In this document: one piece after another, positions 1 through 64,000 of the stretch
How positions within the stretch are numbered: position 1 is the stretch's first letter
How the letters are laid out: every line of letters begins with the position of its first letter
Source of the DNA: Moniliella sp. 'wahieum'
Lineage: Eukaryota
Assembly (NCBI GenBank): GCA_003971905.1
Contig: RSEE01000079.1
Location: 248,001 to 312,000, forward strand
Length of the DNA stretch: 64,000 nucleotides
Direction of reading: 5' to 3'
The notes under the pieces: model-generated
Databases searched by the model: none
Seen by the model: the letters and a program-made list of their open reading frames with translations, nothing else
What the model was told of the DNA's origin: nothing
Translations under genes and position numbers: made by a program

Positions 1-1309
1 CCAATTCATCCGGGGCACCTGGGGAAAGGAGGGGGGGTGGTCACCCAACTTCTTCCACTCCTCTTTTTCAACAACAAAGAGAACCCAAACAGATCAAGAC
101 GGTTGACGCATAGCGCCCGTTCATTTCCCATGCCCAATGGACCCCACTGGCACCAGGCATGCGGAACCAAACAACTACCAAACGCATCCAATTTTGATGC
201 CAAACGACCTTGGACCGCATTTACTCCAAGTTTCCAATTTTCTTTCACACCTATAACTGGTGCTTTTTACTTTTGCCCACCAAATCGCTTCGGGGCGCAA
301 CCCCTACTACTTTTACTTCTAAGACTTCTACAAGCATCTGGCGGTCGCACAATACACCAACCACAAGCGCTCGGCTCGTTCAGGTGTCATCCTGGACAGC
401 GGGGTGTAGGCCAGTCGTGTGGCCATGCAACTCCAGGCCATTCGTCCCGGTTGCCACTCAAGTCCTCCCCTCTACATCCACTGGCAGGAGCTCATCCCAC
501 AACCGATGTCTCCGGGTTCCCTGGCCAGCGGGGGTGTTGACTGTGATCCTCTGGCTCCCAGTCGGTAGACCAGGTTCGCCTCGGTTCCATCGGCTTCCAC
601 GCTGACGTCCCTGCGTGTCACTGTCCCTGTGCCCTGCACTCTCTCCTGTGTGACTCACTGTCCCTGTGCCTAGTCCAGCCTCCTATAGATGCCTCTGTAC
701 CCAGACCCAACTCTGGCTCCAATCCATCACCTTCTCCTCATCCTTCTGCCCGTCCGGCTCCCTAGGCCAACAGCCATGTGATGTCGCCCCATGCGCCGCG
801 GGGCAGAGGATCGTCTCGAGCGATGAAGGCCATAGTGAGGGGTGGTTAAACGTTAACGACAGGTCGGGGGGCAGAACGAAGAGCCACAGGACGGTGGAGT
901 TGGAAGTAATAGCGCAACGAGAAATGGAATGGTATCCATTGCCGCGTTATTGGTTGCGGAAGCTGGGCCACCTTGTGCATTTCCGACAGAGAATCGAGGC
1001 CCGAAGACCGAGCACACGGTAGATTATGGAAGATCCCTGCACGCTTCAACGCTACTGCCTAGTCTGGCAGGGCCCACACGTAAGCACCCTTATATATCCT
1101 CCCGTTTGTCCTTGGCGCTTGAAGCTTGAACATTAAAACACTGCCGCCCAGTATCGATCCAGTATCCCCTCGATAGTGGGTCCCACCCGATGCGTGCCAG
1201 GGTACAACAGGGTACAACTCGGGAGTACTCGGGGATCTACCCAGTGGATCGACTGCGGAGCAACCTCCAAGCTTCAGATCCAGACAAGGCGAGGGGGTCA
1301 AGTGCTCCA

Positions 1310-1520
1310 GTCTAGTGAGTGCTAAGCGCAAGCTGAGCCTCGCTAGTGCTGCTCAGCCTGAGCGCAGTGACTAGTGACTAGCTCAGTGACTAGTGAGCCG
1401 CTCAGACGTACTGAGCTGAGCTTCAGCGCTGAGCCGCTGAGCGCTCGCGGTGATCGACGTTGATCGATGATCGACCCTCAGGCCCTGAGGCCTGAGGCTC
1501 AGCGCGCGCGCGCCTCGGCG
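1310..1520. repeat. Mosaic 7-nt-phased TNA/palindromic-hexamer cluster
   Basis: Adjacent blocks tgactag-tgactag, tcagcgc-tgagc, tgatcga-tgatcga and tgaggcc-tgagg (ACTAGT, AGCGCT, ATCGAT, AGGCCT, each plus one spacer base). Confidence 0.85.
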
Positions 1521-1543
1521 AGGCCCACCCAAGTCTTCAAGCA

Positions 1544-1794
1544 CTAGAAGACCACCGGGCCTACGGCCCGGTCAGCTGGGGCTTCCCCAGCTTGGTCCTT
1601 GGTGCACCGTCGCCACCGTAGCCACCGTTCCCCCGTCGCCACCTTAGCCACCTTTCCACTGTTCCACGCTGGAGGAATTTTATCACCCATGTGCATGGCT
1701 GAGCACGCGGGGGTGGGGTGCGCATTCCGCCCGCCAAACAAATAGGTAAGCATGACGTAAAGAAAAAAGGGGGTCTGCGATATAAAAAGGGAGA
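1544..1794 (-). mobile_element. Non-autonomous Helitron (about 250 bp), apparently complete
   Basis: On the minus strand it starts A|TCtccctttttatat and ends with hairpin ACCGGGCC-GTA-GGCCCGGT, then 6 nt, then CTAG|T. It sits in an AT dinucleotide with no TSD. Related copies at 14504, 22165 and 59872. Confidence 0.8.
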
Positions 1795-2073
1795 TGAAGT
1801 GGTGAGCACAAGTCTTCAAGCACGTCTGTGAAGCAGGGCCGGTCCACCCCCCTGGATAAGTTGGAGGTTACCCGTTTCCAGGGCAGCCAGCTGTTCATTT
1901 GTGTCCCCTCACGCGCGCGCCACGTCCCATCCTATTCATTACTGAGGTACTGCGGCCTGAGGTCAGGCCTGACTCAGGTCTGAGGGCCACAATTGCGTCG
2001 AATTTATTGCCGTGAATAGGGCAAAAGATGCGTCGAGGGCCCGAGCAGAGAGAAAGAAAAGAAGCTCAAGCGC

Positions 2074-3661
2074 TTAGCCAGCATGTGCTACAATCTCCGT
2101 CTGGAGCTTGCCGCCGGGGAAGGTGTGTTTCATCTGTTCCGGCAAAGCAAGCTCCGTAAACTCGTCCGACCCATTCTTGGGGACCGACACGTTGATTGCA
2201 GAGCACTTGGCCGTGACCAAGTCAACCTCAAGCGATTCAGCCGAGAGGTAAATCTGGCCCGAATCGCACCCATCAAGGAGAATGGTGGGCACCTTGCCAG
2301 TCACCTGCACCTCAAACGAGGGGGAGTGGGTGATATCGACAGATGCCACCACCGAGTCAAACACGAGCGAGAGCTTGGTGCACCCCACAATATTAATTTG
2401 GTTCACCTTGCCCTTGATCTGGATGGTAGATGAATTGCAATGGAAGATATTGACGGTATGGCCCAGTTCCGTGTCCTTAATGACGATGTTGCGTTCGTTC
2501 TCCTGGTTCTCCACGATCCACTTGTTCCCCTCTAGGGCCAAGACAGGTGGCTTCTTCGCTCGCAGTGAAGCTGGCTTAGAGGGTACCTTAGGCCGCGCAG
2601 AGCCATGCGGGTTGGAGCTGTCGGTGTGGCCGCGCAACTCGGGGTTCTTGTGGGTCTTCTGCGATTCGTCTACCTTCTTGAGTGCCTTGGTGATGCCCTC
2701 GCCCTTGTTCAATTGGGCAAAGACTGCGTCCATACCGCCAGCAGGTGCAGATGTCGCAACAGGGGGAGGAGGAGGGGGAGGCACGGGAGCACCAGGCGGA
2801 GCAGGGGCCGCAGGGGCAGGAGGAGCTCCATCACTTGTTCCGGGAATCTTAAACGATAACGCATCACCTCCCTTGGGGTTCCAAGCCAAACCAGTGGTGT
2901 GGTACTGCTTGACGTACGCCTGAAGTGCGGTGAGCACTGCAGCAAGCGCTCGGGTCCACTCAACATGGGTCTTGTCCGTGTCCTTAAACTCCTTGATCAC
3001 CCGGTTCGAGTAAAACTGCGCCGCATCCTTCATTTCCCCTACAAAGGGAGCAGGTTTGGGCTCAACAGCCACCCAACCCACAGCAGGAGCACCCTCTGAA
3101 ACAGCCGATAGATGATTGAACAGCTTCCGCTCCCCTCGATTTTTCTCTCGCACCTCAGTTGTAGCCATAACCGAGTCCTGCAACGGCCTGAGCAGCACTT
3201 CACACCCAGGTGTCGCAAATCCTCGGCCGGCTTCTTGCTCTCAGCAGCGATCCATATAAGTGCACGCTGCGCATCGAACGTCTTAGCAAAGTCACTCGCC
3301 TGGTCGGACACCAGCCCGCCAATCTGGTTACTGAGTTCGACAACTTGGCCAGCGGGTCCTTAATTGCTTCGTCGAAGGCTTCCACTGCCTTGGGTACCTC
3401 AGGCGCAGCAGGTTCGACAACCGGAGGGGGTGGGGGAGGGGGGGGAGGAGGAGGTGGGGCGCTGCCAGATGCAGCCACTGACGCAGCGGCCCCAGCAACC
3501 GCGCCAGCTGCGACAGCCGGTGCAGTGGAAGCCGCAACTGGCTGGGGGGCAGGGGGAGCACCAGCAGCCTGCGCCTCCGCCAGGTCCTCGAGACGGGAAG
3601 TGGCGGCTTCAAGGCGCTTGATGATCGTCGTCAGGTTTCCCAGAGGGGAAGGAGCGGCCAT
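2074..3661 (-). CDS. SRV2: Adenylyl cyclase-associated protein CAP/Srv2 (frameshifted in this sequence)
   Basis: N-terminal RLE motifs (IIKRLEAATSRLEDLA), AAQFYSNRV helical domain, polyproline tracts, WH2-like LKKVDESQKTHKNPELR and a C-terminal CARP domain. Spread over three ORF frames. Confidence 0.95.
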
Positions 3662-3982
3662 CGTGCGAGATGGGAAGCCAGAAGGGGGGTGTGGTGGTGG
3701 TTCACCTGTCAGAGACCTGCGCTTTGTGCGCTCAGGCCTCGCCTTGATGCGATCGATACGACCACCCCAGCGCAGGTTAGAGTGGCGCACTAATCGATCT
3801 CATCAGGTGCAGGGGCAGTGCCACGTGTGTGATGCAAGCCATCTTACGTGAGCATATCCATGAAATGTTCACGGCATACAGGCAAATATCAATTCAATCA
3901 AGATGAAAGCATGCTTCGCAAGTCCTTGTTTCACCGCCACCGCCTCCATCCCCTTCTCCTCCTCCTCATCTCCATATCCCAG

Positions 3983-4586
3983 ATGCGCCCATACCACCTT
4001 CATTCATCCGTGCCATCGTAAGCGCTATTGCGCCTGCCATTACACAGAGGCTCACGGTTGCTGTATGTATCCGTCTTGGTGGCGCGCCATTCTACGCACC
4101 GCACCTGCGCTAACTTTGCGGACAGATGATGCGATCCCCCACATTCCACCGCCTCGTGGCCAGGGCAGTGCACCAGATCGACCACCTTCCAGCCCGTCTT
4201 GCTGAGGGGAAGCCAATCCCAAGTTCAAGGGTCCGCCCATCATTGAACGGGAAGCGATTGAGAAGAAGTGTGCGTTTTCGTTGCTCCCCTGTTGTACTCC
4301 ACCAGTGGCTAATTCATCCTTCTGGCAGTTGTTCCACAAAGAAGATTATGGGGAACCACATGACATGGAGGATCCGTTTTCGCCTTCCAAGGGTCCAATG
4401 CGTCTTGACGATGTAAAACCCGAGATGCGCAACACTTTCCGTCGAGCAGCGGATGAGGAGCGGGAGGCTCGTGAGGCGCGGCAAGAACGTCTGGACGAAC
4501 GCAAGAAGCCCTCCCGACCAGCAACCGATGACACGGATTGGTATATCCAAATGAAGCGAATGCAAGATAAGATGCGTGACGAATGA
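3983..4586 (+). CDS. Small hypothetical protein with MRX7-like N-terminus, two introns
   Basis: Introns gtatgt..ctaac..acag (about 4063-4125) and gt..ctaat..gcag (about 4268-4328). The segment MRSPTFHRLVARAVHQID resembles the L..SPGFHRFV motif of the Mrx7 family (recognised by eye). Confidence 0.45.
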
Positions 4587-5187
4587 GGGATGGCTGCCAA
4601 TTCCATGTTGATCTTCTTGCTCGCATGGCCTTACTCCTGCTCATGCGTCATCTCCTAGCTTTTTTTATCCTCTGTTCACTGATGGTACAGTATTCGTTCT
4701 TCGCAGTTGCCCATCTCTGTGCAACACTGGGGAGCATTCCTATCAATGCAATTGGGATTTCCGCAATCCAAGCTGGGACAACAGTCTTCCCCAGCCTTGG
4801 GCTAGGAGTGGATGCAACAGCCTTTTGTTGTACGTGCCCAGTCCTTGCTACGCCTCATCCCAAATCATGCTTTACCAGGCGACCTCTCCGCTCGGAATTT
4901 GTAATTAATCCACAAGCTCTGGCCCAATCGGGGGTGACAATGCATAACGATTAATGACAGTCGGTCGACAGCTGTGGGCGCGTCGAAGCGCGAGTAGGAG
5001 CGAGCGCGAACATGTCGAAGCTAAGAACCAGTGCCGGGGTATTTTAAGCTTCAGCAATACCGGAAGCGCTGGGGTACTTTAGGGTTAGTAAGCCTCCCGT
5101 CGCATGTGGCCAGTCTTGCTCACCAAGCAATAGCTGCTAATCAAAGCAGGTGGCGCAAGGCAGCCATTAGCCACATTGCCCGCATCG

Positions 5188-6990
5188 ATGGCTGAACTTA
5201 TGCTCTACGGAGATCCCCGCAACAGGTCCCCGCACCCACCCACCCAGCCCAAAAATTTGCCACGCCACCACATCTTGGGTCCAGATCATCAACTTCCCCC
5301 ATGGACGTATCTGCCTCACAAGAGAAGAAGAAGCGCGACGGTCGGCGGCACAAAGATGGCCGCAGGAAGGAGGACAAGGAAAGAGGGGAGAAAGAAGCGG
5401 ACTACGCCCGACTCTGAGACTAATTTTTACGACGCCACCCCTCCCCTGCGCAAGATGAGAGCGAATCGGGTGCTGCACCACGAGGTGCTCCCACAAACCC
5501 ACCTGCTTTCACTTAATTCGCCTACTCAGGAGGAACGTGAGGCAGAAATGCACGTGGGGGGGAGCGTTTCTCCCCGCGATAGCGCCGCGCCTCTATGGAC
5601 AAGATGGTCTCACAATTAGCCCATCCAGATGCGGGCGTGAAGGATCAGATGCGGATCTTGGACCTTGACTCAGGACAATCAGTTCCCCTGGACGAGGAAC
5701 ATCTCCTTCCTCCGGCCAATATCGCGTCCCCCAAACTTAAGGAAGTGTCAACAACCAAAGAGGGCACGTTGCACCGGGAAGATAATTCCGACTTGCCGTC
5801 TCAATTCCCTCTGGAGAATGCCCCCAGGCTTCCACCACGCCCCTCAGCAGTGGGAAAAAGCTCCTGGTTTCCCATGGCTGGGATGGGTGGGGCCGCATCA
5901 AGCCTCACTACGGGACTGTCAGGCTTTGGCCGGGGCTTGGCTGCGACCCTAGCAGCAGTTACAAGTCCCAGGAGTATCTGGATGACGGGCATGAGCAGCG
6001 TCTCTGTCTCCTCGAAGGGATGTGGACGAAGATCATGGGCTGAAGAGGTTATGCGCTTTGCTGAGGACCGCCACATTCTTCGATCGGATCACGATTCGGA
6101 TACGTTCCGTGAACTGGGGCTGCGCCTTGAACATGCGTGGAGAATGAAGGTGCGGTCTATTATTCCGCTATACCACAGTGGGGTACAGGTACTGACCATA
6201 TGAGCTGTTAGCTGGTGAGAGCCATGATCTGCGTGCTCGCTTGAAGGAGACGCAGGACGAATTAGAAGTCCTGGAGGACGAAAATTTGCACCTACGAGAC
6301 CAGTTGGGGGTATTGAGTGAGCAGATCGTCTTGCGAGATGATGAATTTCAAGCACTCCAACGGCTATGGTTTGTGATCACGAGAAGAACCGTGTGCTTGG
6401 ACGGAAGAAGAGGTCGAGAGCAGAAGCAGACGGGGCGCCTTCATGTTGTGGAACTCGAGCGGCGTTTGCAAGAACAGAGATCTTCTCTGCACAACTCCGT
6501 CTTGTTGTCCACGTTGTCAAATCGGGCCGCCGACGTCCTGGAGAAGGTCGATTTAGACCCTGAAAGGGGGAAAGCTCCGAGGTTGCACTGGAGGACCGGG
6601 CGGATGGTAAAAAGTCGACCGAAGGCGAGGAGGGGTGCGTAGAGGACGACTTGCTGTATCAACATTTCCCAAACCAGCCCGGCACGGTTCGTTCAACAGA
6701 GAAAAGTCTTCACATGCCTTTGGAGGAAATGCGGCAAGCTGGGCTGGTGGAGAGACATGTCCACATTGGAACCAGTGATGAGGCGAGATGGAGGAAACCA
6801 ATGCGGCCGCCCATGCTGCACGAGTCCTTTCGACACTGTGGCGGCCGATGCGTCGCTCATGGCGGCCTTGGAGGAGGAGAATGCAGCCCTACGTGGGTAT
6901 CAAGAGAGCAGAGCGCGCCGTTTTCGCGAGATGAAAGAAGAACTTGTTCTGTTGCGCCAACAACTGGCGGAGACAGATGCGCCGCAGTGA
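5188..6990 (+). CDS. Hypothetical coiled-coil protein (frameshifted, at least one intron)
   Basis: Chained same-strand ORFs with heptad-rich segments (LKETQDELEVLEDENLHLRDQLGVLSEQI; ALEEENAALR..LVLLRQQL). Intron gtgcgg..ctgac..ttag near 6150-6211. Confidence 0.5.
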
Positions 6991-7462
6991 GCAAGTGTTG
7001 AATGGGTGAGCTTGACACAACTTTTTCTCATCAAACGCATCACCTTGATCATGATCTTTGGGATGGAGTAAAGATGGTTCGTGTCCCCGCGCTTGTCTCT
7101 GAAGTTTACTGATCCTTGATCCGGCTCCGGCCAGGAACCAATTCATTTCTGGTGTCAAACAGTGGGCTGTGAGCAGGAGGATGATAGCCCGCATTTGGGC
7201 GGTGTTCCATCGGTTTAGGGCAACCTGGACACTTCCTCTTATATAGCTCAACGAAGCCTGCATGCATAACGACGGGTCAGGCAGGTAGGCGTATTATTTG
7301 CTTTCAATGCCCTCAAGGACAAAAGACAGCTGTAGAAGAGCAGAACATGCCTAATATTAGGAAGATGAATTGCAATGGACCTGTTCAGTGGGAGGGACGC
7401 GACGTAGTCGGTAGGACAAGTCCATTAGTACGGATGGCTGCCAGCAATGTGTTAGAAGGATA

Positions 7463-8429
7463 TCAATGCGGAATGAAATCAATGGGGACGAACCTGTTCT
7501 CGTCCGGCTGAATCTTATGCACTGCTTGCACAACACGGAAGACACCGTCCTGGGTGCGGACCTGGACCATGGTCGGCGAATGTGAATACTTCAGCGCCAG
7601 GGCAAGTGGGCCGGGGGGAAATTGTCGCTAGCCCAGACTGTCTGGAACAGGGGTTGTCCGGCAATATTTTGCGAATCTGGCCCACGAGTTGCTTAAACGT
7701 CGACAATAGGTCGTCGGCCTCGTCGCAGATCAGCACTTTCAAGTGCGATGTGGTGAGATGGTCACGGTCCAATAGATGGAAGATGCGACCGGGGGTGCCG
7801 ACCACAATTTGCGGGCGACGCGAAAGCGCTTCAATGTCAGTCACAGTCGAGGTGCCGGCAACACAGGCGTAGACCTTAGCCGTCATGCCGCTACGTGGTG
7901 CCGTCTCTTCTCCACCCAGAACACGGATGGCCTTGGCAATGCGAATGGCACGATCTTTGCTGGCGGAAAGGATGAGGGCCTGGACATGGACGCGCGAAGG
8001 GTCGACCAGCTGCAGAGCGGAGAGGGCATGGGAGATGAGACGGCCCGTATCCGATGGGCTTTGGATCAACACGTTCCGCCCACGCACGATAGGAACCAGG
8101 GCGACGGACTGGAGCGCCGTCGGTTTCATGTATCCGTTTTCCCGCAGGGCTGCCACTAACTCAGGCTTAAGACCCATCAGGTCAAAGGAGCCTACCTCGT
8201 GGTCGTAGTTGGGTTGGAACTTGGACGGTGACGAAACAGAGGGGGTACCGACCTGCGGCAACGGCAGTGGCACGGGTGCATCCTCCAGGCCGGCAGTCTC
8301 CTCAGCCTTGGGAGGCGATGCAATAGGGCCAGGGGGAGGGATGGCGGAAGCAGCGACGTGGGCCGACCGGAGCGAACTCACCTCGGCCTCAAGAGCGGCG
8401 AGGCGGGCTTCAAGCTGGTCCAGGGACAT
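7463..8429 (-). CDS. eIF4A-like DEAD-box protein, N-terminal RecA domain only, degenerate motif I
   Basis: Q-motif region FDLMGLKPELV..GYMKPTALQ, motif Ib VVGTPGRI and motif II ICDEAD. After one frameshift it reads LALALKYSHSPTMVQV..FIPH-stop. No helicase C-terminal domain follows. Confidence 0.8.
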
Positions 8430-9355
8430 GGTGGAATGGGCGAGCGGGTGGAGGGAGGAGAGGAGAAAAGAGGGGGGGGTGCGGAGCAATGGAGAAGGAA
8501 TACTACTCTTTTCTCGACGCGGGGGATAAAAGGCAGATGGTGCCAACCCTACCACAGCTTCTCTCTCGATCAGCTGAGGCCGCCAGACGTAGTCACAGGC
8601 CAGGGCGCGCCAGGTTTGGGTAGAGCCGGAGAGGTAGAATATAGAACTGAGGTGGAAGGCGACTAGCGACGAGATGTGAGATCATCTCGATCACGGTGTG
8701 ACTTTGCGCCCACCATCTGCCGCTTCATCTGGCCCGCAGCAGCACCAAAGCCGTCGAACGCCGGGAGTCCACAGCTGGCTGGCTCGCACTGTTCTCATAT
8801 ATCTCAGCTTGCGGGGCTCGGGCAGTCTGTAGCTGGGCCTTCTGTAGCTGATCCCCCGTGCTTCAAGCTTCAGCGAGCTCATGCTCTCCGACGAAAGCTG
8901 CTCAGGCTGATCGCGCTGAACAGGCTGAAGAAGCCCAGAGCGAGACGGAGGGAGAGGAAAAATCAATCTGTCACCCTGGTCCGTGCACTTTCAAAATGCG
9001 GAGGCACAGGGGCAGTGCACAAAATCTCTCCACTCCGGTACAATAGTTTGTCCTCGACCCAAATCCCATGCACACCTCCACCACGATGCCGGTGCTCGAG
9101 AAGATGAGATCCAAGATTGATCTGAGAGCAATCGACCATCTTGGCCACCACCCCGTCATGTGTGACAAAACGCGTCAACGCGCCCGCTTCAACGTGTTCT
9201 CAGCGTTTAATGTTTAACGTTCAATAATTCAACGTTCAACGTTCAATGTTTGCTTCTGTACTTAGTCCAGCCATATTTTGCCTTCAAGCCCCACAATTTC
9301 GTCTTCCCAGTACGCTTTTTTCATTCCCCCACTGAAGCTAAGAGAGGGCTCTGGT

Positions 9356-9609
9356 TGTTAGAGGGTACTGCTAGGGTTCTCCTGCGCGGCCCTCAATGGA
9401 TCGGTGACGCTCGCCTAGCCGAGCGGAAGCGTTCCGCTCGCAGGCCACGCACGCCCTGCTCGCTCCATCTCCCTTCTCTCTCTCCTTTCTCCTTCCCTTC
9501 AGACGTTGCTTGAAGACTTGTGGCTCACCACTTTGCCTTCACGCCTTGTCTGAAGGCTGCTTCGCAGCTGATCCATAGGATCGCGAGTGCTCCCAGTCGC
9601 ACTCTAGCA
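9356..9609 (+). mobile_element. Solo LTR, 254 bp (family A)
   Basis: TGTTAGAG...CTCTAGCA termini, a perfect 5-bp TSD CTGGT (9351-9355 and 9610-9614), and a near-identical inverted copy at 39955-40211. Strand assignment is arbitrary. Confidence 0.9.
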
Positions 9610-10608
9610 CTGGTGACCTTCCGCGGCTCACCTTTTTGAAGAACATGGGCCCACAGAGCTGTCTGAACAAAGGTCAAAGACTCGACCACGGTAGCGAGTG
9701 AACAGCTGTGAACAGACGTAAACAGACGGACCCACTCCCGCCGTTTTCACTTCACTTTCCACGTACATATGATGTTGGAAGCTATCTGGAGTATATACGA
9801 GAGTATGGACGGGAGAGATTGTCTCCTGGGAGAGCAATCAGGCATCCCTTAAGCATCCTTGATCAAGACTACTGAAGATCTCCATTGCTAAAATAAGGTA
9901 CAAAACCACCGGAGGAACCCAAGGGGTTCGATTGAGTACCTTTGAAGAAGTGAACAATGCAAGGGCGATGGGGAAGGAGAGATAAGTATCAATACCTCCT
10001 ATCACAGTCTGCGGAAGAGACATGGGTTCGAACGAGCCAATATGTATATGCACGTAGAGGTTTTGGAGGTTATCGAGGAAAAACAAAGGGTCATTGACGA
10101 TACGGCTCAAAGCATCTGTGGGTCTAGCTACGGAACCTTCGGTTCCAACATAAGGTGCTCACAATAGAGGCGCAGGTTGGGCGGGCAGGCAAGGGTACGT
10201 CCATGCGACTGTATCCTAATGGCAACCCAACAACATCGATGGAGTGGGTAAATCGAGGGGCGTGGCTACATCCTCGGGGTACTCATTGATTAACATCGAT
10301 TGAACGTCGGCTCAACGCCTGCTGATCAACGTTCCAAGACAAGCGAACTCGTTGGCTCAGCCAGAACATACACGACAGCTTGCCCTTAGGACAAGCTGGA
10401 GGTCAGGGAGGAAAGGAGGATAGACAGGGCCCAACCGCCAATGAGTCCTCATCAAGCAGAAAAGAATTTCTACCCCCAGGCCACGGGGACCACGAGAGCA
10501 GCGACGTAGAATTACTGAAGTACACCAAGAGGCACTGTAGGACATGTGTGGATGAACAAGAAGCCAAATGAGCCTCGCCGAAGGCGGAAGGCGCGATAAT
10601 CAGCAGAC

Positions 10609-11284
10609 TTAAAGTAAAGTGCACTTGGGCTTTTTGCGCACCACAGGTGGCTCAAGCGCAGCGACGATCGCCTCATCAACACGTTCTTGAGCCCCTTCTG
10701 GGTGAGCGCTGAACATTCGACGTACTTGACAGCACCCAATTCGCGCGCCAACTTCTCTCCTTGCTCAGGGTGAGAGGATGTTGCCTCGAACGCGACAACT
10801 TCTCCACCACCACTCGGTCCTCCCTTAGGTCGATCTGGGTACCGACCACCAGAAAAGGTACACCGGGGCAGTGGTGCCTCACCTCGGGAAGCCACTTTTC
10901 CCGTACATTCTCAAATGAAGCAGGCGAGGTAACGCTAAAGCAGAGAAGAAACACATCTGTTTGCGGATAGGAGAGTGGACGCAGCCGGTCATAGTCCTCT
11001 TGCCCTGCAGTGTCAAACAATCCAAGCGTGTAGGGATCGTCCCCAATCATGACCGTCACGGCATAGTTGTCAAACACCTGAACTGGAGTTAGGACCGAGA
11101 TAGCCAGAGGAGTATACGTACCGTTGGAAACATACTCGGAGGGAAACTTATTAGTCGTGTAGGAGATGAGGAGGCAAGTCTGTAGGCGTGGTCAGCTGTT
11201 GTGCATAGCCAACGGGGGGGGGGGGGGGGGGGGGTCCTTTCCCACAGCGCCGTCGCCAACGACGACGCACTTAATGGTCTGCAT
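10609..11284 (-). CDS. CDC42: Rho-family GTPase Cdc42, two introns
   Basis: [69 protein letters not shown] and C-terminal [12 protein letters not shown]. Confidence 0.97.
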
Positions 11285-11654
11285 CCGAGTTGATCAGAAG
11301 TACGAATAGAATGAGGAGGACGTTGTGGTGAAAGTGGCGACAGAGAAGGGGAATACAGGGTGGGTGGTGGTGTTGTATGAACGCCCCAGGTTGGCTTCAG
11401 CAGCCTCTGGCCCTCGCTCGCTGCCCGTGGCGGACGTTGGAGAGCATACTGCCCCGTTGCCTGCGTTGTGCTATGACATAAGCGCCTGCGGGCCAGGCCA
11501 GAGTGATTAATCAATTGGCTTGTTTGTGCCCAGGCGGGGTAATGATGGCAAAACATAGCAGTCGACGCCGGTGCCACCCCCCACCTCCCCGCCATTAAGG
11601 GTTCCTCGATGGGTTTGCCGGTGATACTATTGCTCTAAGCGGCGGGTTCAGGAA

Positions 11655-12934
11655 TCAGTTAGAATGTGTCTCCGAACTGCCGCCAATGCAGTCCTCGCAA
11701 CCGCGCTCGTACTCCGCTGGCGGGACGGGCCGGCCATTTTTCCGCATGAGCCACACCCACCACGACTCGTCCTGTGCCCCCCGCTCATTCCAGTCGGTTA
11801 AGAGCAGATCTTTGGTCAATGTCTCCATCCGATGCAGCACCAACGAGGGTGACCAGCCCAACTTGCCCATCGTGTCATACACGATCGCTTGCCCGCATGG
11901 CAACGGGATTCCATCGCATACCCGAATTGCCCACAGGGACTCATCTGTCCAACGCACTGCCCCCGCGCAAGTGGGTCTGCGGTATGGTAGACATGTACGA
12001 TCGGAAGGTCTTCGACATCCCCCTCGGGAACATCACCCGGCACTGGGAGGTGCAGTCTGCGTGCTGCAAGACGGTCCCTGGGGCTTCGAAGGTGACCGTT
12101 GGCAAGCCGTAGGTCATCCCCATCAGCGATGCCAGCACCGCCCCAAAGGAATGGCCTGTGAGCCATATCTGGGCCTCTGGGTAAAGGCGTGTGACTAGGT
12201 GTACACCTCGGTAGCGGTGCGGTAGTAATAGCTTCCTTCCAAGAGCGCTTTGGACACAGGATGCTCCACAGCCCCTGCCTCCGTTGGGCTGAAAGCACCC
12301 GCACACGGTGGACGGTGACCAGCTTACCCGTGCACAGCAACACGATAAGAGGAGATTGTCGTTTGCTTTATCCTCAATCGTGCCCCAGTACCCCCGGGGA
12401 GGAATGGGGGGGAGCTTCCCCGTATGGACACGACCACTGTTTCGTTGGAGTGAGAAACAAACACGTGCCCCTTCACCCCTCCCACATCCCAAGACAATGT
12501 GCGGTTATAGCCGTCCATCGGCTCCCATGAAGTTTTCATATATAGGCGTACTGAGCCATTCTCCCAATGCGAGTAAAGTACGTCGATCCGACACATCAGG
12601 GGCCTTCACGCGCACATCCTCCCACTCTGCCTGGGTAATGGGGCAGGCGTCCGACAAGTTATTCGCTTTTAACCTGGTCTCTGGAACACGTCGACGACGG
12701 TATGAGGTCCACCGTGACCTCAAAGTAAATCTGGTACTTTCCGGGGTACCGAGTTGCTCGTCTCCTCCCTGACCCCAGGGAGAACATAATGTCTCTGCTG
12801 TGGTAGTAGGCCACAGTGGTTGGAGATGAAGCGCTACCCAGGCGGGTAACGACAGACCCGATACCTCAGTCAAAGGGATTGCCCGACGCTGATTGAAAGA
12901 GAAGAGAAAGGAGCACAAAGATATGAGCCGGCAT
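11655..12934 (-). CDS. ATG15: Autophagy lipase Atg15 (frameshifted)
   Basis: N-terminal hydrophobic anchor, VKAPDVSDRRTLLAL, GHVFVSHSNETVVVSIRG, DNLLLSCCCARVSWS, and lipase nucleophile elbow IWLTGHSFG..LPTVTFEAPG. Confidence 0.9.
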
Positions 12935-14460
12935 CGGGGGATAGGGAAAGGTGGTGTTGATGCAGATGATGCATGCGAGGGGGGAAAGGGTGATTATTAT
13001 GATGGACAGCCGCTGTGGCAAAAGAGTTGCGCCACAGGAACACTGATTGCCGGCACGGGATTTCAACTGTTCGAAAAAAGTGTTCTGTGGAACGCCGTCC
13101 CCACCTCACCGGGGCCTATATATACACCACTGTGCCCTTTGAACGTGATACTATCTAGTACACCTCTCAGCATAGATACCCAAACATCATCGCACGGAGA
13201 CCCTCAATCCACCCACTCCTCAAGTATACGACGTACCTTGGCCAATCCAACACCCAGTTTCAGCCGTTGAGGCGAAAGGGGCTCCCAACAACTTTTGATT
13301 ACACTAAACAAAAGCCACTCGATTGCAACGCCGCGGGTTGGCTGCAACGGAAAACGGCCAAGTCATGCTCATCTAAGATAGCGCGCACACAAAGAAGATG
13401 ATGCCTGTATAACCGAGGGCAAGCGCGCGCCTGGACAGGTACTGGGAGGAGATAAGGGCGTTCCCATCCAAAGGTGGGGACCTGAGGAGAGAACACAAAA
13501 TTGTCAGCATCCGCCATGTAGCGACGGAAGAGCTTTGTGCATCTCAGAGAAAAGATACTCGAGGTCCAAATGGGGCCATGCCCCTTCGGGCGATGTGAGA
13601 CTGACAATCAGGTGTTTTGGGAATGACAGACGACGCTGATCCTTAAGCGCCCCAAGATGGCTCATGATCGAGTCATCTCCCATTACTGGTTGCTAAAGAA
13701 AACATCCTAGGTCATCACTGGCTCGCGAGGATCTAGACCTGTTGGCCTTTCAACCAGCATGCAGTACTACTACACAATTACGGATGCGTGGTTGGCGACC
13801 GGGGGCTACAGGACAAAGCGTCATGCCGAGTCAGACAAAGGGGGTGCATTTGTGTGGCGAAGCCAATCTGCGCAGCAAGAAAGGTCAGTATGTCTTTGTA
13901 GACGAAAAAAGGAAGCAATTCAGTCGTGACCTGATTTCGCCCTCGCGGACGGTACACAAGCCGCCATGCGGGCACGGGCACCTCACCCTCAAGCCCCAGA
14001 ACAAACCAGATACGACGCTCAACGACTGCCCCGTTTGCTCCCGTTCCCCCCAACCCCAACATCCTACCCCCCCTCCCACTACCAAACCCCATCCTATAAA
14101 AAGAATGGGGCCCCATAGGGGAGTTGAATCGGCGCGGGGCCGGGCATCCTGGGCATCCACTGGGCAAGCGGACGAGTATTGTACCACAGTGCTCATTCAG
14201 AGCGAAGGAGAGGGCATGCCCACTGGTCGTGATTGTGAGGTAACCCCGCCGCTTCGACGGCTCTTCCTAAGTAGACGGCACGCCCCGTGGGGCTTGGTCA
14301 TCATCCAACGCCTAGGCAGACACTTACTGAGGAATGGTGGTGGTCGTCAGTTAAGTGTGGATGCAAGTGAAGAAAGAGAAGACGTGTGGTGTGGATGGCG
14401 GAAAAGGTGAAGGGGCGGAATGCGGTTGCCCCACTGATTTTCAACTTTGCCTAGTAGTGC

Positions 14461-14487
14461 ACTAGTCACTAGTCACTAGTCACTAGT
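14461..14487. repeat. (ACTAGTC)n heptamer array; more copies at 15122-15200
   Basis: ACTAGTC x3 plus ACTAGT, followed by tt(g/t)gagtta, which recurs twice in the 15122-15200 block. Confidence 0.9.
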
Positions 14488-14503
14488 TTGGAGTTATCAT
14501 ATA

Positions 14504-14655
14504 CGAGGAGACCACCGGGCCTACGGCCCGGTCTGCTGCGTCGCCACCGTAGCCACCGTTCCCCTTCCCCTTCAGCCACCGTAGCCACCGTTCCACCGTT
14601 CCCCCGGTCCACCATTGCCATCTAGCCACCGTTCCCCCCTTCGCCACCGTAGTTA
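14504..14655 (-). mobile_element. Helitron 3' end (same family as 1544-1794)
   Basis: Same hairpin ACCGGGCCGTAGGCCCGGT followed by ggtctc-CTCG|T, and internal gccaccgt(a/t) repeats shared with the 1544 copy. Confidence 0.7.
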
Positions 14656-15399
14656 TAATATCACCGATACGCGCTGGCTGGGGTGGCTGGGATGGCTGGC
14701 TGCGCCCCGGTGGCTTGCAATGCTGATGTAAAAGAGTGGTGCACACCCCGTTTGGGATTCTAAATACCAGGGACGCACTCAAGAGCCGTTTTTCCCCCTG
14801 GTTTTGACGACGCGAGGATACTACGGCACCAAGACGGCGGGCAAGTTGTTCGCGCATTGGAAGGAGTTGGCTACTAAGTCTCAGTGGAAATGGTTCCTCG
14901 CTCGGATGTCAACCACGTTCCTCCGTGTCCACACGCGCTTCCTAGGGTATGGGACCGGATGGCGTGAGCCGGAGGGTCCTGATATCCTGGCGATCCCCCT
15001 GGTCCCTTGACCTGGTGGCGCCCCAAGTAACCCCCGCAAGATGAACGGTTAGGTTTAGACGTAGCGTTCCCCCTGTCCCAGCCTTAAGCTCTGTGAATGA
15101 AATGGACGTGGTCTAGAGATATCACTAGTCACTAGTCACTAGTCAAGCTAGTCACTAGTTTTGAGTTATCACTAGTCACTAGTCACTAGTTTTGAGTTAC
15201 TACTAGCGTATCATGGCGGGAGCTAGGGGGCCCTGACTGATTGTGCCACGGTGGGGACACCGTTGGCTCCCTGATAGACTTGAATGATTAATGATGGTAC
15301 ACGCTAAAGCACACGCCGGATGGACGCGATCTTGATAGGTTCAGCGTTTTCTTGCCCCTAAGTTTTGCAAATGCTAGGAAAGCTATACACGAATAGCTC

Positions 15400-17760
15400 C
15401 CCTCGGGAACATGTGGGACGGGGACGGGCGTATATATAGGGACAATGTTTGTTGGCCAAATTTCAAGGCCCCCGCCATCCACCCTCCCCCCATGTTCATG
15501 AACGTCATGAACTGTACCGCCAGCTTTGTGTACGTGGGCGCTGTGTAGTTGCCAAAATGGAGGCGATAAAAGGTTCGCCACTCTCATGCCAACCATTCAG
15601 ATATAGAAGTGTAGTTTTCGGCGGTAACGTGTGTTGAAGAACACAACGGAAGGAATGAAGAGGGAGGTGTTTGAATTGGCAACTCAATCCATTGTAATAA
15701 GACCACAGGTGAACCCAAAGGATAGGTGGTGACCCTTTGGAGAAGCAGAGCAATGCAATCTTGTTGGTGGTGGTTAGGGTAGAAAACTGTTCTCAACTCA
15801 GGCGGTTCATGCAACCCGTGGCAAATGTGATATCCCTGAGTCCTATATGATAACAAGAACATCAGAGTGCTGTAGGTGAGCTATTCCTATATTCACAGCA
15901 GAAGGACATGATGCTCTCACAAAGGGTATATATTCGTATCCCTCCAAAAAACGATTGCGGTCATTTACGAGTAGTGGCGTCACTCGACATGCCACACAAA
16001 AGGGGCCAACGCCAAGATGTGGTTGAAGGTACGGTTGCGCCCTATCGGGTCGGATATTGGCAACCGTACCCGTTGGCCGGAGCAAAGCAGCATCTCCAAC
16101 CCCTCTGTAGTTTTTTTCACTTCTTCCACGTCCTCGAGGGAGAAGAGTGTGCTCCCCACCATCATCTCCCTTCCATGAAGAAGCAACAGTCCGTCGCCCA
16201 TTAGCGTGGAGATACGGGTCTCTGTGCTCCGTAGTAGAGCCATGGCCATCTGGGTATTATCTGGTGCCCCAACCAGGCGCAATAGCGACGTACCAGTACC
16301 TCCCCATCCGACTTGTCGGCGTAAAGGTACGCTGAAGAACAGCATGCCCATCAGTAGAGGCGCGTACGGGGTCAAGCACATCACGAGCACCAGTAGTGCA
16401 CGTCTACTGGCTTCGGGCGCGTGCCAGGAAAGAACGTTGCCTACTTGCTCTTCAATCCGGGTTATGCGGTACGCCCACGCCTAGAGGAGAGGGCAGTGGG
16501 TGCCTCCGAAGATAGTGTGCACTTAATCGGCATCGCAACGAAGAAGGGTATCAAAACCCACAGTCCATACTTCAACTTCAAGAGCCACACCTGCCCGGGG
16601 TCAGTTGCTTATCAGACGGTCGGTGAGGCAGAGTGTACGGACATACAAGCAAACCTATTGCTGACACACTCGGGCTGTCCAGCGATAGATGGCAGCAACA
16701 GTACTGTCAAACGCTGCCCGCAGGGGGAGATACGCAGCGTACATCCCGCCACCCATTTCGTCATACGGTATAGGTTGTACGAATCGCTCGGGTGTCTTGG
16801 CCATCAAACCACCCGCCACTGCCTCAAGGAGGGCCAATAAATAACCCGGGGAATCAAATTCCATCCGTCCTTCTTGTTCTTCGGTCCACTCATGCCACCG
16901 TGGGAACTCCCTGGGCACCCAGCCAGACAGCGGCGCTGCAGCCCGGGCCAGACGCACACGTTTTCCCCATTGCCCAAGGTAACGCTCCACTATCGTCTCC
17001 TCCCATGAAGAAGAGGGAATACTTGCCTGGTCTCCCTGCACCGACAAACACTTCAGTGTCTCGATGCTTTCTCCACGCGAGGGGGAACGCGCCACGGGGG
17101 GGAAGAGTCCGAATAGGCGATGGTGTGTGGAGAACTTATCGGTTGAACGAGTATTGTTGTTGGGCGCGTTATTTTGCTGTGCGCATGAAGCCACTTTTTC
17201 ACTTGTACGCGATTCAGTCGAGGCTGATGTCTCTCCCTCCCTAACGGTATAAGGGCATTGGGCAGCCTTCACAATGAACTCTTCATGAACGGGTTCTTGT
17301 TGTTCTGAAAGCCAAGGGAAGGACGATGATGACGTTTCTATAGCTTCAGTGTCTTGAAGCGAGGCCGAGGTCCAGGGGGCTGGTGCTCTTGCTGGAATTT
17401 CCATTGTAGGTGCAAAAAATGCTTTTTGCTGCAGTCGGACTGACGCTGAAGAGAGACCGGCGAGGATGGCCGTGCGTGTGCCCTTGAGGGTGGGGAAGAC
17501 ACCAGATTGAGCCTTGGTTTCCAGGGCCAGCGGTGTTTCTGCTGCCTAGTATTTCGAGACAAGGGAACTGTCTCTCCAGGAGTCGGTACTTGAGGCGGTG
17601 ATCCCGCCGTGCTCGCACTGGCATGGGGCCACACTGCTAGCGGCAGATGTGGTTTGCTCTTCATCAGTTGATCCAACAGAGGGGTCCTCTCGGCTTCAGA
17701 GCAGACCGGCGGGTATATATCAGTCAATAAGGAGGAAGCCGTGGTGATCAATGGTACTTC
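15400..17760 (-). mobile_element. Decayed DIRS/Ngaro-like (tyrosine-recombinase) retrotransposon: gag-like region and start of RT
   Basis: Fragments in the expected order across frameshifts: VTPLLVND..FLEGY, GYHI..VFYPNH, PFIASILATTQRPRTQSWR/TVHD (compare the DIRS RT PF.VSPLG.VPK....WR.IHDLS). A Pro/Ser-rich ORF lies upstream. RT core, RNase H and YR were not seen. Confidence 0.5.
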
Positions 17761-18564
17761 CACCGACCCTCCAAGGTGGCCTTCCCTTTCAGGGGTGGGG
17801 CCTGGCGGGGCGGGAGGAGAAGTGAGGGTGGAGGCGGCGAGAGCTAGGCGGTTGTGTTCTTCTGGGGTTGGCTATGCCGCCATGTGGATGGCGTGGACCA
17901 GAGCTGGAAAGTGTGGCTGGACGTGTTGCTGCCCATGATGCGGATGGCGGGTGCGTCGTGCGGGTCCAGCACACGTCGAGCTGGTTGGACGAGCGGAGGG
18001 GCCGGTTGGGCACCCCGCATTGTCACGTGTGCGGCATTGTGTGGGGCAGCTTCTAGCCAGCGTATGGCTCAGGCTGAGCTCTGCTCCCAACGCATCATCC
18101 ATCAGCCCGCGCTGAACGCTGAGCCCTTGTACCCCACCAGTCAGACTGTCTAGCTTCTAGAAACTACTATTAGCAGCAGGAACGTGAGGTATACCACCGG
18201 AGAAACGTCCCTTCATTCTGTCCTGCAGCAGGCTGCGCAACGACAACCAGGTTGCTATCTCGCCCCCTGCCCGCGTCAGAGCCTTTGAACGCCTCAACAT
18301 CGTCATCACAGAATGTCAAAGAGATGTGGACCGAAACCGGGAACAGTTAGAACCACAACCCGCGACCAATAAGCAGATCACTTTATTTCCAAGATTTTTC
18401 GCCGCGCCGACTCCGTCGTCTTGGGAGTAGGTATCCTAAACCCGGCTAATATATTAGTACGCCTTGTGTTCATGCAGTTCATGGCCTATTTTTGAAAGAG
18501 GTGGGGTGCATGGTCTATTGAAGGAGACCACGCATAAAAGATCCAGTATATCGTAGGATAGACG

Positions 18565-20660
18565 CTACACGGGAACCACTTCATGGATCAAGATGGACTC
18601 GGTGGAGGTACCCATCCAGCCTCGGTCTCCCGATCCGACAAAGAGGAAGCGCGCTGTCGGGTCGAGCGCAAGCGAGGATACGGTGGCGCCATTGTGGCCG
18701 GCGATGATACGAAACGCGGCGTTCTTGGTCGCGGGCTGGGTGTCCCAGAAGCGCACGTTATCAGTTGTCCCTGTCACAATGTGCCGGTCATTCGGCATGG
18801 CCAGCACCGCGGTCACAGGGCCACATCCGCGGGGGACGATGGGTGGCACGGAGCCCAGCGTTGCTGCCCCACTCGCTGCTGGATGAGAGGGCGCGCAAAT
18901 CCCATTCCTCCACGCACTCGTTCCTGCGGCCCCATAGATCCGATCACCATAGGGCGACCAGCAGGCAGACTGGCACCACGGCGGCGTCTTTTCCTGAAGG
19001 GGAAGGGCATGCACCCCACCCTTCTCCCCAGGCTTAACACGTCGGTCCCACAGAAGCACTTGCCCCGCCAACGTTGTGCTCAGAAACACATCTGGGCTGA
19101 AATGTGAAAGGTCAGCGTCGAACCCCTCGCCCCCGCGGAGAGAGGCAAGTTTCCTCTCTCGCACATCTTCCTTAGGAGGGGGGGAGAGGTCCTTTTTCGG
19201 ACTGTGGCTCACCGCCAGGGGTTCATCCTCTGACGAGCTTTCCTCCTTGGACTGGGGAAGTGTCATCACAGGCGATCCAGTGGGAAGTGATCCGGGTAGG
19301 ACAGGACGTGACCCAGGGAGCTGCAGTATTGGTCCAGTATCTGAGCCATCATCCGAATCCGCCTCTCCGTCCGCATCTTCCTCACTATCCCCAAAGAGCG
19401 AGTCGCCATCGGAGTCGCCCTCCTCTGTTGGGCCAGGCGCCCCATTCGCATCACGAACTCCAGGACTCGGGCTCGGACTGGGGGCGGGCAATTCCGAATC
19501 TTTCTTTCCGTTGTCCGACGCACTCGCTTCCTCGAGAGGAGCTGCTTCCGTAGGCGGAGGAGATGGACTTGCATTAGCATGAGCATTAGCATTCGGATTC
19601 GCGCTTGCTGACTCGACTGTTCCAGTCGGGGCTGAGTCCTCTTGAATAGGAGTGGGACTAGCCTTCTCTTCGTCCTCGTCCACATCCATGGGTTCCTCGG
19701 TATGTGTGGGCTTGCTTTCTGATGCCTCGGATAGTTCCGACGCAATGGGCCCCTCGGGCGCATCACCAAGGTCGGGGTGATCAGAAGCGGCACTGGAAAT
19801 GATACTGACGGCCCCCTTTGGAGGGCGCACATCACCAATTGGCCCAAAGGTGCGGAAAGCGATGCCGGAAACTTGACCCACATGGTCAGGGTACTGCCTC
19901 ACGACCTGCCCAGTATCCAAATCCCAGTCCAGCACTGTGTGGTCCCACCCCCGCTAATCACGCCCTTCTCGCCAGGGGTCAAGGCCAATGCGGACACGGC
20001 TCCGCGATGTCTTCGGAGAGCATGCACAACCGACGACCGTCCGCCCAAAGCATGTCGCAGAGGAATCAAGTTGATTGACCCAGTCTCTGAGCCAGCCAGG
20101 GCCCAGAGGGCTTGTGAATGGCACACGACCGAGTGCACGGTGCAGCGGAACTTGACTGGCGGCACGTCCTCCTCGCTCTCAGACGCACGCCGCTTTCCCT
20201 TGCTCTTGCGCGGAGAGGGGGCATCAGATCCAATCTCCTCGTTCGGGTAGTAGGCTGAGAGGACACCGGCTTTGTAGAAGCCTTCGGTGTACTGGTGCCG
20301 CAAACTGACAGTGAGGAGACTACGCCCATTCACCGTCCCATACACGTCATACCGACGCACGTACCCGTCTGACCCCGCAGAGAGCAAAACAGCCCCATCA
20401 CCACTGAGGGCAAGATCGCTCACCTGTGCGCCGCCCGTAGCACAGACGGCCAGAGGCTCGCCCGTGTACCCAGCACAGGTACGGGCGCGAGAGAGGATAC
20501 CGTGGCGGGATTGGATGAAGAGGTCGGTGCGTTCGCGCACAAGCCTGTCGTATTCGGTCTGCCCGGCCTCGGGGGGTGGTGTGGGGCTCTCTACACCGAG
20601 TTTCGGTGGGGGCTGATCGTCGGGCTCGGCGCTCGCGATGGGCGCGTCGGACTCGTTCAT
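18565..20660 (-). CDS. SPT8: SAGA subunit Spt8, WD40 protein (frameshifted)
   Basis: LLSAGSDGYVRRYD..TVNG..L, VHSVVCHSQALWALAGSETGSINL..LRH, LDWDLDTGQVVR, LWDRRV, TPPWCQSACWS and GSGDRGWMGTSTE. Confidence 0.92.
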
Positions 20661-20776
20661 GGCGTGCGCGCTGCTCTTCGCACCGCGCGGGCTTCGTGGT
20701 TGACGGGATTGGTCGAAGTTGAAGTTGAAGCGTGAAGGTTGTTGAACGCTGGGCTTCGGTTGAAGACGGGTTCAGT

Positions 20777-20821
20777 TGAACGTTGAAACTTGGAGCTTGA
20801 GGCTTGAAAATTGAAGCTTGA
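20777..20821. repeat. 7-nt TGA lattice upstream of SPT8
   Basis: TGA (once TGG) at 20777, 20784, 20791, 20798, 20805, 20812 and 20819, with fillers acgt, aact, agct, ggct, aaat, agct. Confidence 0.85.
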
Positions 20822-21536
20822 AGTTGAAGTCATTTGAACCTGAAATGTTAAAACTGCGGAAGCGAGGCCTGTGCGGCGGAACCGGCGATGCAGGCGGTTC
20901 GCTTCCGCAGCCGGGCGCACGCCAATGAACCAGATGCATGTCTGCACTCTGCTTCATTCTGATTGATGCACGCCGCCATGAGCGTGTGACGCACAAGCTC
21001 CTCCTCCCTGTATGCTTATGGGGCCAATGTGTGTGCAGCCATGAAATATCTCTCAACGATATCGGCGGAAAACTGCTACATCATCATGATCAATCCACAG
21101 TGAGGGGGCCTGCACGCGAGGGGGCCTGTACCGTGGCGCACACACCCGTCTCTTTCTTGACATCAAATTGCGGCCTAGACTTGAGTTCCACTTTGGTCCC
21201 CGACTCAGGCGTAGCCGGCACCACTCTCTGCTCCTCAACCATGCGGAGGATCTTCATCTCTGAGGATTTGTTGCGGGAGGTTGAAGAATGAAGATTCCTC
21301 GCTCTCCAGAGGCACATTTTGGTGCTCAGATGCCCTCGGTGCACCGTGCCTTGTCGTTCATACAATCAGGCCGACGCAGATGGTTTGATCGATATCACAT
21401 GGGAATCATCTCTGGCTACGTTCCCGCCGCTGGGCATGCCAGGATCACCAGGCCATGTCGCTTGATGGATGGTCCGTAAAAGCGCCCATCTTTGGTTTTG
21501 GCTCCCAGAAAAAGATGACGGAGGAGTGGGCAAAAA

Positions 21537-21622
21537 CGTTCCATGTTGGGCTCGAACCAACGACCTCCCGATGGCCGAAAGTGCTAACAGTCGGACGCTC
21601 TAGCCAACTGAGCTAATAGAAC
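21537..21622 (-). tRNA. tRNA-Asn(GTT) with 12-nt intron
   Basis: Minus strand reads GTTCTAT TA GCTC AGTTGGCTA GAGC G TCCGA CT GTT A [GCACTTTCGGCC] A TCGGG AGGTC GTTGG TTCGAGC CCAAC ATGGAAC G, followed by a TTTTT Pol III terminator. Confidence 0.95.
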
Positions 21623-21887
21623 TGATTTTTCGAAGTTAACCTGCTCCCCTCCCCACAATCAGCTCGTTTCTATATACCAACGGAACTTGTTTGTTTGACT
21701 AGTTGTGAAGTCGATGCAGTCCAGCCACATTGTAATTGCCTTGGTTCATTGAGTTCGGAGAGCCTTCTTTGTGTTACCGCCAAAAAAAGCTGTGGACTAT
21801 CCTGCTGAAGGAGAAGGAGAATGGAGGACGTGGTTCTGAGGAGAGTACTGCGGGCTATGGGAATGGTAGGGCTTAGTACCGGAGCAG

Positions 21888-22500
21888 AGTGAGCGCTGAG
21901 CCTCAGCGCTGAGCGTCCGGGCGATAAGAGGGGACCGGTGATCCGGTGATCGGTGATGCGTATCACGCGTCACGCGTCACGCAGGATGGCGTGCGATTGG
22001 AGTAACCCTAAGGCATCGCCCCAACACATCCTCAGGCCCACTGCGTTTGCTGCTGCTCGCGCTCACATGTCGTAAGGCTTGCTTGTCGGACAGTCTCTAA
22101 CTATATCTTAGGCAGAGCTTAAGGCTGGGTTAAACGTTAAACGTTAAGCGCTAAGTGGTGGCCAAGATGGCGACGGTGGAACGGTGGTTACGGTTACCGG
22201 TTGGTTACTGGTTACGTTGATTACGGTGGCGACGGTGGCCCAGCACCCAAACCGGGCCGCAGGTCGTAGGCCAGGTGGTCTCCTCGGATGCAGTGTATCG
22301 CATTTGAATATTGAATGTTACACCACTGGATCACCAGTCACCGGTCACCGGTCACCCTAAGCCGTCACGCGTCACGCGTCGCATGCCACATGCAACGGAC
22401 GGGAACGCGGGAACGCGGGAACACTGTTTGAGATGGGAGATGGGAGAGCGGCCGGGTGCTGCGTGACCGCGTGAGCATGACGCGGGACCTGTGACCTCAC
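21888..22500. repeat. Mosaic heptamer clusters between tRNA-Asn and the MFS gene
   Basis: tgagcgc-tga, (tcacgcg)n, (taaacgt)2-taa, tgaatat-tga, and tcaccag-(tcaccgg)2-tca. Confidence 0.85.
22165..22286 (+). mobile_element. Degenerate Helitron 3' end
   Basis: ggcgacggtgg repeats, then a disrupted hairpin accgggccg..cgtaggccaggt followed by ggtctc-CTCG, matching the other family members. Confidence 0.6.
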
Positions 22501-22941
22501 TGGTGATGGAGGTAATCACCCGCCCAAGTTTGCAACTTGCATCAAAATCGAAATTCTGCAGGCGGGCTAATTCTTACTGGCTATTACTCGGCGCTTACCA
22601 CCGCAGATCCCCTGGCCTCACGCGCTGCCGCTGCACATCGATGCATGCAGCACGCATCAGCGCTCACCTGAGCAGCTCAGCAGATTGCCTGCACACGCCA
22701 TGCGCACCATCCCTCCCTCCATCTTGCCACCACCATCGCCTCCCGCCGGCCCTTGCCTCCTCTGGCCACACTAGTGCCAGCGCAGCTTCTTGGCTCCTCT
22801 CTCCTCATCCATCATCTCTAGATCTCTCTGGTCTGCCCGTCCGACAAGCTAGCTACACGCGCCGCAGTGTGTGCTGTTGCAACCTACGGTGCTTTCACTG
22901 GGTCGACTCTTGCGTACACCACCACAGCGTTCTAACCGGCG

Positions 22942-24795
22942 ATGCAGCTTCTCGATCGCTCCCAAGAAATACAGCTTGTTATTTCCCTCCCTTGCCCTTC
23001 TAGCACTGGGCGGCAACCCTTGTCGCTCCAATGGTTGCTAGCGCACCTGCTCCGATTCCGATTCCGACTCGCCCCTTCATCCGTTCCCCCATCCAGTTCC
23101 CCCCTCTTAGGCTGTCATGAAGCCACAGACTTGTCCACCAGTGCAACCCCTGGTCTTTTGGATGAGTCAACGGCCTCCCCATCTCCCGTGCAGGCCAGCG
23201 AGTGTCAAGGAGAGGTGCCCACACGTTTATCGACGCAAAACGGTGGGCTTAACCTTGCCGACAAATCCTTACAACACTTGCCCGATCCGTTTCGCGTGAC
23301 CTTTAAGCCCAATGACCCTTGCAACCCAAAGTGCTGGCACCCGCTGCGTAAATGGCAGATTCTTCTTGTCACCTTACTCTTGCAAATATGGGCCAATGCC
23401 ATCTCCGCAACATACGCTCCTGGTTTACCCTATGTGGAGCACGACTTTCACGTTAGCCCTGCCGCGGCCCGGGTGGTTCAAGCTGTTTATCTCTATGGGT
23501 TCGCCTGCGGTCCCGTTTTCAGCGCACCGCTGTCCGAAGATTTTGGCCGGCTTCCTGTTCTCTTAGCTGGTTCAACAGGCATGGGCATTTTCCAACTGCA
23601 TTGCGCTCTGAGCCCCAACTTGGTTCTCTTATCGCTGCGCGCTTTTTGGCGGGATTCTTTGCAGCGTCTACCTTCAACTCGATTGGAACTGTGGCCGATT
23701 TGTGGATTGCTGAGGAGCAAGGGTGGGGGTCAACTCATTTGGACTCTCGGCCGAACTTGGGGTGGTGATCGCCTCAATCTACTCGGGCTTTTTAGTGCAG
23801 CGCACCCAGACGTGGCGCTGGTTGTTTGGCGTGACTGGGATCGTAACCGGATTCTTGGTGGTCCTTGCGCTGCTCACTGTGCCTGAAACTAACGACGGAG
23901 TGCTCCTGTCCCGTCGTGCGCGTAAACTGCGCCGGGAAACTAGTGACGACCGTTACTACGCAGAGCATGACAGGATCCGTGCCCAAAGAAGTCACTTGGA
24001 CACGTTCCGTGAAGTGGTTGTTCGTCCTGCGCATATGCTCCTTACGGAACCGATCGTCTCGGCTTTTGCAGCATTTGACGGGTATAACTACAGCATTATC
24101 TATCTCTGTCTCGAGGCCGTCCCAATGATTTACTCTCGGCATCACGGATTTTCTTTGCCGCACCAAACCTTCCCCTTTATCGCGATGGGCATTGGCTTCA
24201 TCCTTGCTTTTTCCACATACTTTATCCCCCAGGCAATCGTCCGTCGTGTCCAGCGTCGCTCCCCTACGGGGGATGCCGAGCCCGAGTCGTACTTGATTTG
24301 GGGTTTATTCATTGCCCCTCTGTTCCCTGCAAGCCTCTTGTACGTACTTCCTTAATCTGTCTCGCTTATTCCAGGCCAAAGAAACTCACATTTATTCAGC
24401 TGGTTTGCATGGACCCTTCAATCATCGGTCCATTGGATTGTTTCTATGCTGGCCCTCGGTGCCTTTGGGTACAGTTCGCACGTCATTTTTATTTTTTGAG
24501 CGACTATACGGTCGGGGCGTACGGGCACTATGCAGCGAGTGCTGTCGCTGGTCAATCGCTTGCCCGCGAGATCATCTCAGGTAGTGCGTCCCTCATCGCC
24601 GAGCCCATGTTCAACAACCTGCCTACCTATGAGTGGGCTGCCTGCGTGTTGGCCTTCATTGCATTGCCCTTGGCACTGATCCCCATCGTGCTGTTCAAAG
24701 CGGGACCATGGTTGCGGAACCATTCACCATTTGCCAAGCAGATCGCGCTAACAGCCAAGCAAGATGCCATCCACTGGTCCAGCTCGACTGCGTAA
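22942..24795 (+). CDS. MFS drug:H+ antiporter (DHA1 family); start uncertain, frameshifted
   Basis: DPCNPKCW..RKW, GPVFSAPLSEDFGR.PV, WRWLF, VPET...LLSRRARKLRRET, RPAHMLLTEPIV, DYTVGAYGHYAASAVAGQSLAR and GPWLRNHSPFA. Intron near 24341-24399. Confidence 0.9.
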
Positions 24796-25531
24796 CAGGG
24801 CTTTGGTTGGAATGTTTGGCCGATCGCATACTATCTCTAATTCCTGTCATGTGGATGGTGTCACCAGAAGCAGATGACAGTGCCTGCCATCTGCGAGGGT
24901 TATCCATCATACCCTAACAGTTCAGGTTGAGCGAGCTTGACTGGTGTGGCGATGCTGCTGTCCATATTTATGTACCATTGGACGGACCAGAGACTTTGCC
25001 CCGCGACACTACCGCTCCTGCACGCTTCTCTCTTACCGCCCCGTTTACTCTTGGGGCGCGCTTGCCAACATATCAACACATCCCTGCCGTGTTTACTGGC
25101 AGTACGACCATTGTTGTGCCGTCGATTACACTCGCTATCAAGGTCTCATCAACTGTGCGGGAAGGCATGCCACTCCTGAGGTCACATGTCCGAAATGTGC
25201 CTGCAACCCCATCAGGACGACTCTATAACGTCACGCCTACCTGGAACTTATTCGGTCCTCCACCTGGAACCACGTCGACGCATGAAACTTCGGCCACTTG
25301 CAACAAATGACATGCAGTTCTGTTCCAGGAAGGGCGCAAGCCAGGCTTCCACCTCAAAGACCTCGACCATGTTAGTATCTTTGCCTTCCGGCGCATCACA
25401 TTGTAAAAAACATCAATGATCATCAGTCTATCGATCTCTTCTCACGCGAGGTCTATACGATGCTCACCATTGAGTGGTGATGAACCGAATAAAGCCAAAT
25501 CTTCATTGTAGAATGTCTCCACCGAGGTACT

Positions 25532-25620
25532 ATGAAGAACCATCCCAGCAGCATCCCCCCTCACAGGCTTTGTCTCAAGGTTGGAACGCCAGTCATGCAT
25601 ATCCGAAACGATTGCTCAGT
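25532..25620 (+). pseudogene. PIF1-family (Helitron RepHel-type) helicase fragment
   Basis: IPPHRLCLKVGTPVMHIRN matches the PPH.L.LKVG.P.ML.RN motif of the Helitron/PIF1 2B domain. The surrounding frame is not intact. Confidence 0.6.
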
Positions 25621-25971
25621 CAACAGCTTCGTCACCGGCACCGATCCCGCGATCCGACCTTGGGCGCCACCACTTGAGGGTCCTTCCACCCTTCCCCCGC
25701 AGACGGTACCCCATTGTACAGAAAGGGGATTCAGTAGCACCTGCTCGTGTCCATATATATATTGCCCTCTTAACGAACCAACTGCCATGGGACGCACCTG
25801 GGATGGCTTGGGTGGGCTGGGTGTTGCCGGCTGCTGATGTATGATGCTGGGTGCATGATGCTGGCGGCCAGGCAAGGTTCAATGTTCTGCTGAGTACGTT
25901 GTTGCGTTGTCCCCGCGCTCGGCGCCAGTCGGGGCGATTTGCGATTGGAGATTGGGCAATCCCTGACTGGG

Positions 25972-26086
25972 TCACTCGTCACGCGTCACTAGTCACTAGT
26001 CACTAGTCACTGGTCCCTACTGCGAATGGACGATTGCCTCTGCGGGTCACTAGGGTCACTAGTCACTAGCTAGTCACTAGTCACTC
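25972..26086. repeat. 7-nt TCA lattice upstream of the Skg3/Caf120-like gene
   Basis: TCA at 25972, 25979, 25986, 25993, 26000 and 26007 with fillers ctcg, cgcg, ctag, ctag, ctag, ctgg. A second ACTAGT block lies at 26047-26086. Confidence 0.9.
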
Positions 26087-26146
26087 GTCCCAAGCGTGGC
26101 TGCCCAGCCCCGGGGCGGCAGTGCATCAGGCACGCTGCCGCCATAC

Positions 26147-29100
26147 ATGGGCGGCGGATGTGCGGCGCCTCGGCCGCAAGCGGGGCGCCAGTGTGCGTTG
26201 GCGTTTCCAGCTCGGTTGGAGCTCCGGTCGGTGTGGCCGTTACCGCGTTCACCGCGTCACGCGTGACCGTCACCTACGCCCACGCCCCCGTCCTCCTCGC
26301 CCACGCCACCACCCGCGCCCTCGCCGCCGCGCTCTCCTCGTCCTCCTCTGGCACCAGCGCTCGGCTTGCAACATGGTTGCCCAGCGGCCGACGAGCCCGT
26401 CTTTTTCGTGCGCTCCTCGCGCCACGTCGTTTCTGCCTCGGGCAACGTCCCCGCCTCCGCACTGCCCTCAGCCACCTCGCCTGAGGCACATGCCCACACC
26501 AGTGCTGGTGCTGTCGGCGCTGCCGCCCGCGAGGCCCCAGTCTTCCGTCACCATGATCTGCGCCGGTCTCTTGACCTCCACAGTGCCCAGGCTCTCAAGC
26601 TCTATATGGAGGGGTACCTCAGCCGCCGCGATGACACTGCCGCCGATGGCCGGCCTCTGCGCCAATGACCCACGCAAGAGTTGGACGCTCTGCTTCGTCC
26701 AGCTTGTTGGCACTGTGCTCGCTGTTTGGTCGGTGCGAGCACTCGAGCAGGCTACCAAAGCTGGGCAGACTGTCGCACCCTCTTATATCAACATCACGGA
26801 CGCATTTGTCGACTACATTGGCACCCTTACCGAAGATCCAAAGCAGGTCCCTAACAGCAAGGCCCAGTACGAGAACGTATTTTCCCTGAAACAGCCGGCT
26901 CCAACCGATCTTACTATTGTGTTGAAGGGCCCGTTGGGCGTCGTTTGATCCAAGCCTGGGTCAACGCGATTCGCTTGGCTTCTTGGGAGCGTATGCGTCT
27001 CGAAGAGATGTACACCGGCTCCTTATCCGCGCCCTTCTCATCAAGCCTTCGGTCCCAGGTGCATACGGAGCACCTGGGCTTCAGCGCCGCGATTCACGTC
27101 GAGGTATCAGTAACACGCTCTGGGATAGTAATCACCAGGGAAATCTTGCTTTGTGCCCCAGTTCTACCTTTGTCGATGATGTGGACAATGCACCCCCCCT
27201 CCTGGCGACCCCAGCGAGTACGATCAACGTGCGTTGCGCACCCCACTGGTCAGGGGTCGACTTGAAGGATCCGTTAAGGCACGATTCATGGGGTCGACAG
27301 AATGGCGCAACTCTTGGCTCGTTCTTGTCGACTCGCCCCAAAATGCCACACCTGAGCAAACCAGCAAGCCTAAGTTCTGGAAGATCGGTTCTGCAGGCAA
27401 CCGCGGGAGTATTCTGTCTCTCACGGGCCACCATGGAAATGCGGCCCCAAACTCTGACTTTGGCCCTACCGCGGGTGGCGGGGGGCTCCACCCGACCCGT
27501 TTGCTAATGTCGCTCCCCCACAAGGAATGACTCCGACCGATGGCGTGGCTTACTTTTACGAATCCAAAAAGGCGTACCAGTCGGGCGCAGCACCGTTTGC
27601 AACGGTCGTTTATGTGGCCCACGTGTATGCAGTGTACCCCTCTCGGCCAGAGCTGGTGGAGAGTTCGGCACTCTTGAAGCTAGAGGCCGTCTTATCCCAA
27701 CCCCCTGATGGCCGCCCAGTTCTTTCGGCCTCGGGAACCCCCCGCCAATCGGGCTGGGTGATGCTGATGCCTGAGCCTGAAGTCCAAGGGACGGCTCCGA
27801 TCAAAGAGATGGTCAAATGGCTGTTGGGTACGTCACAAGGCATGAAATTTGTGCGTTCTATACTGATCGGGAACCACTCTTGTTTACTTAGGCTTCATTG
27901 ATGCTTTCCACCTTTATGGCCGCCCGACCTCCCTAGACTTTGACCCACGCAACCCTGTGTCGGCCTTCTTTGCTTATCCCATTGGCCAATACAAGGATCG
28001 TCTCTTCCTTGATCGCGAGTTGGCTGAGTATCTCAAGGTCAAGGAGGAATCCCACCTCGTCCACCGTACCAATCTCCATTCGATTATGGCAATGAGGATG
28101 CACGGACAAGACACGCCGCTGATGCGGGAGCTGCCTCAGCCGAACAGGTCGGCCACGGCCGTACTCAACGCTGGAAAGGGCATGACCCGAACTGGGTTTT
28201 TTGCTGGTTCAGCTGCTGCTGCCGCTGCGCAGCAACGCGCCGCCGCCGAACAGATGATGCAGCATCAAGTCCAGGCTGGGGCTGAAGCGCAAGCCCAGGC
28301 TGATGCGCAGGCACAAGCGGATGCTCAAGCACAGGCACAGGCACAAGCGGATGCTCAAGCACAGGCACAGGCACAAGCGCAGGCCGATCTGGAGGCCCAG
28401 GCTCGGGCACAAGCGCAAGCGGAAGCCGCTCATTCCCAAGCTCTTCAAGCCCAGAACCAAGCCCACCCTGGGTACCAGGAGCGAGGCCCTTCATCTCATG
28501 ATGCACTCGGACAAATTTTGCCCGATGCTGCGCAGAGTGATCCTAATCCATCCGAGCTTCCGCAGCTTACGTCGGACTTCGGTTCTTTGGAACTGGTCGG
28601 TCTGGGCACCGATCTTGCTATTACGCCTGATGTCAATCAGGCGGGACACCCCACGACAAGCCCGCAGCCCCAGTTGAATCCTTCTCAGCAGTTCTTTGCG
28701 CAGCAAGCTGTGACAGACTCTCCCACTGTGCCTTGGTCTCCTTCTCAAGGCGAACAAGCTGATGGATACACATCGCCGTCCCTGATGCAGGGTTATGGTG
28801 GGGGAACAGGATCATGCGTCGCTTCCGACCACCTCGTATCTCCCTGTGGAACACCAGGCGTATGCCTCCCCTTCCTTGCAACAGAAACCCTATGAAGACC
28901 AGCAGCTAGCTTACGCGGCTTCTTCCACTGCTCCCAACTCACGCGGCCTGTCGTTGCACTCTGTTCCCGACACGGGTGCCCAGACGTACTCTGACCCTGC
29001 ACTGGCCACATCCCCGCAGCGGCAGCAGCAGCAGCAATTATTCTCCAACCTTCAGATGTCCCTTGTTCCCGAGGACGATCCCAGGCCTCCCTCAACTTCT

Positions 29101-31411
29101 CCTGGGGATTCGGCCCGCTGGGCCAAAGTTTTATGGATTCAGCTAACACGGACCGCTTGGGGCCAGCTATCGCACCCAACCTGGTGTCCCCTGTCCATTC
29201 ATCCGTGTCGGCTGCTATGTCGCCTCCCCCTGCCTCGCAACCCCCTGCGTTTGGCCCCTCTGGAAAAGGTGCCACAGAGGGTGTTTCTACTCCAGGGAAT
29301 TTCTCCAATGGCCAGACGCCGCCCCCTGTGGCCAGCTCTCGTGTCGCTGTTGAGCATGATATGCACGACTTTGACGAAGGTGCCCTTTCCTATATGAGGT
29401 CCATGCCTGATCAGGCTCCTTCGCTCGAGGGACACAAACAGGTGGACTCTGAGGCCCCTCTTCGTATCCCTTCCAAGTCCCCTGTGGAGCAGGAGCGGCC
29501 GACTTCTGTGGGCCCACGCCCCAGCCTGTGGATCCCTCCTCACCTGCGTCTCATCCCGCGCCATCGAGCACCACAAATAGGAGCGATGGCATCGCTGATG
29601 ATGTGTTGGCGGCCACCAACTTTTTGAGCCGCCCTCCCTCACCTCCGATCGGCACGGTTACTGGAACTGGTTTATCATCTTACCAAGCCAGCTCTGTCCG
29701 GAGCAGCTGACGCCTGTCTCGGGGAGCGAGCGGCCGGACGAGGTTCGTTCCCTTTCACGCGAGGTCCAATCCCCACCGCCGGCTGAGCAGGCGTCGTCGA
29801 CGTTGGATCCCCCCGATCAGCCAGCTGCATTCCCTTCCTCATTCAGGTCAAACAAGCGAGCGCAGGAGCGCAAGGACGCGGCGGCGCAGCAAGCTGAAGC
29901 GCATCAGGCTGCCCTCCAAGCTCCTGGGAAAAGGGCCGGTAAGCGTAGTACGTCTTTTGCGCCCCGTCCACGTGCTTCAGACCCTTGGGGGTCGGACTCT
30001 TCTGAGGAGGACGAGGGCGAAGAGGAGGAGGAAGATGAGGAGGAAGAAAACCCGGCCACCGGTGAGTTGCCAAATCCCTCTCAGCAGGGTTACTCGTCCA
30101 ACCCAACTTCGGGGCAGGCGACACCCAACATGGCCTGGAGGGCGGAGTCAACAGCAATGCAGGGCTATCCTTCGGCGCCGGGAGTGTATGGGATACCGCA
30201 GCCGCCCTATGTGTACAATGCCAGTGGTCGGGGCTCCCCTTATGCCCGTTCGCAGTCGGCCTCTCCGGGGACAGCGATGGGTGTTGGCGCTGGTCCCTCG
30301 ACGCGGCAGTTGCAGCAGCAGGCTGTGGATCAGCATACTGCTCATCAAGACGCTCGGAAGAGCATGTTCAACACCCTCCTTGCGGCTCCCCATGCTGAAG
30401 CCCAAGCGAATCCTCAGCCCAACACGGCAGCGGCAGCAGCAGGGCCCCAGGGTCTAGTGGTGGGCACAGCCGCTTCCTCTACTGGTCCCACGGGCTTGGC
30501 TCACCCCAACACATCCGCGGACTTGGGCGATGACGCACCAGGGAGCATGACTGCACTTTTCCAACCTCATGGGCTCCTGAAGGCTGGTGCGGCGGAGAAG
30601 GCCGAGCGCTCGGCCAAAGCGCAAGAAGCCGAGGCTCAAAGGATGGTACCGGCTTGGTCTCGGTACCGAACCAACCGCCCCCGCCAAGCGTAGGGCTGCT
30701 GGGTGCCATCTCATCCCATGAGCGCGAACGAAAAGCGGCAGGTGGGCTCGGAGCGACCCTGACAGAGCGGGAACGGGAACGAATTGCGATGGAGAAGCGT
30801 CATCGAAGGAGGAGACGAGAACCAAGCTGCGGGGCTCATGACTCCCGGTCAATGGGGCGGCGGGCATGGTGGAATGATGCCGTCGATGATGGGGTACATG
30901 CCTAATCCTTACATGATGTGGCCTGGGATGATGCCCGGAGTGATGCCTCCGAGCGCCCCTGGCTCGGCTCTCGGTGGGCTGGCGGGGCTGGCGGGATGGG
31001 CCACCAAGCCAACAGCAGATGTACATGATGCAGATGCAGCAAATGCAGCAAATGCAGGCCATGCAAGCGGCCCAGTGGCGTATGCTCAAGCCATGTCCGG
31101 GGCCCCTCTCATGCAGGCGTCGGCGGCCCTGGATCAGCTGCGCCTGGTATGCCCGGCACAATCTGGTGGCATGCCTGGTTGGTATGCCTGGTGGCATGCC
31201 TGGTGGTATGCCTGGTGGTATGGGGATGATGCCGCCTGGGGGCGGATCGGGGGCGGCGTCACCGGCTGGATACAACCCCTACATGCGATGTGTGAGCCGG
31301 GCATGTTCAACCCGATGGGTGGGTACATGTCACCGACTGGATCCGACATGGGCGCGGCCATCCGCGCCCACGCACAGGGAGTGGCACACGCAATTCCCCG
31401 CTACGACGTAG
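26147..31411 (+). CDS. Skg3/Caf120-like PH-domain protein with long low-complexity tail (ends approximate, frameshifted)
   Basis: KLYMEGYL..DGRP, WTLCFVQLVGTVLAVW, PSYINITDA, WVNAIRLASWERMRLEEMYTG, VYAVYPSRPELVESSALLKLE, FIDAFHLYGRP, LFLDRELAE and LLGAISSHERERKAAGGLGATLTERERER. Intron near 27828-27891. Confidence 0.8.
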
Positions 31412-32518
31412 CCATGTCGGCACCGACATGTATCTTCCTTCTCCTTCTATTTCCCTACCTGCCCCCCCTCCCAGCCTTCTGCTCCCTCCGACTGTGAGTG
31501 CAATGACGTCCTATTTGCATCTGGTGGTCTTGTGTTCCCTCCGTTGGAACCAGAGCCAACGGCAAGCTTGTGTTGCGCCACTAGATGATGTTGGGGTCCT
31601 AAGCTCCTGCCTGCCAGGTCTCCCGTCGCACTTCATGCACTGATGGTCGATGAAGCGAACCCCATATTGAATCTCGTTTCTTCCTCTCCCATCTTGGGCG
31701 TCCTTTGATCCATCTATCATGTTCAGAGGATCCGAAGCCTTTGCGTGCCATTCCATCTGCGTTCGTCCGTCTTCACCCTCCTTCCTAATTCGCGCATTGT
31801 TTTGGAAACCAGCTCGCGGCCGCGTCATTCAGTTTGAGTCATTGAGGGGCGGGGACGGGGGGATGAGGCTGATGAGCAGAGGTTGCTTGTGGGCCGGGCA
31901 TCTCGCACCAGTGACAAAAAGACAATTATTAAAGCGCAGATGGTGTGAGAGTACACATCTCATAGATTGGGCTGGTCAAGAGTAGTAACAGCTAGAGAAC
32001 CATCACCGCATCACGCGCGTGCTATTTCATCAATATTCATCGTTCATTAACATCGTTCTCCTCTGGCCTTATAAGCTCCGTCTGTGAAAAAGTACCTACT
32101 ACTAAAGTGCGGATCAAAAAATATGCGAAAGGCAAGAAGTACAGTTCTCATGCATCTCATGCCTATCGTCCTATAGTTGCGTCTCCTCTTTGGCATATAA
32201 TGTAGCACAATCCGATTCGTCATGACATACAATTGGTCGATAAACGATAAACGACAGGCGGATATGACAAGGTAAAAAGAATTAGACCAAAAGAAAAAAG
32301 GTGATGGGCAGGTAATAGGTCGTGACCCTGGAAGGAGCCTTTTGACAGAGGCACCCAGCAAGGAGTGCCGTTTACCCGTAAAACAAGATGATCGAGAAAG
32401 AGAAAGGGCACGATGTCGTATACATGTGAGAAAATCATCACTCAAACAAGTTCGTTCGGACAAAATGCGGGGAAGGAGAAGGGCAGCCGGGTATATGTAG
32501 CATTGCATAGTTGCCACT

Positions 32519-34432
32519 CTAGTAGTTTCCGGAGTCGCCGGAGGTTCCGGAGTCTTGTGTCCAAGAGTAGACTCGCCATCTTGGTTTCGTTTGGTCTCTT
32601 GTAGCTTTTCCTCTCCGATCTTTTCCATGTCTTCAGTTGTGACGAGGTTGGCAATCTCGCCCTTAACGAGAGCACGGCGCGACGTAAAACCGGGAGGGCA
32701 CCACGTGCGGCTATTCCACGGTTTGCAGCTTGGGTCGTGGTACATCAGGTCCACTTGTTCAAGAGTGAGGCCCTGGGTCTCCCGCACAAAGAAAAAGACC
32801 AGGAAAGCGTTGACAATGTTCCAAGCAGCGAAGATGAACCCATAAGCTAAGATTGACAAAGGTGTGTGTTAGCAAGGTGTTTGTATGTCTCAGTATACAC
32901 CGTGAGGAGGGGGAGAGGAGAAACAAAAAAGACGTACCATATCCAATGTTGCCAGTAATCGGCTGGGTGAAGAATGCCAAGCAAAGTTCCAGCCCCAGTT
33001 AGTGGCGGTAGAGAGTGCAGCTTGCTTGGCACGAGTACGCGATCCAAAGTTCTCTCCGCACCAGATCCACACGGCGGGAGACCAAGTGCAGCAAGGCAGA
33101 AGACAAATAAGCATCCAGCAACGGTCATCAGGTCTCCAACGCCCTCAGAGACACAGGCTTGCCCATGATACCGCTCTCGTTACCAGCGACACCAGCAATG
33201 GCAAAGACGAATAGCCAAATGAGCATCCGAGTGCACCGTAGAACAGCATGTTACGACGGCCCCATGCTTCCACCATCCAGAGACCAGGGGCAGTGCAAAC
33301 GAAGTTGACAGCGCCAAGGATAATTTGGGTTACATACGAGTCTTTGAGACCGGCGTTCGCAAACCTGGTTACCGTAAAAGAAGAAATCTATAGGATCAAA
33401 GGGTTAGTTGATGACAGTGGTGCCGGCGGGGTATATAAGGGGAAAGAAAGTGAACGCACAGTTTCCGCCACAGAGTTGTGCCCCATCTGAAGGGCCATGC
33501 CCATCAATGTCCGGAAGCAAGTTGAGTTTTGCATTTTGAAGCAGTCAAGCCAGGTGGCGTCAGATGCGTTGGCTTGCTTGCATTCCTCGATTGCCTGGAT
33601 GAGGTCCTTGTACTCGGATTCGACAACCGGGTCGTGATCTTCAACACTTACGCCATGCATCACCATGGCATGCTTTGCATCGTCGTAGCGGCCCTTTTGA
33701 GCGCTAATGGTAGGCGACTCGGGCGTCAGCACAGCACAGCACCCTGAAGGAGTGCAAAAACAAAGCCGATAGCGACCAATACACGCCATGATGCCGAGTC
33801 GTTGTTGCCCGCATGCCGAGTGCCAATGGCAATGGCGTAGGCCAACAAGATTCCGAGGGTGATGGCAAGCTGGAAGATACCACCCATCATACCACGGATC
33901 TGCTGAGGCATAAGCTCGGATTGGTACACTGGTGCTAGGGCTGAGGACATGCCAATTCCATAGCCCGACACCAGGCGCCCAATACCAAACTGAACCCAAG
34001 AATGGAACGCCGTGACCTTGATGAGACATCCGATTATAATCCAGAGAGCAGAGATCTGGACACTGTACTTGGTGCCCACCCGGTCTTGCCATACGTTGCC
34101 GGTAAGAGCACCGACACCACAACCAATTGACATGAAACCGGTGATGAGACCCTGTAGCCAGGGCGACCAGCCCTTCGAATATGTGCCATTGGCATGTAGG
34201 TGACCGCGCCAGTCGCAAAACGGCGTTGGAAGTCCTCCATGGGGTATAAGCCGGCCATAATACCGGTTTCATATCCGAACTGTTCTCATTGATAGGTCAA
34301 TATGTTGTCATGTTTTGGTTGGTTGCTAGTAGACTATAATGCAGAAGTAGTGCGTACGTTAAGACCTGCACCAGTAGTCACCAGTGCGACCAGGAATGTC
34401 ATAGGACCAACAGACGTGCTGCCGATTTTCAT
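32519..34432 (-). CDS. Sugar porter family (hexose) transporter, three introns, frameshifted; 3' end approximate
   Basis: FGYETGIMAG, GRLVSGYGIG..APVYQSE..P.QIRG, QLAITLGILLAY, PESP, WGRR, ATNWGWNF and VFFFVRETQGLTLEQVD. Confidence 0.92.
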
Positions 34433-35056
34433 CGTGACGAGGTGCGGGGAGAGCCTATAGTAGCCTTAAGTAATTGACGATGAGGGTGAAGAGAAGAAAA
34501 GGGAAAGGAGGGCGGAAGAGCCTCTCGAAGAGGGAGAAGTTGCTTTGGAGGGTTTTGGGGGAGTGGTTGTGAGTTAAAAAGTCGGACTGAGGTTGTGACA
34601 GTAAGAGAAGGAGGTGGACGGTCCTCTACTGTTGGTATATATAACCTACCACTCCCGTATATTATTTCTGGGAAGAGGCATCGGATCTGTGTTCGCAGGC
34701 CCCAGCAGCTTCAACCTGAGCCACCCCCAGGTGCCGCCACTACCGTACGTTCATGCTTGTGGTCATATTCAGATATTGCAGCGTCCCGCTGGTATAGGTA
34801 CCACCGACGGTGTTGCACATTTCCTATTACACTACGGCAGTGGGTAGGTACACGGACGCGATGTTGGAGCACCAACAGATCATCCGGGGCCCCAGTTTTG
34901 CCCGCTTCAAACTCTCCGCCTGCCTAATGCCCGTGTTGCAGAGGATGTGGGGGAACTATTCGCACCGCAGCCACACGTGGGTTCTGCTACGGCGAGGATG
35001 CTGTGACATGTGACAGAGCAGCAGTAGCAGGCAGTAGCCTGCTGTAGTACGGCACT

Positions 35057-36005
35057 GCGTGACGCGTGACGCGTGACGTGGGAGGCGGGTGGCCGGGGGT
35101 GTCTGGTGGTGCATGGTATCCAATGTAGGAAGAGCGGCAAGATGGAGCCATCCCGCAAGCGGCCGGGGTGGGTGGATGTGAATGTGGCTGTTTTCCCGGC
35201 CGAGGCCTTCGGCCTTAATGTTTAACCTAAAGCTTAAACATGCGTAACAGGTACCCCGGCCCGACTTGAAGCTTCAAGCTTCACTTCAAGCTTCACATGT
35301 TCACATCTCCCCAGTTGGCCAGTGTCGTGCTGTGTTTCACAAAGCCACGCATGCACCAGCAGCATGCGCCATATAACGCATCACGTGTTGTTCGGCATAG
35401 ACGGATGTCTCACTCAATCCGGCGGAGCACGCGTGCACACATTGCACCGGCAACCCGGCCGCAGCCATCGGATCATCGGCGATCATCAATCAATCATCGA
35501 TCAGCAGGTCAACGAATGCCGATTACACGTTACTTAGGCGACTTCGTGATCACGTTGATCACGCGGATCACGGCATAACAGCACCCACCATCAGCGGCGT
35601 TCCTTTTGGTTTCCAATTTGAGCCCTACACTTGGCAAGACTATGCACCACCTCCTTTCGAACACTGATGCTCAGCAACTCGTCCTCAATCTGCGTCTCCG
35701 CACACTTTTGGTGGTGAGCTCACTATAATGAAAAGTATTTTTGCTACAGTCGTGGCCAACATCAAACGTGGGTAGAAACAGGATGACTAGTGACTAGGTG
35801 ACTAGGGACTGGTGTACCCTGTGGCTTCAAGCTTCACCCTTCAAGCTTCACCGGTCACCTGCCACTCCATGGAGGGTCATCAATATCAATCTCTCGGCCA
35901 TCCGTCCCGCTGACGCGCTGAGTCCTGCTGAGCCTCGGGCCTCAGGCTGAGGGGTCTCATGGAGCTTGAAAGGCCTCGGCTTTATCCCGATACTCAAGCT
36001 TCATG
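35057..36005. repeat. Heptamer clusters upstream of the sugar porter
   Basis: (tgacgcg)2-tgacg at 35059, tgaagct-tcaagct-tca near 35267, tcatcga-tca near 35494, tgactag-tgactag near 35784, and tcaagct-tca at 35827 and 35841. Confidence 0.8.
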
Positions 36006-37519
36006 CCACAAGTCATCCATATATCCAAGGCATTCTAGGCCATAATATTACAGCAAGTTCGATCCGTCGTCTTTTAGAAGAGAGTGCCATCTAAAACCCA
36101 CGCCGATTGGTATCGCCACTAATGGGCGTCTGTTCCTGGGGGCTCTCTCCGTCACTAGTCACTCCACTGGCCCCCAAATTGGGTGAAACCGTAGTGAGGA
36201 TCGATGAAGACTGTTACGGGCGACGGCGGGAGTGTGGCCGAGCCCGCCCGAGTCCATCCTCTCCCCTTGTCTCCCTTGCCTGGGGAAGGTCTACGCTAAG
36301 ATTAGTAGGGTGGCTCGACTGAGATCTAAACGTTGAACAAACCCATGCACTCTTGCGTGCAAATGGGCCATGTTCTTCCCATCGATCTAAGTAACTAGTC
36401 CACATCACTTTCGTGCGGCTATATGTGGTCCGTGCTTGAGCTTCTGAGTTCCTGATTTCGTATCCTACTTGAATTATTTGGTCTTTGGTCTAGGACGCAA
36501 GTGAGCCGTAAGTTGAGTCTCCGGATCTGGACGTCACACAGTTTTCTGATCTGTGAGCGTCTCGTGTGAGATTCTCTCCCCAAGCCTTATATACGTTTCT
36601 ATAGCTGAGGGCAGAGAGCCTGTGCCCGTTCCCTTGGGCGTTTGACTGTTCTTGTTCCTGGCAGAGTGAGGGATTCTTTCCCTATTTGGTCTGTGCACCT
36701 TTTTGGAAGCCACTGATCTCGATTCCTTTCCCCTTTCTGCGTTGGGTTGTCTATCCCTTATAGATCCTGTGCCTGTATGACCGCGGTTTATCACCCACGG
36801 TCCATAATGTTCCTTTCCCCCGAGCGGGTCATTTCCTCGTCATTTCCTCGTCATATCCTTCGTCTACTTCGTCTACTTCGTCTTCGTCTTATTCCACATT
36901 TCGTCCTTCCTCCCGTTTTTCGTCCTTGTGCAAGATCCTTCTCCAATCCATCGTTGATCCACCAGGCAACTCCCATGCTACTCTTATATCGGTCACCAGC
37001 ACAGTCCCTCCGACCTGCTTCCAGCAACCACACCTCCTGGTTTTTCCGTATACTTTCGCCTGGGCATCTATTGCCGTAATAGATTGCCAGCGTTAGTCAG
37101 TCTCTCCTGTACGGATCCTGAGGAGATTCTAGAAAAGTTGAGATGGTCTGTTAGATGGGACCTGTCCTGTTCGGTATTTGCCTGATGCGCCAGTCTTTTC
37201 CGGCCAACCCTTCAGGACCGGCCTCGTCCCTCCGAGAGGAATCACCCCTATTAAACTACGGGTCGGGTTCCATCTGTCCGGGGTTACCCGCCCATGACAA
37301 AGGTGGTCTACACACAAAATGCGACCAGCCATATCCGGTAGATATTATCCGACTCTGAGGCTGATGAAGTATGAGGCGTTGAGACTTTTGAGCTTGAGCC
37401 CAAGGCGTTCAAGACTGACATCTAATGAATATAAAATGCATATATTAAATCCACTTCTGTCCCTGAACCGTTGAGAAGCCATTTGTTCTCATGATGATGT
37501 GGTACTAATTCCTCTGGGA

Positions 37520-38020
37520 ATAGTGTTCGAGCTCGAGATCCTGAGGAAAACCATCCGTACTGTTGTTGGGCTGGTGGGAATGTGGCACCACCCCGTGGGC
37601 TAGTTCCACAGGTAGCCCAAACCTGCAATGGTTAATTCCCTTGTTGATTCTGTCCAAATCTCATCCAGGAGGACAAGAATATTCTCTTGCCTCTGTAGCT
37701 CATGTACAATGCCATGGAGATATACACACTCATTAGATTGCCTGTTGTTTGGGCTTCTATAGATTGCGTTGACGACGACCAGCGGTAGAGATCCAATTAG
37801 CCTTAATGTGTGAGTGATCGGGCAAACGCACTCAGTGTATCCGGCCGGTGCATTCCGGACCTTCCACAGGCTTCCAGCCTGAGTGGGAGCTTCCCCCAGC
37901 CCACAGGTGCAGTTTCTCTGTAGCTCCGGAATACTATCTCCCTTTCGTAGCGAGCCTAGCGCCAACACTGTTGACTATTAGGCTCGTGACTGATAAGGAT
38001 TTAGACATGCTTCTCTTTGA
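37520..38020 (-). mobile_element. Decayed LINE apurinic-endonuclease (EEP) fragment
   Basis: SLIVNS..., LVVVNAIYRSPNN...ENILVLLD..W, LWN..GATFPP. The order resembles the EEP motifs S.NVN, V..IYR.P, I.V.GDFN and N...TF. Many stops and frameshifts. Confidence 0.4.
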
Positions 38021-38654
38021 GGAAAACGTGAATAATCTAACCCAGGAGACACAATGTTCGAAGCCTCACAACGATGTGCTACAGGAGCCGCTCTCCGAAC
38101 CGCACGATAAGACAATCAGGTACACCTATAGCATCTCCCAGAACTTCAGCTGCTTCAACGCGCAGGGTTATACAGATTTGGCACCGATGTTAGGCTAAAG
38201 TTGGGAACCAGCTCAGCATGTTGAATGATGATACCCTCCCAAACTTAGCTATGTCCTCGCCAGTTCTTTACCCAGGCGCATGCAATCTAGAGAGGCCCCA
38301 TGCCTATCTCGTTCCACAATGAGCTACACGATGACCTCACTTACTCACTGCTGCAGGCTGGTATCGAGGCGCAGTGATACCTTGCGGCATGCGCTTTCAA
38401 CACTATGGTGATCCATGCAGCACCCAACTGGTACAAGTACATCATTGGCGAGTGTGCAGGGTTAGATTGAGGGGAGGAAAGACCCTGCAGGTGGCACTCA
38501 CACCGGATGGGGGATGGGCGTTGAAAGAAAGTGTGAGTGGGAGAAGATCGCGAAGGGATATGGGGATCCCCGGGAGCCCAGCGTTGGATGATATGAAAAG
38601 AAAGCAAGGGAGGTATAGTGCCAAAAGCGAGTCAAGGGCTTTGCACTTCCAGAG

Positions 38655-39573
38655 TTAGCCAAACCTTGTAGATGTAATCTGTTGGGAGCCATGGTCAGTA
38701 TAAGGGCCTCGCCAGCATGGAAAAATGGACTGATAGAACGATACAAGGGTGAAGATAGCGCCGGCAAAGAAGATGATGTTGTCTTGGATGCTCCTCCGCT
38801 CAACGTAACCAATCACCTTACGTGACAGGCCCAGAGTGTTGGCTGCATCCAAGAGACGCCTGCGGTGCCTTTAAGAATATGCCGTTGCTCGGTCGATTCT
38901 CCCACCTTCTCGTCCCTGGAGATGAAGGCATCCAACTGAGCTTCGGTCTGCTCAATGAAGCTGTGTTCCCGCAAGCATGTGCCTCACGTGCGGATCCATT
39001 TCCAAACATGGCCGCCGCTGACGCGTTCATCTTGTAGGCGGCGCGCGTGTCGTCCCAGCGGCGTAGGAACCATACCCGCCGTACCCGACATAGCTGCTGC
39101 CGGGGAGTAGCCTGCATATCCCCGTACCCATACGGAGACGATGTGCCTCCAATCTGCGATACGGACGAGACCGGGTGTGGGGAAGGAGCAGGGGAGGGGT
39201 TCCTGCCCCTGCTCCGATGTTGACAAACGCGAGCATGGAGTGCATTCGCAGTGGGGGCGGCAGCACCAAGGGCAGTGGCGCTACAGCAGTGTAGGCCGGG
39301 CTGCAGAGGCCGCCGCTGATACTAGCGCGGATACGCGGTTTCGCAGCTCATCTTCTTCTCGGCGAAACTCTTTGAGGCGGGCAAGCGCCTTCTGCTGTTT
39401 GGAAAAGACGAGTTCACGCTTAGCAAGACGCTCGTATTCGTCCAGTGTGGCGCCCAACGCATCAAAGCGCGCGTCGAGGTCGGGCGGGGGAGAGTCTCGC
39501 GAGACTCAATGCGAGCAAGGTCGTTTTTGATGCTGGTCACATCGCGCAAGGCCGAGTTGTACGCCGCATTCAT
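38655..39573 (-). CDS. BOS1: ER-Golgi Qb-SNARE Bos1/membrin (frameshifted)
   Basis: MNAAYNSALR..., TLDEYERLAKRELV..KQQKALARLKEFR, REHSFIEQTEAQLDAFI and LDAANTLGLSRKVIGYVERRSIQDNIIFFAGAIFTL, ending in a C-terminal TM segment. Confidence 0.9.
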
Positions 39574-39639
39574 CGCAGGCGATGGCGGGCACGGCTGCCA
39601 AGATGGCTGGGACGACGTGGAGCTGCGGCAGACGATGGC

Positions 39640-39700
39640 TAAAGGTTGAATCTTAAAGGTTGAAGGTTGAAGGTTCAGCCGATCATCGATCATCGATCAT
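39640..39700. repeat. 7-nt TNA lattice upstream of BOS1
   Basis: TAA/TGA/TCA at 39640, 39647, 39654, 39661, 39668 and 39675, then (tcatcga)2-tca. Confidence 0.85.
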
Positions 39701-39954
39701 TGGTCGCAGAGCATGCGTGTAACCAAGGGCTTACGCTTTGCAAGGCTGGGCTGCACCTGCTGCACCACCCCCCATCCAACCCCAGATTCGGTGGGGCGCG
39801 GGCGAATAGATGCGCAAAATCCGCCCCGCCTCGTCTGTCTCGATCATCGATGATCCGTCCATCACGTGCACCAGGCATTCCCTACGCGCCCGCCCTACTT
39901 CCCATCAACCCGATTGGCCTTATTGTAACACCTGAGGGCCTGAGGCCTGACTAG

Positions 39955-40211
39955 TGCTAGAGTGCGACTTGGGAGCACTCGCGATCCTATGATCAGCTGC
40001 AAAGCAGCCTTCAGACAAGGCGTGAAGGCAAAGTGGTGAGCCACAAGTCTTCAAACAACGTCTGAAGGGAAGGAAAAAGGAGAGAGAGAAGAGAGATGGA
40101 GCGAGCAGGGCGTGCGTGGCCTGCGAGCGGAACTCTTCCGCTCGGCTAGGCGAGCGTCACCGATCCATTGAGGGCCGCGCAGGAGAATCCTAGTAGCAGT
40201 ACCCTCTAACA
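39955..40211 (-). mobile_element. Solo LTR, 257 bp (family A, inverted relative to the 9356 copy)
   Basis: TGCTAGAG...CTCTAACA termini and a perfect 5-bp TSD ACTAG (39950-39954 and 40212-40216). Confidence 0.9.
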
Positions 40212-40890
40212 ACTAGTGACTCGGGCCTGGAGTCCTGAATATTGAATCCTGAGTGGGGATGACCAATTAAAGTCTAGACATTCAAGGTATAGCCAAAAGG
40301 AGGGGACGGACGTCGCAACTATACCGTGGGCGCATAGTTGAGTTTCTTTTCATCATTATAATCACATCTTGCCCTTTTGCATCCTTGACGTGTGCGATAC
40401 CGATCCAAATCCAAATTGTTATTGTGAGCAGGATCCCATTCCGCTAGGGTCAAGGTGACATGGAGTCCCGTTCCCCTAGGAAACGTGGGAGATATGGTCA
40501 AAGAGTCGAACGGACGACATCAACAGAAAAAGGGCGGCCCCTGCGAGGCTTTTTTGACAGCAGCGTGACAAAAGGACACACCAGGAGCGACGGGGAAGCA
40601 CTTGCGACCGAATTGCACGGAGCAGCTTGCGCGCCTTGCTTGAAGTTCTTCAGCACAAGCCGGAATGCCGGCCTGGTGGATGAATTGATGGCCAGAAGGA
40701 GAAAGCCTGCGGGGCCGCGAGTTGGTTGAAAAGCTTGGGATGGAGAGCCTTTGGGGGTGACCTCTGGAGCGCAGCGATGGAGTGGGAGATGGACTTTTCG
40801 TACTCGGGAAGGCTGTGATTTAGGTGCTGTATAGGTGGATAAACGCAATTCAGCGGTTTCGAGAATCTCGATAACTACCTCTCCGCCTTG

Positions 40891-43800
40891 TTACCAGAAA
40901 GGGCACCAGCTGTGCATCCGTTCAAGCACAGAATGTCAAAAGACAGTTAGCGAGCTCGACTCAAACGATCGCACTCATTCAGCACACGCTGCTCTACATC
41001 TCGGACATCATCAACCACGGAGCTCACGTACCCAAAGTATGCGCCCGCTAGGTTGGTCACAGAAGTCGCTTGTGCAATCAAGAGCTGAATCTGACGCTCG
41101 ACTGGAAGAGGCCCGTCGGTATCAAACTCAGTCCCCTCCAACTTGCTCCCCACGCGGGATATTCTTTCCATGGCCCGAACGTTGCGCAAGCCAGCACCGG
41201 TCAAAACATCCTCTTCATTGTATCGGTCCATCCCTACCGCATCCAGCCCTGCCCCATTCCCATCGACAAACCTCCAGCCCACGAGGGGGTCATGGACAAA
41301 TGCTTCAAGCAGTGTGAACACGCCTTCTTTGCTTCCTCGCATCACCTTCATCACTTTCTCGGCCGTGATACCGAACGTGCCTCGGACACCACCAATGCCC
41401 ATGGCCTTGACGAGCATACGGGTGAGACGGATGGGAACCTTTCCGGCAAGTGAGGTCGCTGCATTGCCGTTTCAAAGCAATCAGCAAAGTCAACATGCAC
41501 CACCTCCCCCGTATAGCGATCAAGGAGAAGATTACCCGGGTGCCGATCTCCCAATCCCAGGATGTATCCGGCCATGGAAGATACAGCGAGGGAATGTGTA
41601 TAGTTCAGTCTCCTTTCATACCAGACCGAGCTGTTGGGTGCGTGAAGCCACATGATGTTGTATAGGTCGTCCCCTTTGGTCCTGGACATAGCCTCATTGA
41701 AGGCCTCCACCTGCTGCAGTAGAGGTAGTTTACCGTAATCAGGCGCAAATTGAATCATGATCCGAGGCTCCATATCATACTGAATGTGGGCTCTTTTCCG
41801 GTATTGGCGGATGGCGGTGGTTAAGGTGTCAGTGCTACCCACCCATCCTTGCATCCCGGTACTGGGAGAAAGAGGGATGACGGGAAAGCGGCGCATACGC
41901 AAGCCTCTCTTTCCCGTCTCAAGACTCTGGGCCAAAAGCTTGTTGACCAAGCCAAACAACTGCATCACTCTCTCGTCTTGGCGCATGTCTTCATGCCCTT
42001 TGAGGAGGTAAAAGTAAGAAACACCGTCGCTACCCTCCAACTCAATCTTGCGAGGGCGTTGCTTCGAGAGAATAATGTCCACAGATGGTGAAATCGACGA
42101 ATCAAAGTCGAAGACTTGCCAGGCTTGTCTCGTCCAGGAAGCCAAAGATCGAGACAGTTTAGCCTGAGAAGGGAGGGGGCGCACTTCCAGCTTCAGGGTG
42201 AGGGACGACGAATCCGTCCACCTGTTGATGCGGTGGAAGACTCGACGGTAAAACGACCTTGCGTTTTCTAGGTCTCGTATGTCCCCATACTGGCGATAGC
42301 GACGGGCAAAGGTGCGCCTCTTCCAGGTCGCTTCCATTGGCTCGAATGAAAAGCTCTTCGTCATCGGTTTGGCAACCCTTATCCATCATAGCATGCAACC
42401 CCTCTAAAGTAAGCAAATCGTTCACAGGGTCTTGTTTAGACAACTGCAAGATACTCAAGGTCTTGAGATTGGCCAACCATAACTCTGACCAGAAACAGCA
42501 AGGCGAATGAGCTCATGGGAGACCAATGCAGCTTGGTTCACCATTTCTGGATAGCGGTCGCGGTCGCGGATTGAGTCGATCACATCTTGAGCGACCACGG
42601 TGCGGGAAAGGACATTGCTTTTGGTGGCCACCAAAAGGGAGTAAATCAATGCTTGTGGATGAGTCACGCCGATACTGCAGAGGAGTAACTTGATCTGGTT
42701 CCTGATGCGCCACTTGCTAGTGCCGATGCGAGCAACGATTTGAGGAATCACGTCCAGCCAGGTTTCCACTTTGACGGCAGCGAATCCATTAATGATGGCT
42801 CTCGCGACCATTACCTCTTGCCCCCAGCTAAACCACAGTGAGAGAAGGTGAAGGCGGTCTTGTAATGCATCCTTTCCCAGAGCAATAACGCGAACGAGCC
42901 CGGTCATTGCAGGGACAACGCTTGTAGCAATGGACACCTCCGCGCCTTCCTCGATCCGCTTCTGGAGGATTTCCATGTTGGCCTCGGCCCAGTAATGCCA
43001 CGCCTTTTCCCAGCCTCCGTCCAGCTCAGTCGCTCTTCGGAAAGAACCCAGCACATCACTCATAACTGGCTCTATCGCCCACTTCCCAGGTTCCGCAAAG
43101 GTCTTCTTCCACGCCTTGCTTGGTAAAGCAGTGTGCCAGCAAGTTAAGGATTTCCCTCTTGGCTGCTTGAGACCGAAGGGCGGGTCGCCTTCAATTTGAC
43201 TCTGGGTGATGCTTCAGGGCCAAGAACGGGGATCCGGGCCTCCAAGTTGGTGGTAAAAGTGCAGAGATCGGAGAGGATGGTTAGGCGCTCTTGAGGGTGG
43301 GCGGACCAACGTAATTTGAGGTGGCATATGACACGGCAGGGGGTACGCTTAAAGACGTGTAGAGGTCCAATCCGATGTGTGCGTCCGTCGCATCCTCTTC
43401 CACTCCCATCAACTCGAAGAGGTGCTGCGAGCCAAAGTCATTCGTCCCTTTTCCGGCATAAATTGGCAAATTTGATCCAGGCCACTGGATCCTCCCTGGG
43501 GAGTAACGACCAAATTGCGCACGGATAGAACTGTTGCCACATCTCACATCGGGTTGGCACCTCTGGAGACGCTTGAACCAGGTACGACGTATTGCCGCTT
43601 GCCGTTCAGTATCGCCAACACAGCCTTGTAGATCAACACCTCCTCCAGCTCGGCCAAAATCTGGGTGCGTACCACTGAACGATATGACTGGTGTACCCAT
43701 CGGATAACATCAGTCCGAGCTCTGATCGGGCCAAGTCACGCGCACGGTTAATGTGCTTGCGAGCCTTCTCGGATTGTCCCCGGTGTGAAAACAAATGGCG

Positions 43801-46800
43801 CGGTAGAAGAGAGCGGTCTTCGGAGTGGGGGGGCATATGCTGGGTGAATTGTCGAATGCATCCCATTGTTGCTGAAGCCAAGCAGTTCGCAGCGCGAGAC
43901 GAGCCAACTCCTGAATCTGCTCTCCGCTCACATCTTCATATTCGCATGCCTGCTGAATTGAGATTAGGTTTTGGTGCAGGCCTAATGCTTGAAGGCAGCG
44001 CATCTTACCTATTGGGTAGACATCTGCACTGCCCATGAGTCTCGACCTCTTCGTCCCCACGCCCTTGATACACAGTCAGGGCTTGGTCCCACTCATGCAG
44101 CTTCTCATACCACTTCCCCATTTCGTGCAGGTCGCCTCCCTGTTCATCTTGGACCAGGTGGATCGCACCCACCGCACTGCCTGTCTCGCCCAACCGAGCG
44201 GTGATCTCGATGAGCGAATCCAACACCGACTTGTCCTGGTGGACTGTCAAAAGACTCAGCCAAATGCAACGCTTGAGCGTAGTAGCCGTTATCAAATGCA
44301 GTAACCCACAGGTATAGGTCTCGAGGGGACGGCTTGATCCGGCGTTCAACCAACTCAGCCAATTGGAGGAGGATGTGTATAATGTGTTCCGGTGCCGTTT
44401 GGACTCGAACACACCCATGACAGTTGCTGAAAGTCATCGACGTAGGCTCGTAGGGCACTGTGGCAAGCGTCAAAGATCATTGGAGCATTTGAATAGCCAA
44501 TGGAGGATGTACAGCAGCGACAGCAGGCACGCACGCACCGCAAGGGAAGGCGCTCCATAAGAACGCCTCAGCCATACCTTTCATCCACTGTCCCGTCTTC
44601 ATTAGTGACGAGGTTCAACCTGCCACGCTTGTCGGAGGCGATTTGCATTCGGCAATACCGGTTGCTTTGTCGGGGGCAGTTCTTGGGGGGACAGAAGGGT
44701 TTAGGGAGAAGTCGCGGGTCGGCTTTTCCCCATTGAGAAGTTTGGCCACTATCATCTCGTACAGTGGATGCTTGAAGTAGTGGTTCCTTCTGGCTTGCTC
44801 GACCTTGGGTGAACTTAGGTAGCCTTGACCCAGATGACTGCAATGGTCGACAGTGCATCCATTGCAGTCAACCTAGCCCATCGCTTGAGTTCGGGTCTGC
44901 CAAGACACGTACCAACATATGAATGTGACCTCCCGACATGAGGGACCAATCGAGGACAGATCGAGCTGATTCAAGGTGACAATAGCTTTCTCGCGCACTG
45001 GATGAGGAGAGGCCAACATCATTGATCATGTTGCGAAGCACCGTTATGACGGGGAGGCGGTACTCGTTCACCGCTGCGCCCATCAATGTGAGGGTGTGAA
45101 GGATCTTGATTAACAGTTTTGATGCACTGGGGGAGTTTCCAGTCGCCGTGCTTAGTTCACCGAGAAGAAGGGGCAATAGACAATGCATATGTTCGCTGAT
45201 CTCTCGGCCAACGGAAGCGCAGAGAGCCTCGATGCACGACACATAGATTGGCGGGAGATATTTGTGTCCCAGTCATGAGAGATGCTGTCAACGATGCTGG
45301 ACATAAATGCCCGCGTATGCAACTTCGCCACTGAGATCAGTTGGCTAGCTGCTCGTAATAAAAGCTTGCCCTCCCAGGGACTGTAGAGATTTTCAGAAGG
45401 AAGGCGGGAACAACTTGGTTCAATTTGGAAATGGCTACTCCTCCGCTGCGGAACATGAGCATCAGTGTCTCTGCCACAGCGCGGTGGACGGTGTTGGCCA
45501 GAGCCATGTCGTCCCAAATGCGAAGCAAACACGAAACGGCCGCGTGTTCGAGATAGTCTGGACTGTCAAATCCATCTACAACCCCAGCATCAAAGATCCC
45601 CAAGTCGGAGCCGGGGTCGGGGGGCATCACGAACTCGTCGTCTGGAGCTCCAATTCATCCTGTATCGAATATGATAGGTTAGTGGAATCAATGGGGACTG
45701 TGTGATAGCCTTAGCTATGCCGACTTACCTTCAACCAGTTGGGATCCACCGCGCCAAGAAAGCCGACTGCACGGCTGATATCACGAGGTGTTGTAGTATC
45801 AGTTGATGCCTTGAGGATTTGTCCCAGAGCACCCAAGAGGTACTTATACTGAGTTATAGGCTGCACCATGGAGCCTGTGCTAGATGCAATCCAGCGAGGG
45901 CAGCGATAGCGGCATTGCGTCCCGGTAATTCTCCTTGCTTCTTCTCTTGGTTATCTTCTGGACTATTCCCGTCATCAAGGGACGAGCGTTTGGAGCAAGC
46001 TCGGTTCCACATAAGCGCGCCAGTTCACCTATACAGACGAGGGAATTGCAGGCCACTTGGGAGACGGGATGGTCAAACTTGGCCATAATCACGGGTATGA
46101 TTGTGTTGACATACCGCCGTGCAAGCGGAGAAGAAGCTCGGATAATCATGGTGAGCATAATGATCGCCTCCTCTTGGTTCGTGGGGTGTGGAGATACTTC
46201 AGCCTCGGTAAGGAGCTGGGCAAGGGTACTGCGTGTCATGGAGGCAATAGCGCCAGGATTGATGGCACCCAATCGCGACATGATTTTAAGCGCCTCCACA
46301 CGCACAGCGAAGTTCGGGTCGTTTACAAGAATGAGGATTGAACGGGCAAATTCTGGTTGCAGCAAGTACATGTCAAACTGGGGACCTAGTTGCTGAAGGG
46401 CCTTTACTCGTAATCATTCTCAGGGTCCATGACCGCGACGGCCATAATCTTGTCGAGGGCGTCGTCGATGATCTCGGTAAGGCGTAGGCTGTTCCCCGAC
46501 TTTGCCGGAATCTTGGCACACATTTCCGAACAAGTTTCCAGGGCCTCTTCTCGAATAGCATTGTTTTCGCTGCTCAGGTATGGAAGCACCCCATGTACCG
46601 CAAACTCTGCCAAAATATGACCTGACAGGTCAAATACTCGTAAGGAATATAGTGCCGCGCAAACCAACCCGGGGTCGAATAGATGAGAAGGATTCCTGCT
46701 TTTCATCGCTGTACTGCCCACTTCCACATTGGGAGACGAAGGAGATCCAACTGGTCGGAACGGTTTCCCTACTAAAACCAACGAGACCTTGGTGAGCGCA

Positions 46801-48211
46801 CGGCTTTGAGCCTTGTTTAAAATCGAAGGAGCTGAAGCAACAATTTTGTTGAGAGCGTCGGCCCAGTTCCTGCTCAGGCTCACATCCAACAACATCAAGC
46901 AGCCACCCATCCAGATGTGACCCAAAATAGTCACTATCGGATTGGGCCATACACCCGAGTGTCCTGATGGCCGAGTCAACCGTCTCCTTCGACGCCTTGG
47001 ATTGGTTTGGATAACCTCTTTGATGCACAACATGATAGGTACCATATAGTCCCGGATGAGAGAGCCTTCCGCCTGAACCACGTCGGAAAATGTGTCAAAC
47101 ACATGTTCAGCCCGAATCCGAAAGCGCCCGGCACGTTTCTCGCCTTCCTGCAATGCTGCGGCCAATTCATCCACCACATAACCCAGATGATGCGTAGCAA
47201 AGGAGACCTTGTCACAACGGGCAAAAATGGGGACAAGATCTGTAAAGATGGTGATCCATATGGAGTGATGGTGCTCGATTTGAGTTAAGGAAAAGACCAT
47301 GGTGGTGAGGTCGAGTCGTATTTGTGCATTATCAAGTCGGGGACAACCTCGAAAAGTGTCTTGATGCACAATAGACTCCCATGGAGTGCTGGGAAAACCG
47401 TGTCATCTCTTGACCCGGTTAGCCACGTCTCAGCAGCGTGGTGCAACTGCAATACCAACGAGCGTAAAGTAATGGCGTTCAATCGCTCGTGAAGGGCCTG
47501 GAGACACTGGCCAAGCATCTCACTGGCGGCTTCTCGCAACCAGGTTGTTGAATCAATGAGGGCTGGCCAGAGTTTGTTGATGGCGGAAGTCAAAATGTGT
47601 GAGAATGGTTCGGCATGATGCTGGCTAGTGATCCCATAACGACAACAGCACCATAACGGTCATACTTGGTCGTTAAGGGATCCTCCAACCGCTCGAGAGC
47701 CCAGCCTCCGATGTAGTCCACGATGCTTCCAGCGTCTAGAGAAGAATCAAACTTGAGGGTACATGACCTTGGGGATGGAATCCGAATGATTAGTATACTA
47801 TGTTCTGATACAAGAGGGGGACATACAGAGAGCAGCGTTGGCAGCATGGATTACGCTCCGGTTGCGAGTTCCAAGACTGATGCGGATGACACGTAGTTGG
47901 CGATATAGGAAACTGGTGTCCAACAGGTCGGCAATGCTGGAAACGGCAGTCATTGCGCCAAGGCGGGATTGAGTAGAGCTGCCAGATGATCCGAGACGGT
48001 GGATCTGCTGTGCCAAGATAGAGTAGAATTCTTGAGAGTACAAGCCATCTCTGGAGCTATTCTCGTCCGCAAACGAGGCAACGACGGTCTGGACAAGACT
48101 TTCGCAGCCTCTGGGCGGCATCCTGACGACGGGAATCGCTAATATCCTGGAGAGCATCGAAGATGAGACCGACGGTAGCGTGCTCGTGTTTGACTGCGGA
48201 GGCATCTGCAT
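40891..48211 (-). CDS. TOR: TOR-family PIKK kinase, divergent (HEAT-FAT-FRB-kinase-FATC); introns and many frameshifts
   Basis: WYEKLHEWDQAL, WEKAWHYWA, ETWLDVIPQIVARI, HPQALIYSL.VA.KS, an FRB-like segment, SKQRPRK..LLKGHEDMRQDERVMQLFGLVN and GLGDRHPGN. The terminal intron splices to give FGWCPFW-stop (stop at 40891-40893). Confidence 0.95.
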
Positions 48212-48590
48212 CACAGCGAAGAAGACAAAGAGCGCTGGTGGAGCGTGCTGGGGCCATAGGGAGGCCGACAAGGCAGGCAGCATGGATGCGACAGGGTGCT
48301 ACGTCCCGGTCAGGCCAATTTCGGGGAGCGAGGGAGGAAAATGTGGTGGTGGCAAGGACATGCTGCTGTTGGGGGGGGTGGTTGGTGGAGATGGTGTCCC
48401 GGATCTGCCGAGCAGTGCCGGGACAGCGAAAAGGGAAGAGCCAACGCCAACAACTTGGGACAGGGGCAGTGTCCATACGTCGCAAGGTTGCAACTTCAGT
48501 ACCCCAGCTGGCGGTGGCGCAAATGGTCCTGCGCGATGGTCAAAAAGGGGATCAGCCTGAGCCTGACAGCTTTCCTGTTGCGGCCCATTT

Positions 48591-48686
48591 TGAAATTTGA
48601 TCAGTGATCGATGATCATCGATCAGTGCTCGCTCAGCCTGAGCGCTGAGGCTCAGCTTCGGTCGATCATCGATCATCGATCACCGG
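48591..48686. promoter_or_regulatory. Heptamer lattice in the TOR/MLH1 divergent promoter, switching from TGA to TCA phase
   Basis: TGA at 48591, 48598, 48605 and 48612 on the TOR side; TCA at 48666, 48673 and 48680 on the MLH1 side; central tcagcc-tgagcgc-tgaggc-tca. A regulatory role is inferred from position only. Confidence 0.55.
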
Positions 48687-48810
48687 CCGCCTATGTCAGA
48701 GCGTGACGGTCTCCGTGACGCGTTCGGGGATGAAAGTCTCGATGCGACGGCCAGCGGCCACGCCGCCACGGCGAACCGCATCCGCCACGCTGCGTCCATC
48801 CGTCCTCAGA

Positions 48811-51211
48811 ATGTCTGGCTATGCGACGGATTCGATCGAGACACCTGCGCCGCCCGCACGCCCGCTTGAACTGCAAGACCGAGCGAACGCACGACCAATC
48901 AAGCGCCTCGACACGACTGTCATCACCGAATTGCCGCCGGAGAGATTCTGCAGCGGCCCGCCAATGCCCTCAAAGAGCTCCTTGAGAATGCTCTCGACGC
49001 TGGCGCCACGACGATCCGCATCACCCTCGCTCAAGGAGGAGTGCGCATGCTTCAGGTTCAAGATAACGGCTCTGGAATCAACGTACGAACATCTCCGATT
49101 CTGTGTGCGCCCCCGCCGAGACTAACCTCCTCCTCGCTTGCTCCAGCATGCGGACTTGCCGCTTCTATGTGAGCGCTTTGCCACCTCCAAGCTGCGCAGT
49201 GTCGCCGACTTGTCCCATATGGCCACCTTTGGGTTCCGCGGGAGGCGCTTGCGTCCCTGTCGTACGCGGCGGCTCGCGTCACTGTCATGACGAAAACTGC
49301 CGAGGCAGAGGTGGGGTACCGCGCCATCTACTCTGATGGCATCTCCAAACGCCACCCAAAGTGTCTGCCGCGACCGGCGGTACCTCGATTCAGGCTGAGG
49401 ATTTGTTTTACAACCAACCTCATCGTCGCCGTGCTCTCGGTTCGGATGCGGACGAGTACCATCGTTGCCTCGATGTGGCAAGCAAATATGCGGTCCAATT
49501 CGGGGGGCGCGGTGTGGGACTGATGTGCAAGAGGGTACGTCTTTATCTACTTCGTGGGGAAACTGGAACTAACTAACCCCCTTGTACTCCTTATTGGGTT
49601 AGTCGGGGAAACTCGGTCGACTTGAGCACCCCTTCCAGTCCTACCACCACCACCCCGACGTCATCCAGCTCCTGTACGGGAAGCAAGTGGCTCGGGAACT
49701 GGTTCCGCTACGTGGAGCAGGCCTGCCCGATGGGCCCCAATTCTCGGTGGAAGGATGGTTGAGTGGAGCAAACTGGTCCGGAAAGAAGACAGTGTTCCTG
49801 TGCTTCATCAACGATCGGCTGGTCGATTGCCCCGGACTCAAGCGTGCGTTGGAAGCGTTGTATGCGCCACTGCTGCCCCGCGGAGGGCATCCATGGATGT
49901 ACGTTTCGCTTTCCATCCAGCCAGAGGCGCTAGACGTCAATGTTCATCCTTCCAAGCAAACAGTCCACTTTGTTGATGAAGATGCGGTGATCGAAGCCGT
50001 CGCCGCCCATGCCGCCTCCGCGCTGTCCCCGCCCGAGGAACAAACCGCAGTCGGTCTTTCCGCTTTACCCAGCTCCACCTCCCTGGACTGGAGGAACCTA
50101 CTATGGAACGAACTCCGAACAAACCCAGCCCCGCCATTTGGTTCGCACCGATGCCAACGCCCAAACGCTCGATGGCTTTTTCCGAACCCAGCCTGGTTCG
50201 GGTCCAGCGCCAGTGGGGCGATGGCAGAATGTTCGAGTGATCCTGTGCTCATGCCTTCCTCGGAACCCAACGATGAGGAACAGGAAGGACCACGGAAACG
50301 CCCTCGAATCGGCTGGACCAAAATCCGAGAAAGTGACAACGATCTTGCGACCGTAGCTTCTCTCCGAGACGAAGTCCGGCAGCTGGCTCACAAGGCTTTC
50401 ACGGAAATTATCCAGCACCACACATTTGTCGGTATCGTCGATCCAACCCGATCTCTCAGCTTGATTCAGCACAAGACGGAACTCTTTCTAATCAACCATG
50501 CTCAGATTATGTGCGTGCCTCCCCCCCCCCCCCCCCCCTTATTGTGTGCAATTGTTGACGGAATGGACACAGAGCCGAGTTTGGGTACCAACTTGTCCTC
50601 CGCCAATTTGGTGCGTTTGAAACCGTCGCATTTGATCCTCCTTTGGATTTGGTTTCCTTGACGAGCGCGGCAATCGCACGAGATACCACCTTCCCTTCCC
50701 ATCTCGACCAAAGGCAGATGGCGAAGAAAGTGGTGCAAAAGTTGTTGGAGCAGAGTGAACTTTTGGACGAATACTTCGGCATTCGCCTCACCCCACCCGC
50801 CACAGAGGGGACCGAGGGGACTTTGGACGCCCTTCCCGCCCTGCTGCCCCTCCCCCCCGGCGCCGTGGGTGACTGGCAAAGGCACGTGGCGGGGCACGGA
50901 ATCCAACCTGCTAACATTGCCTCCCTCCTGGTCCGCCTGGCCTCCACGGTGAACTGGAGCGAGGAGCAGCCCTGTCTCTCTGGCGTGGCCCGGGAGATTG
51001 GGCGGGCGTGTGTTCCCCCCGAGGCGAGCGAGGTAGAGGATGGGACGACGGGGACGGGGACGGGATGAGTCAGTGGGCCATCCAACACGTCTGGTTCCCC
51101 GCAATGCACGCACGGCGCGGTGCTTACCTTCCATCCTCCCGTGTCCAGCCCACATCCGTGTTCAAGGTGGCGGCGATGGCCGATCTGTATCGTGTATTCG
51201 AACGGTGCTGA
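48811..51211 (+). CDS. MLH1: DNA mismatch repair protein Mlh1 (three introns, frameshifted)
   Basis: [71 protein letters not shown] and the diagnostic C-terminus LYRVFERC. Confidence 0.97.
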
Positions 51212-51735
51212 CAAAAAGGTTGCACCTTCGCCCCCGCCTGGGTTTCTAACTTGTACATCCAAAACCCAAGACGTGTTTGTGAAACAGACGATGGAGACCT
51301 GCAGTGTGAGAGGGAATGGGGGCATAATGTGGATTTCATGATACAGATGGAGGACCAACAGTCCTACAGACCGCCGCAGTCGATCGATCGACTGTGAAGC
51401 AGCGGGTGGGCTACAGATCAAGATGCACAGAGACGGCCTCGCATAACATGCGTACGGAGTAGAGCTCTGGGGGAACAGTATGCACTTCGTCCTTGCCGTC
51501 TCGCGTGAGGGCAAGGACGCAGCGCGCGTTGGGTATAATCAGCATCATCCGCTGTGCCAAATGCGTGCAAACGGCAGAAGTTGAAGAGAGAGTTGGGGAG
51601 GAAGACAGCGAAGAGAAGGAGGGAAACAAGAAAAACGCCAACAACGTGAACCCTGTTGGTGTTTCGGTACAGGGAAGAAACAGTATTAGCTATCAAAGAT
51701 GCCAGTTACCTGGTATATCCGAAAACTTGAAAGGG

Positions 51736-53762
51736 CTAGCTTAGCCCCTCCAGGTTGTACACGTCGTTGGGATCAAGCATGGGTCCATGGTCAGGTTCGT
51801 TGTCCACCTCAGTACGGGTCTCTTCTTGGTTCCCTGGAGAGTTCGAAGTGTCCTCCAACACCGATTGGAAGGCTTGCACTCGCTCCAATAGTTCGGAAAG
51901 GGAGTTGGACTCATTGTCTGTCGGGGCAGGCAGCGAAGGTTCAGGCTTGGAATCGTTTCCACTCGGGAAAATGGGACCAGGCGGAGCAGGGAAGAACCCA
52001 TGCCAAATGGCCTTCCCTCTCCTCCCAGACCAAGACCGATCAACTCAGGTACCAACGTCGTGGAAACGCGTCCAACAGCAGATTGTCCGCGGTGGTCACC
52101 CGCTTCAGCACGAGGTGGAGGCATGCTCATCGTTGTTCGTGCCCGACTCGTCGGACACTTGAGAGGGAGCATAACCCCAGCGAGCGTCGGACTGAGGGGG
52201 ATGCGTGGGGGGAAGAGATTGCCCATGAGGCGGTGCAGGGAAGTGGCTGGGCTGATTTCGAGAATCCGGTGGCATCCCATCAAGCGCCATGGGAGGCAAC
52301 CGGCGTGCGAGGTAGGCGACCATATTTTCGTGCATGAACTTTCTGATCGTGGCCATTTGTACTTGCATCTGAAGGTATGTGTCGACCAGAGTGCCTTGCT
52401 CCGCAAGAGTGGCTAGGTCAAGCATACCCATGGCAGGGGGATTGGTGGCCTGGAAGGGCAGGGCATTTGGCTCGGCAAGACGGGTTCACTGGAGAAAGAG
52501 CCACGGGCATACTAATGCCGGGAGGGGAGTCCGGAGCAAACGAAAACGATTGAAGTTGTGTTTGCGCCTCTGCCGAGGCTAGTGCATCGAGGGGACCGAA
52601 GGGTTGCTGAGTTTGTGCCTCAAGATGAGATTGGCCAGGGCCAGGGGGGCAGGATGGGGCAGGTGAGTGGCTTGTGCTTGGGCAGACAAGGCTGCAGCTG
52701 CTCGGGCGGGGCTGGGGGGCCATTGCAGTGGATCGTCCGAGAAGGCCGAGTGAGGAGACGGGCTGAAGGAATGGCCATGGTCTACACCAAGAGCCGTCGG
52801 GGGCACAGATGCCCGCGATAACGAACTCCATGTTGTGGTGTGACTTCGGGACGATGTGAGAGAGGAATTTGAGGGGACCCGGACCAGGCTCCTATCACGC
52901 TTCTGTCCCAGGCCAAGGGCACCGTGGTTTTGAGGACCGAGAGGCGACGGTTGGCGCCGAGTTGAAGCGCCGAATTCACCGGGGACAAGGCCCTTGGGCA
53001 TTACCGAATCATCTGTAGACAGCTGTGGCGGCATGTCAACACGGCCATCCTTGATTGATGCCGATTTGCTCTTGCGAGAAGTTTTGCCTGTTGAGGAACG
53101 GCGAGCAAACTTGGCGCACCTCTCACACTTGGCTGTTTCGGTGCATGTCATGCAGGCTGTCGAGAGGAGGGTGAGCACGGTTAGTTCATCTGGCCGCGGA
53201 ACCAGTAAGCGTATGTGCACTAGGAGAACATACCCTTGTGTTTGCGTAGCATCTCCGCTGCCTGGCTGCCTTCGGGCATCTGGTCCTTGTGCAGGCGCGC
53301 ATGGCGCACAAGGGAATCGTGCCGGCTGAACGTCTTATCGCAGCAAGGGCACTCGAAGGGACGGTATCCACGTGGCGGTACTCATGGCGTTGGAGGTGGA
53401 GGAGCCGTGCAAAGGAGCGATTGCACTCTCTACACACGAACTGACGCTCGCCTGTACCGGCACAAGAGCCAGCAGCAGGGGGGGGGGGTCGCTGCCAGGA
53501 GCCGAGATGCTACTGGTGCTGGCGCTGGCACCAGCCAGGCTGGCGCGGCGGAGCGATGCCGACGAGCCACGGCGGGCGGCGGAGCCGACAAGGGAGGAGC
53601 GGCGGGGGCAGGGGGGCTGAGGTTGGAAAGGAGCATCGGCCGAATCAGCCGGGGAGGCGAGAAAATGCGGTGGAATGTGGTTCGCGTCCAGTGCGCCGAG
53701 CAGCACGGAGCGGCTGGGGACATGGGTGAGACGGGCGGGGCGGAAGGGATGTGAGTGTCCAT
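51736..53762 (-). CDS. C2H2 zinc-finger transcription factor (two fingers plus a CxxC-x5-CxxC segment); frameshifted, 3' end approximate
   Basis: CRECNRSFARLLHLQRHEYRH, linker RPFECPCCDKTFSR and HDSLVRHARLH. Intron gtatgt..ctaac..acag at about 53157-53233, then CMTCTETAKCERC and a Ser/Pro-rich tail. Confidence 0.75.
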
Positions 53763-54304
53763 GGAGGACAGCAGGGCAGGGCGAGAGAGGAGAGGGGATG
53801 GTGATGGTGGGGGTGGGGGTGGGGTGGGGCGCACGGAGGCGGGAGCAGACGCTGGCGTCGGCTGGGCCTGGGCTGCCTAAGGCCTGCTAGCGAACCACTA
53901 ATCAAATCCAGCGTGAACCTGCGCTTCACGCCGCAAGCTTCAACTTGAGCCGGAACCCGTCCGGCCCCCGGGCGATCAAAATCCGCGCCAGCATGAAAGG
54001 CGCAGGACACTGGCGCCGGGCGGGCGGTATTAACGCGGCCAACGCGAGGCGGCATGCATGCAGCAGCAGCAGCGCCGCAGCGCCAGTGTGCAGCCCTGTG
54101 CCCGCACAGCGCTACAACCGGCATCGAGTAACCGTAAACGCGCAACGCACACCCTCGCGCAGCCCCAGATCCCCCATCGTGCCTCGTGCTCTGCGGCAAC
54201 ATCCATCAGCGATCCCGCGACCACATCCCCCGGGCTGCGCCTCGAAAAGCTCCTCTGCGCCCCCCGCAGCTTCCGAGGGAGACACGCCTGGTGCACCGCG
54301 CTCT

Positions 54305-55700
54305 AGCTGAGCGATGATCGCCGATGCTGATGCTTAATGCATGATGCATGATGCTGCACACCAGCGTGGTGCGTTGCCAGGTGTTGCCACTCTGCGAAAG
54401 TACAGTGTTGTCCTGTGCCAGCATGCAGCGCTGCAGCACGACTACCAGCCAATGATCGATCACACACCATGCATTACCTTGCGTTGCCTTGGCTTGGCTG
54501 GCTTGGCTGGTGGCACCGAGCATCATGCATCACTCGAGTGTGGGAAATCTGTGAGATCTGAAAGCACTGATCAACGATTGGGGAAGCCACAGCCATGTGC
54601 TCAGGCCTCAGGCTCAGTGCCTCAGGCTCAGTCGCTCAGCGCTCAGGCGCTCAGGGCTTCAGGCGCAAGGTTAGACGGCACCTCTCACACTGGGATTTCA
54701 ACTACTAGCCCAGGCTAGCCCAGTGCCAGTCCCCAAGCTGCAGCCTTGCAGGTGGCGCAACCCAGCAGTGTGTCTGTCGGCGGGCCAGAGCACACCAGAG
54801 CTTTTTGCAGGCAAGGGGCGCACGCCACATCTGCCACACAAAAACACTCTCTCACTTTGAAATTTGATCTCAGATCTCAGATCATCGAGATCATCGATCA
54901 TCTCAGATCTCAGATCTCACTAGCCACTGGCGCTGCCAGCCACCCGCGCGCCCGCAGCCCGCCACTTTGCGTCTGGCCCAGGGACAAGGCCCAATATAAA
55001 ACCTAATCGACTAATCCATCTTGCAACACCCGTATTTCTCGGTTGAACCAGATGGCCCCTCGAGGGTTGTTGAACTTGAGCGTACCTTGAACGCTCCTTG
55101 AAGCTTGAATATTGAGCAGCTTGAATGTTGGAACGCTCAAGTTGAGTGCTCAGGCTGAGCCGCGCAAACGTTGGACCGCCGCGAACAGGTGGAGCTGGTG
55201 CTGGTCGTGTGGCACTACTATTGCGCCGTGGCACAGAGCACTCTCCGATCTCCTGACTGCGAGAGGGCCGGCCAGGGAGCCGTGGCCTCACCGGTGACCA
55301 GGGTAACTAAATGGTGCGGTCGCAATGATTTATGAGCGCTTGAGCGGGGGTACACTCGTTGCGAGTAGAACGTGGAGCGAAGAACGCAGCGGTGGCGACT
55401 AGTTGAATGGTGACTAGGTGGCTGCTAAAATTTAAAAGGTCACCGGTCAGTGACCAGTTACATGTTACATGTTACATGTGACAGTGACTGCATGATGCAT
55501 GACGCAATGACGCGTGACCGCGTGACCTCCCCGGAGTAGGGTCTGAGATCTGAAGGATCGATCTAAGATCTAAAGTGACATGCATGACAGTGACCGGTGA
55601 CCGGTGACCCTGAAGCCTGGAGCTTGAAGCTTGAAGCTTGAAGCTTCAAGCCTCAGGTCAGGCCTCACATGTCACATGTCACAGCGAGGCCTGAGCGGAA
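54305..55700. repeat. Densest series of mosaic heptamer clusters
   Basis: (tgatgca)n, (tcaggcc/tcagcgc), (tcagatc)n, (ttacatg)3, (tgaccgg)2, (tgaagct)3-tca and (tcacatg)2. Confidence 0.9.
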
Positions 55701-56381
55701 TTGCGGCCACCAACCACATCCATTCGGCAACTCTGACGCCGGTGGCTTGGCACCCAGCATCCCCAACAGCATCCCCTCAGTGCCCTCTAATTATTGTGGC
55801 TACAACAGCTCAGGACCGGGGTGCGGAAGCACAGGAACAGTGTCTGCCCAAGTGGCCATCAGTCCTCTGCATGCCTCGCTCAGCACTCTGGTAGCACATC
55901 CGACCATCGCTGGTGCCGGTGAGCCGAGCGGAGAAGAAAGGCCGGAGGCGCTGGGGGGGCATCAGGTGCATCAGGCCTTGGCCTTATTAGACCGTAGGAA
56001 CTTTCCGTCGCAGCGAGCACAGTAAGATTGTTCCAGCAGAATAGGCCATTTCTCGGGTTGTGACATGTGATCGGTCATAGATCTGTTTGGTGTGTATAGC
56101 CCGTTGTGGCAACTTGAAGCTTGAAGTTTGATGCGCGGGACCACCGGACCCTTCTGGGCTATTTCGATTTCAACGCTGGCGAAGAATCGCCAGATATAGC
56201 CAAAATGCTATCGGTTGAACGTTGAACCTCAACAACGCTCAACCAACTCGTTGAAGGTTGAGGCCGTTGAACGTTGAGGTTTGTCCGTTGACATCAACGT
56301 TTACCGTCAACGCAACGGTTGAGGACATTGAGGCGTTTCTGAGCCACCCGGTGGCTCGTGCTTTGGCCAATGTCCCTGTAT

Positions 56382-57244
56382 TGTCACGGGGCGGGCCCAC
56401 CAGGGGGCACACCCGGGGTTTGGGGGTAATACGATCCCTTAGGCGACGGTAGCCGTCGACTCACGGTAGTTTCGGGCTCAGGCTAGTTGGTGAATCCGAG
56501 CGGAGATAGGGACGAGGAGAGGCCTTTGGTGGGGCGGCTGCACGTGTGGCAAGGCTGCGTCTGCACCGGCTTGGGCCGTAGTAACGTGTCTGAAGCCTCC
56601 GGGACTTAGGGACGGGAGGGCAGGCAGAGGGGGACAAACACTGCCTCGACTGAGACTGAATAGATACTGGAAATCGACGCGGCCAAAGGAGGGCTCGCGC
56701 GACTGGACTGACGGATTGCTGGAGGACGAGGTCGGAGGAAAAGTCACGCTAACAAGAAGAGGCTGCCTGTACTGGATCAATTGGCTGGAAAACGGGCAGG
56801 AGTCGGACAGGATAGGCGGGAAAGGACGAGAATGGAGGGTAGACGAGAATGGAAGGTGGGGGAAAGGATCCCCATCAACCACAGGGGTACAGGCAAGATC
56901 AAAAGGGAAACGGATACAAGAGGGGTTAGAAATGAAAAGACACGTCAAAGCGGGTTGGTGGTCGCAGGCGCGACCGAAAGGAAAAGGAAACAGGGACGGA
57001 GCCGACAGAGTCGTCGCAACGACACTGGAAGCTCAGTGGCCTTATTTAGGTCAGCCGTCTTGGACTTAATAGGCGGGGGCGCCTATTGTCGCGCGGACGC
57101 ATGGCCCTTCGGACCAAGGTACCTAATTTAGCCAACCATCATCACACTTGGTTTTGGCCTGCGGAGCGCGCTCTACTGGGCATGTGCAGAGCAGGCGGGC
57201 CTTGGCTTGGGTCGGGCCGTCTCGGGTCCACCGCAGCCGTAACA
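56382..57244 (-). mobile_element. Probable solo LTR (family B, about 860 bp)
   Basis: Termini TGTCACGG...CCGTAACA (8-bp imperfect inverted repeat). The end segment tacccc.aaaccccgggtgt.ccccct..tgaca is shared in reverse with 59437-59472. No matching TSD. Confidence 0.5.
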
Positions 57245-59121
57245 CATTTCCTCCTCAGGCCTAGGAGTTCCGTTTTCTTCTCTCTCCTGTTTTTCCTTTT
57301 GTAGTTGGGCAGCTTAGCCCCTGGTGGAGACTCGCTGTTTGATGTTCCTCTTTACTATGGCGTTGCTGGCTGGCTTAGTTCACACCACCACCAGTACGAT
57401 TGCATCACCCTCGAGGACCATCCGGACTCCAGGGCTCATCAGTTGATCAACCCCCGAAGTTTGAGGCTTGAACGGTTGAATCCAGGAAGGAGAGTATCGC
57501 AAGTAATTCACCGAAGGGAACCGGGCTTGGGCTATACCGGTGCCACTATACTACTACTATATACCCCCAGTGTTACTATATTATGGGGGTCTGATGCTGA
57601 GGCGGAACAAACTGTCTGGAGTCGTGAGGTGGAGAGGAAAGGGCGTGAGATGGATTTGTTGGTACATCGATGGAGACGGACTGGAGGTGTCTGCTATACC
57701 TCAGAAGGGGAAAAGGGGGCACAGCGAGAGATACACACAGGATCTCCCAACGGATATAGGAACCACGACATCGTGCCCATACGGGCCTACTAGTGGGCTA
57801 AGGGCCCCTGGCACGGAGCGATGAGTCTAACAGCTACCTCCGCATCAGTGCGAAATGATGAGAGCATCGGAGGGGGTGTTGCCAATGTGTGGGCGGATCC
57901 CTGTAACTAGAGTACAAATTGAAGCTGTGTATCCGTTACAAATACGAAGACAAGTGGGACCAAGCGCGCCAGGACTACATAAGAGCCTGGAACACCTCAG
58001 TACGAGAGAAAGTATGTGACGGACGGCAAAGGGAAGAGGTACTAAAAACATGTCAACACATATATTGTGTGCTACACTACTTAGTTAGTCGGTCGCTTTG
58101 TGCTTCGTTATAAAACCGACAGGCCGGTCGACTCTTCCGCGTCTGTGGGCGATAGTTTTTTTCAACACACCTTTTATAATTGGCGTAGACAATGATCCGG
58201 CTATACGTTCTTGTCCCTAGTATATACAGTCCGGTTCATGCACGTTCATGATATGTATAGTTTCTGACTATTCTCCTCGTTCTGTTGAACTGTGGGCTCC
58301 CGTTAGCCCGCCTTCACTTTTCCGAAGTTGTAAGCCAAAACTTTTGCTCCAAAACGGCCAGTGCCCGTACAATATTGTCGCACTTTTTTCTTATTTGTTA
58401 CGCGAGGAACGGGGGGGCACGCACAGAACTGTGTTTCATTGGAGAACAAGCTGGTCCTCTGGTTGTCCATGAGCTCGAGACACTTATGGAGGTTGGCATT
58501 GAGAAAAAAACGAAGTGTAGTTGAACGCATTGCAGTGATGCTCAACCAACACATTGGGACCATCCGCCTCATGGTTGAGGTTCTTGAATAGATCTTGCCA
58601 ACACTCCTCTTCTATATCACAATGTCGATGATCCTCGCCCTCAGCCTTCCGACCAACAGCTGAACCGTGGTAAAAAACCGGTGTAAACTCTTTTCCACAC
58701 CGTGCGGATGAGAGTCTGTTGTATCAACGAAATTGTGGTGATAACTGAAAGGATAGCCGCCTCACATGCGTGAGGCAGAGCTTATACAGGTACTATGCAC
58801 GGACGGCCGCATCTACCTAGTTATATATACGGAAGTACTGGAAAATGTGTGCTATTAGTATTTTCACGCTGCCTTAATCTGTTGTGTGGACTGCGTGACA
58901 TTGTGACACCTAAGGCTGGCCTAATCCGACGCCACACAAGTGATTTGTTAGGACGGGTTTCCTTTGCTGATAGTCCCAATAACTGAGGAACAGTTGAAAA
59001 AATCATCCTGGTCTCTGTGTCTACATGTGTTGTTGGGGCGAACCGTGAAATGATTAAGAGATACTGTGAATTTCCCCGGATTTTCCCCAAGGGAGAGCAA
59101 CCCCTCCAACTATGTATCGGT

Positions 59122-59472
59122 TGTGACGGGCGAACGCTGGCTGACGAGCCGGCAGAGCGCGCCGATCCCCTGTCCAGTCCTCAGGCTCTTGTATTCGTGC
59201 GAGCTAACGTTGGGAGGCAGGCCAACGGAGCTCTTACCCTCGCCCAAGTCCCAGAAGAGGCGAACATTGGCTGGCGGGCCAACAGCGCCTCTACCTCCTC
59301 CGTTTCCCTGCTCCCAAGATGGCTTTGGCTCGCACCCCCGACGTTCGAAGGAAGGAGGGGCGTGCCGAGCATCCAAGTACCCAATCCCTGTTCCAAGTCT
59401 GGTCTGCCGTGAGTAAACTTTAGGATCTCCAAGGCATTGTACCCCTAAACCCCCGGGTGTCCCCCTTTGACA
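59122..59472 (+). mobile_element. Probable solo LTR (family B-related, 351 bp)
   Basis: TGTGACGG...TTTGACA termini, flanks TCGGT and TAGGT (4/5 TSD match), and three degenerate internal repeats aac(g/a)ttgg..gcc. Confidence 0.6.
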
Positions 59473-59871
59473 TAGGTTCTCTTGTCTGGGATTCATGCCT
59501 AGAGAAACTCCTGATTCCCATTGTGCCTGACCCCGGCTTTCTCATTGTGCTGTTGTACCAATAATGGTATTATGGTCTCCTCTCATCAGCACCACATTTA
59601 CCCAATAACTGTTCCAGAGATAGTGTGTGCCCGCCCCCTCCATACACTATGCAGGGCATTATTTTTTCCCTCCAAGACTCATCAGAGTCCGGCCTCATGG
59701 ACAACCAAATCTCTATTCTGTAACCATATCATTGACAGAGCATAAGGCTGGTACAAAGAGACGTTGAGACTAAACCGATCCGTTCATCGAACCGGCGAGT
59801 GTTGCTTGTTAATAGCGCCAACCCCATTTAGAGAACCAAGGGAAGACCCTCAGGCCTGAGCCTCAGGTGCT

Positions 59872-60267
59872 AAAAGAGACCACCCTTTTACTTGACGTAA
59901 AATCTGACGGCAGCATGCCACCTGGCACCTTTAGTGCACCCGCATGCAGTGTATGGCTGAGAAAATTCCTCCAGCGTGGAACGGTGGACCGGTGAACGGT
60001 CGCTACAGTGGCGATGATGGAACCATCGCTCACGTACCCACTCTGTTCTTCTCTCCGTCTCCCTCCCCCCCTCTATCTACCAGTCCGTTGAGGACTCCGC
60101 TGAATGAACGGCACCTAGCACTTCCCCTAATAGCCCGCGGTGGCGACGGTAGCGACGACGGAACCGTGGAACAGTGGTGGCCACGGTGGCAACCGTGGCC
60201 CGCGCCCAGCACAACAAGCTGGGACGAAGCCCCAGCAGACCGGGCCGTAGGCCCGGTGGCCTCCTAG
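59872..60267 (+). mobile_element. Non-autonomous Helitron, 5' end truncated
   Basis: Shares aaaattcctccagcgtggaac and gaagccccagc with the 1544 copy. Ends with hairpin ACCGGGCCGTAGGCCCGGT-ggcctc-CTAG|T. Confidence 0.8.
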
Positions 60268-61396
60268 TATATATTTTTCAGGCCTCTAAGGCCTCACTCA
60301 TCCTAAACTGACGAAGGATTCTCCTCCACACCCTCTTCCTTAAAAAAACTTCATGGAGAATTGCCGATTGCCATTCTTCCACTGCAGCACGTCTTTTTGA
60401 CGGTCATTATTCCTCTCTGGTGTCCCTTTTTGTTGCTACCACCCGACCCACTGTTGCAATGGTGACTAGATTCACCGGTCCCGTTAAGCTCTTTCGGCCT
60501 CACAGCCTCCGAGGCTCCGCGGGCTCCGAAGTTTGGTAGCCCGTGTGTATAGCCTGGTAAGCTAGCGACCAATATAGTAGTTGTTCTGGAGTCCTACTCT
60601 CGTCCTCCCGTTTGCCACCAAAAAGTCCCCATCTCTGACCCGCAATCGGTCGTCTAATAATAAACACTGTCCTATACGCTCAGCATTCATTGCGGTCTCC
60701 ATTATCCGAGCGAGTGGATCGGGACGTCGCTGCACCTCTGTGTGATCTTCATTCTTATTCTTCCGCATATCGACAGCAATATCTTGACCCCTCGCTGAGC
60801 AGATAATCGATCATTCTCGCATACAGACGGCCATGACATGCATGACATGATTGAGGCATGATGCACATGATAATGCATGAATGTGAACGTCAAAATACTT
60901 GGACCACATCATTTTATGCGCCTCTCAACAGGATTATGTTATAGTAACTTTTGGCTGTTCAAAGTAATGCGTTCTCCCGACTCGTTTACCTGCAGCCTTC
61001 ATTCCCTTACGCCACCATGCATAAATCTCGCTGATGATGCACTGATGCAGGGTGTAAGAAAACCACCGATGAAAGTAATAAAACCTGCAGAGAGCCGTCA
61101 TCGCGTCATAATCGATTCGATCTCCCTCATTCCGGCCTCATTCCTCTGCTCGCTCGCGCACTCAGGCCTGTGCCTCAGGCCTCATCCCGATCGTTAACAA
61201 CCAGAATAGGGCATCCAACAGCAACGATGGCTAAGTAGTTTATACGAATCCGTACAACATTTGTAAAACGGATAGGAGAGGGAGCATATGGCACGAATGC
61301 TAGCAAGAAATGTGTTCTCATATGTGTTGGTATTAATAGAAAAGGTCAGTTTCTTTTCCGAAAACAAAAATGGGATAACATGGTCGAAACATGGTT

Positions 61397-61511
61397 CATA
61401 GCTAATCGAAATGCTGGTTACAAGGTTCGGATAGATATGTGAGTACTACGTACAAAATTCAAGGTGGGCAAGGCCCACAAGATTGTGCGCAAGAAATTTC
61501 GATTAGCTATG
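61397..61511. mobile_element. MITE copy 1 (115 bp, 16-bp TIR)
   Basis: Perfect TIR CATAGCTAATCGAAAT...ATTTCGATTAGCTATG, near-identical to 63338-63454. TSD not evident. Confidence 0.8.
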
Positions 61512-62675
61512 AGTTATGATCCCTCCCCCCCTCCCGGTGCCTTCATCAACATCCCATAGTACCCGCCTCCATCATGCATCACTTTCGCCTTCACCCCTTT
61601 CGATCAGCTCATGTCGCCCTTCCCCGTGTTTCATTTCGAGCATGTTAAACACGGTCTTCCTTTCGGTAACCGGTAAACGGTAAACGCCATTAGTATGCAG
61701 TACTTGCAATACCGTCACACGTCATGCATCATGTGCGACATGTGACATCACACGTCACTGTCCCTGGTCATTTATTTCCATCACACGGCGCGGTGGTGGT
61801 TCCGCATATATCACGCCACGACGAGAAATGTCATTAAGGTCGGGTGAAATACAAAGCCAAGAATTGTGGACTGCAAGTGATGGTTGAAAGCGCATTCCAG
61901 CATGTGTCGGACTATAATACAGTAGACGCGCATAACCCTACTAATTGTATTGTCCACATCTGAGGCCAACATTGGCTGTCATTTTATTTACTTTTCGCTG
62001 CACCCGCGATTCTGGCAAATATCCACCGTCTTGCATTCGTGACAGGGAAACTCTGCGCTTACCAGAAGCGCCTGACCATTGGTGTCCTCGATCCTACAGG
62101 ATACCCCAACCTCCACAGACTGTTTCGGGCCTGTGATGCATGATGCATTGATGAAGCCTGAGGCCGACGGTGAGGCCGTGGGGTCTGGGGCCTGAGTCAT
62201 GTGACACAGTACTCCATAATATAATGCCACGCTATACGCACAAAAAAGTCAGGTGTCTACAGCTCCCGCGGTGGAAATCCATCTGGTATCTATAAACATC
62301 ATATTGCCTTCCGTCTATAGCTCCGATCAATCTTTAGTTCCGACACCGAAAAATGAGGATATGTCCTGGAAGCATGACATCTTGGGTACATGTGGCATGT
62401 GATATACGACTCTACTAACTAATATTCTACTTGAAGCTTGATTAGAAAGTACCAAGTATAGCGAAGTCACTAGTCACTAGTTGTTACTAGCCGTGGTTGC
62501 TATCACATGCCATTAAAAGCGTCATTGTGTGGGGAAACGACGACCAGTTACATGTTACGACAGCGGCCACCGTCAGGTAACGGTCGGCCTTTGGCCATAC
62601 TATCACTGGTATCACCATAGTTTGCATAATCACTATCATTTAATCTCGGATCCTCAGACTACACCTGCTGCACAG

Positions 62676-62906
62676 GACTTCAAGCTTCAAGCTTCAAGCT
62701 TCACAGTAACTAGTAACAGTTAAAATAGCCACAATGATAGTCAGGAGTTAGTCCAGCTTCAAGCTCTTCAAGCTTCCAGCCTCAAGGTAGTCAGTAGAGT
62801 CAGCGATATTTATTTTTGTCCCTGTTGAGAACGTGTTGAACTTCAAGCTTCAAGCTTCAAGCTTCAACGTTGAACGTTGAACGTTGACCCCCGTGACCGC
62901 GTGACC
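62676..62906. repeat. AAGCTT/AACGTT heptamer arrays with phase-preserving switch
   Basis: TCA at 62843, 62850, 62857 and 62864, then TGA at 62871, 62878 and 62885. The filler changes from agct to acgt without loss of phase. (tcaagct)3 also occurs near 62680. Confidence 0.9.
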
Positions 62907-63337
62907 CGGGGGCGGGTTACGCGTTGCGGGTTTTGCCTGCGGTATAAGATTACTTAAATTAACGTTTTTAACCCCAAAGCGACATGTGAGTCTCCGGTGC
63001 TTCCCTGAGCCCGAGGCCTGAGCTCTTGAGATCTGGTATGGCATTCGTGCATCATTAATCATTAATCATTTTTCATGCTCAAGACAGGGACAAAGAAAGG
63101 CTCTGCTCCTATTACCGGAGGGCTCACTCATCCGAGACGTGTGTGCTGCTATTATATCCTAGTTCGTGCCAGCTCCCAATCCACAGGAGAGACCAGCGAA
63201 TGAGTTCGGCCGCAGGTCTGGACCCTCTGGCTCCCGCCATTCGCTTCCAAACCGGATGTAGCGCGACCCCGTACGAATGAGCGTGGCACACATGTGCGCG
63301 ATCGATGAACTACATGATGAACCATAGTATATCTACA

Positions 63338-63454
63338 CATAGCTAATCGAAAATGCTGGTTACAAGGTTCGGGATAGATATGTGAGTACTACGTACAAAA
63401 TTCAAGGTGGGCAAGGCCCACAAGATTGTGCGCAAGAAATTTCGATTAGCTGTG
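63338..63454. mobile_element. MITE copy 2 (CMC/EnSpm-like termini)
   Basis: CATAGCTAATCGAAA...TTTCGATTAGCTGTG, flanked by CA on both sides (possible 2-bp TSD). Confidence 0.8.
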
Positions 63455-63639
63455 CAGGATCTGAGATCTGAAGTTGTTATAGCTGTAGTTAGTAGTTAGT
63501 GGTTGCTAGTTATTAGTTACTATAGTTACCCTAGTTACCCGAAGTACCACCACTATACTTCCTTTGGTAGCTATAGTTGGGTCTTAGGCGTTGGGAGGTC
63601 TGTGGCAAAGGCACCTGAGCCTGAGGGTGACCGGCGACA

Positions 63640-63990
63640 TCGGATGCCATGCATCATGCACCATGCACCATGCACCATGCAGTTTCATGTGACGACGGTG
63701 ACCGCTGATATTATGACAGAGCGGTGACAATCACATGTCACATGTCATCATGCATCATACATCATGCATCCTGTGACCTGTGACGTGGTGATCCATTCTG
63801 GCGTACCATGTACCACAGCAAACGTTTATAGCACTTGGTACCTTGGTAGCCATCCGCGATTCTTGCGCTCTGATGGTGCCTGTCACAAATGTCAGGCCCT
63901 GAAGCCCCGAGGCCTGACTGGGAGCCTCAGGCCTGTAGCCTCAGGCCTCAGGCCGGTCAAGCTTGCTTCAAGCTTCCAGCTTCAATGCAT
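63640..63990. repeat. Heptamer clusters at window end
   Basis: atgcatc-(atgcacc)3, (tcacatg)2-tcatcatgca, (tcaggcc)n and tcaagct. Confidence 0.8.
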
Positions 63991-64000
63991 CGAGACTGCG

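What the first reader, a model, noticed from the sequence alone, without database searches (positions are those of the whole stretch)
1310..63990. Intergenic 7-nt T-N-A lattice built from almost every ANNNNT palindrome
Seen: more than 25 short clusters, all non-coding and none noticed inside the identified CDSs. TCA or TGA (sometimes TTA/TAA) recurs exactly every 7 nt, and the 4-nt filler varies but is usually self-complementary. The resulting hexamers are ACTAGT, AAGCTT, AGGCCT, ATCGAT, ACGCGT, ATGCAT, ACATGT, AGATCT, ACCGGT, AACGTT, AGCGCT and ATTAAT (about 63053), plus single units of AATATT (about 22306) and AAATTT (48593). That is 14 of the 16 possible A....T palindromes. Palindromes starting with C, G or T were not seen in such arrays. 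Phase is kept while filler and orientation change (25972-26013, 20777-20821, 62843-62887), so the invariant is a grammar, not one satellite sequence, and ordinary slippage does not explain it. Inference: either sites for a factor reading TNA half-sites at 7-nt spacing, or the scar of a dedicated DNA-processing mechanism. From memory, Ustilago maydis has intergenic TCACGA-type heptamer repeats; a relationship is unverified.
Basis: partly seen in the sequence, partly recalled or inferred. Interest (0 to 1): 0.9.

Follow-up and report, generated by a model that had tools for sequence, protein, structure and literature searches.

The report
Palindromic TNA heptamer lattice, fungal intergenic DNA
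The spacers between genes of this smut-related fungus are peppered with short 7-base repeats built on one strict rule (T-any-A plus a 4-base palindrome), and their fine structure looks like piled-up repair scars of a cut-and-paste DNA enzyme rather than ordinary repeat slippage or protein-binding sites.

Summary
TCA/TGA recurs at lag 7 199 times against 76±8 in shuffles (z=15). 116 of 199 four-base fillers are palindromes (about 12 expected), and 14 of the 16 possible palindromes occur. 45 of 61 exact period-7 arrays are odd palindromes centred on T-N-A, and none is centred on A-N-T, C-N-G or G-N-C.

The lattice avoids long ORFs and fills about 6% of ORF-poor DNA, on both the 5' and 3' sides of genes. 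The host is an unsampled Ustilaginomycotina lineage.

The new finding is the smallest unit. It is not a 14-base duplication but a 12-mer, nnTNA + revcomp(nn) + nnTNA: 140 observed against 0.3 simulated, and 0 for other centre triplets. The filler copies an adjacent flank in 103 of 116 cases.

This is the signature of a 7-bp staggered target centred on TNA plus hairpin-derived P-nucleotides, as in hAT/Transib/RAG-type excision footprints. Arrays would then grow by repeated events or by slippage. Transposons with 7-bp target duplications (hAT7, Kyakuja) are reported in Basidiomycota, but no transposase or matching element lies in this window.

Rivals are hairpin-aided slippage and regulatory site arrays. 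My literature searches found no description of this lattice.

The parts
1366..1498 (.). Cluster downstream of the CAP-like gene: two-unit arrays with fillers CTAG (1366-1381), TCGA (1461-1474) and GGCC (1484-1498), plus a 12-mer at 1385-1396
9205..9246 (.). TTA/TCA + ACGT lattice, with an exact run at 9228-9246
14460..14487 (.). Four units of TCA+CTAG. The first unit is degenerate (GCA)
15122..15206 (.). TCA+CTAG arrays with one irregular 6-nt filler (AGCTAG), inside a 31-nt local duplication
20775..20829 (.). Degenerate TGA lattice in one phase, with fillers ACGT, AACT, AGCT, GGCT, AAAT and AGCT
21890..22447 (.). Intergenic zone with a mirror 12-mer (21890-21901), three units of TCA+CGCG (21963-21982), TAA+ACGT (22129-22147), TCA+CCGG (22337-22356) and TCA+CGCG (22363-22380)
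25972..26013 (.). Mixed array in one phase with fillers CTCG, CGCG, CTAG x4 and CTGG.
26044..26089 (.). TCA+CTAG array containing a doubled filler, TCA-CTAG-CTAG-TCA (26063-26076), and a 6-nt filler CTAGGG
35002..35078 (.). Two units of TGA+CATG and three units of TGA+CGCG
35228..35295 (.). TAA/TGA/TCA + AGCT lattice with a 12-mer at 35284-35295
35784..35859 (.). TGA+CTAG, then TCA+AGCT, then TCA+CCGG in phase. Includes 12-mers at 35839-35850 and, in mirror form, 35848-35859
39680..39950 (.). Three units of TCA+TCGA (39680-39700) and two units of TGA+GGCC (39937-39950), on the 3' side of the TOR-like gene
48589..48682 (.). Lattice in the spacer between the TOR-like gene (minus strand) and the MLH1-like gene (plus strand): 12-mers at 48589-48600, 48605-48616 and 48613-48624, and three units of TCA+TCGA at 48662-48682
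54335..54919 (.). TGA+TGCA, TCA+GGCC/GCGC (including 6-nt variants with a 3-nt filler GGC) and TCA+GATC/TCGA arrays
55097..55683 (.). Densest zone, with 18 hits in 55288-55681 alone. Fillers are AGCT, ATAT, AATT, CCGG, CATG, TGCA, CGCG, GATC and GGCC. TGA switches to TCA at a 16-bp perfect palindrome around 55640. Includes 8-nt variants TGAC+pal4
56059..56303 (.). TGA+CATG 12-mer (56059-56070), two units of TGA+AGCT (56113-56126) and a TGA+ACGT lattice
61570..61733 (.). Isolated 12-mers (61570-61581; mirror 61722-61733) and a TAA+CCGG/ACGG lattice
62430..62887 (.). TGA+AGCT 12-mer (62430-62441), TCA+CTAG (62465-62481), TCA+AGCT x4 (62678-62703), and TCA+AGCT x4 running in phase into TGA+ACGT x3 (62841-62887)
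63051..63954 (.). TCA+TTAA x3 (63051-63070), TGA+GATC x2 (63458-63471), TCA+CATG/TGCA (63731-63758) and TCA+GGCC (63938-63954). A variant array CCA+TGCA x4 lies at 63655-63681

Best explanation
The lattice is a mutational deposit, not a designed sequence. Each unit is the repair scar of a staggered, hairpin-forming DNA break at a 7-bp target nnTNAnn. This is the chemistry of cut-and-paste transposases of the hAT/Transib/MULE/RAG type.

Inferred sequence of events:
- An element inserts with a 7-bp target-site duplication centred on T-N-A.
- On excision, both flanks are sealed as hairpins.
- Host nucleases open each hairpin 2 nt from its tip. The double-stranded part of each end then stops exactly at TNA, and each end carries a 4-nt self-complementary overhang (xy y'x') copied from its own outer two bases.
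- End joining keeps one overhang.
- The net result is +7 nt: TNA, a 4-nt palindrome templated by one flank, then TNA.

Once a site is itself a palindromic heptamer, the two overhangs are identical and cohesive. Every further visit then adds one perfect unit. A visit at the last TNA of an array makes a new palindrome from the neighbouring unique dinucleotide, still in phase. Replication slippage probably adds to array growth.

What is shown: the grammar, the 12-mer minimal element, flank templating, TNA exclusivity and exclusion from ORFs.

What is inferred: the hairpin/P-nucleotide chemistry, the 7-bp stagger, and the involvement of a transposase or transposase-derived nuclease. No such gene or element was seen in this window.
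For: (a) Minimal element. Among 91 TNA-pal4-TNA elements with the same N, the period-7 identity run peaks at 5-7 nt (5: 20, 6: 15, 7: 13) and not at 3. Of the 46 elements with a run shorter than 7, 33 extend by at least 2 nt on one side only, against about 5.6 expected by chance. The classes are (2,0) 12, (0,2) 6, (2,1) 6, (1,2) 3 and (3,0) 6. The element is therefore nnTNA + revcomp(nn) + nnTNA. Its 7-nt-shorter ancestor is nnTNA plus unrelated flank, so the 2-nt inverted copy was made de novo.

(b) These 12-mers are not decayed 14-mers. In the 12 (2,0) rows printed, the second base after the last TNA matches the expected base in 0 of 12. In the 6 (0,2) rows the corresponding base matches in 1 of 6.

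(c) An unbiased scan for 5-nt repeats at distance 7 with a P-type spacer found 16+10+1, against 1.8+1.9+0.1 in Markov-1 simulations. In 12 of the 16, 6 of the 10 and the 1 'both' case, TNA sits at the end of the repeat away from the new palindrome.

(d) The 12-mer architecture scores 140 for TNA, against a mean of 0.32 (maximum 2) in 50 Markov-3 simulations. It scores 0, 0 and 0 for ANT, CNG and GNC centres.

(e) The filler equals the inverted copy of the left flank only in 41 cases, the right flank only in 25, both in 37 and neither in 13, out of 116. The 13 are about the chance background.

(f) N is copied along with the unit. Concordant centres number CC 63, GG 41, AA 9 and TT 3, out of 140.

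(g) There are 7 in-phase junctions between different palindromic fillers, and 3 of them differ at both base pairs.

(h) Junctional variety resembles end joining: one doubled filler CTAG-CTAG, 3-nt fillers GGC and GCC (20 cases) and 5-nt fillers such as GGCCC.

(i) Only period 7 and only spacer length 4 are affected, which points to a fixed enzyme geometry.

(j) Literature precedent. hAT, Transib, RAG and a MULE make flank hairpins that host nucleases open, and end joining then leaves footprints (PMC5499845, passages read). Ac/Ds excision in Candida albicans leaves P-nucleotide palindromes centred at the transposon border (PMC5873905, passages read). hAT7 families in rust fungi and Kyakuja in Laccaria make 7-bp target duplications (PMC12730594, passages read).
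Against: - No transposase domain was found in any stop-to-stop ORF of at least 100 aa in the window.
- No element is flanked by a TNA trinucleotide duplication with inverted termini, and none is flanked by a 7-bp nnTNAnn duplication with inverted termini (only lattice self-matches turned up).
- The target sequences of hAT7 and Kyakuja could not be read. They are in a figure, and the supplement held only consensus sequences. A TNA-centred target for a 7-bp family is therefore undemonstrated.
- The density is about 140 units in 64 kb, and arrays reach 4-5 units. This needs very many visits, strong re-targeting, or help from slippage.
- The array-boundary register test was not decisive: exact arrays start and end in several registers.
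- Thirteen exact 14-mers occur in all registers, as slippage would give.
- Junctions with discordant centres (TCA-pal4-TGA 8, TGA-pal4-TCA 4) are not predicted by the model.
- The 8-nt variants carry an extra C or T after TGA. This is not the base that a 3-nt P-tract would add.
- GTAC is absent as a filler despite 175 available ACTNA sites, which is unexplained.
- There are no population or read data, and only one 64-kb window.
Confidence: 0.5

Rival explanations
1. Hairpin-assisted replication slippage. Quasi-palindromic heptamers loop out as mini-hairpins (2-bp stem, TNA loop), escape loop repair and expand. Template switching within quasi-palindromes then converts mutated fillers into new perfect palindromes. 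No site-specific enzyme is involved.
For: - Arrays are pure in the middle and degenerate at the edges.
- Chain lengths fall off roughly geometrically: 85, 23 and 3 chains with 1, 2 and 3 added units.
- Thirteen exact two-unit arrays occur in all registers.
- Intergenic DNA here is generally rich in short tandem duplications (138 Tandem Repeats Finder rows).
- One-off intermediates lie between palindromes in one array: CTCG and CTGG between CTAG and CGCG at 25972-26013.
- That palindromic loops escape mismatch repair in yeast is recalled knowledge, not checked here.
Against: - Duplication cannot produce the 12-mer, because its ancestor lacks the inverted dinucleotide.
- 33 of the 46 short elements have exactly this form, and they are not decayed 14-mers (0 of 12 and 1 of 6, rows).
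- Structure alone predicts CNG, GNC and ANT centres and periods 5, 9 and 11 as well. Observed counts are 0, 0 and 0 for those centres, and no excess at those periods.
- Non-palindromic fillers are scarcely in excess. The surplus over background at lag 7 is almost entirely palindromic, so intermediates are rare.
- In-phase neighbours differ at both base pairs in 3 of 7 cases.
Confidence: 0.2
2. Selected cis-elements. The arrays are binding sites for a factor that reads T-N-A at 7-bp spacing, or structural elements: cruciforms, hairpins in transcripts, or all-frame stop-codon arrays (TGA/TAA falls in all three frames every 21 nt).
For: - The location is strictly intergenic, on both promoter and 3' sides of genes.
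- T and A are invariant at a fixed spacing.
- TNA-pal4-TNA is a symmetric site for a homodimer (inference).
- TGA half-sites recall homeodomain and bZIP sites (recalled, not tested).
Against: - 15 different fillers are used, and the filler is dictated by the neighbouring flank. That is a copying rule, not a recognition rule.
- Orientation (TCA or TGA on a given strand) switches in blocks, with no relation to the neighbouring genes that I could see.
- Edges decay like neutral DNA.
- Selection for stop codons would not need palindromes, and would include TAG.
- No conservation data are available.
Confidence: 0.08
3. Footprints of elements with a 3-bp TNA target duplication (PIF/Harbinger type) that leave two terminal bases from each inverted end. 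These bases are automatically palindromic.
For: - 7 = 3 + 4.
- TNA is the target type recalled for PIF/Harbinger and IS5-like elements.
- Canonical Harbinger elements make 3-bp target duplications (PMC12730594, passage read).
- Tc1-type footprints that retain terminal bases are recalled precedent.
Against: - The filler follows the flank in 103 of 116 cases, not a transposon terminus.
- 15 filler types would need about 15 families with different termini.
- The minimal element predicted is a 10-mer with no flank match. Only 6 of 46 short elements look like that, which is about chance.
- No TNA-flanked inverted-repeat element lies in the window.
Confidence: 0.04
4. Sequencing or assembly artefact, for example basecalling errors in repeats.
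For: No read-level data could be obtained for this window.
Against: - The arrays are short, diverse, exact and obey a rule that involves their unique flanks.
- Arrays with the same grammar and other fillers occur in independent metagenome contigs.
Confidence: 0.02

Closest known systems
Excision footprints with P-nucleotides of hairpin-forming cut-and-paste elements (hAT such as Ac/Ds, Transib, a MULE; V(D)J coding joints)
   Same: A direct duplication of the target flanks a short palindromic insertion whose axis lies at the former break. The palindrome is templated by the adjacent flank. There is junctional variety: trimmed, doubled or extended fillers. The mechanism is documented in PMC5499845 and PMC5873905 (passages read).
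   Different: - The scars here are not isolated. They pile into phased arrays that make up about 6% of ORF-poor DNA.
- The net gain is always 7 nt, with a fixed T-N-A core and a 4-nt palindrome.
- The recalled hAT target pattern (8 bp, nTnnnnAn) does not fit.
- No element or transposase was seen in the window.
hAT7 and Kyakuja transposons of Basidiomycota, which make 7-bp target-site duplications (PMC12730594)
   Same: They are cut-and-paste elements with 7-bp target duplications in the same phylum. hAT7 groups with Ac and Tam3, whose chemistry makes flank hairpins (passages read).
   Different: They are reported from rust fungi (hAT7) and from Laccaria and other Agaricomycotina (Kyakuja), not from Ustilaginomycotina. 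Their target sequences were not readable to me. Kyakuja chemistry is unknown. No homologue was found in the window's ORFs.
Microsatellites or short tandem repeats formed by replication slippage, including hairpin-prone repeats
   Same: Head-to-tail arrays of 2-5 identical short units in non-coding DNA, with degenerate edges.
   Different: The motif set is restricted to one grammar: TNA centre, 4-nt palindrome, period 7 only. The smallest elements are not duplications.
TNA-centred odd-palindromic targets of DDE transposases and restriction enzymes (IS10 NGCTNAGCN, PIF CWCTTAGWG, CC^TNAGG, GC^TNAGC; all recalled from memory)
   Same: They share the symmetric form xyTNAy'x', as expected for a dimeric enzyme that cuts around a central base.
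   Different: Those enzymes specify the outer bases. Here the outer bases are free and are made complementary by copying. Stagger lengths also differ (9, 3 and 3 nt).

Membership tests
Hairpin-type (hAT/Transib/MULE/RAG-like) excision footprint | A short direct duplication of the target flanks the scar | tested here: met
   A 5-nt direct repeat at distance 7 is the modal minimal element. The net gain is 7 nt.
Hairpin-type (hAT/Transib/MULE/RAG-like) excision footprint | Palindromic (P) nucleotides templated by the base pairs next to the break | tested here: met
   The filler is the inverted copy of an adjacent flank dinucleotide in 103 of 116 cases. The 12-mer architecture scores 140 against 0.32 simulated.
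Hairpin-type (hAT/Transib/MULE/RAG-like) excision footprint | Junctional diversity typical of end joining (trimming, both overhangs kept, added bases) | tested here: inconclusive
   There is one doubled filler, and there are 3-nt GGC/GCC and 5-nt GGCCC-type fillers. However, the 8-nt variants do not carry the predicted extra base.
Hairpin-type (hAT/Transib/MULE/RAG-like) excision footprint | A resident element or transposase with the matching target duplication | tested here: not met
   No transposase Pfam domain was found in the 224 ORFs of at least 100 aa. No TNA- or nnTNAnn-flanked inverted-repeat element was found. Only 64 kb could be searched, and no genome is held.
hAT7 / Kyakuja (7-bp target duplication, Basidiomycota) | 7-bp target-site duplication | tested here: inconclusive
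   The net +7 and the symmetric nnTNAnn model fit a 7-bp stagger. A 5-bp duplication plus 2 P-nucleotides gives the same product.
hAT7 / Kyakuja (7-bp target duplication, Basidiomycota) | Homologous transposase, or termini of the family | not testable with these tools
   The whole genome is not available. No homologue lies in the window's ORFs.
Slippage microsatellite | Tandem identical units | tested here: met
   45 exact TNA-type arrays of 2-4 units.
Slippage microsatellite | New units arise by copying an existing adjacent unit | tested here: not met
   The minimal 12-mers contain a de novo inverted dinucleotide and only 5 duplicated bases.
Slippage microsatellite | No dependence on a specific core motif | tested here: not met
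   TNA 45, ANT/CNG/GNC 0 among period-7 arrays. The 12-mer architecture scores 140 against 0, 0 and 0.
PIF/Harbinger-type footprint (3-bp TNA duplication plus terminal bases) | The scar sequence derives from transposon termini and is independent of the flank | tested here: not met
   The filler follows the flank in 103 of 116 cases.
Transcription-factor site array | Invariant half-sites at a fixed spacing | tested here: met
   T and A are invariant at 7-nt spacing.
Transcription-factor site array | Positional conservation or factor binding | not testable with these tools
   No related genome, expression data or binding data are available.

The most novel reading that the evidence does not exclude
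A fungus runs V(D)J-like chemistry genome-wide. A transposase-derived (hAT- or RAG/Transib-like) nuclease, possibly domesticated and working without a mobile element, repeatedly breaks intergenic DNA at nnTNAnn. Hairpin opening and end joining then write a growing lattice of palindromic heptamers. The cell may use this lattice, for example as recombination, chromatin or termination elements. The lattice would be the first known genomic 'tape' of P-nucleotide scars, and it appears to be shared by other Basidiomycota.
Probability: 0.12. Interest if true: 0.92.

Novelty: new variant of a known kind. Interest (0 to 1): 0.72.

Why it matters
If these units are excision or break scars, about 6% of this fungus's ORF-poor DNA is a readable record of one enzyme's activity, including its target (nnTNAnn), its stagger (7) and the host's hairpin-opening offset (2).

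That would show that transposon footprints can seed and build a whole class of microsatellite-like arrays. It would give a sequence-only assay for hairpin-type transposition and end joining in fungi. It would also explain why the spacers of an otherwise compact, transposon-poor genome look 'cryptically simple'.

The same grammar in unrelated fungal metagenome contigs suggests the process is widespread in Basidiomycota and has been overlooked. Most microsatellite surveys, such as the one listed whose abstract defines motifs as 1-6 nt, stop below 7.

If slippage is the cause instead, the strict TNA and period-7 rule would itself be an unexplained property of replication or repair.

Tried and rejected
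- Whole-genome access: none is held.
- Public sequencing runs for 54001-64000: none was listed, and no RNA holder was listed. Read-level checks and read laying were therefore not done.
- Earlier notes of this scan: nothing by place, words or sequence.
- Codon-usage gene map: too weak to separate coding from non-coding DNA, so it was replaced by an ORF-length proxy plus Pfam hits.
- Search for MITE-like elements with a TNA duplication or a 7-bp nnTNAnn duplication: only chance hits or lattice self-matches.
- Array start/end register test meant to separate the models: not decisive.
- Idea that non-palindromic period-7 arrays are P-less footprints: 7 of 14 contain TNA, which is not above chance (about 36% expected), so this was dropped.
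- A long P-tract as the origin of TCA/TGA switch points: the predicted adjacent TNA-TNA was not present at the examples read.
- tRNA and Rfam scans: only one tRNA, and no RNA family on the arrays.
- tblastn and blastn of the window against the metagenome loci: no orthologous locus.
- Literature: six searches for a description of such repeats found none. The Fusarium mitochondrial 'palindromic microsatellite' paper (PMC7218506, passages read) concerns something else.
- Supplement of PMC12730594: it holds consensus sequences, not target sites. bioRxiv supplements are closed.

Full report
**Source and limits.**
The window is nuclear DNA of a fungus of the Ustilaginomycotina. Its CAP/Srv2 protein is at best 59% identical to those of Ceraceosorus, Tilletiaria and Sympodiomycopsis, and 57% identical to those of Ustilago species. 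Other genes include TOR-, MLH1-, SPT8-, DEAD-box- and Ras-like genes and sugar/MFS transporter genes. No whole genome is held, no sequencing run was listed, and this scan has no earlier notes on it. Everything below therefore rests on 64 kb, plus metagenome contigs fetched once.

- TCA/TGA recurs at lag 7 199 times, against 75.9±8.2 in 100 dinucleotide shuffles (z=15). Harmonics appear at lags 14 and 21.
- TTA/TAA shows the same relative excess.
- Of 199 TSA-N4-TSA fillers, 116 are palindromes (about 12 expected). 14 of the 16 four-base palindromes occur. GTAC never occurs, although 175 ACTNA sites are available in ORF-poor DNA. TATA occurs once, with TAA/TTA.
- Among spacer lengths 0-12, only length 4 is palindrome-enriched.
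- Of 61 exact period-7 runs of two or more units, 45 are odd palindromes xyTNAy'x'. None has an ANT, CNG or GNC centre. Periods 5, 6 and 8-11 show no such class.
- TNA-pal4-TNA occurs 140 times, against 9.8±3.0 in Markov-3 simulations.

**Location.**
- Stop-free ORFs of at least 150 aa cover 50% of the window but hold only 9 of the 140 hits. Those 9 are mostly singletons or lie at ORF edges.
- The lattice covers 871 of 14,046 bases (6.2%) where no ORF of at least 100 aa exists.
- It lies on both sides of genes. For example, 48589-48682 sits between the upstream ends of the TOR-like gene (minus strand) and the MLH1-like gene (plus strand). 1117-1498 lies downstream of the CAP-like gene, and 39680-39950 lies downstream of the TOR-like gene.
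- Orientation (TCA or TGA on the plus strand) changes in blocks within one spacer.

**The smallest unit is a 12-mer, not a duplication.**
For each TNA-pal4-TNA with the same N, I measured how far the period-7 identity extends. Among 91 elements the histogram peaks at 5-7 (5: 20, 6: 15, 7: 13), not at 3 (only 6).

Of the 46 elements with identity shorter than 7, 33 carry an extension of at least 2 nt on one side only; chance would give about 5.6. The element is therefore nnTNA + revcomp(nn) + nnTNA, or its mirror image.

Removing any 7 bases from it leaves nnTNA followed by unrelated flank. The inverted dinucleotide was therefore created in the event itself.

These are not decayed two-unit arrays. 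In the printed rows, the next-but-one flank base agrees with the lattice in 0 of 12 left-type and 1 of 6 right-type cases (rows).

An unbiased scan for any 5-nt repeat at distance 7 whose 2-nt spacer forms a palindrome with the adjacent copy found 27, against about 3.8 expected. In 19 of them TNA lies at the far end of the repeat.

The architecture scores 140 with TNA, against a mean of 0.32 in simulations. It scores 0, 0 and 0 with ANT, CNG and GNC.

Over all 116 same-N hits, the filler is the palindrome of the left flank dinucleotide only in 41, of the right only in 25, of both in 37 and of neither in 13.

**Model.**
The simplest symmetric process that yields exactly this is as follows:
- a 7-bp staggered target nnTNAnn, duplicated on insertion of a cut-and-paste element;
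- excision leaving covalently closed hairpins on both flanks;
- hairpin opening 2 nt from the tip, so that each duplex end stops at TNA and carries a 4-nt self-complementary overhang made from its own outer dinucleotide;
- end joining that keeps one overhang.

The net gain is 7 nt: TNA, a 4-nt palindrome, TNA.

The model explains several features:
- why any palindrome is allowed yet complementarity is near-perfect (it is copied, not recognised);
- why T and A are fixed (target specificity);
- why N is copied along the array (concordant centres in 116 of 140);
- why left- and right-templated forms both exist;
- why only period 7 and filler length 4 occur;
- why a new, unrelated palindrome can start in phase at the end of an array (7 junctions, 3 of them differing at both base pairs);
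- why a doubled filler (CTAG-CTAG at 26063-26076) and trimmed or extended fillers (GGC, GCC, GGCCC) occur.

At a site that is already a palindromic heptamer, the two overhangs are identical and cohesive, so each further event adds one perfect unit.

A 5-bp duplication plus two P-nucleotides gives the same product. The data do not separate the two versions.

**Precedent in print.**
- Flank hairpins opened by host nucleases and joined with footprints are described for hAT, Transib, RAG and a MULE (PMC5499845, passages).
- Ac/Ds excision in Candida albicans leaves P-nucleotide palindromes centred on the bases next to the element (PMC5873905, passages).
- 7-bp target duplications are reported for hAT7 families of rust fungi, which group with Ac and Tam3, and for Kyakuja of Laccaria (PMC12730594, passages). 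Their target sequences are in a figure I could not see, and the supplement held consensus sequences only.

**What does not fit or is missing.**
- No transposase domain lies in any of the 224 ORFs of at least 100 aa.
- No element in the window has a TNA or nnTNAnn duplication and inverted ends.
- The density, and arrays of up to 4-5 units, need many revisits or amplification by slippage.
- Thirteen exact 14-mers occur in all registers, and array edges are degenerate, as slippage would give.
- The model does not predict the centre-discordant junctions (12 of the 140 TNA-pal4-TNA hits), the 8-nt TGAC/TGAT variants, or the absence of GTAC.

I therefore put the scar model at 0.5, with slippage as a likely helper in array growth.

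**Rivals.**
- Pure hairpin-aided slippage (0.2). It explains growth but not the 12-mer, the TNA exclusivity or the single period.
- Regulatory or structural arrays (0.08). They do not explain flank-templated fillers.
- A 3-bp TNA duplication plus retained terminal bases (0.04). The flank dependence contradicts it.
- Artefact (0.02). This is unlikely given the rule's dependence on unique flanks and its presence in other assemblies.

**Elsewhere.**
Most carry only that array.

Six loci (L047, L011, L079, L087, L090, L118) carry further arrays with other TNA+palindrome units nearby. These include in-phase switches: TAA+ACGT into TGA+AGCT in L011, and AAGCTT+C into TTA+TCGA in L047.

With the matched arrays masked, the 12-mer architecture scores TNA 28 against ANT 6, CNG 11 and GNC 6 in 449 kb.

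A kinase fragment on L047 has Laccaria bicolor proteins as its nearest named relatives, at 46-49% identity. This is a weak hint that Agaricomycotina share the process. None of the loci is orthologous to the window.

**Novelty.**
Six full-text searches found no description of TNA-centred palindromic heptamer arrays in fungi. Subscription-only papers are not covered. The microsatellite survey listed defines its motifs as 1-6 nt, so it would not have counted heptamers. I classify the finding as a new variant of a known kind: excision or break scars with P-nucleotides, here accumulating into a genome-wide phased lattice.

Noticed in passing
window 1532-1690 (+), 14492-14660 (+), 22214-22289 (-), 59953-60272 (-): A dispersed repeat of about 150-300 bp occurs in four copies, each next to heptamer arrays. 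It has a conserved GC-rich hairpin-like core followed by CCACCGT-type 8-9-nt repeats. Its nature is unknown: it could be a promoter module, a small non-coding gene or a transposon remnant.
   Followed up: partly
window 9368-9573 and 39991-40196: An inverted pair about 265 bp long is 97% identical over 206 nt and contains a CT-rich tract. One copy abuts a TCA+GGCC array. No terminal inverted repeats or target duplication were seen.
   Followed up: partly
window 61397-61512 and 63338-63455: Two copies (99% identical) of a MITE-like element of about 115 bp, with perfect 15-bp terminal inverted repeats and CA...TG ends. The target duplication is unclear, at most 2 bp. The right flank of copy 2 runs straight into a TGA+GATC array. 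This is the only sign of a cut-and-paste element in the window.
   Followed up: partly
window, whole: GTAC never serves as filler (0 of 140) and TATA serves only once. Both tetramers are at or above expectation in the window overall (206 and 157 occurrences), and ACTNA sites are available (175). Unexplained.
   Followed up: partly
window 63655-63681; 21935-21957; 55511-55527: Variant arrays break the rule by one base yet still expand. They are CCA+TGCA x4 (T replaced by C in every unit) and the 8-nt units TGAT+CCGG and TGAC+CGCG.
   Followed up: no
window 21537-21622 (-): A single tRNA gene of 86 nt (Rfam 54 bits). ARAGORN could not name the anticodon, so it probably contains an intron.
   Followed up: no
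window 11214-11234 and 50521-50538: A G21 run and a C18 run, flanked by partly complementary sequence (inverted pair I8).
   Followed up: no
window 25493-25834 (+): A weak Pif1 helicase 2B-domain match (E=3.6e-5) in an ORF just upstream of the 25972-26089 arrays. It could be a fragment of the cellular PIF1 gene or a Helitron-type helicase remnant.
   Followed up: no
window 28265-28426: Imperfect repeats of 12, 18 and 30 nt inside a long plus-strand ORF (27867-28892). They look like coding low-complexity repeats, unrelated to the lattice.
   Followed up: no
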